Part shown: piece by piece, positions 1 to 64,000 of the stretch
Layout of the letters: the number at the start of each line of letters is the position of its first letter
How positions within the stretch are numbered: the first letter of the stretch is position 1
Assembly: GCA_963777935.1 (NCBI GenBank)
Contig: CAVZSL010000003.1
Coordinates: 19,957 to 83,956, forward strand
From: an uncultured Chloroflexia bacterium
GTDB taxonomy: Bacteria; Chloroflexota; Anaerolineae; Anaerolineales; UBA4823
DNA length: 64,000 nucleotides
Direction: 5' to 3'
Position numbers and translations under genes: made by a program
Notes under the pieces: model-generated
Seen by the model: only the letters and a program-made list of their open reading frames with translations
The model's database searches: none
What the model was told of the DNA's origin: nothing

Positions 1-88
1 AATACAAAAAATTAGGCACAAGTAACAGGACGGCTCCAAGGGTCAGGCAAACGACAGCTTTGATGATCATTAAAGTTTTAAGGCTCAT
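1..88 (-). CDS. hypothetical small membrane protein, N-terminal fragment running off the left edge
   Basis: Reverse-strand ATG at 88-86, with an AAGGAG SD (rc of 97-102) 8 nt upstream. Translation MSLKTLMIIKAVVCLTLGAVLLLVPNFLY is a hydrophobic helix and stays open to the window edge. Confidence 0.35.
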   Translation of the reverse strand, partial: MSLKTLMIIKAVVCLTLGAVLLLVPNFLY

Positions 89-202
89 TTTAGGTTCTCC
101 TTTTCTGAAACAAATTTATGCGAATTTATTGACGCTTTATAAGGTAATGGAATTGACATGATCTGATATTCATCCCACAACGAATTGCTCGGCTCCTCCT
201 TT

Positions 203-361
203 CTACAATGCTTTTATATTTAATCCCGGTCCTTTCCTTCTCCCGATCTCATTTTGGGAAATAAGCGTCCACACCCAAACATGGGTTATTACGGCAATAG
301 ATAAAATCCATAAAGCAAAGCTGGTATGAAAGAGAAACAGAATTTTATTATTTTGATCCAT
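203..361 (-). CDS. hypothetical small membrane protein (52 aa)
   Basis: Internal ATG of the 203..388 ORF, preceded by AAGGAG (rc of 371-376) at 9 nt. MDQNNKILFLFHTSFALWILSIAVITHVWVW is one TM helix. No recognisable family. Confidence 0.3.
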   Translation of the reverse strand: MDQNNKILFLFHTSFALWILSIAVITHVWVWTLISQNEIGRRKGPGLNIKAL

Positions 362-516
362 GGCACCTATCTCCTTGCTTATTTGCATCTTCTGTCTGTA
401 TAATAGAGGTAACTCGTAAAGGATTCGTTAAATAACCATTAAGCGGGGTTGATTTCCAAAGTATTTTTCTTGGATGTTTTTTTCTTCCAATTGAATTACT
501 TGAGCAAACCGCATTC

Positions 517-3500
517 ATGGTTGCCTGGGTGGAGAAGATGTTAGAAATTAGGGTATTGGGTGGATTTGACCTTCGGGTAAATGGCCAGGCGCTCAAGGAC
601 CTGGGTTCACGCAAGGCTGAGGCAATCCTGGTCTACCTGGCAATGCGCGGGGGAATGTGTAATCGGAATGTACTTGCAGCCTTGTTATGGCCCGAGAGCC
701 CTGAGAACCAAGCCATGACCAGCTTAAGAGTGGCTTTGTCACTATTGCATAGAGAGCTGGCGGATTATTTAGAGGTCTCACGTGATGTGGTAGGCATTAA
801 GCCGGGTGCCAATGTGTATCTTGACGTGACTGACCTGGAAGGGAAACTGGCGGGGGGTGAGCTGGAGCAAGCTCTAGATGTATATCAGGGTGATTTCTTA
901 CAGGGGTTCAATATCCGTGACTGCCTGGAGTTTGAAGATTGGCGCCGGTTACAACAGGAGCGGGTAAACGAGGTGGTAAAGCACGGATTGCATTCAGCGA
1001 TCTCCCATGCCATAGAAATAGAAGATTATCAGAAAGGACAAGATTTCACCCGGCGATTGCTCGAGATAGATCCGCTGGATGAGCAAGCTCACAGGAAGTG
1101 TATGCTCCTGTACGTATTAGATGGCCAGCGGGCGCACGCCTTGGAGCATTATGAAAAATGCCAGGATATTTTGCAGGCAGAGCTGGGTGTTGAGCCCTCT
1201 CAGGAGACGCAGTCGCTGTATACGCAGATCTTACAGGGGGCAAGACCTGGAAGTGATACTACGCTGATGTCAGTATTTCATCTTCCTGTCCCCCAAACGA
1301 GCTTTATAGGTCGAGAACAGGAGCTGGCACAGATTGTTACCTTGATCACCAACCCCACCTGCCGTTTATTGACTCTGACAGGACCAGGTGGGATTGGTAA
1401 GACACGTTTAGCCATCCGGGCCGTCACCAAAAGTTTTCATAATTATTCAGATGGGACTTATTTTGTTCCATTGGAAGGGATCGCATCTGTCGATTACCTT
1501 GTTCATGCCATTGCTGATGCAATTCAGTTTAAGATTGATTCTTTAGAGACTCAGCTTGACTCTAAACATCAATTACTGGATTATTTGAAGAACCGATCAA
1601 TCTTGTTGTTGTTGGATGGATTTGAGCATTTGATGATAAGCGCTGGACTGCTATCGGAAATCCTTGGACACGCTCCTCACATCAAAATACTGGTTACTTC
1701 CAGGCAAAAGTTAGATTTAATGGGGGAATGGATTTTTCCCGTTACAGGCCTTCCAGTACCTCAAAACCCTGGCGAACTGCTTCCAGTAGATTCGAGTGCA
1801 CTCCGCCTGTTTACCGAGCGCGCCCAGCAAGCAAATATCGAATTTGAGTATTCTGAGGTAGATCGAAGCTGTATCACTCACATTTGTTGGCTTGTGGAGG
1901 GAATGCCCCTCGGAATCGAGCTGGCAGCAGCCTGGACACCTGTACTTTCTCTCAAAGAGATCAGTGAAGAGATCCAGAACAACCTGGATTTCCTCAACAC
2001 TGATAAGCGCGATGTGGATGACAAGCACCATAGTTTACGGGCTACATTTGATAGTTCTTGGCAATTACTGAATGAAACACAGCGGGATGTATTTTGTAAG
2101 CTCTCGATCTTTCAAGGAGGCTTTGACCGGGAGGCAGCCGTGGGGGTAGCCAGAGTCAGTATAAGTCAGATTACCGGCATAATGGATCGATCAATGCTAA
2201 GCAGGGTTCATACCGGTCGTTTTTTTATGCATGGTTTGCTGCGGCAGTATGGTATTGAAAAGCTAAAGGCCTCATTACCTACCTGGGATGAAACCTGTAA
2301 TCAGCATTGCCTTTATTACACACAATTTTTAACCCAGCGGGAATCAAATTTACTGGGTGACCAGATGTATATTGCCTCGGATGAAGTACGAAAAGAGATG
2401 GATAATATCCGTTTTGCGGTTAATTGGGCAATAGTCCATTGGGAAGGAGACAAGGTCAGGAAAATCCTGGCTGGATTACTGGCTTTTTATGCGGCGTTTG
2501 GCTGGTATGAAGGAAAAGACGCCTTCAGGAATATTGCTCAAACCAGGAGAGATGCCCTCCGTTCTCAGAATGTGCTTGATTTGGAAAAAGATCCGATCTA
2601 TTTAAGCGCCTGTACACACCAGGCGTTTTTACTGTGTAACCTGGGACAAATCGAAGAGAGTGAGGCGATATCGCGAAAATGCCTTGAGCCTTTAAGTGCT
2701 CTCGGTTTGAATAGCGAACTCTCTGAATGTATCCATAACCTTGGGGTAAATGCTTCTTTCCGAGGTGAATATGAACTTGCGATGGAGCAATTGGAGCGAG
2801 CCATCCTACTTGGTAAGGAAAGCCAAAATTCCATGTGGCCAACCTATTTGTTATGGTTGGGTCACGCTTACTTCCTGCTTGGTGAGTATGCGCGTGGACT
2901 GGAGAGTTTACAAAAATGCTATGAAATTTTCGAGCGCCTGGGAAATTATTGGGGCATGGCATTCGCATCCAGCAAGATGGGATTGGCTGCAGATGGGTTG
3001 GGAGAATTTGATAAGGCGAAGGAATATCATCGCCAGGCACTGGTCATATTCGAGAAAACGAATAACCAAACTGGTAAAGGGTATGCTTTAAGCCGCATGA
3101 GCGAGAGCGCATACTTCCTTGAGGAATACCAACTAGCAGTGCAGCTAGCAGCAGAAGGCCATCAGATATTCAAATCGCTTGGACATCATTGGGGGATTTG
3201 CACGACACTATGCCGGTTAGGGTTCGGATATGTCGGGCTGGGAGAGATAACTAAAGCAGATGGTTGTTTCAGAGAAGCTCTCAAGCAATCCCGAAATTAC
3301 CAAACGGTGCCTTTATGCTTATATGCCCTGGCTGGAATGGCAGCTACCATGGTGCATGTGCAGGGGCAGGTAGAGCCAGCCGTTGAGCTTTTTCAATACA
3401 TCCAATACCACCCTCAAACCCCAGCGTTATGCATCCAACAAACCGCTCGGTGGTTCACCCACATAAATTTACCTGATAATGCGCACACTGCTGGATTGAG

Positions 3501-3555
3501 AAGCGATGAGTGCAAAAAAATTGAAGTAATTATTGATGGAGTTTTAAATTCCTGA
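517..3555 (+). CDS. SARP/AfsR-type transcriptional regulator: OmpR-like wHTH + BTAD + NB-ARC (STAND) P-loop ATPase + C-terminal TPR array
   Basis: 1012-aa ORF. The N-terminus LEIRVLGGFDLRVNGQ...RKAEAILVYLA plus the EFEDWRR...LLEIDPLDEQAHR segment is typical of BTAD. Walker A is LTGPGGIGKTRLA. The C-terminal half has repeated TPR-like helices (YxxAxxxxxxALxI). An alternative start is ATG 538 (MLEIRVLGG). Confidence 0.85.
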   Translation: MVAWVEKMLEIRVLGGFDLRVNGQALKDLGSRKAEAILVYLAMRGGMCNRNVLAALLWPESPENQAMTSLRVALSLLHRELADYLEVSRDVVGIKPGANVYLDVTDLEGKLAGGELEQALDVYQGDFLQGFNIRDCLEFEDWRRLQQERVNEVVKHGLHSAISHAIEIEDYQKGQDFTRRLLEIDPLDEQAHRKCMLLYVLDGQRAHALEHYEKCQDILQAELGVEPSQETQSLYTQILQGARPGSDTTLMSVFHLPVPQTSFIGREQELAQIVTLITNPTCRLLTLTGPGGIGKTRLAIRAVTKSFHNYSDGTYFVPLEGIASVDYLVHAIADAIQFKIDSLETQLDSKHQLLDYLKNRSILLLLDGFEHLMISAGLLSEILGHAPHIKILVTSRQKLDLMGEWIFPVTGLPVPQNPGELLPVDSSALRLFTERAQQANIEFEYSEVDRSCITHICWLVEGMPLGIELAAAWTPVLSLKEISEEIQNNLDFLNTDKRDVDDKHHSLRATFDSSWQLLNETQRDVFCKLSIFQGGFDREAAVGVARVSISQITGIMDRSMLSRVHTGRFFMHGLLRQYGIEKLKASLPTWDETCNQHCLYYTQFLTQRESNLLGDQMYIASDEVRKEMDNIRFAVNWAIVHWEGDKVRKILAGLLAFYAAFGWYEGKDAFRNIAQTRRDALRSQNVLDLEKDPIYLSACTHQAFLLCNLGQIEESEAISRKCLEPLSALGLNSELSECIHNLGVNASFRGEYELAMEQLERAILLGKESQNSMWPTYLLWLGHAYFLLGEYARGLESLQKCYEIFERLGNYWGMAFASSKMGLAADGLGEFDKAKEYHRQALVIFEKTNNQTGKGYALSRMSESAYFLEEYQLAVQLAAEGHQIFKSLGHHWGICTTLCRLGFGYVGLGEITKADGCFREALKQSRNYQTVPLCLYALAGMAATMVHVQGQVEPAVELFQYIQYHPQTPALCIQQTARWFTHINLPDNAHTAGLRSDECKKIEVIIDGVLNS

Positions 3556-3587
3556 GGCAAGCGAACATAGGATCCCAATTCCCAGAC

Positions 3588-3880
3588 TCAACCACCCGCC
3601 ATGGCACCCACTATCCTGAGGGGTTCCTCGCCTGATGCCACCATCTCCGGCAGTGGATTGGAGGTTGGCTCTTGCGATAAATCCTCTCCACTGGCGAAGA
3701 AGCGGATGAAAGGACGCCGCTGTCTGGTAACCTGGTCGCGGATCGTCCCGCGCAGCATGGGATAGCTTGTTTCCAATATGTCTAACACAGTTTCCAATGA
3801 GGCAGTGCCTTCAACCAGGACTGCGACTTCGCCACCAGTCTTGGCTAAAGACTGTAGCGGAATGGGGAGCACCACCCGAA

Positions 3881-3893
<13 letters not shown>
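3588..3893 (-). CDS. MoaD/ThiS-like beta-grasp (ubiquitin-like) protein ending in Gly-Gly
   Basis: 101-aa ORF ending ...RIVGAMAGG-stop, the diglycine C-terminus typical of sulfur-carrier/Ubl proteins. It overlaps the stop of the upstream BNR gene by 13 nt, suggesting translational coupling. Confidence 0.65.
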
Positions 3894-4996
<1,103 letters not shown>

Positions 4997-5162
4997 CTCA
5001 TCTATTCCCTCTATGTTCCTATTCGTTTATCAAATTTACCTGTTCGATGAGCCCCTCAGTCCATATTTTACTTGGGATTTTGGACGGAGAAGTGGAGGTC
5101 GTCGGGGCCCTTTGAAAATTATCCGTCCTTACATCGGTCGTTGATTGAATCTTTCCTACGCG

Positions 5163-5552
5163 TTAAATTACGGGTTGTACAAGGTTGATCAGGTTGCCAC
5201 AGGTGTCCTCAAATAAGACCGATAGGAAGGTGCCATAGTTTTGAGGCTCGCTGCGGAAGACCACTCCTTTGCCTCCGAGTCGTTGATACTCGCTCTGAAG
5301 ATCGGCGCTAAGAAAAGCAGTGAGAGGAATACCCGCTTCGTATAATGCTTTTTGATAATCCCTGGCGGGAGGGAAACCCATCGGCTCGAGCACCAGCTCG
5401 ATACCTTCCGGACCCTCCGGGGAGGTAACAGTAATCCAGCGATACTCCCCAACAGGTACATCCGCCTTTTTAACAAATCCCAACACCTCGGTGTAAAATT
5501 TCAGTGCCTTCTCCTGGTCATCCACCATGACACTGCTTAGATTAATACGCAT
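5163..5552 (-). CDS. VOC (glyoxalase/bleomycin-resistance/dioxygenase) family protein
   Basis: 129-aa ORF. MRINLSSVMVDDQEKALKFYTEVLGF... and the C-terminal FEDTCGNLINLVQ are typical of the VOC fold. Confidence 0.8.
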   Translation of the reverse strand: MRINLSSVMVDDQEKALKFYTEVLGFVKKADVPVGEYRWITVTSPEGPEGIELVLEPMGFPPARDYQKALYEAGIPLTAFLSADLQSEYQRLGGKGVVFRSEPQNYGTFLSVLFEDTCGNLINLVQPVI

Positions 5553-5680
5553 TGGTTCCTCCTTCGTGATACCGGGTATTCACTCATCCTGGCTTTGATC
5601 AATTTCCCCGATAATACCACAATTATTATCAAATTATACCTAATAATCCGATGAAAGAGTGAGGTAAATTGTTCCGTGGA

Positions 5681-6673
5681 TTATCCTTGATTGGATGAAA
5701 TTGAGACTGTTTCCACCCTACCGATGATGCGCCATGCCAGCAGGGTTAACCACCTGGATGGCACCTTCTTCTGTCCAAATTCCCAATCTTTCCAGGCAGT
5801 CCAGACTGATTCTAAGGTATAGCGCCCTTGTTCATCAGACTTGCTCTTTAATACCCCGAGTAGTTCGAGAAAGCGGGGATCATCCTTCAGCCATTCAAAG
5901 CGGGATAAGACGTCCAATACATGCATCAGGTCGTACCACACGAAGGGTACCTTGAGCTTACGAAAGTCGGTGCCCATATAGAACATATAGGGGTGTTGGG
6001 TGAGGCTCTCGCTCCACAAGCTGAGCAGGGTTTCGGCACCTGTGCGGCATTCAGATGTATTACGCCATTCATCTATGGCGGATAATGCCTTCAGCATGGC
6101 GAGGGTAGCGAAAGGGCAGGGATCTCCCTTGCGCCCTGGGCCACGGAATTTTCCCAGCTCTTTTGAGACCGTGCAAGGCCAGCCATTCTCGCGGATCAAT
6201 CCAGCTAGGTGATTGGTTGCATCCTTCACCCTTGGATCATCCTGTAAACCAAATTTTGCCAGGGCATACACGATGAGCGGGGCATCACACAACGCCCATG
6301 CCCATAGGTCTGTGCCTGTACCCCCAAAGTGGACCGGGATGTTGGTGGACAGCTGGAAGGGTCCCTCGTCTGAATGGTGCTCCAGGATGCGCTGGATGAT
6401 TGCATGCATTCCGGGATCACTGGTTTGGAGCCCCAGGTCAGCGATGAAGGTCAACTTATGGAAAGGCTGCCCGGCGCTCTTATGGCTGGAGATAACCGTA
6501 CCTGGCCAGCCTGAAAGTTCAGCAACAAGGTTTTGCACCAAGGGGTACGCCATCAAGGACTGGAACGCCAACCTGACCTGCGGGTCATCTTCGGGTTGTC
6601 CCAGCAAATCTAGCCTGGTCCGATATTCAATCCAGGGATCGCCTTTTAGAAGCCAGTCAATTGGAATATTCAT
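5681..6673 (-). CDS. hypothetical protein (possibly alpha/alpha-toroid, prenyltransferase/terpenoid-cyclase-like; weak)
   Basis: Clean 330-aa ORF with coding-like composition. I recognise no diagnostic motif, and the fold suggestion rests only on a Trp/Gly-rich helical pattern. Confidence 0.55.
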   Translation of the reverse strand: MNIPIDWLLKGDPWIEYRTRLDLLGQPEDDPQVRLAFQSLMAYPLVQNLVAELSGWPGTVISSHKSAGQPFHKLTFIADLGLQTSDPGMHAIIQRILEHHSDEGPFQLSTNIPVHFGGTGTDLWAWALCDAPLIVYALAKFGLQDDPRVKDATNHLAGLIRENGWPCTVSKELGKFRGPGRKGDPCPFATLAMLKALSAIDEWRNTSECRTGAETLLSLWSESLTQHPYMFYMGTDFRKLKVPFVWYDLMHVLDVLSRFEWLKDDPRFLELLGVLKSKSDEQGRYTLESVWTAWKDWEFGQKKVPSRWLTLLAWRIIGRVETVSISSNQG

Positions 6674-6865
6674 CTTCTTTTACCCTCCCGATTTTATCAT
6701 TTTCCAGGCGTTAGATAGCGCTGCCTGTATCCAATCCATAGAAGGAATATACATTTCCTCCCGGCTTATGCTGTATTTACAAGGATTATAATAACCCAAG
6801 GGAATGCACTCACTACAAAACCTTAGAATCACCTTTGATTTAGAATTTAACTCCAGGAGCAAATC

Positions 6866-8674
6866 ATGACGAATACGACCACCCTCCCCTCCCGTAGTGA
6901 AGTCCCATCCGAGCAGACCTGGAATCTCGCTTCGGTCTTTTCTACGCCTAAGGATTGGGAGGCTGCCTGCAGCGAGTTAACCAATATGCTGCCTGCTCTA
7001 TCTGCCTGCCAGGGGCACCTGGGTGAAAATCCGGAAAAGTTATTAGCATTCATCCAGCTTTATCAGGACGCTGGCACATTGATGGGCAAGATCAATTTGT
7101 ATGCCAGTAATGCCTATGCAGTGGATACGCTTGACCAGCAGGCGGCTGCCCGCAATGGGCAGGGACGCAGCCTGATGGCAAAATTCAGTGCCACCACCGC
7201 CTTCTTCGACCCTGAGCTGATGCAGATTGGCTTTCCCAGGCTGCGCCAATGGATGCAGGATGAGCCAAAACTGGCATTCTTCGCTCATTATGTGGATAAG
7301 CTGGAGAAACGGCAAACACATGTACGCTCCGGTGAGGTGGAAGAGGTACTGGCAATGGTTAATGACCCTTTTTTTGCTGCCACCAGCATCTATAATGCGC
7401 TCAATAACGCCGAGCTAAACTTTCAGCCAGCCATTGCTTCAGATGGTACCCTTCACGAAATCGGGCAGGCAAACATCAGCACCCTGATCACCCACCCCGA
7501 CCGGGAAGTGCGCCGAACTGCCTGGGAGAATTATTCCGATGGGTATCTCAAATTCAAAAGTACCATGGCCGCCACCCTCACTGCAACCATACGGCAGGAT
7601 GTATTCAACGCCAAGGCACGCGGTTATGAATCCTCATTGCATGCCTCATTGGCACCCAACAATATCCCCGTGGAGGTCTTCCACAACCTGATCGAGGTCT
7701 TCAAGAAGAACCTGCCTACCTGGCAGCGCTACTGGAGCATACGCAGAAAGCTTTTAGGATACGACTCATTCCACGTTTATGATATCAAAGCTCCACTTAC
7801 TACTCAAAAACCGGCCATCCCATTCTGCCAGGCAGTGGAATGGATTACAGAAGGCATGGCTCCTTTAGGCAGGGAGTATGTCGATATCCTGCAGCGTGGA
7901 TGCCTGGAGGAGCGTTGGGTGGATTATGCCCGTAACAAGGGAAAGCGCGAGGGCGCTTTCTCCAGCGGATCTATGGGCACACGACCTTTCATTATGATGA
8001 GTTATGCTGATGATGTATTCAGCTTGAGCACGCTGGCACACGAGCTGGGTCACTCCCTGCACTCCTTTCACAGCCGGTTGTTTCAGCCGTTCATCTACAG
8101 TCGCTACTCGCTCTTCGTGGCTGAAGTGGCTTCCAACTTCAATCAGGCCATGGTGCGCCACCACTTGTTCGAGACCCAAACTTCTCCTGAATTCCAAGTT
8201 AGCCTGATTGAGGAGGCTATGTCGAACTATCATCGTTACTTTTTCATCATGCCCACCCTGGCACGCTTCGAGCTCGAGTTGCACAACCGGGCAGAGAAGG
8301 GACAGCCCATCAATGCAGATATTCTCATCGGACTTACTGCTGACCTGTTCAAGGAGGGCTATGGTGATGAAGTGGAGTTTGACCACGACCGGATTGGCAT
8401 TACCTGGGCACAGTTCGGTCACATGTACATGAACTTTTATGTCTATCAATATGCTACGGGTATCTCCGGTGCGCATGCCCTGGTGGATAGCATCCTTTCC
8501 GGTAAGCCGGATGCTGCACAGAAGTATCTTGATTTCTTGAAGCTGGGCGGCTCGATGTACCCGCTGGATGCTCTTCAGATGGCGGGGATCGACCTCACCT
8601 CAAGCGAACCGGTCGAGAAAGCTTTTGATGTGGTGGCTGGTTTGGTGGACAGATTGGAGCAACTCAATGGATAA
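6866..8674 (+). CDS. pepF: oligoendopeptidase F, M3B family
   Basis: 602-aa ORF with the zinc motif HELGHSLH and M3B-like flanks (..FSSGSMGTRPFIMMSY.., ..WAQFGHMYMNFYVYQYATG..). Confidence 0.9.
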   Translation: MTNTTTLPSRSEVPSEQTWNLASVFSTPKDWEAACSELTNMLPALSACQGHLGENPEKLLAFIQLYQDAGTLMGKINLYASNAYAVDTLDQQAAARNGQGRSLMAKFSATTAFFDPELMQIGFPRLRQWMQDEPKLAFFAHYVDKLEKRQTHVRSGEVEEVLAMVNDPFFAATSIYNALNNAELNFQPAIASDGTLHEIGQANISTLITHPDREVRRTAWENYSDGYLKFKSTMAATLTATIRQDVFNAKARGYESSLHASLAPNNIPVEVFHNLIEVFKKNLPTWQRYWSIRRKLLGYDSFHVYDIKAPLTTQKPAIPFCQAVEWITEGMAPLGREYVDILQRGCLEERWVDYARNKGKREGAFSSGSMGTRPFIMMSYADDVFSLSTLAHELGHSLHSFHSRLFQPFIYSRYSLFVAEVASNFNQAMVRHHLFETQTSPEFQVSLIEEAMSNYHRYFFIMPTLARFELELHNRAEKGQPINADILIGLTADLFKEGYGDEVEFDHDRIGITWAQFGHMYMNFYVYQYATGISGAHALVDSILSGKPDAAQKYLDFLKLGGSMYPLDALQMAGIDLTSSEPVEKAFDVVAGLVDRLEQLNG

Positions 8675-9164
8675 ACAACCGTTTTCTTCCGCCCGTTCTG
8701 AATTGCTGACTGAGTTTGAGCAGGAATGGGGAAAAGTTGAACACATTTGTGCTGGCATGAGTCAAGCGGATATGGTCACCCCAGGCGTTGAGGGGGAATG
8801 GTCAATCAAGGATATCCTCTGCCACCTCTCCGCCTGGGAAAAATACCTGCTGGACCGGCTGGGGATGGTCATGACGGGGCAGCCTCCCCAGTATCCAGTC
8901 ATGACTTCCTGGGATGACGTCCATCGCTTCAATGCACAGGTATATTCGGATAACAAGGATCGATCACTATCATCGGTGGTCATCGAGTTTCGCAGCCTAT
9001 ACCGGGGTGTGATGACCGTTATTGAAGCCCTTCGTGATGATCAATTCACTCAACCCTATTCTTATGACTTTCCGGATGATGCCCTCTCCCTGTTGCAACT
9101 CATCCGGGCAAACACCTATGTACATTTCCGTGAGCACCGCATTGCCATCGAAAAGGAGAAGTAA
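8667..9164 (+). CDS. DinB/ClbS-like four-helix-bundle family protein
   Basis: ATG 8667 overlaps the pepF stop (ATGGATAA). MDKQPFSSARSELLTEFEQEW...WSIKDILCHLSAWEKYLLDRL resembles DinB/ClbS-type proteins. Confidence 0.65.
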   Translation: MDKQPFSSARSELLTEFEQEWGKVEHICAGMSQADMVTPGVEGEWSIKDILCHLSAWEKYLLDRLGMVMTGQPPQYPVMTSWDDVHRFNAQVYSDNKDRSLSSVVIEFRSLYRGVMTVIEALRDDQFTQPYSYDFPDDALSLLQLIRANTYVHFREHRIAIEKEK

Positions 9165-9166
9165 CT

Positions 9167-10000
9167 ATGCTTGAAATGCCCGAAGCCGTGACAATTGCCC
9201 AACAAATGCAGTCCACCCTTACCAGCAAGACCTTCCAACACTTTAGCCGTGGCGTGCTAATGCACAAGTTTTTGTGGTTAAGCAAAACAGCTGAGGAGTA
9301 TGCTGCTATCCTCACTGGCTTAAAAATCACTGGGGCGAGTAGCTATGGGCGTTCGATCTTCCTGCATGTTGGTGAAGAACGCTTGTTGTGGTTCGGCGAA
9401 TTAGGCGGGCGTATCCTGTATCACCCGCAGGGAAAGCCTTTACCTGCCAAGTACCACCTGCGATGGGACTTTACGGACGACTCGGCGATGACTTACACCC
9501 TGCAGATGTGGGGCTTTGTTCAGCTATTGGAGATGTCTGAATTGTCTGAGCAGCCATATGCCAAGGGGGGCATCCCACCGCTTTCCGAGGCGTTTACTGC
9601 GGAGCAATTCAACCAACTACTGGAGGAGTACCCCGATAAAACCAAAAAAGGCGTCAAGGGTTTTTTAGTCACCAGCCAACACGTCAACGGGATTGGTAAC
9701 AGCTACCTGCAGGATATCCTGTTCAAGGCAAAAATTCATCCTGCCCGCAAGATTCCCACCCTTAGCACAGACGACCGGCAAAGATTGTACACCGCTATCC
9801 AGAACACCTTGGCACAGGCGATCAAGCTAGGCGGGCGTGAGGATGAGCGTGATCTGTTTGACCGACCCGGTGGGTATCAGCGGTTAATGAGCAGCCAATC
9901 TGTCGGACAACCATGCCCAGATTGCAGCACACCCATCCAGAAGATATCATACCTTGGAGGGGCATGCTATTTGTGTCCCCACTGCCAGGTGCAACCATGA
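9167..10000 (+). CDS. Fpg/Nei-family DNA glycosylase/AP lyase-like protein
   Basis: C-terminal zinc finger CPDCSTPIQKISYLGGACYLCPHCQ, plus an H2TH-like region (GIGNSYLQDILFKAKIHP). The SD AAGGAG at 9153-9158 favours ATG 9167 (MLEMPEAV). Family chemistry needs Met-Pro-Glu at the N-terminus, which only ATG 9176 would give. Confidence 0.8.
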   Translation: MLEMPEAVTIAQQMQSTLTSKTFQHFSRGVLMHKFLWLSKTAEEYAAILTGLKITGASSYGRSIFLHVGEERLLWFGELGGRILYHPQGKPLPAKYHLRWDFTDDSAMTYTLQMWGFVQLLEMSELSEQPYAKGGIPPLSEAFTAEQFNQLLEEYPDKTKKGVKGFLVTSQHVNGIGNSYLQDILFKAKIHPARKIPTLSTDDRQRLYTAIQNTLAQAIKLGGREDERDLFDRPGGYQRLMSSQSVGQPCPDCSTPIQKISYLGGACYLCPHCQVQP

Positions 10001-11007
10001 GCATCCCTAAAGTGATGCGAGCCATGTACCTTGAAGCCCAACGCCAGCCCTTAAAGGAGGCGGAAGTCCCTGTGCCACAGCCTGCCTCAGGCCAGGTGCT
10101 GATAAAAGTGCATACCTGTGGAGTGTGCCGAACCGACCTGCATGTGCTGGATGGCGACCTGACTGAACCCAAGTTACCTCTCATCCTGGGCCACCAAATG
10201 GTAGGCACGGTTGTTCAGCTGGGCGAGGGAGTTACCCGGTTCACCCAAGGCCAGCGTATCGGAGTACCCTGGTTGGGTTTCACCGATGGTACCTGCCGCT
10301 ACTGCCAGCGCGGACAGGAGAACCTGTGCGACAACCCTGAGTTCACTGGCTATACCCTGGATGGCGGTTATGCAGAGTATGCCGTGGCCGACCAACGCTA
10401 CTGCTTCCCCTTATCGGAATATTACAACGATTTAGAAGCAGCGCCCCTGCTGTGTGCGGGGTTGATTGGATACCGCACCTACCGCCTGGCGGGGGAGCAC
10501 GTGGAGCGATTGGGCATCTATGGGTTTGGAGCTGCCGGGCACATCATTGCCCAGGTGGCTGCTTATCAAGGGAAACGTGTGTTTGCCTTCACCCGCCCGG
10601 GAGATGAGGCTACGCAGGACTTTGCTCGTAAGTTGGGGGTTTATTGGGTAGGTGGCTCGGATGAAACACCCCCCGAGGAGCTGGATGCAGCCCTTGTCTT
10701 GGCACCCGTGGGTGCACTGATGGTGAATGCATTAAAAGCAGTTGCCAAGGGAGGGGTGGTAGTGAGCGGTGGCATCCACATGACGGATATCCCCACATTT
10801 CCTTACCGCCTGTTATGGGAGGAACGCATCATTCGCTCGGTGGCCAACCTGACGCGTCAGGATGGGGATGAATTCCTGGAGCTTGCCCCCAAAGTGCCGG
10901 TTAAGATCGCAGTCACCCCTTATAAGCTAGAAGATGCCAACCAGGCACTGGATGATTTGCGTTCGGGCAGGCTGGACGGCGCGGCGGTGCTTAAGATCTG
11001 GGAATAG
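9997..11007 (+). CDS. zinc-dependent alcohol dehydrogenase (MDR family)
   Basis: ATG 9997 overlaps the upstream stop (ATGA). Motifs include GVCRTDLH, GHQMVG, the structural-Zn cysteines CRYCQRGQENLC and the Rossmann motif GFGAAGH. Confidence 0.9.
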   Translation: MSIPKVMRAMYLEAQRQPLKEAEVPVPQPASGQVLIKVHTCGVCRTDLHVLDGDLTEPKLPLILGHQMVGTVVQLGEGVTRFTQGQRIGVPWLGFTDGTCRYCQRGQENLCDNPEFTGYTLDGGYAEYAVADQRYCFPLSEYYNDLEAAPLLCAGLIGYRTYRLAGEHVERLGIYGFGAAGHIIAQVAAYQGKRVFAFTRPGDEATQDFARKLGVYWVGGSDETPPEELDAALVLAPVGALMVNALKAVAKGGVVVSGGIHMTDIPTFPYRLLWEERIIRSVANLTRQDGDEFLELAPKVPVKIAVTPYKLEDANQALDDLRSGRLDGAAVLKIWE

Positions 11008-11055
11008 CAGGGTGGCATTCAAAACCGATCCTACAAAATCCAACTGCTGATGTAA

Positions 11056-11574
11056 TTACTTTACCCAATGTACCAATTGGTCTAATGGGCGGCGAGGGTG
11101 TTGGTCGGGGAACTCACCTGGGTAACCGATGGAAAGGATGACGACCGGGACCTGCCTTTCAGGCGCACCGATTATCAGGCGTACTACTTTCTCGTCGAAT
11201 GTGCCCACCCACACGCACCCCAGACCAAGGTTTGTGGCAGCCAGCATGGCGAAGGTGCATGCAATCGTGGCATCCTGCACGGTGTACAGGCGTGTGCCGC
11301 GTTCGGTATATTTTCCCTCGGTCAGCTCGGGATGTGTGCAAAACACCAACGCCACAGGCGCTTTGGCAATGTAATCCTGAGCCAGGGCGGCACAGGAAAG
11401 CCCATCCCGCTTTTTGAGATCGGTGACGGCATAGATTTCGTATGCCTGCAGGTTGCCCGCTGACGGAGCCAGGTTGGCAGTCTCCAGGATCTGTTGCAGC
11501 TTCTCTGGTTCCACCGGCTGGTCACTAAAGGTGCGGATCGAGTGCCGATTCCTGATCACCTCGGTAAATTCCAT
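11056..11574 (-). CDS. nitroreductase family protein
   Basis: 172-aa ORF. IRNRHSIRTFSDQPV...APSAGNLQ is the classic nitroreductase N-terminal signature. A GAGGAG SD lies upstream. Confidence 0.85.
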   Translation of the reverse strand: MEFTEVIRNRHSIRTFSDQPVEPEKLQQILETANLAPSAGNLQAYEIYAVTDLKKRDGLSCAALAQDYIAKAPVALVFCTHPELTEGKYTERGTRLYTVQDATIACTFAMLAATNLGLGCVWVGTFDEKVVRLIIGAPERQVPVVILSIGYPGEFPDQHPRRPLDQLVHWVK

Positions 11575-11970
11575 TACTTGTTGCTCCTCACCACCAATGG
11601 TTCACTTTTAGGGGTATATTGTAACCCATGTATGGGGAAAATAAAAAAAGGAGTGAGCTGGCTATTTGCTTTGATATCCTGGTCAATCATATCTTTAGGT
11701 CCGCTCATTTTAAAAGATTTTTCACTTTTATACATGCTCCCCCATCAATTTTGTTGTTTACATCAGGAATGGAACGACTCCTCCAGGAATTTTTTTAACG
11801 CAGGCATATACCCATCAAAAGGGTGCGACGAATGTCATGGCTTGCTCCTGCGAGATGAACAACCTGGATTTTATTATTCACCTCTGTCACCCTCTGGGCA
11901 GCTTCCTGCGAGACGATGGACATTTTTTCCCTGTATCGCTTATACTGATATTTTACTTGTTCATTCCTGC

Positions 11971-12933
11971 TCAATCATTTAAAACCAGGCGGGTGAGCAC
12001 AGCGCGATGGTCTGAGTGAGGTCCAGTACAGCCATCTAAATGGCGGGTCTCCAGAACTTTCCATTTGGATTTACCAGGACGCAGGAAGATATAATCCAGA
12101 CGAGCGCGTCGAATCACACTGCCCCACGGAGCACGCAGTTCATGGGTGGTGCCATCGGCATGGGGATGCAGGTGACGGAAGGTATCCAGCCAGGTAGAAC
12201 GCATGTGGGTAATGTGGGGAGAATTTTCGTGAGCATTGAAATCGCCACCGATCACGGCTGGCTGCCCACCCATGATTGAGTTGAGCCAGGTATACAAATG
12301 GGAAAGCTGGCTAGCATTCTGGCGCTTGAGCAGACCCAGGTGTACGGAAATTGCAGCGAACGAGCTGGACGGAGAGAGTACCTTTGCCCCCATTGCCAGT
12401 CGGTGAACGAAAAGATTAGCCGATGAGCCAAGTTGCTGCAGGTATAAGGTTTGTATTGGGAAACGGCTTAGGATTGCCAATCCTTCTTCGAAGCCAATGC
12501 CTATCTCATGACCATTGGCACGCGAGTAGGCAGATGCCATATCGAGTCGTTCCGAAAGCCACTGATCTACATGAAATTCAGAGCGATGTGACACTTCCTG
12601 CAACAGGACTACGTCAGCCTTTTCAGCTTTGACCATGCCGGCGAAACTTTCTAACCGCTGTGTAAAATTACGATGTTGAGGCCAATCATGCCATAAATTG
12701 GCACTGATGATGGTGAGTGGCTCGTTTTTAGCGTGGTGGGTGAAACGAGGAAGCCGCCGTACAGTCAACCGTCCAACCGGTTCAGCAACCGCACCTACTT
12801 TGTGAGCCAATGGGCGTAAAAGGCGAAGAACTGGCAGTTTCAATAGACGACGTATTCGTGGTTGCATACCCATAAAAAAAGAGGCACTCCTCGCAGGGTG
12901 TGCCTCAATAAACACTTCCTGTGTAATTGGCAT
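11971..12933 (-). CDS. endonuclease/exonuclease/phosphatase (EEP) family protein
   Basis: 320-aa ORF with EEP motifs: ..ISANLW.., ..DVVLLQEV.., ..GGDFNA.., ..SDHRAV... Confidence 0.8.
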   Translation of the reverse strand: MPITQEVFIEAHPARSASFFMGMQPRIRRLLKLPVLRLLRPLAHKVGAVAEPVGRLTVRRLPRFTHHAKNEPLTIISANLWHDWPQHRNFTQRLESFAGMVKAEKADVVLLQEVSHRSEFHVDQWLSERLDMASAYSRANGHEIGIGFEEGLAILSRFPIQTLYLQQLGSSANLFVHRLAMGAKVLSPSSSFAAISVHLGLLKRQNASQLSHLYTWLNSIMGGQPAVIGGDFNAHENSPHITHMRSTWLDTFRHLHPHADGTTHELRAPWGSVIRRARLDYIFLRPGKSKWKVLETRHLDGCTGPHSDHRAVLTRLVLND

Positions 12934-12996
12934 TCAAGCTCCAGCCGTGAGAATTATCCAAAACCCGGCTGATTATACCTTAGAATGTCTGATTAT

Positions 12997-13557
12997 CTAA
13001 TTACGTTTATGCAAGGTTTGGAAAGCTTTGCGCATGCCTTCGAGGAACCCCGGCACCACCTCACGGGGGAATCTCGGCCAGGTAATGATAACGGCAGATA
13101 AAATGAGCACGAGGATCAAAACACCCAAGCCGGTGGCGCCTTGCAGAGTCGTCACGATAAACCAAAAATAGATCGGTGCCTGGAAAAGCATCCCTGGTGC
13201 AGGGATAACCCCATATCTGATGAAAAACAATGCCCAGGCTAACAGGTAGATCACACCCACCCACCAGCTGACGTAATCCGATCCAAGCATGTAAACCAAC
13301 AGACCGACAGAGACCGTCATATCGACTTGCAGGTCGTGGTCGCCGATCCAGGTATGGTAATAGACCCGGCTGCGACGGGCAATTGGGCCATCCACCATAT
13401 CACCGCACCAATCAGCGATCATCACCCAGGCAGCCAGGGGCAATGCATCCTTTCCGACAAGCAAACCCAACCCGGCGAGGAAAAATGCCATCAAACCCCG
13501 GCTGAAGGTGATCAGATCAGCAACCTGTTTTGCGACGAGCATAACTCTCCGTGCCAA
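12997..13557 (-). CDS. CDP-alcohol phosphatidyltransferase family membrane protein
   Basis: 186-aa polytopic ORF with DMVDGPIARRS....GDHDLQVD, a variant of D-x2-DG-x2-AR...G-x3-D-x3-D. Confidence 0.8.
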   Translation of the reverse strand: MARRVMLVAKQVADLITFSRGLMAFFLAGLGLLVGKDALPLAAWVMIADWCGDMVDGPIARRSRVYYHTWIGDHDLQVDMTVSVGLLVYMLGSDYVSWWVGVIYLLAWALFFIRYGVIPAPGMLFQAPIYFWFIVTTLQGATGLGVLILVLILSAVIITWPRFPREVVPGFLEGMRKAFQTLHKRN

Positions 13558-13626
13558 CCTGTTATGAGTGCATCAGGTCTCTTATTTATACTTTATCAGA
13601 AAATCGGGGTGATTTCAAGTGTCTTT

Positions 13627-15471
13627 TCATTGATTCAGCCTTATTGGTGTTTCAGCAAAGAAGTCAATATCTTGTTGATCAATAAGCTTTCCTAAATACC
13701 AGGCCTCGAGGATTATTGGTTGATTATAGTTGGTGTCATTAAATACGAGAGAAAATTTTGTCAGACCAGTCTCATCAGTTATATATTCCTCACCATCAAT
13801 CTTAATCACTCCTGAATTGATTGGATTTCCTTGTGAATCGGTTAAGATCACATCGAATTCCCGTATTACCTGAGCATTTTTCCATTGAAGGTTGGTCCGA
13901 ACACTATCATCTATTTTCAAACTCCCTGATATCGTGAAATTATTGCTCTTGGAATGGTATTCTACGTCTCCAATTATTTCACCCGCATTCGACCAAGAAC
14001 CATTTTTAAAAATGATCGTTCCTGAGAAATTTCTCGGGATAAATTCGACGATATGAGAATTGACGAGTTTTATCGTTGATGATCCACTCGGTTGAAGGAA
14101 GAGATAATTTGAATTTGTAATTGTCACATTGGCATCAATGATGGTGAACGGCCACTCTCCTTCTACAACAATATTCTCCAGGATGATGTCACGATACTTT
14201 AGACTAGAAGGCTCGCCTATTTTGAGATTCTCGAATTCAGCAGTATCATTCCGTACTTCAATAAATACTTTGCGCAGCTCAGAATCAGAAAGCCTAACAT
14301 GTGAATCTGGGTCAAGGAAAAAGATCCATCCTCTCTCGAATGGTCCATGCTCAAGTTCACCCGTAAAGTCGTCTTTTAGAACCGTGACTTTGTCTAATGT
14401 TAGATTGTAATTTGCGTCTGGTATCAAATCTTGGACTTTCCAGTGATCAAAATATGTTCCAGATTTAAGATCCGTAGCATTTAGATGAGCCCCAGCAGGA
14501 ACGCTCAATCCCAAAGCTCCTATTGTGGAGTTTGTTACTGTAGTATTTCCACCTGTCACCTGAAGTAATCCCCCTATCTCATAAATCATTTCTGAATTCT
14601 CCATCATCAACGTGGCTCCGTCAGACATATCAAAATAATGGATCGACGTAGGAGAATCGATCATGCTCGTAGTGCCATGATTGATAACACATGCGAGGCC
14701 ACCACTCTCGGGTCCTGGGTATATGAGAGAATTATCAATGATCAGGGTAGCATCCGGATCGACAAATATATAGACATGGATCGTGGGTGTACTGCCGCGT
14801 TCCATCCTGAGTTCTGAATTCTTAATAACGAGCGTTGCAGAATCACGAACATAAATGTTTCCTTTTTGAATGACTTTTGTGTTCTCAATATTATTTACTT
14901 CAGTTCCTTCGATCACCCAGTCCCCTTCATGTACAGTCCATTCAAAAGGACATATTTTCGTAGAGGCAGTCAGACAACCTGCATCACGAAGATTGTATTG
15001 AAATGCATTGGTTACACCCATCTCTGGAACAGAAAATTGAAGCACCCCGCAACAGGGAAAATCAACAAGGTCCAACCCCGATACCCATGGCAATGATCCA
15101 ATAATAAGTCCATCGGGAGGTTGATCGAGTGGAGCATTGGGGCGCACAATAATCGAACCAGATTCTTCTCCCATTGGGATTTCAATCCCATCGATAAAAG
15201 TCGTCCATGGCGACCATGATTTTGGCCAGGGGTTGATATCGATTTTAATGACATGGTTAGCGGAATCCCAATTCATACCTGTAATATTGGGAGCCGATGA
15301 TATTACTGGTGGAGAGGTATGGGTGGGGACAGATGACTTAAACGTGGAAATTGACAGGTCATTCGTGGGAGTAAGTTCTATTTTCGAGGAATTTTCTGGC
15401 ACACAGGAAGAGAGGACGAAAGTTAAGCTAAAAATGATAATGGTGTGGATACTTATCGTTTTCATTTCCAC
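13627..15471 (-). CDS. secreted lipoprotein with predicted right-handed parallel beta-helix repeats and a C-terminal Ig/CarboxypepD_reg-like domain
   Basis: Lipoprotein signal MEMKTISIHTIIIFSLTFVLSS-C. Recurrent motifs of the form aTLxIxNSxI (ATLVIKNSELRM, ATLIIDNSLIY, ATLMMENSEMIY, TTVTNSTIG, ITNSNYLF, IKLVNSHIV). The gene is clearly more AT-rich than its flanks. Confidence 0.65.
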   Translation of the reverse strand: MEMKTISIHTIIIFSLTFVLSSCVPENSSKIELTPTNDLSISTFKSSVPTHTSPPVISSAPNITGMNWDSANHVIKIDINPWPKSWSPWTTFIDGIEIPMGEESGSIIVRPNAPLDQPPDGLIIGSLPWVSGLDLVDFPCCGVLQFSVPEMGVTNAFQYNLRDAGCLTASTKICPFEWTVHEGDWVIEGTEVNNIENTKVIQKGNIYVRDSATLVIKNSELRMERGSTPTIHVYIFVDPDATLIIDNSLIYPGPESGGLACVINHGTTSMIDSPTSIHYFDMSDGATLMMENSEMIYEIGGLLQVTGGNTTVTNSTIGALGLSVPAGAHLNATDLKSGTYFDHWKVQDLIPDANYNLTLDKVTVLKDDFTGELEHGPFERGWIFFLDPDSHVRLSDSELRKVFIEVRNDTAEFENLKIGEPSSLKYRDIILENIVVEGEWPFTIIDANVTITNSNYLFLQPSGSSTIKLVNSHIVEFIPRNFSGTIIFKNGSWSNAGEIIGDVEYHSKSNNFTISGSLKIDDSVRTNLQWKNAQVIREFDVILTDSQGNPINSGVIKIDGEEYITDETGLTKFSLVFNDTNYNQPIILEAWYLGKLIDQQDIDFFAETPIRLNQ

Positions 15472-15893
15472 CTTCCGTTAGAGAAAAAAGTCTTTGCCAT
15501 AGCTTCCTTTGACTGTAAAACATGAAAAATTATTTTAGGTTATTACATTATGAGTATGGGGTGTGGCAAATCTGCTATGCCCATTATATGCTTCCTTCCA
15601 TAAAAAACGCAAATGATCAGCAAACTAAAGCAATTAATAAATGATGGGCAGAATTACCTTAGACAACGCAATTGCTATGCAATCTCACAACGTCTCCATG
15701 TATGGTAAAGAAGAAATCACCCGGGTAATATTGGAAGCAGTGGTAAGAAGTCTCAGCGCGCGTCAACATCGACGCTTTGGTAAACTATCTGTGTATGTTA
15801 GGAACGCATCCACTAGCTGTACATAACGGGGGAAGGGTCACCTGCTTTGATTATTCTGAGATAGAATTCAGAAAAGCCTTTGTTGGATAGATT

Positions 15894-16451
15894 ATGCTGT
15901 CTCAGAACGATGACTTATTGAATTCCGAATCGATTGTGTTGGCGGACGGCACGCACATCACCATCCGCCCTATCCGATCCGATGATGCCAGTGATCTGCA
16001 AGCAGTCTTCCAGCGCCTTTCGATGGAGAGCATCTACCTGCGCTTCTTATCCTATAAAAAAGGACTGACTGATGAAGAAGCTCGTCAGCTTGCCACATTG
16101 GATTACATCACGCGGATGGCTTTTGTGGCAACCTGCATGGAAAATGACAAGGAAATCGTCATGGGGGTGGCACGTTATGCTCTGCTTGAAAACGGGCGAC
16201 CAGGGCTCGCCGAAGCAGCGGTAGTGGTGGCGGATGAATTTCAAGGGCGCGGTATCGGCAAGTTGCTGCTATGGCGCCTGGTCGCCTATGCCCGAGCCAA
16301 AGGCATCCAATTCTTGCGTGGAAACCTGCAGATTGGTAATAACCGGATGTTATCACTGGTGCAACGCAGCGGGTTGCCCCACCAACAGCGCTATGTAGAC
16401 GGGATCTGGGAGGTGACCATCGACCTCCAACAGGCCAATCCTGCGTCATGA
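15894..16451 (+). CDS. GNAT family N-acetyltransferase
   Basis: 185-aa ORF with the acetyl-CoA-binding motif VVVADEFQGRGIGKLLLWRLVAYA. Confidence 0.85.
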   Translation: MLSQNDDLLNSESIVLADGTHITIRPIRSDDASDLQAVFQRLSMESIYLRFLSYKKGLTDEEARQLATLDYITRMAFVATCMENDKEIVMGVARYALLENGRPGLAEAAVVVADEFQGRGIGKLLLWRLVAYARAKGIQFLRGNLQIGNNRMLSLVQRSGLPHQQRYVDGIWEVTIDLQQANPAS

Positions 16452-17122
16452 CCACCTGGAAATTAACCTCACCCATTGTGCTGGCATCAGCTTTTGATGC
16501 AGAACAGCGTGCCCTTACCACTCACAACACCGACAGCGAACGGGTGATCTGCCTGAAATATTCTAATAGTTTACAACAGGCTCCTGCTGATTATGTGCTG
16601 AGTTTTGCTAGAGAGCTGCTGTTCACCCACGGCCATCGCTGGCAGGCTTACGAGGTGCTTGCAGCACATAAGGGGGCATTTTGCTGCCTGGGTGAAAGCG
16701 AATTGGAGGAGCTGGGCCTGGGTATCAACAGCTGGTGGACGGTGGATTCGTTCGCTCGTACCCTGTCTGGCCCTGCCTGGCGAGACGGGTTGGTTTCAGA
16801 TGAGCTGTTTATGAAATGGGCGGGCTCTGCTGACCTGTGGTGGCGTAGGGCAGCCCTGGTGAGCACGGTGGCATTCAACATCCGCTCGCAGGGAGGCAAG
16901 GGGGATGTTGCACGTACACTGGCCATCTGTAAATTGCTGGCGGCTGACCACGAGGATATGGTGGTAAAGGCAATGTCGTGGGCGTTACGTCAATTGGTAT
17001 ATTTCGACCCTGGGGCAGTGGAGGAATTTATAAATGAGCACGAAGGCGTCCTGGCAGGCAGGGTGAAGCGCGAGGTGCGGAGCAAGCTCCAGACGGGGCT
17101 GAAGAATCCGAGACGAAAGTAG
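16448..17122 (+). CDS. DNA alkylation repair (AlkD-like HEAT-repeat) protein
   Basis: 224-aa ORF. Its ATG overlaps the GNAT stop (ATGA). Helical repeats and WWRRAALVSTV...MVVKAMSWALRQL resemble the DNA alkylation repair enzyme family. Confidence 0.7.
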   Translation: MTTWKLTSPIVLASAFDAEQRALTTHNTDSERVICLKYSNSLQQAPADYVLSFARELLFTHGHRWQAYEVLAAHKGAFCCLGESELEELGLGINSWWTVDSFARTLSGPAWRDGLVSDELFMKWAGSADLWWRRAALVSTVAFNIRSQGGKGDVARTLAICKLLAADHEDMVVKAMSWALRQLVYFDPGAVEEFINEHEGVLAGRVKREVRSKLQTGLKNPRRK

Positions 17123-17135
17123 GGGAAGATAACGC

Positions 17136-17170
17136 CTTACAATGACAATTCCTCCAGATGTCATTGTAAG
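17136..17170. terminator. 12-bp perfect hairpin between convergent genes (possible bidirectional terminator)
   Basis: CTTACAATGACA (17136-17147) pairs with TGTCATTGTAAG (17159-17170) across an 11-nt loop. A T6 run follows about 12 nt downstream. Confidence 0.4.
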
Positions 17171-17389
17171 AAGCGCTCCATCGTTTTTTGCTGGCGACGA
17201 AGCAATTTCCAACTATAATTTCGTGTAACTAAATGTGTTCCATCTCAGTTAATCAGCGAGTTCTTCAAGGTGAAAGTGATCCAATCTTTTCTTGAGGAAA
17301 ATTGCTTCCCACTCACTGTGCTCGGGCAATAGGGCAAAGACCACCTGCCTAGCGATGACAAATGTTCTTATTGCTCTTGAAAAAAATAT

Positions 17390-18367
17390 CTATAATCCCC
17401 GGGTGGTTTCCATCTCGTTTTTCACGGCTTTATAGAGCGTCTCAGCTTTGAGCTCGCTCAAGGTATAGCAGGGGGCTTCCAGGTGATCTGCCAATGATTG
17501 CGCCAGACCCTGGTCGAAGGCGGTATGTTCCATGTTAACCACCACACAGTGAATATCATCTGCGGCAATCTGATCCGCCAGGCGATGGGCTTCATCTTGT
17601 GGCGGCATCGAGGTCATGGAGACATTGCCGGCACCATCGGTCAGCAGGATGACCAGCGGCTGAACATCCGGGTGCAGAATACGCTCACGCTGCAAGGTCA
17701 GGTGAGCCATGTAAAGGCCAGCCGATAGGGGAGTCTTGCCGCCCACAGGGATATCCGCCAGGGCACGCTGCGCCAGCATGACCGAGTTGGTTGGAGGCAG
17801 TACCATGGTTGCCCGGTCCTTTTGGAAGACAATCAAACCCACACGGTCACGGCGCTGATAGGCATCTGTGAGCAGGGAGAGGATCGCTCCTTTGGTAGCT
17901 GACATGCGTTCAGCAACAGCCATGGACCATGAGGCGTCCACCACGAAGAGGACAAAATTGGCGGTTTTCTTTACCCGCACCTTACGCTGGAAGTCACTGG
18001 GGCGGATGGCAAAAGCCACCCGTTTGCGTTGTTCTACTCGCTCCTTTTGAAACGGGGCGGCTGCTCGAATCGTGGCATCAAATGCCAGGTCGTCAGCTTT
18101 TCCATTGGCTGGCCTAGCTTGGATGTATCTGCCGCGTTTGCGGTCGGTGTGGGTGCGCGAGCGACGCCCGGCACGCTTGCGATAAAGCTGGTCCAGATTT
18201 GTATTCAGATTGCGTGGTCGGAAGGATTCACCAACCTTTACTTTTTCACCCCCATCCCACCAATAGGCATTGCCAACGTCAAAGACGCTTTGACGAGCAG
18301 GCTCACTCTGGTTCGGACTCCGCTGGTCTTGCTCCGAGGTGAGGTTTAGGTCTTTTTTTTTTATCAA
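17390..18367 (-). CDS. VWA domain protein (BchD/ChlD C-terminal-half-like); possibly the 3' part of one fused gene with the upstream ChlI-like ORF
   Basis: The ORF only opens with TTG inside an A10 run. The VWA/MIDAS region is FVVDASWSM...LTDGAGN. It overlaps the upstream ORF by 65 nt in a different frame. Confidence 0.75.
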   Translation of the reverse strand: MIKKKDLNLTSEQDQRSPNQSEPARQSVFDVGNAYWWDGGEKVKVGESFRPRNLNTNLDQLYRKRAGRRSRTHTDRKRGRYIQARPANGKADDLAFDATIRAAAPFQKERVEQRKRVAFAIRPSDFQRKVRVKKTANFVLFVVDASWSMAVAERMSATKGAILSLLTDAYQRRDRVGLIVFQKDRATMVLPPTNSVMLAQRALADIPVGGKTPLSAGLYMAHLTLQRERILHPDVQPLVILLTDGAGNVSMTSMPPQDEAHRLADQIAADDIHCVVVNMEHTAFDQGLAQSLADHLEAPCYTLSELKAETLYKAVKNEMETTRGL

Positions 18368-19454
18368 AGTGTGGAGTATGATCTTCGTCCTCCGCCACTG
18401 GTTCTGGCTCCCCTACGCTGGCTGTTGAGCCTTGTAGTTGCTCGATGCGCTCCTGAAGCTCGTCTTCAGAGACCATCGCTTGTTGGAACGGTCCCTGCCT
18501 GATCCGGTGTGGCAAGGCCAATTCGGCTGCCAGGGCAATATCGCGATCCGTGATGGATTTTCGACCTTCGAAGGCAGCCTGGGAGCGGGCTGTTTTAAGA
18601 ATCACCAGGTCGGCACGGTGACCTTCCACGTTAAGCGAGGCGGTTAGAGCGGCGATTGAGAGTAAATCACGGCTGCTATAGGTGACTTTATCCACGATCA
18701 CACGTGCCAGCTCAATCTGGTGCGAAAGCTCTTTTTCCTTGTCCAGCCAGCGCTTACGGAATTTCTCGGGGTCTTCTTCGAAAGCCAGGTTACGTTCCAT
18801 GATCAACACACGCTCGCGTGCTTCGCGGATACCGTAGATCTCGGCTGAATGGGCGAAGCGGTCCAACAGCTGTGGGCGAAGATCCCCTTCCTCAGGATTC
18901 ATCGTCCCTACCAGGATGAAGCGGGCTGGATGAGCGAACGAGATACCCTCGCGCTCGACCACGTTAACACCCATGGCTGCTGAGTCTAAAAGCAGGTCGA
19001 CCACATGATCATCCAGCAGATTGACCTCGTCGATGTACAGCAAACCACGGTTGGCAGCCGCAAGCACGCCTGGCTCAAATATGCGCTCACCTCTCTGGAT
19101 GGCTATCTCGATATCCAGTGTGCCAACGACGCGATCTTCTGTGGCACTGATGGGCAAGTCGATGAAGGCAATGCGGCGCTTGACTACTTTTAAATCAACA
19201 CCTTGGGCTTTACGTTCTTTCACCCAATCTGACCAGGAGAGAGGCGCGTGCGGGTCATCGTTGAAAGGTGAATCGGCGTAGACTTCGATCTCAGGCAACA
19301 GGGCTGCCATGGCGCGTGCGGCGGTGGATTTGCCAGTGCCACGCTCTCCACGTATAAGCACTCCACCGATACGCTGATCTACTGCGTTAAGCACCAGGGA
19401 ACGCTTCATACGTTCCTGGCCAACGATGGCTGTGAAGGGATAGACGGGTCGCAT
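18303..19454 (-). CDS. magnesium-chelatase subunit I (ChlI/BchI)-type AAA+ ATPase
   Basis: MRPVYPFTAIVGQERMKRSLVLNAV.. is typical of ChlI/BchI. Walker A is GERGTGKST, Walker B is LLYIDEVNLL, and an arginine-finger region is present. The acidic/Pro-rich tail ends just after the A10 run. Confidence 0.9.
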   Translation of the reverse strand: MRPVYPFTAIVGQERMKRSLVLNAVDQRIGGVLIRGERGTGKSTAARAMAALLPEIEVYADSPFNDDPHAPLSWSDWVKERKAQGVDLKVVKRRIAFIDLPISATEDRVVGTLDIEIAIQRGERIFEPGVLAAANRGLLYIDEVNLLDDHVVDLLLDSAAMGVNVVEREGISFAHPARFILVGTMNPEEGDLRPQLLDRFAHSAEIYGIREARERVLIMERNLAFEEDPEKFRKRWLDKEKELSHQIELARVIVDKVTYSSRDLLSIAALTASLNVEGHRADLVILKTARSQAAFEGRKSITDRDIALAAELALPHRIRQGPFQQAMVSEDELQERIEQLQGSTASVGEPEPVAEDEDHTPHFDKKKRPKPHLGARPAESEPE

Positions 19455-19560
19455 TAAAATCCTTGGGGCAAGTCAATTGTCCAGCAAGCGACAATTATAC
19501 TACCACGATAGAAATATTCACGCAGAGAAATTTCAGAGAAAATAATCACCCATTAAATTC

Positions 19561-20340
19561 CTATGCATTTTCCAGCAAGGATATTTCCTTTATTTCCATC
19601 CAGGCAGGCTCTGGGTTGGGCAGTGTTCCATATTTCAACCTCCCATTGGGAGGCAGGGCGGCATACTGATTATCAATCCAAATCACCAGGCTTAGAGGTC
19701 CACTGGGGGAGATATCTGTCTGCAGGATATCCATATCATCCATTTTGAACCTGACCTGACCAATGTCCCATTCTATGCCGTATGCATGCCATTCTGTTAC
19801 ATGGGTATGGATCTGGGAGGCATCCTGTCGAACTACGCGGCGAAGCAGACTGCGTACAATGTGAGTAGTTCCTGGGAAGAGGGTCAATACCAGAATGGGT
19901 GAAGCCAATGCCAGCAGGGCTGTAGGGACTTTTTTGGAGCTAAAAGTGGCTGCCAGGAATCCATTAGCCGGGAGGTCGTCCCTGACGGAGAGGTAATTCT
20001 GGGGTGAGGCATGGAAGAACCATGCGGCCTCCGGTAATGCCGGTAAGCGCGGTACCACCTGGCTTTTGGCAAGTAAAAAACTAAATGGCTCATTCCATAA
20101 GCCAAAGCCCCATGTGCCAGGTAACATTTCCGCTGAAACACGCGCCTGTAAACTTAGCCTGAACGGAGGTTGCCAGGCAAAATCCTTCCGCTGTAGAGAT
20201 CCATGGTCATCCAGCTGAGCCAGGCGATACCCACGTTTGGCTTTGGCGGGGATTTCCAGGAGCCAGTTTGCTTCCCCCATTTTTAACACAGCAGCCATGG
20301 ATGAATTGGTGATATTTAGTTCATGATGATCGGATTTCAT
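19561..20340 (-). CDS. hypothetical protein, concanavalin-A-like lectin/glucanase (GH16-like) fold suspected
   Basis: 259-aa ORF. GTWGFGLWN and WHAYGIEWDIGQVRFKMDD resemble GH16/ConA-like strands, but I see no ExDxxE catalytic motif. Confidence 0.45.
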   Translation of the reverse strand: MKSDHHELNITNSSMAAVLKMGEANWLLEIPAKAKRGYRLAQLDDHGSLQRKDFAWQPPFRLSLQARVSAEMLPGTWGFGLWNEPFSFLLAKSQVVPRLPALPEAAWFFHASPQNYLSVRDDLPANGFLAATFSSKKVPTALLALASPILVLTLFPGTTHIVRSLLRRVVRQDASQIHTHVTEWHAYGIEWDIGQVRFKMDDMDILQTDISPSGPLSLVIWIDNQYAALPPNGRLKYGTLPNPEPAWMEIKEISLLENA

Positions 20341-20427
20341 ATCTGGTTTATCATACCACGTTCAGATCATCGACCTGGAATTTGCCATCTTGTGCCAATG
20401 ATATAATTCAACATCATTGGAGGTTGC

Positions 20428-21073
20428 ATGGAAATTACCTGGCATGGTTTATCATGTTTTCGCCTGACCGAACGTAATCTGGCAACGGTTGTCACTGATC
20501 CATTCGATAGTCAGGCTACTGGTTATGAACCACTAAAACTCAGGGCGGATATCGTCACGGTCAGTCATGAAGCTCCAGGGCATAATTATATATCAGCGGT
20601 AAAGGGATATTCACGTCTGATCAACACACCGGGTGAATTTGAGATCGGTGGCGTATTCATCACAGGCATCCAAACCAATGGATATGGGAAGCATGATTCT
20701 AGATGAGCCGCGCAACACTCTATATGTTTTCGACTATGAAGGAGTAACCGTTGCCCATCTGGGAGATCTACGCCGTGTGCCTAGCCAAACCGAGATTGAG
20801 GCATTGGGTACCGTGCACATTGCCCTGGTGCCCGTGGGTGGTGGTGGTGGGCTGAATGCTGCCAAGGCAGCTGAGGTGGTCAGCCTACTGGAGCCTGGAT
20901 TCGTTATCCCCATGCATTATGGGACATCCTCCTGCAATATCAAGCTGGCACCACTCGGTAAATTCCTCAAAGAAATGGGATTGGGTGACATTGAACCTCA
21001 GGCATCCATCAAAGTAACTAAAAGCATAATCCCCGATGAGACACGCGTGGTAGTGCTGGGATACCAGCATTGA
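20428..21073 (+). pseudogene. MBL-fold metallo-hydrolase (UPF0173-like), frame change near 20690-20706
   Basis: The N-terminal 92-aa ORF (MEITWHGLSCFRLTE...GVFITGIQTNG) continues in the +1 frame (..EPRNTLYVFDYEGVTVAHLGDL...VIPMHYG..). The total length is 3n+1. Confidence 0.8.
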
Positions 21074-21091
21074 TCATAATGGAGTAGTATC

Positions 21092-21394
21092 GTGACCGTA
21101 AAGCTAATCATGACCTGGGATATCACCCCTGGCAGGGAGCAGGAATACTTCGAATTTGTGGTGCGCGAATTCATCCCACAGGTTCAGCAGCTGGGGATGG
21201 AGCTTAAAGATGCATGGCTCACCATGTACGGCAACCAACCACAGATCATGGCTTCAGCTCAAATGCCTGATTTGCCAGCCATGCAGGGCATCTTGGATTC
21301 AAAAGAATGGCAGGGACTGGTTAACCGTTTGTTGGACTATGTTGAAAATTATCAATTTAAAGTCGTCCCAGCCCGCGCAGGCTTCCAGATTTGA
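21092..21394 (+). CDS. hypothetical protein (100 aa)
   Basis: GTG start with GGAG 8 nt upstream and coding-like composition. No family recognised. Confidence 0.45.
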   Translation: MTVKLIMTWDITPGREQEYFEFVVREFIPQVQQLGMELKDAWLTMYGNQPQIMASAQMPDLPAMQGILDSKEWQGLVNRLLDYVENYQFKVVPARAGFQI

Positions 21395-21454
21395 GACCAG
21401 GCATTTGCAGAGGTGGCCAGGTATACCCCTAACTTTTCTCCCGTGTAGAGGTCT

Positions 21455-22054
21455 ATGACAAACATGGTATTACTCTGGCAAATTTTTGTCTTGTTCACCC
21501 GCGTGGCGATGTTCTCCTGGGGAGGTGGTCCCGCTTCACTTGCCCTGATGCAGCGAGAGACCACAACAGCCTCCTGGACTCCACCAGGCCAGACTGAACC
21601 TGTCCCATGGATCACTCCGGAAGAATTTGCAGATGCGGTTGCATTAGGTAATGCTATCCCTGGGCCGATCGCCCCGCAGGTTTCTGCATATGTAGGCTAC
21701 AAGCTAGCTGGTGTGCCTGGTGCTGTTTCTGCTGCAGTTGGGACGGTGATTCCAACCACTCTGCTGATGCTGATCTTGGTTGCAGCCTTTTTTGGGGTTA
21801 AGAATAGTCCCGCAGTTAAAGCGATGCTCCAGGCAGTCCGACCTGTGGTGGTGGGATTGCTGCTGTGGACAGCGTACGATATGGCGGTTTCGGTCTTCGG
21901 TGCCAAGAAACTGGGATGGGGGCAGGCATTAACCCAAGGTTGGGATAAACTGCTGTTTGTAATTGCCGCATTTGTATTATTGACCTTCACCAAGATCAAT
22001 CCAGCCCTGATCATCCTGGGGACAGCTATCCTCGGCTTGATCTTGTATCACTGA
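21455..22054 (+). CDS. chrA: chromate transporter (short CHR family)
   Basis: 199-aa polytopic ORF with FSWGGGPASLALMQRE and AIPGP motifs typical of CHR. Confidence 0.8.
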   Translation: MTNMVLLWQIFVLFTRVAMFSWGGGPASLALMQRETTTASWTPPGQTEPVPWITPEEFADAVALGNAIPGPIAPQVSAYVGYKLAGVPGAVSAAVGTVIPTTLLMLILVAAFFGVKNSPAVKAMLQAVRPVVVGLLLWTAYDMAVSVFGAKKLGWGQALTQGWDKLLFVIAAFVLLTFTKINPALIILGTAILGLILYH

Positions 22055-22099
22055 AACACACCTGGCAGCTCACATACCCAAGTTATAGGATTAATCACC

Positions 22100-23175
22100 C
22101 TGAAATACGACCTGTTCTCAAAGCGTTTACTCAGCTGGTATGCAGACCATGCACGCACACTCCCCTGGCGGGGTAATCCTGACCCATATGCCATCTGGAT
22201 TTCTGAGGTGATGCTCCAGCAAACGCGCGTTGAGACAGTAATCCCTTACTTTGAGCGGTGGATGATGCGCTTTCCCACCATCCTTTCCTTAGCATCGAGC
22301 TCGTTACAGGAAGTGTTGGCAGTATGGGAAGGCCTTGGATATTATGGTCGAGCGCGCAATCTGCATAAAGCTGCCCTCATCGTGATTCAGGAATATGACG
22401 GTGTGCTACCTGATGAAGTGCGATTGCTTCGTAAATTACCCGGTGTTGGGCGCTATACCGCAGGTGCCATTGCTTCAATTGCTTTTGGCTGCGATGAGCC
22501 CACGTTGGATGGCAATGTACGCAGAGTTCTGGCGCGTTACTTCAATGTTAGCGAGGATGCCCGTTCCACAGCTGGAGAAAACCACCTGTGGCAGCTGGCG
22601 GCTCAACACCTGCCAATAGGGCATGCGGGTGATTACAACCAGGCGCTCATGGATCTGGGAGCAGAGCTTGTGTACTCCGAAATCCCCAGATTGCGAACAA
22701 TGTCCGCTCGAGGATACCTGCCAGGCGAAATTGCTCGGAATCCAGGAGCAACGACCGGTGCACCTTCCCAAGCCAGTCATCCCGCACCATATTGTCACAG
22801 CTGCAGTGATCAGCCAGGGGCGATAAGGTGCTGATCGCCTGTCGGCCTCCCCAAGGTTTGCTTGGAGGGATGTGGGAATTTCCGGGTGGTAAGCAGCATG
22901 ATGGTGAAGACTTACCCGCCTGCCTGCGGCGTGAAATATGCGAAGAGCTTGAAGTGGAGATCAAGGTCGGTGAACAGCTGGGGGTATATCAGCATGCGTA
23001 CACCCATTTTCGGGTTACGCTGCATGCCTTCTGGTGTACCTTGCTGGAGGGGGAACCACGTCCCGTCCAGGCTGCGGATGTACGCTGGGTCTCCCCAGCT
23101 GAATTATCACATTACCCAATGGGGAAAATTGATCGCCAGATTTCGCAAATTCTGGTATCATCTACTTCCTTATGA
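22100..23175 (+). pseudogene. mutY: A/G-specific adenine DNA glycosylase MutY, two frame changes and no canonical start codon
   Basis: Frame 2 reads LLSWYADHARTLPWRG..YAIWISEVMLQQTRVETVIPYF...DYNQALMDLGA. Frame 3 reads CTPKSPDCEQCPLEDTCQA (Fe-S cluster loop). Frame 1 reads VLIACRPPQGLLGGMWEFPGGK (NUDIX-like C-terminal domain). The shifts lie near 22665-22672 and in the G4 run 22817-22820. The conserved N-terminus lies upstream of the first GTG/ATG (22208). Confidence 0.85.
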
Positions 23176-24269
23176 CTGACCCATTGCTTGTTGATGCTCA
23201 TCAAGACCTGGCCTGGAACATGCTTTCCTTCAGACGGGATTACACGCTTTCAGCAGCTGAAATCCGGAAGCGGGAAGCAGGTACTTTGGCTCCACAGGTC
23301 AATGGGGATACCCTGCTTGGCTGGCCGGATTATCAGAGCGGAAGGGTTGCGGTGATATTTTCCACCCTGTTTGCTGCACCAACCCGGCATAAACTGGGAG
23401 ATTGGGACCAGCAGTGTTATGCATCAGACCAGGAAGCTCATCTCGTCTACACCCGGCAATTGGATGCTTACGAGCGTTTGGTGGATGAGCACCCAACATC
23501 ATTTCGGATGATCGAAAAGCGAGACGATCTGCAATCAATCCTGACCCATTGGCAACAATCGGACACCACGGAGCATCCGGTTGGTTTGGTAATCCTGATG
23601 GAAGGAGCCGAGGGGGTGCGCGACCCAGCTGAGTTGGAGGATTGGTACCAGCGTGGTGTACGGATTATCGGTCCCGCCTGGGCAGGGACACGCTTTTGCG
23701 GTGGCACTCATGAACCAGGTCCACTTACCAAAGAGGGTTATGCATTACTGGAGCGCATGGCTGAGTTCCACCTCACCCTTGATCTGAGCCACATGGATGA
23801 AAAAGCTGCCTTACAGGCATTGGATACCTACCCGGGTGCGGTCATTGCTTCACATGCAAATGCCCTGGCTAAGCTGGATGGATCAAGCAGTAACCGGCAC
23901 TTGACGGACAGGGTCATCCAAGGTCTGTTGGGGCGGGGAGGAACCATTGGCATTGTACCGTCCAATGGATTCCTGCACCCAGGCTGGAATGAAGCTGGAG
24001 GACGATCGGGTGTTACCCTGGATTTTGTTGTAGCTCAGATGGATTATGTCTGCCAGATGGCAGGAGATGCTTACCATGTAGGTCTTGGTAGTGACTTCGA
24101 TGGAGGTTTCGGCTTGCAGTCGGTCCCTGCAGAGATTGATACCATCGCTGATTTACGAAAAATTATTCCACTTCTGGTTCAAAAGGGGTATACTGAAGTT
24201 GACATTTCCGCAATCCTGGGAGGGAATTGGCTGACTCATCTTCAGAATACCTTACCGGGGGGGATATGA
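23172..24269 (+). CDS. membrane dipeptidase (peptidase M19 family)
   Basis: 365-aa ORF. VDAHQDLAWNM.., ..LDLSHM.., ..ASHANA.., ..LGSDFDG.. are M19 metal-ligand motifs. The ATG overlaps the mutY stop. Confidence 0.85.
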   Translation: MTDPLLVDAHQDLAWNMLSFRRDYTLSAAEIRKREAGTLAPQVNGDTLLGWPDYQSGRVAVIFSTLFAAPTRHKLGDWDQQCYASDQEAHLVYTRQLDAYERLVDEHPTSFRMIEKRDDLQSILTHWQQSDTTEHPVGLVILMEGAEGVRDPAELEDWYQRGVRIIGPAWAGTRFCGGTHEPGPLTKEGYALLERMAEFHLTLDLSHMDEKAALQALDTYPGAVIASHANALAKLDGSSSNRHLTDRVIQGLLGRGGTIGIVPSNGFLHPGWNEAGGRSGVTLDFVVAQMDYVCQMAGDAYHVGLGSDFDGGFGLQSVPAEIDTIADLRKIIPLLVQKGYTEVDISAILGGNWLTHLQNTLPGGI

Positions 24270-24272
24270 CAG

Positions 24273-24734
24273 ATGTCTCCGCCTGTTCGCAAGACGAACG
24301 GGAGATTGCGCATCCGATTAGGCTTGGGGGTAACCATATTAGGCTTTATCATATATCTGCTGGGTGCAGAACCCGGCTTATTTTTCCTAGACCGCAGCCC
24401 GGTGGTCGGTTTTGTACAAATTGCTACCTTCCTGGTGGGATTGGGCTTTATCTGCCTGGGGGGGTATATCAGTCTGGCGGCTTTATGGAATGGTGGACCA
24501 AAATCGATCGCTTCAGATATCGGTTTACGCTTGGTCTGTACGGGTTATGTGATTGCAGTTGCTTGCGGTATGGCGGATATTTTTGGTTTCGGTAGTAACA
24601 ATTACCCAATCATACCGATTTTTGGCATTTATCAACAGCTTGGGGTTCTATTTGGTGAGATTGTCATTGCAGTTGGCTTACTGCTTTTGGTGCCCTTCAA
24701 GAAACCTCGACCACAAATAGGCGAATTACAATAA
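24273..24734 (+). CDS. hypothetical integral membrane protein (about 4 TM)
   Basis: 153-aa hydrophobic ORF starting 4 nt after the dipeptidase stop. Its 3' end overlaps the convergent oxidoreductase gene by 38 nt. Confidence 0.5.
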   Translation: MSPPVRKTNGRLRIRLGLGVTILGFIIYLLGAEPGLFFLDRSPVVGFVQIATFLVGLGFICLGGYISLAALWNGGPKSIASDIGLRLVCTGYVIAVACGMADIFGFGSNNYPIIPIFGIYQQLGVLFGEIVIAVGLLLLVPFKKPRPQIGELQ

Positions 24735-26118
24735 GCGGGGTACTGGAGGGATCAACCATGCGGGCTGATTTTAACACAGCCCCATAGCTAGCCAACATCT
24801 CTTCATTGGTTGCAAATTTAACTGCTGGCAACCCCAGTTTTGCTGCCATAACAGCTTCAGCCTGCGTTAGCTTAAGCAAGTCGGATTTTCGGACGATGGG
24901 CTTGTTGAGCCGGGTCAATTTGGATGTGAATTCATCCATGAGAGCGTCTGGAGCCACCAACCTGGGTGCTGATTGAAGGAATTCGAGCACCGCTCTAGCG
25001 CCATTCTCACCATCTTTGCGTGCCACTCCAACCAATCCACTGCTTGCCTCACGTGACCAACCGGCTACAAATACACGGTCAATTGGGCGGTTAAGGTCCG
25101 GATCATAGGCCTCAAAGGACAAATTCTCCATTGGATAGAGAGGATGGGGATGCTTTACAAAGGCATTCTTTCGAACTGGTAACCCGAACGATTCTTCCAC
25201 TTTATCGCCAATGCAGAATATCACCGTATCCACATCCAGGATCCGTTTTGTACCCAATCTCTGTGCGAGTACCTCCCCTTCCGAACATACCAGGGTCGTG
25301 TTTTCGACCTCCAAGCCAGTAACATACCCCTGCGTATTTCCCAGAATGTGGGTGGGTGATGCCAGGAAGTCGAAATAAAAGCGGGTGTTTGAGATTGGCT
25401 CAAGACCTTTGGGTATGGTGGATAAAATATATTCTTTGGCTTCAACCACATTCTGACCCACCGCATCCGCGATAGGTTGTAAGCGCATCATCTCGGATTC
25501 CAGCTTGTCCAAATCCAGGTTTCGTACCACGATTTTTAGCTCTTCCTTCGTAAATTTGACTTCATTGGGACCTCTTCGCACAACGGAGACCACCTCATCC
25601 ACCTTTAAATCGCGGATCAGCCAATGGGCGATATCCAGCATTACATTCCCCGCACCAATTAAAGCTACACGCTTACCAATATGGTACTCCCTGGTGCTGT
25701 ATGGAGGTAATAAATTGTAATGAAAAACCAGATCCTTGGCATGATAAACACCCATCAGGTTTTCGCCTGGCAATCCCAACCACTTGGTCCCCTGTGCGCC
25801 TACAGTCACCATTAAAGATTGAAACCCAATGGCGCGCAAATCCGACAAACTAAGATCGCCATTTTCACCAACGGTGAGGTTGCCATAATAATCTATCGTG
25901 GGGAGATCCAGGATTTGTTGGAACTGTCTGCGTAGCCCTTCTTTCATTTTGTACTTGTCAAAATAAATGCCATATTCCGCCAATCCACCCGGAATGATAT
26001 CCCGGTTAAGCAACACAACATGTACATCGTTCATGGCAAGGAGTCTGGAGGCGAAAAGACCTGCAGGACCGGCCCCAATGACTGCAACAAGATATCTCCC
26101 AAATGTTTCTTCGGTCAA
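24697..26118 (-). CDS. FAD/NAD(P)-dependent oxidoreductase, adrenodoxin-reductase/FprA-like
   Basis: 473-aa ORF with two dinucleotide folds (VAVIGAGPAGLFAS and VALIGAGNVMLDIA). Confidence 0.75.
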   Translation of the reverse strand: MTEETFGRYLVAVIGAGPAGLFASRLLAMNDVHVVLLNRDIIPGGLAEYGIYFDKYKMKEGLRRQFQQILDLPTIDYYGNLTVGENGDLSLSDLRAIGFQSLMVTVGAQGTKWLGLPGENLMGVYHAKDLVFHYNLLPPYSTREYHIGKRVALIGAGNVMLDIAHWLIRDLKVDEVVSVVRRGPNEVKFTKEELKIVVRNLDLDKLESEMMRLQPIADAVGQNVVEAKEYILSTIPKGLEPISNTRFYFDFLASPTHILGNTQGYVTGLEVENTTLVCSEGEVLAQRLGTKRILDVDTVIFCIGDKVEESFGLPVRKNAFVKHPHPLYPMENLSFEAYDPDLNRPIDRVFVAGWSREASSGLVGVARKDGENGARAVLEFLQSAPRLVAPDALMDEFTSKLTRLNKPIVRKSDLLKLTQAEAVMAAKLGLPAVKFATNEEMLASYGAVLKSARMVDPSSTPLIVIRLFVVEVS

Positions 26119-26379
26119 TTACAAATCTCCTCAAAAAGACGGCTCTCGCCGTCTCAGTGAATTATTACTCTTCATCTTGCACCTGCCTCGGTAAGCAGAA
26201 AAGCGGTTTTTCCCGCCTAAGCAGGAGCCTCTCAATTTTAGCTTGATGAGGTTAAATTCACAAGAGAAATCCTTGAATATTTACAACCTAATACCTTATC
26301 ATTCTAACCCTCGAAAATTAGCTTTCCTAATCAGTCCGTTTGTGCTATATTCAGCTTATATACAATCAGGAGACAAATC

Positions 26380-27220
26380 ATGGATAATGACGGGCCAGTC
26401 GCGCCGGAACCAGAACCAGAAACTAAACCAGACGATCACGTTAGCAACTCCCCCTGAGGCACAACCAGCTGCTGAAGCCGAATCGCAGGGTTATGTGAAT
26501 GAAAATATCACGAGAGCATTTGATCGGGTAAAAATATGGTTTGCACAGGTTAAAGATCGTTACAAGCAATCTCCGCGTCTTCAAAAGGTCGTTTACCAGG
26601 GGAAATTTAAACCTGCTTTTTGGACTGTCACAGCGATATTTTCTCTATTGGTAAATACAATATTCATTGCTTTCCTGATCCTTTTTGGGCATTACTTTTT
26701 TGAGCTTAAAGCACTCGTTGCCGGTGGTCTGGTAACGGAGGTATCCAATAACCTGGCGTTGATGGATAAAGCTCACATTGTCACCACCGTCCCGGTTAAT
26801 ACGACGGTTCAGTTGCAAGACAACCTGCCTGTTGTGTTTGATTTGTCGATCAACCAGAGCACACAATTAGCATTGGCTGAAGACACCCAAATACCGGGTG
26901 CATATATTTATCTGAATAATACACCGGTGTTGACCGATCTCACATTGCCAGCAGGCACTCCCATCCAGGCCAATCTCGATATGACCATCCCTGTTAGCCA
27001 ATCCATACCAGTGGATGTAACTGTCCCCGTCTCGCTGCTGGTACCATTAGACCTGGCGATCGACCAGACCGATTTACACCAATCCATTGTTGGTTTACAA
27101 GGTGCGATTGAGCCCTATAAGGTATTGTTGGCTTCGGAGTTCACTTCAGCTGAGGATTTTCCCTTATGCAACCAATGGTGGTCCGGCTGGCTTTGCAGTG
27201 TCTTTTTTGGACACCGATGA
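26380..27220 (+). CDS. hypothetical membrane-anchored protein; the N-terminus is probably displaced by a 1-nt indel in a C5 run (26450-26454)
   Basis: ATG 26380 has a good SD (AGGAG 26368-26372) and encodes MDNDGPVAPEPEPETKPDDHVSNSP-stop. The long ORF continues in the +1 frame with the same acidic/Pro-rich character (PEAQPAAEAESQGY...), followed by a TM helix. The alternative in-frame start ATG 26387 has no SD. Confidence 0.5.
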
Positions 27221-27273
27221 TCCTGTAATTTTAATAATGACTTCTGCTCTGGATTGTAAAAATTGTACACGAT

Positions 27274-28572
27274 GTGAACTTACCTATGGATGAATCATTT
27301 ACCAAACTAACCCTTCAAAATGGCATGCTGGTGTTATTAAAAGAGATACACACCTCACCGATCATCAGCCAATGGATATGGTACCGCGTCGGCTCGCGGG
27401 ATGAAGTACCGGGATTGACAGGCGCATCGCATTGGGTGGAACATATGATGTTTAAAGGCACTCCGCAATTTCCTCTGGGCGCACTGGACCAGGCGATATC
27501 ACGCGAAGGTGGCTATTTAAATGCTTTTACATTTCTGGATTGGACATCCTTTTTTGTATCACTTCCTGCGGACAAGATTGACCTTGCATTACGCCTGGAA
27601 ACAGACCGAATGTTCAACAGTTTGTTTGAAGAAAACGAGGTCGCTTCTGAGCGGACAGTGGTCATATCGGAGCGCCAGGGAAGCGAAAACGAACCTCTTT
27701 TCCGTTTGAGCGAGGAGGTACAATCCGCTGCATTCAGGGTTCACCCCTATCATCACGAAATTATTGGTGATCTGACCGACTTGTATTCGATCCAGCGCGA
27801 GGATTTATATCGTCATTATCGGACACACTATATTCCCAATAATGCGGTGCTTACCGTTGCAGGAGACTTCGAAACCAAAACCATGCTTGATCGGATAAGA
27901 GAGTTGTTTGAGCCCTTGCCGGTGGGTCCGCAACCGGTACGATTGGAAAGAATAGAACCTCCCCAAGCAGGGGAGAAGCGTGTATCAGTTGAAGGTCCAG
28001 GAGAGACGGTTTACCTGCAGGTTTCATACCGCGCACCCAGGGCGGATGACCAGGACTTTTTTATACTGAATGTATTGGATAGCCTGCTCACGGGTCCAAC
28101 GAATTTAAATATGTTCGGTGGAGGGACCACGAATAAAACAAGCCGCATGTATAAAGCCCTGGTGGAAAAAGAGCTGGCTGTCAGTGTGAACGGAGGTGTT
28201 CAAGCCACCATTGATCCTTACCTGTATACGACGGTGGTCACAGTCCATCCCAAACATACGGCCAGTGATTGCATTGCTGCCATGGAAGCCGAGATCAAAC
28301 GATTGCAGGATGCTCCTCCTCCCAAGGAAGAGCTCGAGCGTGCCATGAAGCAAGCACGCGCCATCTTTGCTTACGGCAGTGAGTCGATATCCAACCAGGC
28401 TTTTTGGCTGGGATTCTCTGAGATGTTCGCCACGATCGATTGGTTTAATTTATATCTTGAACGTCTTGCAACAGTTACCCCGGCTGACGTCCAACGACTT
28501 GCCCAGAGCTGTCTACGACAGCAGAATCGTACCCTGGGTGTCTATCTTCCCAATGAAGCTCCCCAATCATAA
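27274..28572 (+). CDS. M16 family (pitrilysin-like) zinc peptidase, catalytic subunit
   Basis: Inverted zinc motif HWVEHMMFKG (HxxEH). 432 aa. Start is GTG 27274 or ATG 27286. Confidence 0.9.
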   Translation: MNLPMDESFTKLTLQNGMLVLLKEIHTSPIISQWIWYRVGSRDEVPGLTGASHWVEHMMFKGTPQFPLGALDQAISREGGYLNAFTFLDWTSFFVSLPADKIDLALRLETDRMFNSLFEENEVASERTVVISERQGSENEPLFRLSEEVQSAAFRVHPYHHEIIGDLTDLYSIQREDLYRHYRTHYIPNNAVLTVAGDFETKTMLDRIRELFEPLPVGPQPVRLERIEPPQAGEKRVSVEGPGETVYLQVSYRAPRADDQDFFILNVLDSLLTGPTNLNMFGGGTTNKTSRMYKALVEKELAVSVNGGVQATIDPYLYTTVVTVHPKHTASDCIAAMEAEIKRLQDAPPPKEELERAMKQARAIFAYGSESISNQAFWLGFSEMFATIDWFNLYLERLATVTPADVQRLAQSCLRQQNRTLGVYLPNEAPQS

Positions 28573-28623
28573 ATGAAAATAACCTTGTTGCCTTTAACTG
28601 TCTATAACAGGAGTATTTGACCC

Positions 28624-29905
28624 TTGAACAGCCATTCACTTCCTGGTCCTGATACGATCACCCGACGAATTCTTCCCAACGGCATCCTTGTCCTGGTTCG
28701 CCCAAACCCTGGCAGCCTATCTGTGGTTATCAGCGGTTACATTAATGCAGGCGCAATCAGTGAACCGGATGACAAACTTGGTCTGGCTGGTTTCACTGCG
28801 ATGTCGTTAATGCGTGGGACTGCCCAGCATGATTTCCAACAAATCTATGAGGCACTGGAATCGAATGGTGCCAGCCTCGGCATAGATAGTGGAACCCATA
28901 CCGCAGGGTTTTATGGCCATGCTTTGGCAGAGGATCTGGATTTGCTCACCGGCACGCTGGCGGAGGCTTTGCTCCAACCAACTTTTCCTTTGGAACAGGT
29001 GGAACGTTTACGCAATCAGCTACTCACTGGTTTGGCTATCCGCGCTCAAGACACAGCCGAAATGGCTTCCCTCGCCTTTGATGAGCTGGTTTACGCCGGG
29101 CATCCATATCGGCGACCGGAAGATGGGTACCCAGAAACGATACGTGCCATCACCCGCGATGACCTGGTTTTGTTCCATCAAAAGCATTTTGGACCGTCAG
29201 GAATGGTGATTTCCATTGTTGGTGGGGTGGACCCGGAACGGGCTGTGGATTCTGTCACCTCGCTTTCTGGGGGCTTGGAGCAACCCGACCCAGCCGGCAC
29301 CCCCAGAGCTACCGCCATTAAAACCATTAAGTGAGATGATTTCCCGAAAAGTGAATATCCCCGGTAAATCTGAGGCAGATATCGTCATGGGTGTCGCTGG
29401 ACCTCCCAGAAAGTCTCCAGATTTCCTGGCGGCATCCCTAGGGAATAATATTCTTGGACAGTTTGGGATGTTTGGACGCATTGGTGAGTCTGTGAGGGAG
29501 CGCTCTGGATTGGCATATCATGCTTCGTCCAGTCTAAGTGGGGGGATTGGTCCAGGACCCTGGCTTTTCTTTGCGGGTGTCAATCCACAAAACCTTGAAA
29601 AAACCATTTCACTCATACGCCAGGAGATTACCCGTTTTGTCACCGAGCCGGTGACCAATGAAGAGCTTACCGATAGCCAATCCAACTATATTGGCAGGTT
29701 GCCACTTTCCCTCGAATCCAATGGAGGTGTTGCGTCTGCGCTGTTAAATCTTGAGCGTTACAATTTGGGGCTGGATTATTATCAGCGCTATCCAGACTTG
29801 ATCAAGGCAATAACTCCAGCTGAAATCCTGAAGACTGCACAGCATTATCTGAACCCTGACCGCCTGGCAATTGCTACTGCCGGGACATTGGATGATTCCG
29901 AGTAA
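28624..29905 (+). pseudogene. M16 family peptidase, non-catalytic partner subunit, frame change near 29250-29265
   Basis: The 236-aa ORF (..VISIVGGVDPERAVDSV..) continues in the +1 frame (..RFLGAWSNPTQPAPPELPPLKPL...NPDRLAIATAGTL). No HxxEH motif. Length is 3n+1. Confidence 0.85.
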
Positions 29906-29920
29906 TCGGATAGGACAGGC

Positions 29921-30302
29921 ATGTCAACCAGCTTGCGTACCGGTATTGACTTAATCGAAATTCGCCGATTTCAGAGATGCATACCAACGGTATGACCAAC
30001 GCTTATTACAACGTTTATTCACCCCAATCGAGTTGGCTGAAAATGGTGTAAACATGGCGTCACTGGCAGCCCGTTTTGCTGCCAAAGAAGCGGTGGCAAA
30101 AGCGTTTGGCACTGGAATTGGTCGCATCTCCTGGCAGGATATTGAAATCCAGCGAGGATGTTCTGGGGAGCCCATCTTACAACTTCACGCTGCTGCACAG
30201 GAAATGGCAGAAGAACAGCATATCACCACTTGGTCGATAAGCCTGAGCCACACCCACAGGCATGCCATCGCCGTCGTGGTGGCGATGATTGACCAGGCGT
30301 AG
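29921..30302 (+). pseudogene. acpS: holo-[acyl-carrier-protein] synthase, frame change near 29970-29975
   Basis: ATG 29921 gives MSTSLRTGIDLIEIRRF (the GIDLIEI motif), then hits a stop. The +1 frame continues RDAYQRYDQRLLQRLFTPIELAE...LAARFAAKEAVAKAFGTG...ISLSHT. Length is 3n+1. Confidence 0.8.
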
Positions 30303-30398
30303 AACAATTCAATGGAATGACTAAGAAAATCATAGGTCCATTCTTCGGGAATCCAATAATATTACATTACATATCCATCAACAAGAAAGGATTGAAGG

Positions 30399-30617
30399 AT
30401 GGAACAAATAACCCCCTTTGATAAGTTCCTTGAGCTTTTACCATTTATCATCCCGCTGGTCCTGCTTCAGCTGACCTTGATGATTGTAGCCCTGGTGGAT
30501 CTGGTTCGCCGTGAAAAGACGCGTGGGCCGAAATGGGTTTGGACATTAGTGATCATATTTGGCGAGCTGATTGGACCCATCATCTATCTTAATCTTTGGG
30601 CGAGAGGATTAACTTGA
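30399..30617 (+). CDS. PLDc_N-domain small membrane protein (YxlE-like)
   Basis: 72-aa, 2-TM ORF with LVDLVRRE....PKWVWTLVIIFGELIGPIIYL, typical of the PLD-nuclease N-terminal (cardiolipin synthase N-terminal) domain. Its stop overlaps the start of the ABC ATPase gene (TGATG). Confidence 0.7.
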   Translation: MEQITPFDKFLELLPFIIPLVLLQLTLMIVALVDLVRREKTRGPKWVWTLVIIFGELIGPIIYLNLWARGLT

Positions 30618-31561
30618 TGACTGCTGTCCGTATCGAAGAGCTTCGAAAGGTCTTTGGCACCTTCCAGGCATTGGATGGATTAAGTCTGACCGTGGAACCG
30701 GGCACGGTATTTGGTTTTCTTGGACCGAATGGGGCGGGAAAGACCACCACCATCCGCATCCTTACCGGACTTGCACACGCAACCAGCGGTCATGCCTGGG
30801 TGCTCGATAAAGAGGTAACTGACGATGGGCAGGAAATCGCCAGGCATATCGGTTACCTTCCTGAAGAACCGGCATTTTATCCCTGGATGACGCCGCGCGA
30901 ATACCTGGATTATGTAGGTCGGGTATTCGGCTTGACTGCTGCGGAACGAACCACCAGAACAAAAGAACTGCTGGCTTTAACGGGATTAGAAGAGGCTGCC
31001 ACGAGGCGGATAGGGGGTTTCTCACGTGGCATGCGTCAGCGGCTTGCACTGGCTCAGGCGATATTGAACCATCCGGAGATTTTGTTCCTGGATGAACCGG
31101 CAAGTGCACTGGATCCTGCAGGGCGAAAGGAAGTTCTGGATTTCATCGACAGCCTGCGTGGACAGTGCACCGTTTTCATGTCGACCCATATTTTGGCAGA
31201 TGTAGAGCGTGTTTGTGACACGGTCGGGATCATCAATCGTGGCAAACTGGTGATTGCTGAGTCGCGGGAATCGCTTCTAGCCCAATATGCCATCCCTGCA
31301 TTCGAAGTGGAGGTGGATAAACAATCTGAGCCCGGGCTTACACCCTGGATTGATGCACTTCGTAAGGAAGGCTGGGTGAAATCAGTCCTGCTTCAGGGGC
31401 TAGTAGTGAGGGTGATTGTCAGTGATGTTGAGAGGGCTAAAAAAGAATTGCTTACTTCAATTATTTATGCCAACCTGATCCTGACGCGTTATGAGATTGT
31501 ACGGCCATCACTGGAAGATGTGTTCCTGCAACTGGTGAGTCAGGAGGAGGGGCGATTATGA
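30617..31561 (+). CDS. ABC transporter ATP-binding protein (ABC-2/YxlF-like)
   Basis: Walker A GPNGAGKTT, signature FSRGMRQRL, Walker B ILFLDEPASALD. Confidence 0.9.
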   Translation: MTAVRIEELRKVFGTFQALDGLSLTVEPGTVFGFLGPNGAGKTTTIRILTGLAHATSGHAWVLDKEVTDDGQEIARHIGYLPEEPAFYPWMTPREYLDYVGRVFGLTAAERTTRTKELLALTGLEEAATRRIGGFSRGMRQRLALAQAILNHPEILFLDEPASALDPAGRKEVLDFIDSLRGQCTVFMSTHILADVERVCDTVGIINRGKLVIAESRESLLAQYAIPAFEVEVDKQSEPGLTPWIDALRKEGWVKSVLLQGLVVRVIVSDVERAKKELLTSIIYANLILTRYEIVRPSLEDVFLQLVSQEEGRL

Positions 31562-32316
31562 GCCTTTTTGTCGCCTTCCGTAAAGAATGGATGGAATTCA
31601 TTCGGACTTATCGATTACTGATTATGGCCGTTGTGCTGATTTTCTTTGGACTCACATCTCCATTACTGGCTAAATTTATCCCGGAGATCATCGCATTCCT
31701 CCCGGGAGGTACCGATATCTCAATACTTATCCCACCCCCAACCGTATGGGATGCCGTAACTCAATATGTAAAGAATATGACTCAGTTCGGCATCATCCTG
31801 GCATTGCTGCTGACGATGGGCGTAATTGCGCAAGAAAAAGACAAGGGAACAGCCGCCATGATATTGGTAAAACCCATGCCCCGTGGTGCTTTTTTAGGTG
31901 GGAAGTTCTTTGCAATGGCAACGATGTTCGCCATCAGCCTGCTTGTTGCTGGATTAGCCTGCTATTATTACACCTTGTTGCTCTTCGAAGCCCTTGATAT
32001 CTGGCATTGGTTGGTATTGAACGCTCTATTATTCTTATACCTGATGGTTTATGTAGCCCTAACTTTATTCTGTAGCACCCTGACCAAATCTCAAGCTGCT
32101 GCTGGTGGGCTCACTCTCGGATTAATGGTCCTTCTTGGTCTGATTGGTGCCATCCCGGGGCTGGGGAAATACCTGCCGGGCGAATTAATCGCTTGGGGAA
32201 CGCGCCTGGTGCAGGGTGACGCCAGTAATTCATGGACTGCATTAGGGATCAGCCTTGGCCTGATTGTGGTATCTTTGTTGGCAGCCTGGCTGGTATTCAG
32301 GAAACAAGAATTGTGA
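31558..32316 (+). CDS. ABC-2 type transporter permease
   Basis: 252-aa, 6-TM ORF overlapping the ATPase stop (ATGA). Confidence 0.75.
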   Translation: MSLFVAFRKEWMEFIRTYRLLIMAVVLIFFGLTSPLLAKFIPEIIAFLPGGTDISILIPPPTVWDAVTQYVKNMTQFGIILALLLTMGVIAQEKDKGTAAMILVKPMPRGAFLGGKFFAMATMFAISLLVAGLACYYYTLLLFEALDIWHWLVLNALLFLYLMVYVALTLFCSTLTKSQAAAGGLTLGLMVLLGLIGAIPGLGKYLPGELIAWGTRLVQGDASNSWTALGISLGLIVVSLLAAWLVFRKQEL

Positions 32317-32527
32317 TTTCCCTGTATGTTGAATGCATTAAATTTGGCGTAACAGCCGATTTTATTTTATTATTTCGGGTTGATGAGTGTTATTCTCATA
32401 TTCTCCTTGCATAATCCAATGACTTGGCGGATAATACTCATCCGAACGGGTATTCTTTATTCTCCCGCATTCAGACAATTGAATATCGGAATCTGGTAAT
32501 ACGACTTCTCTTGCCAAAGGAGGGTGT

Positions 32528-35072
32528 ATGTCCCCAAAGCTTCGTCGCTTGTTGTTAACCATATTAAGCGTGATTGTGGTCTTGGCGCTTGTTATGCTTG
32601 CGGTTGGATTATACCTGCCGCGAGCCTCCTTTCCGCGCACATCCGGAGAGGTAAAGTTGGATGGGCTTGATTCCACCGTTGACATTTACCGCGATGACTA
32701 CGGTATCCCTCACATTTACGCCCAGACCTCACATGACCTGATCTTTACCCAAGGGTATGTACACGCGCAGGATCGTTTCTGGCAAATGGACTTCTGGCGC
32801 CATATCGGATCTGCCAGGTTATCGGAAATGTTTGGCGAGTTGCAATTGGACACAGATATCTTCCTGCGCACGCTTGGCTGGGCGCGTGTCGTTCAACAAG
32901 AGCTGGATGCCATGCCTGCTGATGAGTTAGCGCTCTTGCAGGCCTATGCAGATGGAGTGAATGCTTACCTGGCTGACCATAAGGGTGCGGCACTCAGCCT
33001 GGAATATGCCATCCTCAAGCTACTTACCCCTGATTACTCACCTGAACCCTGGCAACCACTCAATACCCTCACCTGGGGTAAAGCCATGGCCTGGAGCTTG
33101 GGTGAGGGACAGTTGTTTTACGAGGTCGAACACGCTATTTTATCGAAAACCCTAACCCCCGAGCAGATCGCAGATCTCTTTCCACCCTACCCATCAGACC
33201 ATCCCTTGATCGTTCCTGATTTTTCAATAAACGCCCCCAGCGGTTCGGCGGTTCAGCATAAAGAGATCAATACATTGGCAGATCTGTCTTTACCCTTCCA
33301 AAGTATTTGCTGCGAGCCTGGCAAAGGTGGAGCGGACCCTGGGTCCGTCCGGGGGCGATATTGGCTCCAACAGCTGGGCGATCGCAGGTAGCTCAACTGC
33401 CACGGGGAAACCATTCCTGGCCAATGACATGCACCTGGCCGAGCAAATGCCTTCCATCTGGTATGAGATCGGCTTGCATTGCACTCCCAAGGGTCCAGAT
33501 TGTCCATATAATGTGGTTGGTTTTTCATTTGCCAGCACCCCTGGAGTCATTGTTGGGCATAACGACAAGATCGCCTGGGGTTTTACCAATGTTGACCCAG
33601 ATATACTTGACCTGTACATAGAGAAAATCAATCCGGATAATCCCAACCAATACGAAGTCAACGGGGAGTGGGTGGACATGAGCCTGGTTAATGAGACGAT
33701 CCAGGTGGCAGGCTTGGATCCGGTCGAGCTTACGGTGCGCTATACCCGGCATGGTCCTGTGATTTGGGATGATCCTGAATCACAGATGACGACGCAAGAA
33801 TCATGGGGGATTGACTTGCCCACCCACTATGCTATCTCTGTACGCTGGACTGCCCTTGAGCCGGTTAATATGTTTAAGGCCGTTTTTGGCATGGACAGCG
33901 CCCAGAATTGGGATGAATACCGGCAAGCTGTAGTTTATTTTTCCGTCCCATCCCAGAACGCGGTCTATGCAGATATCGATGGCAACATTGGCTACTATAC
34001 GCTGGGGAATATTCCCATCCGAAAATCCGGTCACACTGGTCTCTATCCCGTTCCCGGTTGGACGGATGATTATGAATGGCAGGGTTATATCCCCTTCGAC
34101 CAGCTTCCTAATGCTTTTAATCCACCTGAAGGATACATAGCTACCGCCAACAATGCCATCATTGATACGGATTATCCTTACAGCATCACAACCATATGGG
34201 ACTCTGGATTCCGGGCTGACCGTATCGTCGAGATGCTCGAGAGCGCCCCAGGACCCATCGACGCGGCTTATATACAACAGATTCATGGCGATGACTATAA
34301 TGGCTCGGCAGCCTATCTGATGCCATTGCTAACGCAACTCAACCTGGAGGATGAGCATCTGATCGAAATGCGGGAACTGCTCACAGGCTGGGATTATCAA
34401 AATCACATGGACCTGGTTGCACCTGCAATTTATAACGCTTTTTGGCGGGCGACCATGGCTCGTACCTACAATGATGAATTACCCGAAGATTATTGGCCGG
34501 ATGGTGGTGACATCTGGTTTGAAATTTTACGCCGTCTAGTGCACAACCCGAGCAGCGGGTGGTGGGACGATATCAACACCACAGACGTTGAGACGCGTGA
34601 TGATATCCTCAAGTTGGCGTTTTCGGATGCTGTGGCTGAAGTGGAGCAAATCCTGGGCAAGGACACTTCACGTTGGAACTGGGGAGACCTGCATTCCGTC
34701 ATCTTCCACAACCAATCGCTGGGTACTTCTGGTGTTGGACCGATTGAGGCCATATTTAACCGTGGTCCCTACCCGACGTCGGGTGGCAGTTCCATCGTAA
34801 ATGCCACTTCTTGGGATGCGTCGGAGACTGACCCGGTGAAAGCCTACCAGGTAACTTGGTTACCATCGGAGCGCATGATCGTCGATTTTAGCAACCTTCC
34901 AGCTTCCCTTTCGCAAAATACCACGGGTGAGTCAGGTCATGCCTTCCATCCCCATTATGATGACCAGATCGATATGTGGCGGACGATCCAATACCATCCC
35001 ATGTTATGGGAGCAGGCACAAGTGGAGAGTGCTGCCAAAGATCACCTGGTACTGATACCCTATGAAGATTGA
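32528..35072 (+). pseudogene. penicillin acylase family Ntn-hydrolase (penicillin/AHL acylase-like), frame change near the A3 run 33300-33302
   Basis: The N-terminal ORF has a signal anchor plus DDYGIPHIYA..GYVHAQDRFWQMD. The +1 frame continues with ..GGDIGSNSWAIAGS.. (SNSW is the beta-subunit Ser nucleophile) through to the C-terminus. Length is 3n+1. Confidence 0.85.
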
Positions 35073-35155
35073 ATTAAGGGATAATTTGTCCTTATGGAGA
35101 TCATCTCTTAGCAAAATATTTTTCTGTCAATAGAAAGTTAAGGCGTACCTTTTTC

Positions 35156-35185
35156 TGGACGAATCAAGGCAACCTATGGTATACT
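35156..35185 (+). promoter_or_regulatory. putative sigma-70 promoter of the rpsB operon (extended -10)
   Basis: TGGACG (35156-35161), an 18-nt spacer, then TGgTATACT (35177-35185). Confidence 0.4.
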
Positions 35186-35190
35186 CCATG

Positions 35191-35362
35191 CCGCTCCCGC
35201 CTGAGGCGGGAGCGATTATGCCTGCAAGATGCAGGAGATACTTATCCCACACGCTCTCTGACCAACCGGTGCGTGCCGCAGAAAAAGTGAGATGACGTCT
35301 CGCTAGCGGTCCCGGCTGGAGTGAGGGGAGCGGAGGAAAAACGCAAAAGGAGAATATAGAAA
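35191..35362 (+). promoter_or_regulatory. structured 5' leader of rpsB (candidate ribosomal-protein autoregulatory leader)
   Basis: A 10-bp perfect hairpin (CGCTCCCGCC 35192-35201 with GGCGGGAGCG 35205-35214) and a second hairpin (CCTGCA-AGA-TGCAGG, 35221-35235). A second GGGAGCGG copy at 35326-35333, close to the SD (35348), could pair alternatively with 35191-35198. Confidence 0.35.
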
Positions 35363-36436
35363 ATGGCAGTAGTTCCCATGAAGTCATTATTGGAATCTGG
35401 TGTTCACTTTGGACACCGGACGCATAAGTGGCACCCAGCCATGAAACCGTATATTTTTACCGAACGCAACGGCATACACATCATCGATCTTCAAAAAACT
35501 TCAAAAGCACTGGATACGGCATACAATGTTGTCCGCGATTCAGTCGCCGAAGGTGGAGTAGTATTGTTCGTTGGTACGAAACGCCAGGCGCAGGAAACGA
35601 TTCAGCAAGAAGCGATGCGTGCCAGCATGCCCTATGTGACTGCACGTTGGCTGGGTGGCACCCTGACCAATTGGCGAACCATTCGCCAGCGAATTAATGA
35701 ACTCGAACGTCTGGAGCGTATGCGCGATAGCGGTGATTTTGGACGGATCACCAAAAAAGAGGGGCTGATCCATATGCGGGAGATCGAACGTCTGGACGGT
35801 CTTCTGAGCGGAGTACGCAAGCTTGCTCGCCCACCCGACATGCTATTCGTGGTTGACGTATCACGCGAATTTACCGCCATCCATGAAGCGAACTTGCTTA
35901 ACATTCCCGTGGTTGCCATGGTGGATACGAACTGCGATCCATCCAATGTGGACTATGTTATCCCCTCCAACGACGATGCCATTCGGGCGATCAAGCTTGT
36001 GGTTGGAAAGATTGCCGATGCGGCATTGGAAGGTCTTGGGGCGCGCAAGGAAGAAATTGTCGAGGAAGAGGTACGAACAATTGCACGTGCTGGTGTGGAA
36101 GAAGCTGAGCTGTCCGATGAAGAGTTGCTTGGTGAAGCAACCCTGGCAAAACTGGTTGCCCATCCCCGGGATGTCGCTGATTTAGAGATTGAAGTCTTTG
36201 AGGAAGATAAGGTGGCAGAATTCGATCTTGAAGACGATGAAATTGAAGAACTGCTCGATGAAGAAGAAGAGTTGGAAGCTGAAGAAGAGTCAGCAGTTGA
36301 AGAAGAGTCAGCAGTTGAAGAAGAGTTGGAAGCAGATGAAGAGCTGGAAGAAGATGACGAGTTAGAAGCTGAAGAAGAATTGGAAGCAGATGAAGAGTTA
36401 GAAGCTGAAGACGATGAGACAGAGGAAGAAAAGTAG
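35363..36436 (+). CDS. rpsB: 30S ribosomal protein S2 with a roughly 100-aa poly-acidic C-terminal extension
   Basis: [32 protein letters not shown].. is canonical S2. 357 aa total. The tail is ..[57 protein letters not shown]. Confidence 0.95.
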
Positions 36437-36454
36437 ACCGCGAGAGGAATAGTT

Positions 36455-37060
36455 ATGGCAATCGGTATTGAACAAATCAAACAACTGCGTGAAGAAACCG
36501 GGGCAGGTGTCCTGGATTGTCGTAAAGCGCTTGAAACATATAACGGCGATTTTGAGAAGGCGATTGAATATCTGCGTGAAAAAGGCCTGGCTAAAGCAGC
36601 CAAGCGCGCTGACCGCGAAGTACTTGAAGGAATGGTGGAGCTATACTCCCACGGGAATGGACGCGTAGGCGTTATGGTGGAAGTGAATTGCGAAACGGAT
36701 TTTGTTGGCCGTTCGGAGTCATTCCGCAAATTCGCCCACGAGGTAGCCTTGCAGGTTGCAGCCGGTGCCCCTAAGTTTGTACGGGTGGAAGATATCCCCA
36801 CTGAGATACTAGAGCAGGAGCGCGAGAAAGCCCGCAACCTTGCCCTGGCAGAAGGCAAATCTGAAAAAGTGATTGAACGGATTGTTGATGGAAAAATGGA
36901 GAAGTATTACAATGATAATTGCCTCCTGCGCCAGGCATACGTCCGAGATGAAAACATGACCGTAGAGGATCTACGTAATCAACATATTGCTGCCATCGGG
37001 GAGAATATTGTTATCCGAAGGTTTGCCCGTTGGGAACTGGGCGAAGAAACTCAAACCTAA
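36455..37060 (+). CDS. tsf: translation elongation factor Ts
   Basis: IKQLREETGAGVLDCRKALE (UBA-like N-terminus) and ..VNCETDFV..; 201 aa. Confidence 0.95.
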   Translation: MAIGIEQIKQLREETGAGVLDCRKALETYNGDFEKAIEYLREKGLAKAAKRADREVLEGMVELYSHGNGRVGVMVEVNCETDFVGRSESFRKFAHEVALQVAAGAPKFVRVEDIPTEILEQEREKARNLALAEGKSEKVIERIVDGKMEKYYNDNCLLRQAYVRDENMTVEDLRNQHIAAIGENIVIRRFARWELGEETQT

Positions 37061-37067
37061 CAAGTTT

Positions 37068-37095
37068 AGCCAACCTTCGGGTTGGCTTTTTTGTT
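37068..37095 (+). terminator. intrinsic terminator after tsf
   Basis: AGCCAACC-TTCG-GGTTGGCT followed by TTTTTTGTT. Confidence 0.75.
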
Positions 37096-37108
37096 AAAAT
37101 CAGGGTAA

Positions 37109-37882
<774 letters not shown>

Positions 37883-37914
37883 GCGTTGGAGGGTGCGGGG
37901 TATAATCATAAATT

Positions 37915-39927
37915 GTGAAGAACTTTGATTCTAGGCTCCACAAGACAGTCACCCAACCATATTTCCCGATTTTTCTCATTCTTTTAGCCAATATCATCAT
38001 GGGTGTGTTTACATTCCAGGATTATGGACTTAGCTGGGATGAGCCTCTTTTTTACCAATATGCTGATGCGGTCCCTTATGCGTATTCCATTTCAGCGCGC
38101 ATGAGCGGGGATTTTGATATTGAAAAAGCCTACGGTCCAAGTGCTGATGACCATAAGATTTACGGCCCCATTTACCTGCTGCTGGCAAAACCAGCAGTTG
38201 ACTTATTGGATCTGTTGATGCCCGTCCCCCGAGCCGATCTGTGGCATCTGGTTAATTTCTTGACTTTCCAGATTGGAGCGGTCATATTCTATGCCCTGTG
38301 CCTGCGATGGATGAGCTCCTGGGTTGCATTTGGGGCAACTCTCCTGTTTAGCACCCAGCCGATCCTTTGGGGTCATGGCTGGATCAACCCCAAAGATATC
38401 CCATTCACGGTATTTTTTATGGCCGCCGTGTACTTTGGCTATCAGATGGTCGATGCACTTTCAGAGCCTGCAGTTGTTACCAGCACCATGATACCTTTTA
38501 ACAGCGAGACTTCCGCCAAGCGCTGGCGGAAGTGGCGGTTTATACTGCAGATATTGGCAGTAATTTTTGTTGTAAGTTCCCTGGCAAGCATTATATTCTA
38601 TTCCCAAATCCAGGTATTTGTGAGTGACCTGATCCAGGATGCTTATCAGGCAACCCCGGATAGCTTGCTGGGGAAATTGTTTGCCAGCCTGGCCGTCAAT
38701 GCGCAGTCGATCCCGCAGGATGCATATGTCCACAAAGGGTTGATCCTGATGTCTCGAGTGAAGATAACCCTGGCACTTCTGGCGATTGTATTGCTGATCC
38801 CAGCTCTTGTGCTGACCTTTTGGATGGCGTCCATCCAGCGGAAATACCACTGGCTTTTAGAAGCTTTATCTCCCCTCCCGGTAAAACCTGATTGGTGGTG
38901 GAGCAGAATTGGTTCATGGAAAGTGTTGCTCAAAGTCTTGCTGGCAGGTGTCCTTTTGGGGTTGCTGGTGTCCATACGGGTCATTGGCCCACTGGCTGGG
39001 GTTCTGGTTTGTCTCTTTTTTATTTTCAAGCCTGGGCGGCACTCACTTGGTGGGATAGTTATCTATACCCTGTCAGCCGTCCTGGCGTTATACATTGCCT
39101 GGCCGTATTTATGGTCGGCACCATTGGCTCGTTTTATAGACGTTCTTCAGCATATGTCGCATAATCCGAAGATTTTACCAGTCCTCTTTAATGGGGTAGT
39201 GACACCCTCCGATAAGCTTCCAGTGACCTATCTTCCGGTGATGTTGGGGATCACCCTGACATGGCCGGTATGGCCTTTGTTTATTGCGGGTTTTTGGGCA
39301 TTTTGGTCCAGGATCAAATCAAGGAATGTAGACTGGCGCAGCTTAACCCCCGTTACACTTTGGTTTCTGGTCCCATTTGTATACGTTTTGATCCTTCGCC
39401 CGCCCATGTATGATGGTTACCGGCATTTCTTATTCATCCTGCCTCCGGTTTTCATCCTGGGAGGGCTGTCAATCCAGGCAATATGGGAGCGCTTGAGGAA
39501 TAAGTGGAGCTTTGCCCTGACCCTTGTCGTCTTGGTTGTGCCGGGCGTGATCGGGCTGGTCAGATTACACCCCTACGAATATACCTATTACAACCTGCTG
39601 GTGGGTGAAACCGGAGGTGCGTACCGGCGTTATGAGACAGATTTCTGGCTAACATGTTATAAAGAGCTTATGGCTCAGGTGGATGAGAAAGTCAGCCCGG
39701 GTAGCACACTGTTTGTTCACCGGCAACCGTCAATCGCACAGGAGTATGCTTCGCCAGGGATAATCATCGAGCGATATGACCCGGAGGATGACCGTACGTT
39801 TCCTGGAAGTTTACTCTTATTGGTCACTCGTGCAAATTCGGATTTATCGATACATCCAGATGCGCCGGAAATCCTTAACGTTGGACAGGAGGGAGCAAAA
39901 TTCTGTCTGGTGAAGGAGATCCCATGA
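37915..39927 (+). CDS. large polytopic membrane protein, GT-C fold glycosyltransferase-like (ArnT/PMT, GT39/GT83-like)
   Basis: 670-aa ORF (GTG start) with more than 10 TM helices, an early extracytoplasmic loop motif (YGLSWDEPLFY) and a C-terminal soluble domain. The family call rests on architecture only. Confidence 0.65.
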   Translation: MKNFDSRLHKTVTQPYFPIFLILLANIIMGVFTFQDYGLSWDEPLFYQYADAVPYAYSISARMSGDFDIEKAYGPSADDHKIYGPIYLLLAKPAVDLLDLLMPVPRADLWHLVNFLTFQIGAVIFYALCLRWMSSWVAFGATLLFSTQPILWGHGWINPKDIPFTVFFMAAVYFGYQMVDALSEPAVVTSTMIPFNSETSAKRWRKWRFILQILAVIFVVSSLASIIFYSQIQVFVSDLIQDAYQATPDSLLGKLFASLAVNAQSIPQDAYVHKGLILMSRVKITLALLAIVLLIPALVLTFWMASIQRKYHWLLEALSPLPVKPDWWWSRIGSWKVLLKVLLAGVLLGLLVSIRVIGPLAGVLVCLFFIFKPGRHSLGGIVIYTLSAVLALYIAWPYLWSAPLARFIDVLQHMSHNPKILPVLFNGVVTPSDKLPVTYLPVMLGITLTWPVWPLFIAGFWAFWSRIKSRNVDWRSLTPVTLWFLVPFVYVLILRPPMYDGYRHFLFILPPVFILGGLSIQAIWERLRNKWSFALTLVVLVVPGVIGLVRLHPYEYTYYNLLVGETGGAYRRYETDFWLTCYKELMAQVDEKVSPGSTLFVHRQPSIAQEYASPGIIIERYDPEDDRTFPGSLLLLVTRANSDLSIHPDAPEILNVGQEGAKFCLVKEIP

Positions 39928-41501
39928 GCGATCGACGACCCTGGATATTTTTGCTCATCCTGGTTATCCTGTCTTTATTCGGCATGATGGCTTTATGGCG
40001 TAGTACCCCGTACGGCTTGGGATTGGTGAATGATTCAGCGACCTATGTTGAGGGGGCGGCCAGCCTGCTGGCGGGTAACGGTTATGTGAGAATTTCAGGT
40101 GGAGGCGAAGTAAAACCCATCACGCATTTTCCTCCGCTTTTCTCGCTTGTGTTGGCGGGTATAGGTTTAATTGGGTTAGATTTGGTCCAGGGTGCACGAG
40201 TGGTGATCACCGTTCTGTTCGGGGTGGATATTCTGCTGGTGGGATTAAGTGTCCATAAAATAAGTCATAGCATGGGTTTTGCCTTACTTGGCGCGCTTCT
40301 ATTAGCTGTATCAGACCTTCACCTGGGTGTGTTCTCGTATGCCCTCAGTGAGCCTCTTTTCATAACGCTGATGTTGGCAGCTTATCTCAGCCTGGGGCGA
40401 AGCATTGACCACCCGCATTGGAGTTGGTCTGCACTGACCGGTCTTTTTTTGAGCCTGGCATACCTGACCCGCTATGCGGGAGTGAGTCTGTTCGTCACCG
40501 TTTTATTGGTCATTATTTGCTTAAGACCGCCTCATATGCTCAAGAGAGCAGGTATCATCCTGGCTGGTGCCCTTTTGCCCATATTTGTATGGGGGGTATA
40601 TGGTTTGGTAAGTGGTGGGTCATGGTCATTCGGCAACCGGCAATTGCTGTGGCACCCAGTGTCTTGGAACAGCTTATTCGAGGCTTTGAAGAACCTGCTC
40701 ACGTGGATAGCTCCCAACAGCCTGATGGCTGCTGGACCAATGTGGGGTAGAGCATTGAGCTTGTGCTCACTATTACTCGTGCCGTGCTTGTTCGCCTGGC
40801 TGGTATGGGTGATATGGAATCGAACGAAGGTTGCCAAACAGCAGGAAAAACTGGAGGGGAGTTTTACACTTGCCTTTACCCAGGCATTACATATTCTTGT
40901 CTACTTGTGTTTCCTGGGGATAACACTTACCTTCTTCGATGCTAGCACGCCACTCAACGACCGTATTCTTTCAGTGATATACATCCCAGAAATAATCCTG
41001 TTTTCCAGTGCCATGGCATGGCTATGGAACAGGATCCAAGGAAGGATGGTGGTATTGCGTTGGTTCCTGGTTGCTTTATGCCTGTTGCTGGTGGGATTCA
41101 GTATAACGGACGGTTATGCTGCCGTGAACCAGCTTGGGCGCGAAGGGCAAGGATTTGCACACCGGGGTATTCAGGACTCGGCTGCTATAGAAGCCATCCG
41201 TCTGATGCCACCCACAATTATCTATTCAAACAAACCAGGAGCAATTTTTCTGCTGACGGGTAAGCCGGCATATGTTGCCCCAACCCCGATGGATCCGGTA
41301 ACGGGCCAATCCAGGGCAAACTTCAGTAATGACCTCGCACAAATGCAACAACGCGTAAAGGATGGACAGGCACTCCTGGTATTATTCGGCTTACGTAATA
41401 GTACTGATCAGGATGAGATAGACTTGTTTACTATTCTAGCTGATAATCTTAGCGTTCATGCGGATTATGGAGATATCATTGTCTTTGGGACATCTCCGTA
41501 A
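39924..41501 (+). CDS. polytopic membrane protein, GT-C/ArnT-like glycosyltransferase family suspected
   Basis: 525-aa ORF overlapping the previous stop (ATGA). Many TM helices plus a C-terminal soluble domain. Confidence 0.55.
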   Translation: MSDRRPWIFLLILVILSLFGMMALWRSTPYGLGLVNDSATYVEGAASLLAGNGYVRISGGGEVKPITHFPPLFSLVLAGIGLIGLDLVQGARVVITVLFGVDILLVGLSVHKISHSMGFALLGALLLAVSDLHLGVFSYALSEPLFITLMLAAYLSLGRSIDHPHWSWSALTGLFLSLAYLTRYAGVSLFVTVLLVIICLRPPHMLKRAGIILAGALLPIFVWGVYGLVSGGSWSFGNRQLLWHPVSWNSLFEALKNLLTWIAPNSLMAAGPMWGRALSLCSLLLVPCLFAWLVWVIWNRTKVAKQQEKLEGSFTLAFTQALHILVYLCFLGITLTFFDASTPLNDRILSVIYIPEIILFSSAMAWLWNRIQGRMVVLRWFLVALCLLLVGFSITDGYAAVNQLGREGQGFAHRGIQDSAAIEAIRLMPPTIIYSNKPGAIFLLTGKPAYVAPTPMDPVTGQSRANFSNDLAQMQQRVKDGQALLVLFGLRNSTDQDEIDLFTILADNLSVHADYGDIIVFGTSP

Positions 41502-41605
41502 ATTTACCCTTTTCTCTCCGACTATTTTCGGTTATCCTATAGGTAGAATATAGATGCAAAATCGTGCTATAGTGTTGGATAAGATAAACTGATACGGAGG
41601 CCTCT

Positions 41606-42162
41606 ATGCTGAAGGAAGCACATATTGAAGCTGAAGAACGTATGAAGGGAGCAGTTGAGGCGTTAGAAGAAGATCTGGCGGAATCCGGACTGGGCGTGCA
41701 TCCCCGGCTTTGGTAGAAAAATTACCGGTTGAGTATTACGGTATGCCAACACCTTTGATGCAGTTGGCAACCATCAGCGTTCCCGAATCGCGCATGCTGT
41801 TGATCCGCCCATTTGATGCAACTTCCCTTCGCAATATTGAGCGAGCGATACAGGCATCTGACCTGGGATTGACACCCAATAATGATGGGAAAGTCATTCG
41901 CTTAAACCTTCCCCCCCTCACCGAAGAGCGCCGGCACGACCTGGTTAAACTTGTACACAACCGGCTCGAAGAAGCGCGTGTGGCAGTGCGAAATGTGAGG
42001 CGGGATGGAATTAAAGACTTGCGCGAATTTGAACACGAGAAAATAATCTCTGAGGATGAGCTCGAAGAGGGTGAAGAGAATCTACAAAAGCTGACGGATA
42101 AGTATATTGAATTGGTTAATGAAGTCGGAGTGCGAAAAGAAAAGGAAATCATGGAAGTATGA
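41606..42162 (+). pseudogene. frr: ribosome recycling factor, single-base frame change at about 41679-41681
   Basis: ATG 41606 (GGAGG SD) gives [25 protein letters not shown], then goes out of frame. The -1 frame reads [46 protein letters not shown]... to the normal C-terminus. Adding one G restores a 185-aa RRF. Confidence 0.9.
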
Positions 42163-42911
42163 CCCCGGATACGAAAGACGATTTACCGGATAAAATTCCC
42201 ACCCATATTGGGATCATCATGGATGGCAACGGGCGCTGGGCTTTGGCGCGCGGGCTACCAAGAATGGCTGGTCACCGGGCAGGTACTGAAAATTTACGCC
42301 GAATCATTGAAGCATGCATTGAGTTTGGTATCAAATATCTGACAATCTATGCTTTCTCTACTGAGAATTGGGGAAGGCCCACTGAAGAAGTTCAGGGTTT
42401 GATGCGCATCTTTGAGAATGTCATCGATAATGAGCTCCAGGAGTTGCATGATCAGGGAGTAAGGCTCCGCCACATTGGTAGGTTGGACCGTCTGAGACCA
42501 TCTTTTCGAAAAAAAGTATTGGAAGCGGTTGAACTCACACGGGATAATGATTGCCTGATCCTCAACGTAGCATTTAATTACGGTGGTCGGGATGAAATTG
42601 TATGTGCCATCCAGGCAATGTTGCGGGATGGGGTGAAAGCCGAAGATGTATCGGATAGTCTTGTGAGCCAATATCTGTTCACAGCCGGGGTGCCCGACCC
42701 TGATATGATCATCCGCACTTCCGGAGAATTACGAGGAAGCAACTTCCTTATCTGGCAGGGAGCCTATTCAGAATGGTATTTTCCCTCCACATATTGGCCA
42801 GATTTCGATCGCCAGGAATTACTGAAAGCAATCGAAGAATTTAGCCAGCGTGAGCGACGCCACGGTCTGACAGCAAAACAAATCAAACGCCAGAAACGCC
42901 ATGCTCCTTAA
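42159..42911 (+). CDS. uppS: isoprenyl transferase / undecaprenyl diphosphate synthase
   Basis: [49 protein letters not shown]; its ATG overlaps the frr stop. Confidence 0.95.
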
Positions 42912-43719
42912 GCGGGTTTTGGTAGCAATTGTTCTATTGCCAATTGGGTTGGCCGCTATTATTGCCGGTGGATGGTATTTAACTGCCCTGGTGGCAGTTT
43001 TTATGGGCGTGGCGGCATGGGAGTATGTAACCTTATTTCGCGCCGGCGGGCTACAGCCTGCTGGCGTTTTGGTTATCGGAGGCACGTTATTGTTCGTGCT
43101 GAGCCGGAACATTAACGGCTTTAACAGCGCACCTTGGATGATCAGCCTGTTCATCTTATTGAGCATGACTTATCATCTGGTGACCTACGAACACGGTCGC
43201 GACCAGGCAGGGACCGACTTTGCAGTGACCTTGGCGGGAATGTTTTATATTGGTTGGATTGGTGCATACTTTATTTCACTGCGTAACTTGCCCGAGGGCT
43301 TGTGGTGGATATTGGTTGTTCTGCCAGCGGTTTGGTTTGCAGATTCTGCTGCATACTTCATCGGGAAAAGGTTCGGCCGTCACCACCTCAGCCCACGTTT
43401 AAGCCCAAAGAAAACCTGGGAAGGATATCTGGGCGGAATTATTGTGGGTGTGCTACTAACGGCTGGGTTTGCTGCCATCTTGCAGATGTGGGCAGGGGCT
43501 GATTCTCCCATTACACCACTCCGGGGCGCACTGATGGGACTGGTAATGGGCGTCTTCCCAACTCTGGGAGACCTGGGGGAGAGCATGATCAAACGCCAGA
43601 TGGGGGTAAAAGATTCAGGGAAGTTGTTGCCTGGTCATGGTGGGGCATTTGACCGGATTGATTCCTGGCTCTGGGCTGTGGTAATCGGTTATTACATAGT
43701 CCAGTGGTTATGGATCTGA
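42901..43719 (+). CDS. cdsA: phosphatidate cytidylyltransferase
   Basis: 272-aa polytopic ORF with SPKKTWEGYLGG and GDLGESMIKRQMGVKDSGKLLPGHGGAFDRIDS (CTP-transferase 1 signature). Confidence 0.9.
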   Translation: MLLKRVLVAIVLLPIGLAAIIAGGWYLTALVAVFMGVAAWEYVTLFRAGGLQPAGVLVIGGTLLFVLSRNINGFNSAPWMISLFILLSMTYHLVTYEHGRDQAGTDFAVTLAGMFYIGWIGAYFISLRNLPEGLWWILVVLPAVWFADSAAYFIGKRFGRHHLSPRLSPKKTWEGYLGGIIVGVLLTAGFAAILQMWAGADSPITPLRGALMGLVMGVFPTLGDLGESMIKRQMGVKDSGKLLPGHGGAFDRIDSWLWAVVIGYYIVQWLWI

Positions 43720-43762
43720 TATAAAAAATAATCGAATTAATTTCTGGTTAAAACCTGTCAAG

Positions 43763-43791
43763 TTGACAATTGGTTCTAAGCGTGGTATTAT
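43763..43791 (+). promoter_or_regulatory. sigma-70 promoter for the riboswitch-metK transcript
   Basis: TTGACA (43763-43768), a 17-nt spacer, then TGgTATTAT (43783-43791). Confidence 0.7.
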
Positions 43792-43822
43792 CCGCCCGAC
43801 AATTTAATAGCCCCTAAAGGCG

Positions 43823-43954
<132 letters not shown>

Positions 43955-43982
43955 GGCAGTTCAAGTGAACGCTCGTTGCTTG

Positions 43983-44013
43983 CCCTTTCCTGACCAGAAG
44001 GGGTATTTTTTTT
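43983..44013 (+). terminator. riboswitch expression-platform terminator
   Basis: CCCTTTC (43983-43989) pairs with GAAGGGG (43997-44003), followed by a T-rich run (TA + T9). An antiterminator is possible between 43951-43958 and 43981-43988. Confidence 0.7.
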
Positions 44014-44020
44014 GGAGGCA

Positions 44021-45244
44021 ATGATGAGCAATACTTTTATGAATTCCCCCAGCTTGCTGTTCACTTCTGAATCAGTGACGGAGGGGCACCCCGACAAGAT
44101 ATGTGATCAGATCAGCGATGGTATCCTGGATGCCTGTCTGGAACAGGATCCGTATTCGCGCGTGGCATGCGAAGCGGCAACCAAGACTGGCTTTGTCATG
44201 TTGTTGGGAGAAATTACCACCCGGGCGAATATTAATTTTGATGAACTGGTACGCAAGATCATCAACGAAATCGGTTATGACTCGAGTGAGAAGGGTTTTG
44301 ACGGTAACACTTGTGCGGTGCAGGTAGCAATCTCCAAGCAATCCGGGGATATCGCCATGGGTGTGAACAAATCGATGGAAGCCAAGGCAGGTGGGATGAG
44401 CGAAGCTGAGGTAGACGCGGTGGGAGCTGGCGACCAGGGTATGATGTTTGGATTTGCCTGCAACGAGACGCCCCAGTTGATGCCATTACCCATTTATTTA
44501 GCCCATAAGCTTGCACGCCGTCTGGCGGAAGTTCGAAAAAACGGGACCTTACCCTGGTTGCGTCCGGATGGTAAAACCCAGGTGACGGTGGAGTACCGCT
44601 ATGGTAAGCCCAAGCGGGTGCATACGGTTCTGGTCAGCACACAACATGCGCCTCACGTTTCCCACGCTGAGATCAGCGAATCGGTGATCGAGCATGTCAT
44701 CATGCCCACCTTGCCCAAGGAGCTGGTGGATGAAAAGCTCAAGATTTTCGTTAATCCAACCGGGCGCTTTGTCATCGGCGGTCCATTGGGCGATTCGGGC
44801 GTGACCGGGCGCAAGATCATCGTTGATACCTATGGAGGCATGGGCAGGCATGGTGGAGGTTGCTTTAGTGGTAAGGATCCCACTAAGGTGGACCGCTCTG
44901 CAGCGTATGCCGCCCGTTACGCGGCCAAGAATATCGTGGCTGCTGAGTTGGCAGAACGGGTTGAGATCCAGGTGGCATATGCCATCGGTGTTTCTCATCC
45001 ACTGAGCGTCAACGTGGAGACCTTTGGAACGGGTAAAATCCCGGATGACGACATTGCCCGCCTGGTTCTTGAAAACTTTGACCTTCGCCCGGGGGCGATC
45101 ATTCGTGACCTGAACCTGCGCCGTCCCATCTTCCGTAAGACAGCTGCCTATGGGCATTTCGGGCGCGACGACTTGGACCTACCCTGGGAGAACACGGATA
45201 AAGTGGCAATCTTACGCAAGGCGGCTGGTTTAGCCTGCGATTAA
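44021..45244 (+). CDS. metK: S-adenosylmethionine synthetase
   Basis: [48 protein letters not shown]; GGAGG SD at 44014-44018. Start is ATG 44021 or 44024. Confidence 0.95.
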
Positions 45245-45271
45245 AGCATCGATAGGAATTGGGTGAGAAAA

Positions 45272-45296
45272 TAAGGCAGCCTTTAGGTCTGCCTTA
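45272..45296. terminator. hairpin between convergent metK and trxA (possible bidirectional terminator)
   Basis: TAAGGCAG-CCTTTAGGT-CTGCCTTA, flanked by an A-rich run on the 5' side and a T-rich run on the 3' side. Confidence 0.5.
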
Positions 45297-45321
45297 TTCG
45301 TTGTGGCTGGGAAAGACTAGA

Positions 45322-45645
45322 TTAGATGTAAGAACCAAATTTTGAAACGATGCGTTCTTTAGGTTGGTATCCACTCAGCCTTTGCACCGGATTGCCGTTG
45401 ACAAACAAGATTAATGTTGGCACCCCCATAACCCCATACTTCATCGCCAGATTACTATTATCATCCACATCCAGCTTGACGATTTTCACCTTCCCGCCCC
45501 AATCCTGCGAGAGTTGCGTGACCACCGGGTCGAGCATCTTACACGGGCCACACCAGATAGCTGTAAAGTCGACAATGACTGGTAATGTGGATTTTAGCAC
45601 CTCAGTATCGAATACAGCTTCGGTTAGCTTGGGGATGTCTGACAT
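45322..45645 (-). CDS. trxA: thioredoxin
   Basis: 107 aa with the WCGPCK active site. Confidence 0.9.
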   Translation of the reverse strand: MSDIPKLTEAVFDTEVLKSTLPVIVDFTAIWCGPCKMLDPVVTQLSQDWGGKVKIVKLDVDDNSNLAMKYGVMGVPTLILFVNGNPVQRLSGYQPKERIVSKFGSYI

Positions 45646-45713
45646 GTGGAACTCCTAATCTGTGTGCGGGGATCTGAATAGATGGTAACCATGGGAGCGA
45701 AAAAAGTCAAGGC

Positions 45714-45742
45714 TTGTGTACTGTGCCTAGGCGTGATAGAAT
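45714..45742 (+). promoter_or_regulatory. putative promoter of tRNA-Lys
   Basis: TTGTGT (45714-45719), a 17-nt spacer, then TGaTAGAAT (45734-45742), about 15 nt before the tRNA 5' end. Confidence 0.5.
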
Positions 45743-45756
45743 ATTTTTCGCAAAAT

Positions 45757-45828
45757 GGGCGTGTAGCTCAAAGGTAGAGCAGTGGCCTTTTAAGCCATTG
45801 GTTGAGCGTTCGAGCCGCTCCACGCTCA
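45757..45828 (+). tRNA. tRNA-Lys (anticodon UUU)
   Basis: Hand-folded cloverleaf. Acceptor GGGCGTG/CACGCTC, D arm GCTC-AAAGGTA-GAGC, anticodon arm GTGGC-CTTTTAA-GCCAT, variable loop TGGTT, T arm GAGCG-TTCGAGC-CGCTC, discriminator A. No encoded CCA. Confidence 0.9.
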
Positions 45829-45837
45829 CTGGCTGTT

Positions 45838-45890
45838 TTGGTTGAGTGTCCCCGCTGGGGACGATTCTTCGAGCCGCTCCACGCTCACTG
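45838..45890 (+). repeat. tandem partial duplicate of the tRNA-Lys 3' half (att-like direct repeat)
   Basis: TTGGTTGAG (45838-45846) matches 45798-45806. TTCGAGCCGCTCCACGCTCACTG (45868-45890) is identical to 45809-45831. The two blocks are separated by an inserted GTCCCC-GCT-GGGGAC hairpin. Confidence 0.75.
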
Positions 45891-45981
45891 CATAGATATG
45901 CCGTTTGAGACGACCCTTAACCCCCCACCTATACGGGTTAATATTTATTAGCTGTATACATTGGTTATTGAAAAGGTATTA

Positions 45982-46845
45982 ATGGCTGATTGTCTACCTG
46001 AACCACATCATCATAAACTAGAGACTATACGTAAACTATCGGAAAGTGATATTGAAAAAATAGCTTTAGCTTCTGCTGTAGTCGGTTCATATAACGCAGG
46101 TTACTCATTATTTGAAATTTGTGAAGAAAATTATTGTGTTATAGAAGAATATTATTCAAGCCTTGCCCAGATAAAGAGAATTAACCAAGAAGAAATCCAT
46201 AATTTTTTAGTTAAGTGGGATTCTCTCCTTCTTAATTATCTTTCCAGTTTTAGGTCGTTTATAGACCACCAGGAAAGAGTATTAAAAAAAGCACATAGGG
46301 TAGATGTAAACGATGACAGATTTAAACGATTTAAAAAAGAGACTTCGATCCACTATGATACTTACTTCTCTTATCGTTTCATCTGGAATTTACGTAATTA
46401 TGTTCAACACATTGGATTTCCAGCACTTGATCTAGAAATTACAAATCCCTTGATAAAAAAAGATAATAACGAAAACATGGTTCAAATTTCATTAAATAGG
46501 GATATCCTACTATTAAATTACAAATGGAAGCGAGTTAGAAGAGAATTGCGGAAACAACCTTCTGGAATTGATATTATGTATCATATCCGGACTCATTACA
46601 AATCTTTGAAAGCAATTTCTCTTTTTGTTGCACAACTCAATATCGATAGATTAGGTGACAATTGGGAATATTTTAAAAAATTATATAGAGAAGTAAGAGA
46701 TTTATTCCCTGATGCATCTCCTGTTATTGTAGATATCGAAGTTAATAATGGTGAATTCGTAAAATTCCTGGATGTTTCATTTTTACCCCTATACTCGTTG
46801 GTAAAAATTCAAGATACAATTTTAGGTACAAATCCAGCCTTATAG
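45982..46845 (+). CDS. hypothetical protein (orphan, strongly AT-rich gene)
   Basis: Long ORF in a very AT-rich stretch. ATG 45982 (MADCLPEPHHHK..) lies within the TTG-initiated ORF 45961..46845. Lys/Asn/Ile-rich. No motif recognised. Confidence 0.55.
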   Translation: MADCLPEPHHHKLETIRKLSESDIEKIALASAVVGSYNAGYSLFEICEENYCVIEEYYSSLAQIKRINQEEIHNFLVKWDSLLLNYLSSFRSFIDHQERVLKKAHRVDVNDDRFKRFKKETSIHYDTYFSYRFIWNLRNYVQHIGFPALDLEITNPLIKKDNNENMVQISLNRDILLLNYKWKRVRRELRKQPSGIDIMYHIRTHYKSLKAISLFVAQLNIDRLGDNWEYFKKLYREVRDLFPDASPVIVDIEVNNGEFVKFLDVSFLPLYSLVKIQDTILGTNPAL

Positions 46846-46979
46846 GAACAATAAGAAACATGGATATAAAATTAATTATCAGGGACTATAAAAAACGAAA
46901 ACTATGTAAAGCCTTAGCAGAGTTGAATGAATTTCCGTACTCTATCAACTCTTGACCAATGCAAATGAAAAATCGGAAT

Positions 46980-47086
46980 CTGAAGAATACATCCGGTGCC
47001 AATTGCTAACTAAATATTGATTCTTGATGCTTCTCCCCGCATGAAATATCGACTGAAGATCTGCCGGTGCCTATTGCTACTAAATA
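46980..47086 (+). repeat. pair of imperfect direct repeats of about 35-37 nt in a non-coding AT-rich spacer
   Basis: CTGAAGAATACATCCGGTGCCAATTGCTAACTAAATAT (46980-47017) versus CTGAAGATCTGCCGGTGCCTATTGCTACTAAATAT (47052-47086). Confidence 0.6.
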
Positions 47087-47634
47087 TCCATTTTGGTTGC
47101 TATCTAAACCCTTTTAAGGGGTTTAGACAACAAAGATTCCATACACCAATCTCCATTTATTATTAATCACCCTTTCACCAGGTTGCTAATGGTTTTTAAT
47201 TGTATCTATGTGATCCCTATATATACACTGGACTAGTTCTTTTCCTCCTCCGAACAAGGCTGCAGGCTGCCTTTCCTCAACCAATCCAAAACGCTCGGCT
47301 ATTTATATGGAAATTTCTACATACTTAGTCCATAACACGTAATTTTGGCTGCTTTATACAGATAAATAAAAGAAGTATGTCTATGGTTAGAGAATTTCAC
47401 TTAATTGCGATATTAATTATACAGCCCACAGTAGATTCTATTCTGGCATCAAAAGCAATCTATAGAAAAATACAAAATAGTTGTTGTCGATCATTGATTA
47501 TTGAAATGTAATCACAATTATCATTAAGTTGGCAAAAACCGAGTAATATGGTTATAATATATTATAAGTATGTTTGTCTTATACCAGTTTTTTATAGCGC
47601 ACAATTGCTAGTCTAATATTTAAAGGAGAATGTA

Positions 47635-48390
47635 ATGCGAAATTTGTCTGGTAAACGCGTATTAGTAACTGGTGGCGCAAGAGGTATTGGCGCGGCGACA
47701 GCGAAACGCTTTTTAGAAGAAGGATCCAGAGTAATCGTTATTGATCGTTTTCGCCCAGCTCTCGAAGATATCAAAAAAGAGCTCCCACAATTGGAGGACA
47801 CCCTCTTAGCAGATGTTTCTGTTTTAGAAGATGTACATCGTGTTTATCAGCATTTAGATCATATATGGAATGGCTTGGATGTATTAATAAACAACGCAGG
47901 AATCAGCATCCGCCACAAATTCATGGATATCACGCCTGAAGAATGGCAAGATATCATGAATACAAACTTAACTGGTTTGTTTTATATGGCTAAGGAAGCT
48001 GCAAAACGCATGCTTGCAGCTGAAAAAGGGGTAATTATAAACATGGGCTCAACGAGCGGTTTCACGGGTTACCATTATTATGCAGATTACAATGCTTCCA
48101 AGGCGGGTGTAATAGAATTATCGCGTTCAATGGCGCTGGAACTTGCCCCCCATGTTCGGGTAATCGCACTTTGTCCAGGTTATGTCCTGACCCCGATGCA
48201 GGAGGCAGAATATACACCTGAAATGATGCGTGAAGTTGACAGAAAGATTCCTCTGGGGAGGCAGGCTAGACCTGAGGAAATGGCGGCAGTATTTGCCTTC
48301 CTGGCCTCCGACGATGCAAGTTACATCACAGGGTGCGCAATTACCGCTGATGGGGGTGAGACTGCTGGTGGACTGGCAAGTCAGAAATGA
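47635..48390 (+). CDS. SDR family oxidoreductase (FabG-like)
   Basis: VTGGARGIGAA (TGxxxGxG), NNAG, catalytic YNASK; 251 aa; GGAG SD. Confidence 0.9.
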   Translation: MRNLSGKRVLVTGGARGIGAATAKRFLEEGSRVIVIDRFRPALEDIKKELPQLEDTLLADVSVLEDVHRVYQHLDHIWNGLDVLINNAGISIRHKFMDITPEEWQDIMNTNLTGLFYMAKEAAKRMLAAEKGVIINMGSTSGFTGYHYYADYNASKAGVIELSRSMALELAPHVRVIALCPGYVLTPMQEAEYTPEMMREVDRKIPLGRQARPEEMAAVFAFLASDDASYITGCAITADGGETAGGLASQK

Positions 48391-48431
48391 TTGTCAGTAG
48401 AAGTAATGTTGTTGATACTAGACTAGAATTT

Positions 48432-48893
48432 CTAATTTCTATGCTCGCTTTCAATTGAAACATGTGGTGCATTCCAACATGGCGACTTATGTACGTGCAC
48501 CACTTTCCAAATGCCGTCTAATTTGACCATAACACGACTTTCATTATGTGCCTCTACACGCTCACCATCTGGAAAAGACGTGCTAACAAGAAGTGTGTAA
48601 CTTGCTATGGCAGTATCGCCATAGCGTTGAATACGAAGATTTGCAAGGTCAAATCGTGATTGGACCATTTGCTTTTCAGCTTGGATTTCCTGTTTTTTTT
48701 GGGCTTGTCGCTTGGCATCAGCAATAATCATGAATTCATGAAATGGTAGTCCATCAATTCGATGAGGTGTCAGCCACCATTCATATACAGCCAGGTCTTC
48801 AGCCGAGGTAGCTCGGTAGGTCTCTAAATCGTTATCCTGGACTGCCTGCAAGTGTTTTAGAAGAAATTCATGAATTTCAACATCTAAGGCCAT
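48432..48893 (-). CDS. NTF2-like (SnoaL/DUF4440-like) protein
   Basis: 153-aa ORF. The N-terminal helices and the C-terminal ..RVMVKLDGIWKVVHVH pattern are typical of NTF2-like cone folds. This is a weak call. Confidence 0.5.
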   Translation of the reverse strand: MALDVEIHEFLLKHLQAVQDNDLETYRATSAEDLAVYEWWLTPHRIDGLPFHEFMIIADAKRQAQKKQEIQAEKQMVQSRFDLANLRIQRYGDTAIASYTLLVSTSFPDGERVEAHNESRVMVKLDGIWKVVHVHKSPCWNAPHVSIESEHRN

Positions 48894-49260
48894 TGTGATC
48901 CTCTCTTGGTTATGTTATTGTTGTAACGGTGACTTTACTAGAAAATGGTTTTACCACAAACCCTCAAAGCTTCATTACATAAAGTAATTATATCTTCCTG
49001 CATTGGTGGAAAAAGTAACATCTTGCAGTTGATTCATTGTTGATTGAGTATCCTGCAATAAAAAGAATGGATAATATAGAACAAGAAGAGCGTCTGTAAT
49101 GAGAAAAAGATCGTAAGTAATTATAATGTGTAAATTATTCTCTTATCGACAGAAAGTTTTCATAATATATATTATGTAAAAAAGTAAATGACTAAACAGC
49201 AGATTGCCACAAATCGTCAGACTGAACCAATTAGAATCCAATGATGAAAGGAACCCAAGC

Positions 49261-50703
49261 ATGCCTCCAAATCAGCCAACTCTACGAGTTTTGACCGAGC
49301 TCGAATGTGATCAAATTGAAGAAACCACATTCCGATTGTTGGAGGAAGTGGGTATTCGATTGCAGCATCAGCAAGCAATGGAAATGCTTCAAGGCCAGGG
49401 CTGTCGCATTCAGGGTGATCGCGTACTAATCCCACGGGAGGTCGTGGCATGGGGTCTGGCGAATGTCAATCGAAATGCTTTCTTTCGCAGCGCGGATGGA
49501 TCTAATGAAGTGGTCTTGGGGCAAGACCGCTTTCTCACCCACAATGGAGGAAGCGTTCCGAACTTCGAAGACCTGGAGACTGGTAAGCGTCGGCCAGCGA
49601 AATTACAAGACCTGATCCAAGGTACCCGCATTCTCGACGCACTGCCCAACATCGATGTAGTCATCCCCCTGGTTGGGCCACAGGATGTGCCGGAAGAGCT
49701 GATGACCATCGCTTCATTCGAAGCCATGCTTCACCACACGCGAAAACCCATCGCGGGAGCAGCGGTCGAGAACCCAACGGATGTTCGTTACATGATCGAT
49801 TTGGCTTGCGCGTGCTGCGGTGGAAAAGAGGCTTTTCGCGCACGTCCTACCATCCCAATATTGGCATCGCCAATCAGCCCGCTGACTTTTACCGAAAAAG
49901 TGACAAGTGCCATCCTGGCAATTGTAGATGCGGGAGCCACATTTTTCCCCTTGCCTGCTCCAACAATGGGAGCGAGCGGCCCTATTACCATGGCTGGGGT
50001 ACTTGCACAGCAACATGCTGAAGTTTTAGCCAGCATTGTCATTACAGCAGCTGCTTGCCCTGGAGCGTCTGTGGTTTATTGTTCCCGGATTAATCCAATC
50101 GATATGCGGACAGGAGTGTCGTGGTGGGGTGGACCAGATATGGGTATGGCAGGTGCATGCGCAACCCAGCTGGCTCACCGAAGTGGGTTAAAGTCTGATG
50201 TCTATGGCCTATGCACCAGTGCGGCCAGGCTGGATCCAAGGTTCGCTTACGAGAAATTAGCAAATGCGCTCACACCAGCTTTGGCAGGTGCAGATATCCT
50301 TTCAGGAGTAGGTACGATGGATAGCGGTATGACAGCAACCTTAGCTGGGGCAGTACTCGACAATGAAATAATAAGTCTTATCCACCACATTCGGCGCGGA
50401 TATGAGGTAAATGAAGAAACATTGGCATTTGAAGTGATGAAGAAAGTGATCCTGACCGATGATATTTTTCTGGGCCAATTACACACTGTACAACACTTGC
50501 GAGACGGCACCATATGGTTCCCTGAGATAATTGAACGAGTAATGGAGACTGACTTCGACCCAAAGGCTGGTTTAGTTACTTTTGCAACTGACCAGGTCCA
50601 TGAACTTCTTAAAATGCCCGAGGAGGAGACTCTCTCCGAATCAGTATGCCGTGATCTGGCTGAAATTATGGAGCAGGCGCGGTGTGAATTAGTCACATCA
50701 TGA
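49261..50703 (+). CDS. MttB-superfamily (trimethylamine methyltransferase-like) methyltransferase, non-pyrrolysine type
   Basis: About 480 aa from ATG 49261 (GAAAGGAA SD). There is MttB-family similarity throughout (..LRVLTELECDQIEETTFRLLEEVGI.., ..SPISPLTF.., ..GADILSGVGTMDSGM..). The frame is uninterrupted, with no in-frame TAG. Confidence 0.8.
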   Translation: MPPNQPTLRVLTELECDQIEETTFRLLEEVGIRLQHQQAMEMLQGQGCRIQGDRVLIPREVVAWGLANVNRNAFFRSADGSNEVVLGQDRFLTHNGGSVPNFEDLETGKRRPAKLQDLIQGTRILDALPNIDVVIPLVGPQDVPEELMTIASFEAMLHHTRKPIAGAAVENPTDVRYMIDLACACCGGKEAFRARPTIPILASPISPLTFTEKVTSAILAIVDAGATFFPLPAPTMGASGPITMAGVLAQQHAEVLASIVITAAACPGASVVYCSRINPIDMRTGVSWWGGPDMGMAGACATQLAHRSGLKSDVYGLCTSAARLDPRFAYEKLANALTPALAGADILSGVGTMDSGMTATLAGAVLDNEIISLIHHIRRGYEVNEETLAFEVMKKVILTDDIFLGQLHTVQHLRDGTIWFPEIIERVMETDFDPKAGLVTFATDQVHELLKMPEEETLSESVCRDLAEIMEQARCELVTS

Positions 50704-50918
50704 ACTAATGACAGTGGATTTAAATTGCTGTATCAGGAAAAAGAAGCAAAAAACCTGGGAATTATTTAGCAAAATGCGATAATTCGAATTCAACCAAAAA
50801 AATCGATTGTACTTTAACCGTAGAAAGGAGCCGAAGACTGTAGCATAATCGAAAAAAGGAGTAACACAAATATTATCATCGGTTAATATAAACCAACCAG
50901 AGATAAAGGAGATTCGAA

Positions 50919-52565
50919 ATGAAGAAAAGATTTACCCACAGAGAATTTTTTAGACTCACGATTGGATTGGTGATAGTTTTAGCGACATTATTATCAAGTT
51001 GCGCTCCTGCTGCAACCAACACGCCTGAAGCCGCACCGGAAACCTCGGCGCCTCCTACATCAGTTCCTCCTACGTCAGTTCCTCCTACGTCAGTTCCTCC
51101 TACTGAAGTCCCCGCAGAACCTAAAGTTACCAAAATTCGGCTATACGGTGACATTCAAAACCTGGACCCCGCTTTCTATAAATCAGCCAACGATAAAGTA
51201 GTAGGCACAAATGTATATAGCGGTCTGGTGACTTATGCGCCCAACTCATATGACATCAAAAACGATCTCGCTGAAAGCATCGAAACATCTGAAGACGGGA
51301 CACAGATCACCTTTAAACTCAGGGAGGGTGTGCAATGGCAAAATGGATATGGCGAGGTGACCACAGAGGATGTTAAGTTCTCATATGAGCGGTTCATTGA
51401 CCCTGAGCTTAAAGCAGCGTATGCCGACGACTGGGCTCAATTGGACCATGTGGAGATTATCGATAAGTATAACGGTGTCATCGTCTTAAAAGGCCCATTC
51501 GCCCCGATTTGGCATTCCACCCTTCCAGTTACCGCTGGGTGGGTGTTGTGCAAGAAGTATGTTGAGGAAGTTGGTCTTGAAACTCTTGCAACCCAACCTT
51601 TGGGGAGTGGGCCGTACATCTTGTCTGAGTGGCTGCCGAAACAACAAGTTACCTTGACCCGCAATCCTGATTATTTTGGAACCCAGCCATACTATGATGA
51701 AATCCACTTCATCCCCATCGAGGACGACAAAGCTGCAGAGATCGCCATGGAAGCTGGTGAACTGGATTTTACTCAGATTAGCATCGACTCATTCGACCAA
51801 TTCGCCAGCAATACCGATTTTACTACTGTCAAAGTGCCGAACATCCGTTTCAGCTGGATTGGCTTGAATGTGGAAAATCCCAAATTAGCGGATGTCAACG
51901 TCCGATTGGCAATCCGTTACGGCATCGACGTGGATAGCATCATCGAAGCCACCTACTTTGGATTAGTAGATCGGGAATTAGGTTTGATCGCACCTGGCCT
52001 GGTTGGGTATTGGCCAGATGCTCCACGCTATGAACGTGATGTGGAAAAGGCAAAAGAATATCTGGCGACGGCTGGTCTCACCTCCTTAGATATCCGATTT
52101 GATATTTTGAACACGACCGAATATCAGACCTGGGCTCAAATCGCCCAACAGAATCTGAAAGAAGTTGGGATCAATGTAACCATCAACCCAATGGACTCAG
52201 CCAGCTTCTGGTCACTCGGCGATGGTGAACAAGGAAAGAATGCCGAGATGTTTGGGATCAACTACTCCATGGAGCCGGATCCCTCCTGGGCGACAGTGTG
52301 GTTCACGACCGCTCAAGTTGGTATCTGGAACTGGATGCGCTGGTCAAACACTGAGTATGATGAATTACACCTAGAAGGCTTGGCCACGCTTGATAATGCA
52401 AAACGAGATCAGATTTATATAAGAATGCAGCAACTTTTCGATGAAGCTGCCCATACCATCTGGATCACCCATGGAAACCTGGTCTTTGTTTACAAACCGA
52501 ATGTCAATGTAGCCATGACGCCAAATGGAGTTATCCAGCCTTATTCATTCTCTGGAACTCCTTAA
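50919..52565 (+). CDS. ABC transporter substrate-binding lipoprotein, family 5 (peptide/nickel/opine type)
   Basis: Lipobox LLSS-C followed by a (PPTSV)n linker. The body resembles DppA/OppA-type SBPs (..FKLREGVQWQNGYGEVTTEDVKFSYER.., ..GSGPYILSEW..). Confidence 0.9.
   Translation: MKKRFTHREFFRLTIGLVIVLATLLSSCAPAATNTPEAAPETSAPPTSVPPTSVPPTSVPPTEVPAEPKVTKIRLYGDIQNLDPAFYKSANDKVVGTNVYSGLVTYAPNSYDIKNDLAESIETSEDGTQITFKLREGVQWQNGYGEVTTEDVKFSYERFIDPELKAAYADDWAQLDHVEIIDKYNGVIVLKGPFAPIWHSTLPVTAGWVLCKKYVEEVGLETLATQPLGSGPYILSEWLPKQQVTLTRNPDYFGTQPYYDEIHFIPIEDDKAAEIAMEAGELDFTQISIDSFDQFASNTDFTTVKVPNIRFSWIGLNVENPKLADVNVRLAIRYGIDVDSIIEATYFGLVDRELGLIAPGLVGYWPDAPRYERDVEKAKEYLATAGLTSLDIRFDILNTTEYQTWAQIAQQNLKEVGINVTINPMDSASFWSLGDGEQGKNAEMFGINYSMEPDPSWATVWFTTAQVGIWNWMRWSNTEYDELHLEGLATLDNAKRDQIYIRMQQLFDEAAHTIWITHGNLVFVYKPNVNVAMTPNGVIQPYSFSGTP
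51051..51104 (+). repeat. 15-bp tandem repeat x3.6 encoding the (PPTSV)n linker
   Basis: CCTCCTACATCAGTT / CCTCCTACGTCAGTT / CCTCCTACGTCAGTT / CCTCCTACT. Confidence 0.9.
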
Positions 52566-52593
52566 TCACTATCTTTAATGCAAGCTGTGTTCT

Positions 52594-52623
52594 CTGGGGC
52601 TCAGGGAAACTCCTGAGCCCCAG
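52594..52623 (+). other. intercistronic stem-loop between the SBP and permease genes
   Basis: CTGGGGCTCAGG (52594-52605) pairs with CCTGAGCCCCAG (52612-52623). No T tract follows. Confidence 0.5.
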
Positions 52624-52686
52624 ATGGTATACTAAAGAATTAAAGTGCAATCGAATCTAGAGAGACGTTAATCCAATCTGCTTCCT

Positions 52687-53634
52687 ATGCGCGGATATTT
52701 CCTAAAGCACATTTTTATGACCTTAGTGGTGCTGATGGTGGTTATCATCGTTTTGGCCTTGTTGGTACACATTGTTCCCGGTGACCCGGCAAGAGTCTTT
52801 CTTGGCCAACGAGCTACGCCGGAATTGATAGCCAGATTTCGAAGCTCCATGGATCTCGATCAACCTGCCTATATCCAGATTGAACGCTTCTTATGGAGAA
52901 CCTTACACGGCGATCTAGGCGTCGATTTATGGACCGGGCGTTCCCTAACGGACACAATCGGAGACGTACTGCCTCATACAATAATCCTGGCCTGGACTAG
53001 TCTCACATTAGCTGTAATCGTTGGAATCCCATTGGGGGTCTTCTCAGCAAGCCACCCTGATTCGTGGGCCGATCGTGCAACGGCAATCCTTTCAATTTCA
53101 TTCATAACCATCCCAAGCTATGTTGGCGGTTTGATTATGTTGCTCATCTTTGCAGTGGAGCTCCAAGTGTTGCCCGCCATGGGTGTAGGCGAGGCAGGCG
53201 ATCCCGTCGATTACATCCGCCACCTAATAATGCCTGCCATTGCTTTGGCAATCCCTTGGGTGGGTTACCTTGCCCGATTGGTGCGTACGAGCCTGCTTGA
53301 AGTGTTTAATGCTGATTACATTCGATCGGCTCGAGCCGCGGGACTTAAGGAAAACCTGATTCTATACAAGTATGCGCTCAAAAATGCTTTGATTCCTACG
53401 ATTGCTGTACTTGGAGTCGGTATCGGCAACCTCATGGGCGGAGCTGTATTCGTAGAAGTCATTTTCAACCGACCGGGCATGGGAACGCTCATCTTTAACG
53501 CAATCCAAATGCGCAACTACCCTCTGGTGCGCGCCGGTGTGCTCGTAGTCGCCCTTCTTTTTATAATAGCTAACTTGATGACCGATATTGTCTATACCTA
53601 CCTCGACCCTCGCATCCAAATGCAAAGGAAATAA
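52687..53634 (+). CDS. ABC transporter permease (DppB/OppB-like)
   Basis: 315-aa, 6-TM ORF with the N-terminal ..HIVPGDPARVFLG.. motif and the EAA loop region ..YIRSARAAGLKE... Confidence 0.9.
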   Translation: MRGYFLKHIFMTLVVLMVVIIVLALLVHIVPGDPARVFLGQRATPELIARFRSSMDLDQPAYIQIERFLWRTLHGDLGVDLWTGRSLTDTIGDVLPHTIILAWTSLTLAVIVGIPLGVFSASHPDSWADRATAILSISFITIPSYVGGLIMLLIFAVELQVLPAMGVGEAGDPVDYIRHLIMPAIALAIPWVGYLARLVRTSLLEVFNADYIRSARAAGLKENLILYKYALKNALIPTIAVLGVGIGNLMGGAVFVEVIFNRPGMGTLIFNAIQMRNYPLVRAGVLVVALLFIIANLMTDIVYTYLDPRIQMQRK

Positions 53635-53647
53635 GATTACCATACAC

Positions 53648-54538
53648 ATGGAATCCTCTCTCACACGAAACAGGCGCATAGGCAATATCCTATATCGTAT
53701 ACCGGTTCTCGGGGATGTGCTGAAACGTCCACTGGGAGCGCTTGGTTTTGCGATTGTTTTGGGATTTGCCCTGGTGGTGATCTTTGCCCCGGTCATCGCA
53801 CCTCATAGTAGCGATGCTTTGGATATTCCACACAAGCTGGAAGGACCATCGTCCACCTACCTTTTGGGAACCGATCACCTGGGACGTGATATTCTTTCAC
53901 GGTTAATCTATGGATCGCGGATTGCACTAGGTACAGCGCTCTCCGCAGTGGGGCTTGCTCTCACTCTGGGATTATTCTTGGGTTTGATTTCAGGTTATGG
54001 GGGTAGCACTATCGATAATATCATCCTTGTCATCCTTAACTCGATCCAGGCTTTTCCAGCAGTCATACTTGCTCTGGCGATGTTGGCTTTACTCGGACCT
54101 TCTTTACTCAACGTAATTCTAGTCATCGGTTTTACTTGGGCACCTGGGTACGCACGAGTCGTGCGGGCGCAGGTATTATCTGTTAAGGAGAACACTTACA
54201 TCGAGGCAGAACGTTCCTTAGGTGCCAGTCGAAAACGTATTGTACTTATTCACGTCCTTCCAAACATTCTAGCACCTTTGGTAATCTTAGTGGCAATGGA
54301 CATACCGGTAGTGATAGCCTTTGAAGCTGGCTTATCGTTCCTGGGATTGGGTGCACCTCCACCCACACCATCTTGGGGTGCAATCCTTTCCGAAGGTTTT
54401 CGTTTTATCCGCAACTCACCCTGGCCAATCACCTGGGCAGCTTTGACGTTGATGCTAACGACTTTAGGCTTTACGCTTTTTGGAGAGACCTTACGAGACG
54501 TGCTGGATCCCCGGTTTTCGGGATTATGGAGAGCATGA
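53648..54538 (+). CDS. ABC transporter permease (DppC/OppC-like)
   Basis: ATG 53648. Motifs ..LLGTDHLGRDILSRLIYGSR.. and ..YIEAERSLGASRKRI... Confidence 0.9.
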   Translation: MESSLTRNRRIGNILYRIPVLGDVLKRPLGALGFAIVLGFALVVIFAPVIAPHSSDALDIPHKLEGPSSTYLLGTDHLGRDILSRLIYGSRIALGTALSAVGLALTLGLFLGLISGYGGSTIDNIILVILNSIQAFPAVILALAMLALLGPSLLNVILVIGFTWAPGYARVVRAQVLSVKENTYIEAERSLGASRKRIVLIHVLPNILAPLVILVAMDIPVVIAFEAGLSFLGLGAPPPTPSWGAILSEGFRFIRNSPWPITWAALTLMLTTLGFTLFGETLRDVLDPRFSGLWRA

Positions 54539-56629
54539 TGGAATCCATTCTCCGCGTCGAAAACCTCCAAATCAGTTATCAAACCCGTTACGGAACTCTT
54601 CCAGCAATTCGAAATGTGAGTTTCGAGGTAAAAGAAAAGGAGATTGTTGGGATTGTTGGAGAATCAGGCTGCGGAAAAAGCACCGTTGCGGCATCGGTTC
54701 TGCGTTTGTTACCACCCAATGGCCGAATCACCGGAGGCCATATCTGGTATAAAGGAAAAGACCTATCCAGCGCAACTGAAGATCAAATGCGTGAATTTCG
54801 TGGATTAGAGAGCTCGATGATTTTCCAGGACCCGATGACCAGCTTAAATCCAGTCTTTTCCATCGAGTCTCAAATGGTAGATGCTTTAGGGGCTCATAAT
54901 AAACAATTGGGTCGTAATGAGAATTCTTCAACAAACCATTCATATGCTTGATCGGGTAGGGATCCCTGATGCTGCTGAGCGTATAAAATGCTATCCACAT
55001 GAATATTCCGGAGGCATGCGCCAACGTGTCATGATCGCCATCGCGCTGCTTGCTAATCCATCTTTCATGGTAGCCGACGAACCGACTTCAGCGTTGGATG
55101 TCACCCTGGAGGCGCAGATCTTGGATCTAATCCGTGGTCTACGCGAGGAATTTGGTACTGGTATTCTTTATATCTCACATGATCTAGGGGTCATGGCTCA
55201 ATTGTGCGATCGGATCATTATCATGTACGCCGGAAACATTGTGGAGAGTGGTGATGTATATGAGATTTTCGACAACCCAAAACACCCTTATACACAAGCT
55301 CTCTTGAATTCACATCCCTCGCGTAAATCAAATCGCGCCCACCTAACAACCATTCCTGGACAAGTACCTAGTTTGAGAGAACTACCTCCGGGTTGCAAAT
55401 TTGCCCCACGTTGCCAGATGGCTGAATCAATCTGCTTTACTTCAGATCCTCTCTTCGTGCAAGCCGGCGCGAGTAAAGTTCTTTGCCATATCTACGACCC
55501 CCAGTACTCACACTACTGGATTGGATTACCATTCAACAAATCAGATAATGGTATCGATCCCAAGAATGAATTGCAGCCAGCGAATAGTGCTCATCAGGGA
55601 ATCCAACCTGCTGAAGGATCTTTCATCTTAAAAATCCGTGGGTTAAAAGTGCATTTCCATGACCGGGTAGGATTTTTGGCTCGAAACAAAGGCCAGAAAC
55701 GAGGCGTCGTGCGTGCTGTTGATGGTGTTGACCTAGAAATTCGGCGCGGCGAGACATTGGGGCTGGTCGGTGAGTCAGGATCTGGTAAGACAACATTGGG
55801 TAGAACTATCCTTCGTTTGGAGAACCCAACTTCTGGACAGACGATTTTACTCAATCAGGATATCAGTCACCTGCCTGAGGCCAAGGTGCGCCCTCTGCGG
55901 GCTCGAATGCAGATGATTTTTCAAGACCCGAGCAGCAGCCTTAGTCCGCGGTTGAAAGTTTCTGCGCTTCTCTCAGAACCTTTTCGCATCCACAAAATCC
56001 AATTCGATCCCAGGGAAAAAGTGAAGGAACTCTTGAATATGGTGGGGCTTTCCCCTGAGCAGGCCGATAAGTACCCTCATGAATTATCCGGAGGGCAGGC
56101 TCGCCGAGTGGGGATAGCTCGTGCCCTCGCTCTGAATCCAGAATTCCTGGTGGCAGATGAACCGACTGCAGGTTTGGATGTTTCGGTAGCAGCCAGTATC
56201 CTTAACTTGTTAAAGGACTTACGCGAGCAACTCAACCTGACATATTTGATCATCACTCACAACCTGAATGTTATCAGCTTCATTGCCGATCGGGTTGGGG
56301 TCATGTATTTGGGTAGATTAGTTGAACTTGGAGCCACAAACGACATCTTCGATCATCCAAAGCATCCCTATACTGAGGCATTAATTTCAGCAATTTCCGT
56401 GCCTGACCCCAGACTACGCGAGTTTCAGAATCAACGCATCATCCTTGAGGGCGAAATTCCAAGCCCCAAAAACCCACCGCCCGGTTGCCATTTCCACCCT
56501 CGCTGTCGGTATGCTGAAGAAAAGTGTTCGCGTGAAGCTCCAATTTTTGAGTTGAAAGATGGAAGCGATCAATGGGTAGCTTGCCATTTTCCGGAGAAGG
56601 TTACGCAACACCGGGTAGAGACATTATAA
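54535..56629 (+). pseudogene. fused tandem ABC ATPase (DppD-DppF type, two nucleotide-binding domains in one polypeptide), frame change at about 54922
   Basis: NBD1: GESGCGKST ... (shift) ... YSGGMRQRV, VADEPTSALD. NBD2: GESGSGKTT, LSGGQARRVGIARAL, VADEPTAGLD. Both carry the oligopeptide-type C-terminal PPGC..RC motifs. Dropping one A of AA (54922-54923) restores the frame. Confidence 0.85.
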
Positions 56630-56703
56630 AATTGGCGCAATGATCGATTTTGCCCGGTTTACAAACCAGGCGAACGCCTTATCAAAATAATTAGGAGTGG
56701 ATT

Positions 56704-57339
56704 ATGGGCAATATCCTCGAACAAATCTCAAATGCAGTGGTAGAAGGACAGTTAAATGAAATTACCTCCTTGACGAATGCTGCGTTAGCTTCTGGTCTGA
56801 CGGCAAAGGATGTCTTGGATAAAGGCTTAATGCCTGGAATGGACATCGTTGGTGTCGGGTTCAAGCGGGGGGACAAATTCATACCTGAAGTATTGATTGC
56901 AGCAACCACAATGCAGATCGCGCTAGATATCCTTAAGCCACTCCTTGCTCAGGCAGGAGAGAAGATGGCTGGAAAAGTCATCATCGGTACTGTTAAAGGC
57001 GATGTGCACGATATCGGCAAAAAGCTGGTCAGTATGATGCTCGAAGGAGCTGGTTTCGAAGTTATCGATCTAGGCAAGGATGTACCAATGGATAAATTCG
57101 TAGACGCCGTGAGAAAAGAGCAGCCAGACCTGGTAGCCATGTCTGCCTTGTTGACAACCACGATGGTCTCGATGAGCCAAACAATCGCCGCGTTGAAAGA
57201 TGCAGGCCTGAGAGATATAGTCAAGATCATGATTGGCGGTGCACCTGTGACAGCGGATTATGCTAAACAGATTGGCGCAGACGGTTATGCTGCGAATGCA
57301 CCAGAAGCTGTCGAATTAGCGATGAAGTTAGCTGACTGA
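56704..57339 (+). CDS. cobalamin-binding corrinoid protein (MtbC/MttC/MtgC-like)
   Basis: 211 aa. An N-terminal helical cap, then the B12-binding motif GDVHDIGKKLV (DxHxxG), MSALLTTTM (SxL) and MIGGAP (GG). Confidence 0.9.
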   Translation: MGNILEQISNAVVEGQLNEITSLTNAALASGLTAKDVLDKGLMPGMDIVGVGFKRGDKFIPEVLIAATTMQIALDILKPLLAQAGEKMAGKVIIGTVKGDVHDIGKKLVSMMLEGAGFEVIDLGKDVPMDKFVDAVRKEQPDLVAMSALLTTTMVSMSQTIAALKDAGLRDIVKIMIGGAPVTADYAKQIGADGYAANAPEAVELAMKLAD

Positions 57340-57352
57340 GGTTGTGCTAATC

Positions 57353-57384
57353 ATCTGCCGGTCAAAAAACTGACCGGCAGATGC
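57353..57384. terminator. 13-bp perfect hairpin between convergent genes
   Basis: CATCTGCCGGTCA-AAAAAC-TGACCGGCAGATG. Confidence 0.55.
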
Positions 57385-57416
57385 TGCGAAAACCCAATTT
57401 ACTCAATATTTTCAAG

Positions 57417-58121
57417 TTACCTGCTAACTAAGCTCAGGATGTAAACGATTAATGGTGCTATAGCTAAAGCAGGGAGAAAGTTCCCAACGCGAATTTTCTT
57501 AATTTCTAATAGACTACTGACGCCAACACCGATTAGTAGTATTCCGCCTGTAGCAGTTAATTCATTCATCATCGCGGCGGTGATTATGGCATCTATTCTA
57601 GCTGCCAGCAGGCTAATACTTCCCTGATAGGCAAGTACTGGCAGAGCTGAAAATGTTACTCCCATTCCCAGTGTCGAAGCAAAGGCTATTGATAGAAAGC
57701 CATCAAGGACCGACTTAATAGAAAGCGTTAGATAGTCTCCCCGTAGCCCGTCACTAATGGAACCAAGTACAGCCATGGGTCCAGTACAAAAAAGCATGGA
57801 CGCACTGAGAAAGCCACGTACAAAACGGCTGGATTTTCCCTCAGAACTTCCCATTACCCGTTTTTCCAGCCAAATTCCCAGCGATTGCATTCTGTCTTCT
57901 ATTTTCCACCACTCTCCCAACAAAGCTCCAATAATTATTGCTCCCAGAACAACGAGAGGTTTTTCGGTTTTTAAAAACATCTGGAAACCAATGGCCGTTG
58001 TGAATAAGCCCATACCCGCAATCATGGTGCTTTTAATATTCTCTGAGAGACGCCTCCCAAAGAAAATTCCAAGCAAACCACCAACAATAATGGCGGCGAC
58101 ATTGATGAGGGTTCCTGTCAT
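57417..58121 (-). CDS. DUF554 family integral membrane protein
   Basis: 234-aa polytopic ORF. MTGTLINVAAIIVGGLLGIFFGRRL.. resembles YdfK/YqgA-type DUF554 proteins. Confidence 0.75.
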   Translation of the reverse strand: MTGTLINVAAIIVGGLLGIFFGRRLSENIKSTMIAGMGLFTTAIGFQMFLKTEKPLVVLGAIIIGALLGEWWKIEDRMQSLGIWLEKRVMGSSEGKSSRFVRGFLSASMLFCTGPMAVLGSISDGLRGDYLTLSIKSVLDGFLSIAFASTLGMGVTFSALPVLAYQGSISLLAARIDAIITAAMMNELTATGGILLIGVGVSSLLEIKKIRVGNFLPALAIAPLIVYILSLVSR

Positions 58122-58145
58122 TTTAATTCACGAGTGGCAGGATTG

Positions 58146-59615
58146 TTACTCTTGTTGTGGTAAAGCTGGAAGAGAGTCCATACCAAATTTATTGGCTGCG
58201 CGTAAAGTAACTGCACGGAGCTCCAGGCGCTGTTCATCGGTTAGTATATTCGGTTGGTATGTGGGTATTAGTTTTTCTACACGATCTCGAGCTCTCTCGA
58301 AAGCAGATTTCTCACCGCGGGCTTTCCAACCGTCAAATGACGCTCGATCTATTACCTCAGAGGGCAGGTACTGTTCCTCTCGGAACCATTTACGAGTATG
58401 CGCCAAGGTCAGGAAATCTCCTTTATGCCCACTCTTCTGCATCAAATTAAGTGCAATCGGATCATCACGTACGATAATTCCTTTTACAAAGCGCTTAACC
58501 ATGCCAATCATTTCAGCATCGATGACTAGTTTTTCATAACTTAGACATGATTCGAGGTCCATCATTCCACAGCCAGAGATGATATTTGCGCCAGACAGAG
58601 CTGCAACAAAATTACTTCCCATTGACTCGAGCCCGCATTGTGCATCAATAATCTTTGCATCACTCATACCCATATATGCATGTGTAGGCAGTCCTAAAGC
58701 CTTTCCGATTTGTACATAGGCAGAACTGATCATCCAGGTTTCGACTGCTCCCATGGGTGTAGATCCTTCCCGCATATCAAATATTGCTGGTGAACCTCCC
58801 CAAACAATGGGAGCACCGGCTTTCGCTAATTGGTGGATAACCACTCCACTTAAGGATTCGGCAGCATGTTGAACAATCGCTCCTGCAAGAGTTACCGGTG
58901 CTGTTGCTCCAGCAAGTGGCATAGAAATGAGTTGAGCAGGGATCAAGAAATGAGCGCAATCAATAAGATTTTGGCATGTAAAATCACTCCACAATAAGGG
59001 TGGAGATGGGCAAACATCGAATACGGCTGTTGGTTTGTTTGCAAGGGCTTCGTCGCCTCCAGCAACAAGTGAAAGCATTTCTTTCATTGTCCACCAGGTA
59101 TCTTTTCGAAAAGCCCCGGTAATGATTGGCTTATTCATATAATTTAAAGCCAGATAGAGACGATAGAGATCACCAATTTCTGGAACAACATCTGAGCACA
59201 CAAATGATGTACTTTGAGCATCAATTTGAGGCAGAGTCTCTACAAGTTTGGTAAATTTAATATAATCGTCAGTATTAGGTAAACGAGGGCGTTCTGTCTG
59301 GCTGTCGATGATCGTCAAACCACCTGATCCTGGATCAAAGTGGATTTTATCGCCATAGTAATGAACTGCGGCATTTCCGTTCAGATCAAATAAAGTAAAT
59401 TCTTTCGGAGCAGTCTGTAAAGCTTTTCGGATAATGTTTTCTGGAATATATGCTACCTGAGCCTTAAAGTCGACCTTGGCATTTGCACTTGCCAACAACT
59501 CTAATGCTTCTTGATTGTGTATACGTACCCCAGGGTTTTCCAAGATCGCGATTGCTTCAGAAATAATTTGCTTAACCAAATCACCATCAAGCATTTGTAG
59601 CTTCGGAATTAACAT
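58146..59615 (-). CDS. MttB-superfamily methyltransferase, non-pyrrolysine type (second paralogue)
   Basis: 489-aa uninterrupted ORF with family similarity (..LDGDLVKQIISEAIAILENPGV.., ..CPSPPLLW.., ..GANIISGCGMMDLES..). Confidence 0.85.
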   Translation of the reverse strand: MLIPKLQMLDGDLVKQIISEAIAILENPGVRIHNQEALELLASANAKVDFKAQVAYIPENIIRKALQTAPKEFTLFDLNGNAAVHYYGDKIHFDPGSGGLTIIDSQTERPRLPNTDDYIKFTKLVETLPQIDAQSTSFVCSDVVPEIGDLYRLYLALNYMNKPIITGAFRKDTWWTMKEMLSLVAGGDEALANKPTAVFDVCPSPPLLWSDFTCQNLIDCAHFLIPAQLISMPLAGATAPVTLAGAIVQHAAESLSGVVIHQLAKAGAPIVWGGSPAIFDMREGSTPMGAVETWMISSAYVQIGKALGLPTHAYMGMSDAKIIDAQCGLESMGSNFVAALSGANIISGCGMMDLESCLSYEKLVIDAEMIGMVKRFVKGIIVRDDPIALNLMQKSGHKGDFLTLAHTRKWFREEQYLPSEVIDRASFDGWKARGEKSAFERARDRVEKLIPTYQPNILTDEQRLELRAVTLRAANKFGMDSLPALPQQE

Positions 59616-59682
59616 AACGGACTCCTATGGAAAATAATTATGGATATGGTGCTTATATTATCGTTGGATTTGATTTTCTCAA

Positions 59683-60330
59683 TTATTGACCGAGTACTTG
59701 TTTTGCGACTTTGATTGCACCAATAGCATCCTCACTATAACCATCCGCACCAATTTGCTTAACCCAATCCATAGTCACGGGAGCACCACCTACCAGAACC
59801 TTTACCTTAGCGCGCATACCCACATCTTCCAGCGCTTCAATGACATCTTTTTGATGCACCATCGTGGTGGTAAGTAATGCACTCATGGCGATAATATCTG
59901 CGCCAACTTCACGAGCTTTTTCCACCACTTTCATCACAGGTACGTCCACACCCATATCAAAGACCTGGAAACCAGCTGAAGACAGCATTGTTCCTACTAA
60001 AGTTTTTCCAATTTCGTGGATATCGCCTTCAACGGTACATAGAACTACCTTGCCCAACATCTTTCGCTCGGTACCAAGCCTGGCTAATTCCGGCTCCAAC
60101 ACAGCCACAGCTGCCTTCATTGCTTCACCCGCCATGACTAGCTCGGGTAGATAGGCATCTCCGTTGGAAAAAGCTTCACCGACTTTGTTAACACCAACGA
60201 CAAAGCCTTGTGATATTGCTTCAAGAGGATCAATACCCAGGGCAATTGCCTGCTGGGCAAGTTCTGAAGCAACTTCATTATCCCCATCGATAATGCTTTG
60301 CGCCATCTTTTGATATAACTCGTTTGTCAT
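59683..60330 (-). CDS. cobalamin-binding corrinoid protein (second paralogue)
   Basis: 215 aa. GDIHEIGKTLV (DxHxxG), MSALLTTTM, LVGGAP. Confidence 0.9.
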   Translation of the reverse strand: MTNELYQKMAQSIIDGDNEVASELAQQAIALGIDPLEAISQGFVVGVNKVGEAFSNGDAYLPELVMAGEAMKAAVAVLEPELARLGTERKMLGKVVLCTVEGDIHEIGKTLVGTMLSSAGFQVFDMGVDVPVMKVVEKAREVGADIIAMSALLTTTMVHQKDVIEALEDVGMRAKVKVLVGGAPVTMDWVKQIGADGYSEDAIGAIKVAKQVLGQ

Positions 60331-60348
60331 ATGTTCTCCATTTATTAT

Positions 60349-60984
60349 TTAATAATTAATCATTATTCTTGAGAGAGTATTTTGAAGATGAGTTTTCATT
60401 GCCTCCTGGCACAAGGACTTTTCTCTATTCTTCAATGCGGTAAGTATATTTTCATGTTGGGAAGAATCTATGATAAAAGGATCGAGTGATAATGCCCGTT
60501 CTACCATTTCAAGCTGTTGCTGGATTAGCGAAGCCAAGATAGCATTCCCCGACGCACGCGCAATCATCATGTGGAATTCCTGGTTAAGTCTAAATGCATC
60601 AGGTTGGATGATGCGACCGACATGATTCGTCGAAATTTTATGTTCTTCTATATTGTTCATCTCCAATGCCTTGATTTCATCATTACCAACATAATCCACA
60701 GCCAAACCAATCGCTTCCACCTCTAAAATAATGCGGACATGGAACATCTCCTTGACATCCCGAATGGAAGGTTTAGTGATCATATAACCAATACGCGGTA
60801 AGGATTCTAAAAATTGCTCATGCGTCAGTACAACCAGGGCTTCCCTTGTGGGAGTTTTACTTGTTCCAAACCGCATACATAGTTCATCGATGTTGATTAT
60901 GTCACCCGGTTTTAATTCGCCAGAAATGATCGTTTGGCGTATTTTTTGGTACGCTTGATTAGATTGCGTAGTTAGATTTTTCAT
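60349..60984 (-). CDS. GntR family (FadR/FCD subfamily-like) transcriptional regulator
   Basis: From ATG 60984: MKNLTTQSNQAYQKIRQTIISGELKPGDIINIDELCMRFGTSKTPTREAL (wHTH), followed by a helical C-terminal domain. It ends 18 nt before the corrinoid gene start. Confidence 0.85.
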   Translation of the reverse strand: MKNLTTQSNQAYQKIRQTIISGELKPGDIINIDELCMRFGTSKTPTREALVVLTHEQFLESLPRIGYMITKPSIRDVKEMFHVRIILEVEAIGLAVDYVGNDEIKALEMNNIEEHKISTNHVGRIIQPDAFRLNQEFHMMIARASGNAILASLIQQQLEMVERALSLDPFIIDSSQHENILTALKNREKSLCQEAMKTHLQNTLSRIMINY

Positions 60985-60993
60985 GTTTTTAAG

Positions 60994-61019
60994 TGGATAT
61001 AATGTTTTGAGGATATAAT
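60994..61019. promoter_or_regulatory. two 9-bp direct repeats (GGATATAAT) immediately upstream of the GntR start; candidate operator or -10 elements
   Basis: GGATATAAT occurs at 60994-61002 and 61011-61019 with a 17-bp period. On the coding (minus) strand these read ATTATATCC twice. Confidence 0.35.
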
Positions 61020-61377
61020 ATTTAGATATATAATATATTATAAGCATATTCATGTTTATGTCAATAATTTCACATAATCACAAAAAGGAAATAATTGTGG
61101 GAGCCTGGCTCGTCGAAGGTGATTTATAGTATTAATTTACACTCTTGAAAATAATCGGATAAAAAACCATGTCATTTAGCATACACTCGGGATTGAATAT
61201 AAAATTATGCATGGTTGAGGATTTGTTATATTATTTATCATCTGAGGCTTAATATACCAATATCAACAGCTTTCAAGCCTTTCTCAATGTTTGTTCATCG
61301 CGAATTATATTGAATGGTCGGATACCACTCTATGATTCAAGTCACAATATAAACCAACAGCAATTAAGGAGATAACT

Positions 61378-62772
61378 ATGACACAAAAGAAAACCGTATA
61401 CCCATACATCCCTAATTCCGAACCCAATATTAAAGCCCAGATGCTTAAGGATGTTGGCGCGTCTAGCATCGATGAATTCTATAGTGACATTCCAATAGAA
61501 ATACGTCTTAATAGAGAAATGAACCTACCAACACCTTTAACCTCTGAGTATGAGCTACGTCGCCACATAGAAGGAATTCTCGGACAGAATAAAACAACGA
61601 AGCAATATCTTAATTTCCTTGGTGCTGGCTGCTATCAACACCATGTCCCAGCTGTTTGCGACGAGATTAACTCACGCAGCGAGTTCCTCACTGCATATGC
61701 GGGTGAACCATACGATGACCATGGTCGCTTTCAATCACTTTTTGAATACACAAGCATGATGGCTGAACTACTTGAAATGGATGTGGTCAATGTTCCGACA
61801 TATGATGGATTCCAGGCAGCTGCTACTGCATTGCGGATGGCTTGCCGCATCACAAATAGGAATAAAGTCTTATTGCCTGAAACTTTAGGTCGGGATATGT
61901 TATCAAAAATACGTGATTATCTCAAATTCGATATTGAAATTATCCTGGTTAAGCATAATCCATTAACAGGTGGGATTGATATACACCATTTGAAAGAATT
62001 ACTCACCCCTGAAATAGCAGCCGTTTTCTTTGAGAATCCGTCATATCTCGGCTTTTTAGAACTCAAGTGCACTGAAATTACCGAAATAGCCCATGGCCAT
62101 GGCGCAATTTGCATTGTAAACGTTGATCCAATTTCACTGGGGGTATTAAACCCTCCGATTGAATATGGAGCTGACCTTGTCGTCGGTGACATTCAGCCGC
62201 TTGGAATGCACATGTTGTTTGGCGGTGGGCAGGCAGGATTTATTGCCAGCCAAGATGATGAAAAATTTGTAATGCAATATCCATCGCGTTTATTTGGCAT
62301 CGTTCCAACAACGGTAAAAGGCGAGTACGGATTTGGCGATGTGGCTTACGAGCGTACTTCCTTTGCAAAACGTGAAGAAGGTAATGAATGGGTCGGTACG
62401 GCATCGGCGTTATGGGGAATCACGGCTGGAGTTTACCTGGCCTTGATGGGTCCACAAGGGATGAAAGAGATCGGTGAGGGGATCCTATATCGTTCACGAT
62501 ATGCTAAACAGGAAATTGGAAAAATAAATAATGTAAATACTGAGGTTTTTTGTGCACCACATTTCAAGGAATTTGTAGTTAACTTTAACGCTACCGGCAA
62601 GAGAGTAGCTTCTATTAATCAAGGATTGCTTGAAAGAGGAATCTTTGGTGGAAAAGATTTGAGCCATGAATTTCCTTGGCTTGGAGAAAGTGCGTTATAT
62701 TGTTTTACTGAAGTGCATACCAAGGATGACATAGACCTACTGGTATCTTCCCTAAAGGAGGTTTTAGCATGA
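61378..62772 (+). CDS. gcvPA: glycine dehydrogenase (decarboxylating) subunit 1-like protein (GcvPA-like, divergent)
   Basis: 464 aa; AAGGAG SD. The N-terminus YPYIPNSEPNIKAQMLKDVG.. and FLGAGCYQHHVP resemble GcvPA, but the usual TAYTPYQPE-SQG segment reads TAYAGEPYDDHGRFQ. Confidence 0.75.
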   Translation: MTQKKTVYPYIPNSEPNIKAQMLKDVGASSIDEFYSDIPIEIRLNREMNLPTPLTSEYELRRHIEGILGQNKTTKQYLNFLGAGCYQHHVPAVCDEINSRSEFLTAYAGEPYDDHGRFQSLFEYTSMMAELLEMDVVNVPTYDGFQAAATALRMACRITNRNKVLLPETLGRDMLSKIRDYLKFDIEIILVKHNPLTGGIDIHHLKELLTPEIAAVFFENPSYLGFLELKCTEITEIAHGHGAICIVNVDPISLGVLNPPIEYGADLVVGDIQPLGMHMLFGGGQAGFIASQDDEKFVMQYPSRLFGIVPTTVKGEYGFGDVAYERTSFAKREEGNEWVGTASALWGITAGVYLALMGPQGMKEIGEGILYRSRYAKQEIGKINNVNTEVFCAPHFKEFVVNFNATGKRVASINQGLLERGIFGGKDLSHEFPWLGESALYCFTEVHTKDDIDLLVSSLKEVLA

Positions 62773-64000
62773 AAAACATTACCGTTGAGCGTTTTACAGA
62801 TGGCAAGCCTAATCTTCGCCGGTTCCATCAAGCACGGTGGGATGAGCCAGTTATTTTTGAATTGGGTCAACCTGGGCAGAGAGGAATTTTGATTCCAGAG
62901 GTTGATGCAGAAATTAAGACTCAGGTGGGAAATCCACTGGAGGGTATCCCCGATACATTGTGTCGAAAGAGCCCACCCCACTTACCGGAAATATCACAAC
63001 CTGCTGTGGTGAGACATTATGTCCACCTTTCACAGGAGACTCTGGGTGTGGATTGTAATATTGATGTTGGACAGGGCACCTGCACTATGAAATATAGTCC
63101 GAAGGTTAACGACCAACTTGCACGGATGGTTGAGATGACTGAGTTACACCCGCTGCAAGACGAGACATCCGTACAGGGTATTCTTGAGATCTTTTGGCGC
63201 TTTGAACAAATTCTTAAAGAAATTTCTGGATTGGATAGGTTCACACTTCAGCCTGGCGCAGGTTCCGAGGCGATTTATACAAATGCTAGCATAATACGAG
63301 CTTACCATGCATCGCGTGGCGAATTAAACCAGCGAGATGAAATCATCACAACAATTTTCTCACATCCATCAGACGCAGCGTGTGCAAAGGTTGCAGGATT
63401 CAAAGTTATTACACTCTATCCAGACGGTGATGGCTATCCCGACTTAGAGGCTCTCAAGGCCGCTATTTCAGAGAGGACTGCGGGGCTTTTAATCACCAAC
63501 CCTGAAGACACCGGCATATTCAATCCAAAAATTGCCGAATTCACCCGACTTATTCATGCCGCTGGGGGGTTATGTTCTTATGATCAGGCAAACGCTAATG
63601 GAATTCTTGGTATCACACGTGCTCGGGAGGCAGGGTTCGATCTGTGTCATTTCAATCTGCATAAAACTTTCTCTACACCACACGGATGCGGTGGGCCGGC
63701 AGTTGGGGCAACCGGTGTAACGAATGAACTGGTTCGTTTCCTACCTGTCCCATTGGTTGATTTTAATGGTCAAAATTATTATCTGAACTATAACCTGCCA
63801 GATAGTATCGGAAAAATCCGCCCTTTCTATGGAGTAGCCCAAGCAGTTCTAAAAGCATATGCCTGGGTGATGTCATTGGGTGCTGAAGGATTGCGTGAAG
63901 TGGCAGAGGTGGCAGTTTTGAACAACAATTACCTGCTCAATAAAATCCTATCCATCCACGGAGTACGTGCGCCATACGCCGAAGGGAAACGCAGGATCGA
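62769..64000 (+). CDS. gcvPB: glycine dehydrogenase (decarboxylating) subunit 2-like protein (GcvPB-like), 3' end beyond the window
   Basis: ATG 62769 overlaps the upstream stop (ATGA). Frame 3 is open to the window end, so it is absent from the ORF track. Motifs ..VVRHYVHLSQETLGVD..GTCTMKYSPK.. and the PLP-lysine motif FNLHKTFSTPHGCGGP. Confidence 0.8.
   Translation, partial: MKNITVERFTDGKPNLRRFHQARWDEPVIFELGQPGQRGILIPEVDAEIKTQVGNPLEGIPDTLCRKSPPHLPEISQPAVVRHYVHLSQETLGVDCNIDVGQGTCTMKYSPKVNDQLARMVEMTELHPLQDETSVQGILEIFWRFEQILKEISGLDRFTLQPGAGSEAIYTNASIIRAYHASRGELNQRDEIITTIFSHPSDAACAKVAGFKVITLYPDGDGYPDLEALKAAISERTAGLLITNPEDTGIFNPKIAEFTRLIHAAGGLCSYDQANANGILGITRAREAGFDLCHFNLHKTFSTPHGCGGPAVGATGVTNELVRFLPVPLVDFNGQNYYLNYNLPDSIGKIRPFYGVAQAVLKAYAWVMSLGAEGLREVAEVAVLNNNYLLNKILSIHGVRAPYAEGKRRI

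Follow-up and report, generated by a model that had tools for sequence, protein, structure and literature searches.

Background

The question raised by this locus is whether two corrinoid-dependent methyltransferase modules and a glycine decarboxylase-type enzyme, found side by side in a soil Chloroflexota bacterium, belong to a single catabolic route. At 47.6-64 kb of the 64-kb stretch of DNA analysed here (the window), two MttB-superfamily genes, full-length and free of amber codons, are accompanied by one DxHxxG corrinoid protein each. A first-pass annotation had listed the genes of this region, and every one of them is present, at the position given there or a few codons off; the SBP_bac_5 protein, two permeases, DUF554, GntR+FCD, SDR and CaMKII_AD/SnoaL (NTF2-like) assignments are all confirmed. 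Its suggestion of a Chloroflexota-like background is upheld, the nearest loci being found in Anaerolineales/'Chloroflexia' MAGs. The features are the following:

47529..47567, plus strand: predicted SDR promoter (TTGGCA-18-TATAAT) with overlapping 16-bp palindrome TTATAATATATTATAA (47552-47567), candidate operator
47635..48390, plus strand: SDR dehydrogenase (Pfam adh_short_C2, E=7e-61)
48432..48893, minus strand: NTF2-like protein (CaMKII_AD / SnoaL_3 / DUF4440)
49161..49176, no strand assigned: variant palindrome CATAATATATATTATG in the MttB1 promoter region, weaker candidate operator
49261..50703, plus strand: MttB1, non-Pyl MttB-superfamily MT1 (480 aa; PF06253, E=5e-73)
50919..52565, plus strand: family-5 (Opp/Dpp/Nik-type) substrate-binding protein of an ABC importer
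52687..54538, plus strand: two ABC permeases (52687-53634 and 53588-54538)
54373..56629, plus strand: fused DppD/DppF-type double ATPase, frameshifted near 54909-54917
56704..57339, plus strand: Cor1 corrinoid protein (DVHDIG at residue 100; B12-binding_2 and B12-binding domains)
57417..58121, minus strand: DUF554 membrane protein, 24 nt past MttB2, last gene of the gntR-cor2-mttB2 unit
58146..59615, minus strand: MttB2, non-Pyl MttB-superfamily MT1 (489 aa; PF06253, E=1e-88)
59683..60330, minus strand: Cor2 corrinoid protein (DIHEIG at residue 103; B12-binding_2 and B12-binding domains)
60349..60984, minus strand: GntR/FCD regulator (211-aa form, called as in the related locus L068; ORF open up to 61053)
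61007..61064, both strands: divergent promoter region, with two predicted promoters and palindrome ATATAATATATTATAA (61028-61043)
61378..62772, plus strand: GcvPA, glycine decarboxylase P-protein alpha subunit, cassette type
62769..64000, plus strand: GcvPB, P-protein beta subunit (PLP-lysine motif NLHKTF), cut by the window end

No publication that we found describes this set of genes. MAG surveys have, however, already recorded MttB homologues in Anaerolineae and Acidobacteriota, under the plain names mttB or mtgB. The NTF2-like gene is kept beside MttB1 in five related loci (L001, L002, L059, L071, L072), and a metK gene preceded by or carrying no other marker than a SAM riboswitch is found 3 kb upstream, both in the window and in L071 and L072.

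Two methyltransferase modules

Both pairs of MT1 and cognate corrinoid protein are complete, with the expected motifs, and both methyltransferases are non-Pyl enzymes, as had been proposed. Neither ORF has an internal stop, and at the position that corresponds to pyrrolysine MttB1 has TGC (Cys318, 50212-50214) and MttB2 has ATG (Met317, 58665-58667). The two proteins fall outside the characterised enzymes, with at most 31% identity to the MttB and MtgB proteins of solved structure, and by sequence they appear to belong to uncharacterised clades. None of the four glycine-betaine-binding residues of MtgB is kept in either of them. In particular, the arginine R312, conserved in all five characterised quaternary-amine enzymes (MtgB, MtcB, MtpB, MtyB and MthB), is replaced by His in MttB2 and by Asp in MttB1. 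The aligned pocket signatures are G97-D313-C318-S348-G356 for MttB1 and S97-H312-M317-S347-E355 for MttB2; the latter, S-H-M-S-E, is invariant in 168 sequences of the MttB2 clade down to about 50% identity, apart from rare changes of S to T/A/C and of M to L.

Module A comprises mttB1, whose exact product is on record (P0121), the Opp-like importer and cor1, the final gene of the transcription unit. The importer is in every case the conserved partner of MttB1: the family-5 binding-protein gene lies directly 3' of MttB1-type genes, and the operon is retained with them, also where identity has fallen to 55-56% (L073, L159 and a JGI contig). In the window the ATPase is split into two ORFs (54373-54951 and 54917-56629), whereas its orthologue in L059 is intact (700 aa); the frameshift is either a sequencing error or a sign of a pseudogene.

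Module B is a tight minus-strand unit, gntR-cor2-mttB2-DUF554, with gaps of 18, 67 and 24 nt. MttB2 has a corrinoid protein as its conserved partner, joined within the subclade of the window by DUF554, a candidate transporter that is kept after MttB2 in orthologues at least 80% identical. In L065 a dimethylglycine/sarcosine-dehydrogenase-like gene lies directly upstream of an MttB2-like/Cor pair.

The first-pass annotation had read the two modules as paralogous steps of one route. Given an identity of only 24% between MttB1 and MttB2 and their different conserved partners, this is no more than possible; their substrates may be unrelated.

A decarboxylase cassette

The annotation's two-subunit PLP enzyme is present, and its label "GcvP-like" proved too weak: GcvPA and GcvPB exceed their NCBIfam equivalog cut-offs (488 vs 364 and 485 vs 441 bits), although only 410 of the approximately 528 residues of GcvPB lie in the window. 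The full-length GcvPB orthologue in L062 is also above the cut-off, and it aligns end to end with the Thermus thermophilus P-protein with NLHKTF intact (phmmer E=7e-99).

These subunits are not an add-on to a methylamine pathway but form the core of an independent cassette that occurs in many phyla without MttB. This cassette consists of an SDR, GcvPA, GcvPB, a COG3199 "NAD-kinase-like" protein, encoded next after GcvPB in relatives, and often a GntR regulator. The kinase-like/GcvPA/GcvPB core is kept across Chloroflexota, Synergistaceae, Actinomycetota, Bathyarchaeia, Proteobacteria and plasmids, always with alcohol dehydrogenases (SDR or Zn-ADH); APC permease, amine oxidase or acyl-CoA synthetase genes are frequent neighbours. 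The cassette is undescribed, though widespread, and in lineages with a single-chain housekeeping GcvP it is present in addition to that enzyme. In Peptoclostridium acidaminophilum the same kinase-like gene is paired with a different PLP enzyme. MttB is absent from the cassette in about 78 of 80 loci, and neither gcvT nor gcvH was found within 10 kb of it at the loci examined; its own substrate may therefore be other than glycine.

Copies of the window SDR, 53-64% identical, adjoin GcvPA in Chloroflexota, Synergistaceae and other lineages. The window SDR is thus the cassette SDR, the two halves of the cassette bracket both MttB modules, and the modules are insertions into it.

The association of MttB2 with this cassette is recurrent. 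Of the 14 different genomes or contigs whose flanks are long enough, 12 have the cassette next to the MttB2 orthologue (at least 83% identical); GcvPAB is not nearby in L036 and L007. Two architectures occur, one divergent as in the window (gntR-cor2-mttB2-DUF554 facing gcvPA-PB-NADK) and one co-directional (mttB2-gcvPA-gcvPB-NADK-SDR-SDR, with a 43-nt gap, in L062). Furthermore, MttB2 is tied to two cassette paralogues, the window's own type and one 63-65% identical (L004, L005, L006, L008), and MAG MFD04408.bin.2.99 has both. A separate MttB/GcvPAB neighbourhood was seen in a Syntrophomonadaceae MAG.

Promoters and a shared palindrome

The 16-bp palindrome TTATAATATATTATAA has only two sites in 64 kb, one at the SDR promoter and the other at the promoters of gntR and gcvPA, for 0.33 matches expected when up to 3 mismatches are allowed. 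At the second site ATATAATATATTATAA spans both -10 boxes of the divergent region, which has a perfect sigma-70 consensus (12/12) on the minus strand (61064-61037), ahead of gntR-cor2-mttB2-DUF554, and a promoter-like site on the plus strand (61007-61034). Each of the two sites has retained the palindrome core at the homologous place in four related genomes, whose proteins are only 76-95% identical: a 14-bp core precedes the SDR gene in L069, L070, L071 and L072, and the gntR/gcvPA block is kept in L001, L002, L059 and L074. The variant CATAATATATATTATG is only partially conserved (L059 and L069).

We infer that the palindrome is the GntR operator. It is made up of two back-to-back -10 boxes, however, and could be promoter architecture rather than an operator; a GT...AC core is typical of many GntR sites, and the palindrome is without one. 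Synteny in two gene orders and this shared conserved palindrome support a functional tie of MttB2 to GcvPA/GcvPB.

Partners probably encoded elsewhere

Pfam scans of large ORFs and tblastn with seeds from related loci found no MT2, RamA/RACo, gcvT or gcvH in the 64-kb window, as the annotation had said for the first two. The annotation took this to mean that the system is either incomplete here or wired differently, but a locus without MT2 and activase is normal in such systems (Ruegeria pomeroyi, PMC12478193). Relatives indicate which partners to expect: RACo (L009 and L027), homocysteine S-methyltransferase (PF02574) with a MetH activation-domain-like protein (PF02965) in L027 (Acidobacteriota) and five Heimdallarchaeota loci (L038, L040, L042, L043, L052), and a URO-D MT2 (L073 and L159).

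Proposed route and alternatives

The reading that we favour, with roughly even confidence, is that in this Anaerolineales bacterium the 16-kb stretch forms a single catabolic unit under GntR control, with two methyl-harvesting modules inside the cassette and the skeleton going to glycine or a close analogue. The gene identities, motifs, pocket signatures, synteny and palindrome are observed here, whereas all substrates, the direction of flow and the methyl acceptor are inferred. The frame (SDR ... GntR, then GcvPA-GcvPB and, just past the window, the COG3199 kinase-like protein) would have received the two corrinoid-dependent modules by insertion. Module A would bring in a methylated amine, one methyl group of which MttB1 would transfer to Co(I)-Cor1; module B would pass a methyl from a second methylated amine to Cor2, the substrate that we favour being a protonatable N-methylglycine (such as sarcosine or dimethylglycine) and not glycine betaine itself. 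Both methyl-corrinoid proteins would be unloaded by an off-locus MT2 of the homocysteine S-methyltransferase or the THF/URO-D type, and kept active by an off-locus RACo/RamA-type or MetH-activation-type protein. The cassette P-protein would then decarboxylate the resulting glycine or analogue with off-locus H, T and L proteins.

Alternatively, the modules may supply the methyl groups for methionine synthesis by a split, folate-independent synthase, carrying them from methylamine through the corrinoid protein to homocysteine, the adjacency of GcvPA/GcvPB reflecting lineage-specific order or shared regulation and the product being excreted, like dimethylglycine in known MtgB organisms. We think this unlikely, but it deserves consideration. 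PF02574, PF02965 and RACo, as listed above, are the recurrent partners in the MttB2 clade. Its more distant members, 62-68% identical and found in Acidobacteriota and other Anaerolineae, mostly lack GcvPAB and have partners that point to methionine synthesis and not to glycine catabolism; R. pomeroyi employs MtgB/MtgC with a split MetH (PMC12478193), and the metK gene with its riboswitch would fit as well. This scenario nevertheless leaves unexplained the two MttB2-cassette architectures, the re-association with a paralogous cassette and the shared palindrome, and no homocysteine methyltransferase or activation-domain gene was found in the 64-kb window.

It is more doubtful that MttB2 is a functional MtgB with another binding solution, in an ordinary betaine locus where MttB1 or oxidative enzymes encoded elsewhere deal with dimethylglycine, and glycine is left to the usual cleavage system. 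In favour of this idea, no osmolyte of the kind is commoner than glycine betaine, and L065 has the DMGDH-like neighbour. Chloroflexota/Acidobacteriota genes of this sort have been labelled mtgB in MAG surveys (PMC6081815). NCBIfam MtgC models give the best scores for both corrinoid proteins, yet these are below cut-off (227 vs 310 and 224 vs 370 bits); GcvPAB is of the cassette type and not a gcvT/gcvH-linked set; and betaine-linked alphaproteobacterial enzymes retain Y/S-R-H. The four experimentally validated glycine-betaine-binding residues of MtgB are all replaced in MttB2 (Y97S, R312H, H348S, F356E), and in MtgB itself activity was lost in R312L and reduced to a trace in H348E, and Km rose about 400-fold in R312K and several hundred-fold in F356L (PMC13080624).

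Finally, that the cassette P-protein, kinase-like protein and dehydrogenases act on a non-glycine compound (an amino alcohol or hydroxy-amino acid derivative) whose N-methylated forms the MttBs demethylate, with no route to glycine, seems to us a long shot, since the breadth of the core, its constant dehydrogenases, its distance from gcvT/gcvH, its frequent neighbours, its status as an extra copy and the other PLP partner in P. acidaminophilum would all suit it, but the equivalog scores, the intact PLP-lysine motif of the window GcvPB and the end-to-end alignment of its L062 orthologue argue otherwise and no alternative substrate can be named.

Comparison with known systems

On the favoured reading of a single catabolic unit, the locus is a good lead, if an unproven one, to oxygen-free removal of methyl groups from amines down to glycine. 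Its importer has a precedent in Prb of Sinorhizobium meliloti, described as an Opp-like ABC system importing a betaine (Alloing 2006, as cited in PMC11337228). The MttB2 pocket departs from that of MtgB: an aromatic pair that could take up a quaternary nitrogen is missing, Glu stands at the F356 position and His at the R312 position, and as judged from the alignment it is compatible with an N-H+ amine bearing a carboxylate.

Gene content of the locus

ORF listing and profile searches bear out every gene that the first-pass annotation had placed in the locus, from the SDR gene to GcvPB (47635-64000).

Genes of the locus (coordinates, strand, product)
47635-48390, +, SDR
48432-48893, -, NTF2-like (CaMKII_AD/SnoaL) protein
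49261-50703, +, MttB1
50919-52565, +, family-5 substrate-binding protein
52687-54538, +, two permeases
54373-56629, +, fused double ATPase, frameshifted
56704-57339, +, corrinoid protein Cor1
57417-58121, -, DUF554 protein
58146-59615, -, MttB2
59683-60330, -, corrinoid protein Cor2
60349-60984, -, GntR/FCD regulator
61378-62772, +, GcvPA
62769 to the window end, +, GcvPB

The importer is of the Opp/Dpp/Nik type, with an SBP_bac_5 binding protein, two BPD_transp_1 permeases and ATPases carrying oligo_HPY, and the regulator belongs to the FadR/FCD subfamily of the GntR family (PF00392 GntR wHTH at the N-terminus, PF07729 FCD at the C-terminus). A frameshift near 54909-54917 interrupts the ATPase of the window, the orthologue in the close relative L059 being a single 700-aa gene. 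This is one of three genes split into two overlapping ORFs, together with an M16 peptidase (28624-29905) and a penicillin amidase (32528-35072). All three could be single frameshifts, either sequencing errors or pseudogenes, and since the nearest genomes are long-read MAGs, sequencing error is reasonably suspected. For what lies beyond the window end, the close relatives L059 and L074 served as a guide; in relatives, a NAD-kinase-like gene comes after GcvPB.

Two MttB clades with unusual pockets

Both MttB proteins are members of the MTTB family (PF06253/COG5598; 246 bits over positions 21-494 of 500 for MttB1, 298 bits over positions 28-495 for MttB2), and their ORFs span the full PF06253 profile with no stop codon. 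Their PDB matches are the TIM-barrel proteins 7XCL, 2QNE, 9YCE and 4YYC. The proposal that they are non-pyrrolysine enzymes was confirmed at the Pyl position itself, where alignment with Methanosarcina barkeri MttB places TGC (Cys318) in MttB1 and ATG (Met317) in MttB2. Both miss the 525-bit cut-off of the Pyl-MttB equivalog TIGR02369, the only NCBIfam model for the MttB superfamily, with 389 bits (MttB2) and 319 bits (MttB1).

Mutagenesis and a ligand-bound structure of MtgB assign Y97 and F356 to the quaternary nitrogen, R312 and H348 to the carboxylate; the same paper states that R312 is kept in MtcB, MtpB, MthB and MtyB, and that MtgB uses neither dimethylglycine nor sarcosine (PMC13080624, 2026). 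We read the corresponding residues from a 320-sequence alignment.

Pocket signatures (residues aligned with MtgB Y97, R312, L317 (the Pyl position), H348 and F356)
MttB2 clade: S-H-M-S-E; hardly any variation among 168 sequences, which reach from 100% down to roughly 50% identity; Anaerolineae, Acidobacteriota, Heimdallarchaeota
MttB1 clade: G-D-C/S/A-S-G; almost all of the roughly 130 sequences retain Asp
MtgB: Y-R-L-H-F; reference
Alphaproteobacterial type: [S/Y]-R-(L or gap)-H-G; reference

The four betaine residues of MtgB (Y97/R312/H348/F356) correspond to S/H/S/E in MttB2 and to G/D/S/G in MttB1, and the arginine is absent from both, with His312 in MttB2 and Asp313 in MttB1, each conserved throughout its clade. 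As judged from the alignment, neither protein appears to fit the binding mode of any characterised member. The two proteins, with identities of 21-31% to the solved relatives (Pyl-MttB 7XCL, MtgB 2QNE/9YCE and the Sinorhizobium meliloti homologue 4YYC), probably belong to a pair of uncharacterised clades. The idea of an uncharacterised MttB pair tied to GcvPA/GcvPB is supported; that of two close paralogues serving one pathway is so far not supported, MttB1 and MttB2 being only 24% identical. The presence of such genes is already known, since MAG surveys report MttB-type genes, labelled mttB or mtgB, as abundant in Anaerolineae and Acidobacteriota (PMC11264602, PMC6081815).

Corrinoid proteins and genomic partners

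Cor1 (motif DVHDIG) and Cor2 (DIHEIG) each consist of a B12-binding_2 cap and a B12-binding Rossmann domain, as befits cognate corrinoid proteins. Cor2 exceeds the TIGR02370 cut-off of 215.3 bits (226.6 bits) and Cor1 is slightly under it (211.3 bits), and both are under the MtgC-specific cut-offs.

The window had been described as containing neither an MT2, the enzyme that unloads the methylcorrinoid, nor a RamA-type reductive activase. This proved correct: its large ORFs gave no match to PF00809, PF02007, PF01208 or PF02574, and tblastn of the 64-kb window found no match to URO-D or homocysteine methyltransferase seeds, nor to the RACo and PF02965-like seeds whose genes adjoin those of relatives. 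Likewise, no GCV_T or GcvH match, for gcvT or gcvH, was found in the window. We do not, however, follow the suggestion that the missing MT2 and activase mark an incomplete or differently wired system, as such absence is normal in these systems.

The scan of representative genomes for MttB1 relatives gave two close genomes, and metagenome contigs were taken for wider comparison. At 55-56% identity, MttB-SBP5-permease-permease-ATPase operons persist in three of three unrelated contigs, accompanied by a URO-D (MtaA-like) MT2 in two, an ornithine-cyclodeaminase/mu-crystallin gene in two and a MetH activation-domain-like protein in one. As the operon is kept at this distance, the substrate of MttB1 is probably whatever the Opp-like system imports, and the Asp at the carboxylate-binding Arg site argues for a predicted substrate without a carboxylate at that spot. 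Betaine import by an Opp-like system has a precedent in Prb of S. meliloti (Alloing et al. 2006, as cited in PMC11337228).

In nearly all loci, MttB2-type genes have a corrinoid protein as partner. One Acidobacteriota MAG (L027, 7012-12100) shows the order RACo, homocysteine S-methyltransferase (PF02574), PF02965-like protein, MttB, Cor; in five Heimdallarchaeota loci (L038 6631-11443, L040, L042, L043, L052) Cor, homocysteine methyltransferase and a PF02965-like protein stand beside MttB; and in L009 (7343-12143) a PF02965-like protein and RACo are upstream of MttB and Cor. These sets resemble a split methionine synthase with MttB in place of the folate module, and look as if they draw their methyl group from a methylated amine and not from methyl-THF. 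In the Anaerolineae locus L065, a dimethylglycine/sarcosine-dehydrogenase-like gene lies directly upstream of the MttB2-type gene.

Some Anaerolineae contigs (L067 8503-21464, L035, L037) carry three to five MttB paralogues of different clades in a row, and the row of L067 adjoins GcvPA, GcvPB and the kinase-like gene.

An independent GcvPA/GcvPB cassette

Both P-protein subunits pass their NCBIfam equivalog cut-offs (GcvPA 488 against 364 bits, GcvPB 485 against 441 bits). The PLP-lysine motif NLHKTF is intact in the GcvPB of the window and in the full-length orthologue from the relative L062, which aligns end to end with the Thermus thermophilus P-protein 1WYT_B (E=7e-99), and the window GcvPA matches the alpha subunit of 1WYT (E=8e-64). 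From these similarities they look like genuine P-proteins.

The two genes had been taken for part of a methylamine pathway. They turn out to belong rather to an independent cassette widespread across many phyla. We fetched the neighbourhoods of GcvPA relatives in representative genomes, taking the 80 best: a COG3199 gene ("predicted polyphosphate/ATP NAD kinase") lies right after GcvPB or before GcvPA in about 70 of them, one or two SDRs are present in most and a divergent GntR in many. The hosts are Chloroflexota, Synergistaceae, Streptosporangiales, Kitasatospora/Streptomyces, Bathyarchaeia, Caldisericota, Phycisphaerae and Clostridia. Distant cassettes (GcvPA 44-47% identical) are found on plasmids or chromids of Gemmobacter, Sphingomonas, Rhodococcus and Paracoccus aminophilus, in the company of Zn-ADHs or SDRs, an APC permease, an acyl-CoA synthetase and a primary-amine oxidase. 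No GcvH or GCV_T occurs within 10 kb in any of the fetched cassette-type GcvPA loci (window 61378-64000, L074-L153 and the plasmid loci L155-L158), so that the present locus does not have the nearby gcvT and gcvH of a glycine cleavage system. At Rfam gathering thresholds, a SAM riboswitch and a tRNA are the sole matches in the window, and no glycine riboswitch precedes gcvPA. The constant kinase-like protein and the dehydrogenases, together with the occurrence of the cassette as extra copies, suggest a dedicated catabolic role. We found no description of a GcvPA/GcvPB-COG3199-dehydrogenase cassette in the literature, and for the COG3199 protein neither a solved structure by sequence nor an NCBIfam model.

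Two candidates were discarded along the way. The gene cluster c128 beside GcvPA (L100, L093, L079) is not gcvT but a threonine-dehydrogenase-like Zn-ADH, and the recurrent ORF clusters of high-GC Acidobacteriota and Actinomycetota loci are mostly antisense artefacts.

On a plasmid of Peptoclostridium acidaminophilum (L154, 8992-11068), a 328-aa PLP enzyme of class I/II fold stands where GcvPA/GcvPB would be, and the start of its gene is overlapped by the COG3199 kinase-like gene. This overlap with a non-GcvP enzyme suggests for the kinase-like protein a general role as partner of PLP enzymes.

The cassette joined to the MttB modules

Copies of the window SDR, 53-64% identical, flank GcvPA in other phyla. 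The window SDR is thus the SDR of the cassette, whose two halves (SDR on the left; GntR and GcvPA-GcvPB-(kinase-like) on the right) lie on either side of the two MttB modules. In a sister subclade (L062), gntR diverges from a co-directional row mttB2-gcvPA-gcvPB-kinase-SDR-SDR, with 43 nt from mttB2 to gcvPA. Loci of this type have no corrinoid gene nearby, and L064 is similar and without gntR. The cassettes of the sister subclade are a paralogue of that in the window (GcvPA 63-65% identical), and both paralogues occur within one MAG (L004 and L080). MttB2 orthologues at least 83% identical adjoin a cassette of either type in 12 of 14 distinct genomes or contigs with usable flanks, the exceptions being L036 and L007.

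Independently of the MttB2 case, a Syntrophomonadaceae MAG (L100, 6739-13000) has a true Pyl-type mttB, with an in-frame TAG at the Pyl position (7726-7728), about 0.6 kb upstream of the threonine-dehydrogenase-like Zn-ADH, GcvPA and GcvPB.

Regulation

On the minus strand, gntR, cor2, mttB2 and the DUF554 gene form a unit with gaps of 18, 67 and 24 nt, preceded by a sigma-70 consensus promoter (12/12) at 61064-61037. A 16-bp palindrome, TTATAATATATTATAA, has exactly two copies in the window at up to three mismatches, against 0.33 expected; a variant stands before mttB1.

Palindromes of the locus
47552-47567, in overlap with the -10 box upstream of the SDR gene
61028-61043, across the -10 boxes of two divergent promoters, that of gntR and the one on the gcvPA side
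49161-49176, variant with two additional bases at its centre, ahead of mttB1, only partly conserved

The 14-bp core is kept at each homologous site in four related genomes, the flanking intergenic DNA having diverged. Among the computational indications, this one is the strongest that the two halves of the cassette and module B (gntR, cor2, mttB2 and the DUF554 gene) would form one regulon, which perhaps includes module A (mttB1, the importer genes and cor1) too. The palindrome is a candidate operator to which the GntR protein would bind; it could also simply reflect a promoter architecture of two opposed -10 boxes.

Organism and age of the locus

The closest loci come from Anaerolineales/"Chloroflexia" MAGs, with MttB2 identities of 94% (L001) and 92% (L002). 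The whole 16-kb arrangement recurs in L001, L002 and L059-L061, and the order from SDR to MttB2 is kept in L071, with one additional CN-hydrolase gene, up to the end of that contig at MttB2. As the arrangement recurs in relatives, we regard the locus as an inherited feature of the lineage and not a fresh island. A tRNA-Lys gene and 1.8 kb of AT-rich DNA to the left of the locus might have indicated a recent genomic island, an idea ruled out by the synteny of metK, trx, SDR, NTF2 and MttB1 in L071 and L072; metK and trx are the left-hand neighbours in L071 too, and the MttB1 proteins of these two contigs are merely 76% identical to that of the window.

Some features of the surroundings may be recorded here. 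After the tRNA-Lys(TTT) come about 1.8 kb of DNA with 34% GC (45757-47634), in which an ORF of 294 aa (45961-46845) has no Pfam match; the equivalent gap in relatives has few or no called genes. A SAM (S-box) riboswitch (87 bits) is immediately upstream of metK (43823-45244), and the metK-trx-locus neighbourhood of L071 and L072 has a CbiMQO cobalt transporter and a Fur gene between metK and trx. Finally, two large ORFs without Pfam match (670 and 525 aa; 37915-41501) lie between pyrH and frr in an otherwise standard row, rpsB-tsf-pyrH-frr-uppS-cdsA; the 670-aa ORF resembles a multi-pass membrane protein, and the region shows strong GC and AT skew.

Proposed function

We propose a single GntR-controlled unit with two B12-dependent MT1 modules, a picture for and against which we find the case evenly balanced. 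MttB1 and MttB2 would transfer methyl groups to Cor1 and Cor2 from two methylated amines taken up by the cell, with unloading and reductive reactivation encoded elsewhere. Relatives point to a homocysteine methyltransferase or a URO-D/THF-type enzyme as candidate MT2, and to RACo or a MetH-activation-like protein as candidate activase. The substrate of MttB2 would be a protonated N-methylglycine, sarcosine or dimethylglycine, converted to glycine. This more specific assignment, suggested by the P-protein link, the DMGDH-like neighbour in L065 and the pocket (which lacks an aromatic cage and has Glu close to the site of the nitrogen and His at that of the carboxylate), is tentative and on balance doubtful. 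Carried to its end, it would make the locus the first O2-independent corrinoid route to strip the last N-methylglycine methyls, from sarcosine and/or dimethylglycine via MttB2 to glycine and on to the dedicated P-protein of the cassette, which we think rather unlikely.

Among the alternatives, the strongest is that the MttB modules serve as methyl donors for methionine synthesis and have no link to the fate of the amine skeleton. The sets resembling a split methionine synthase speak for it, and the adjacency of MttB2 orthologues to the cassette, in two architectures, speaks against it. Less probable is that MttB2 is an ordinary betaine methyltransferase: MAG surveys label such genes mtgB and both corrinoid proteins score best against MtgC models, and the replacement of every betaine-binding residue speaks against it. 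The weakest of the three is that the cassette acts on a substrate other than glycine: the lack of linked gcvT and gcvH and the accompanying dehydrogenases would agree with this, and the close match to authentic P-proteins favours glycine.

Our literature search for a dimethylglycine- or sarcosine-specific MttB found nothing. We know of no MttB member with demonstrated specificity for either compound, and of no characterised corrinoid-dependent methyltransferase of this kind. A corrinoid-dependent dimethylglycine step has only been suggested, for strain DCMF and Sporomusa (PMC9768040).

Implications

Non-Pyl MttB homologues are among the commonest "methylotrophy" genes of soil and sediment MAGs. 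To our knowledge, only five specificities are established for them, all for quaternary amines bound via one conserved arginine. A survey found mttB in 17% of its MAGs (PMC11264602). The MttB1 and MttB2 clades, abundant in Anaerolineae and Acidobacteriota and present in Heimdallarchaeota, break the arginine rule. Context would narrow their substrates: N-methylglycines for MttB2, which accompanies the P-protein cassette in one lineage and modules for homocysteine methylation and activation in others, and, for MttB1 with its Opp-like importer, methylated amines that carry no carboxylate or are doubly charged. The anaerobes known to us halt at dimethylglycine or switch to reductases. If MttB2 does demethylate sarcosine or dimethylglycine, a gap in anaerobic betaine mineralisation would be closed.

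A second finding, and possibly the larger one, is the undescribed cassette. Its genes are now annotated as ordinary glycine cleavage genes; since it is widespread, sometimes plasmid-borne and of undescribed function, it may be mis-assigned in metabolic reconstructions.

Comparison with known systems

MtgB/MtgC/MtgA of Desulfitobacterium hafniense (2QNE, 9YCE; glycine betaine:THF) likewise pairs a non-Pyl MttB-type MT1 (PF06253) with a DxHxxG corrinoid protein, and phmmer aligns MtgB with MttB2 (E=2e-61, 30% identity) and MttB1 (E=5e-50, 26% identity). In contrast to that system, the window locus has no MtgA-type MT2 or RamA, all four betaine-binding residues are replaced, import would rely on an Opp-like ABC system and DUF554 in place of a BCCT/OpuD transporter, and the modules are nested in a P-protein cassette. 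The best PDB match of MttB2 is the trimethylamine enzyme MttB of methanogens (M. barkeri, 7XCL; E=1e-63, 31% identity), whose MttC is the same type of corrinoid partner; the window proteins differ from it by the lack of amber/pyrrolysine (Met317, Cys318), a bacterial host and methyl groups that would not go to CoM.

In Eubacterium limosum, the non-Pyl proteins MtcB, MtpB, MtyB and MthB act on carnitine, proline betaine, gamma-butyrobetaine and phosphocholine, and MthB illustrates that a kinase can be part of such a demethylation pathway. Each has a dedicated corrinoid protein, as here; they keep R312, as stated in PMC13080624, where the window proteins have His or Asp. In Ruegeria pomeroyi (MtgB/MtgC/MtgD/MtgE), MT1 and corrinoid protein are encoded apart from MT2 and RamA activase, as in the window, and betaine demethylation is merged with a split methionine synthase, homocysteine being a possible methyl acceptor (PMC12478193). 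The MtgBC/DE system is conceptually close to the sets of MttB2 relatives, which adjoin homocysteine methyltransferase, activation-domain and RACo genes. It belongs, however, to another MttB clade, the alphaproteobacterial type that keeps [S/Y]-R-H (about 25% identical), and its downstream steps are oxidative (DMGDH, sarcosine oxidase), unlike those proposed here.

The two-subunit P-protein of T. thermophilus (1WYT) shares the GcvPA/GcvPB architecture and the PLP-lysine motif. Unlike it, the window-type genes are unlinked to gcvT/gcvH, are an accessory and at times plasmid-borne copy, and are linked to the COG3199 NAD-kinase-like gene (in about 70 of the 80 best relatives) and to alcohol dehydrogenases. 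For this kinase-like protein the nearest analogy may be AcoX of the acetoin operons (acoXABC). AcoX is encoded immediately next to an enzyme of two subunits by which a lipoyl carrier is loaded, with butanediol-type SDRs alongside; the window SDR has its top NCBIfam score against BudC. AcoX is itself a predicted NAD-kinase-like protein of obscure role (PMC9676059), and the partner enzyme of the cassette differs from that of AcoX in being PLP- and not TPP-dependent. Finally, Prb, the Opp-like proline betaine importer of S. meliloti (Alloing et al. 2006), is of the peptide/nickel (family 5) ABC type, which it has in common with the importer of the window at the family level only.
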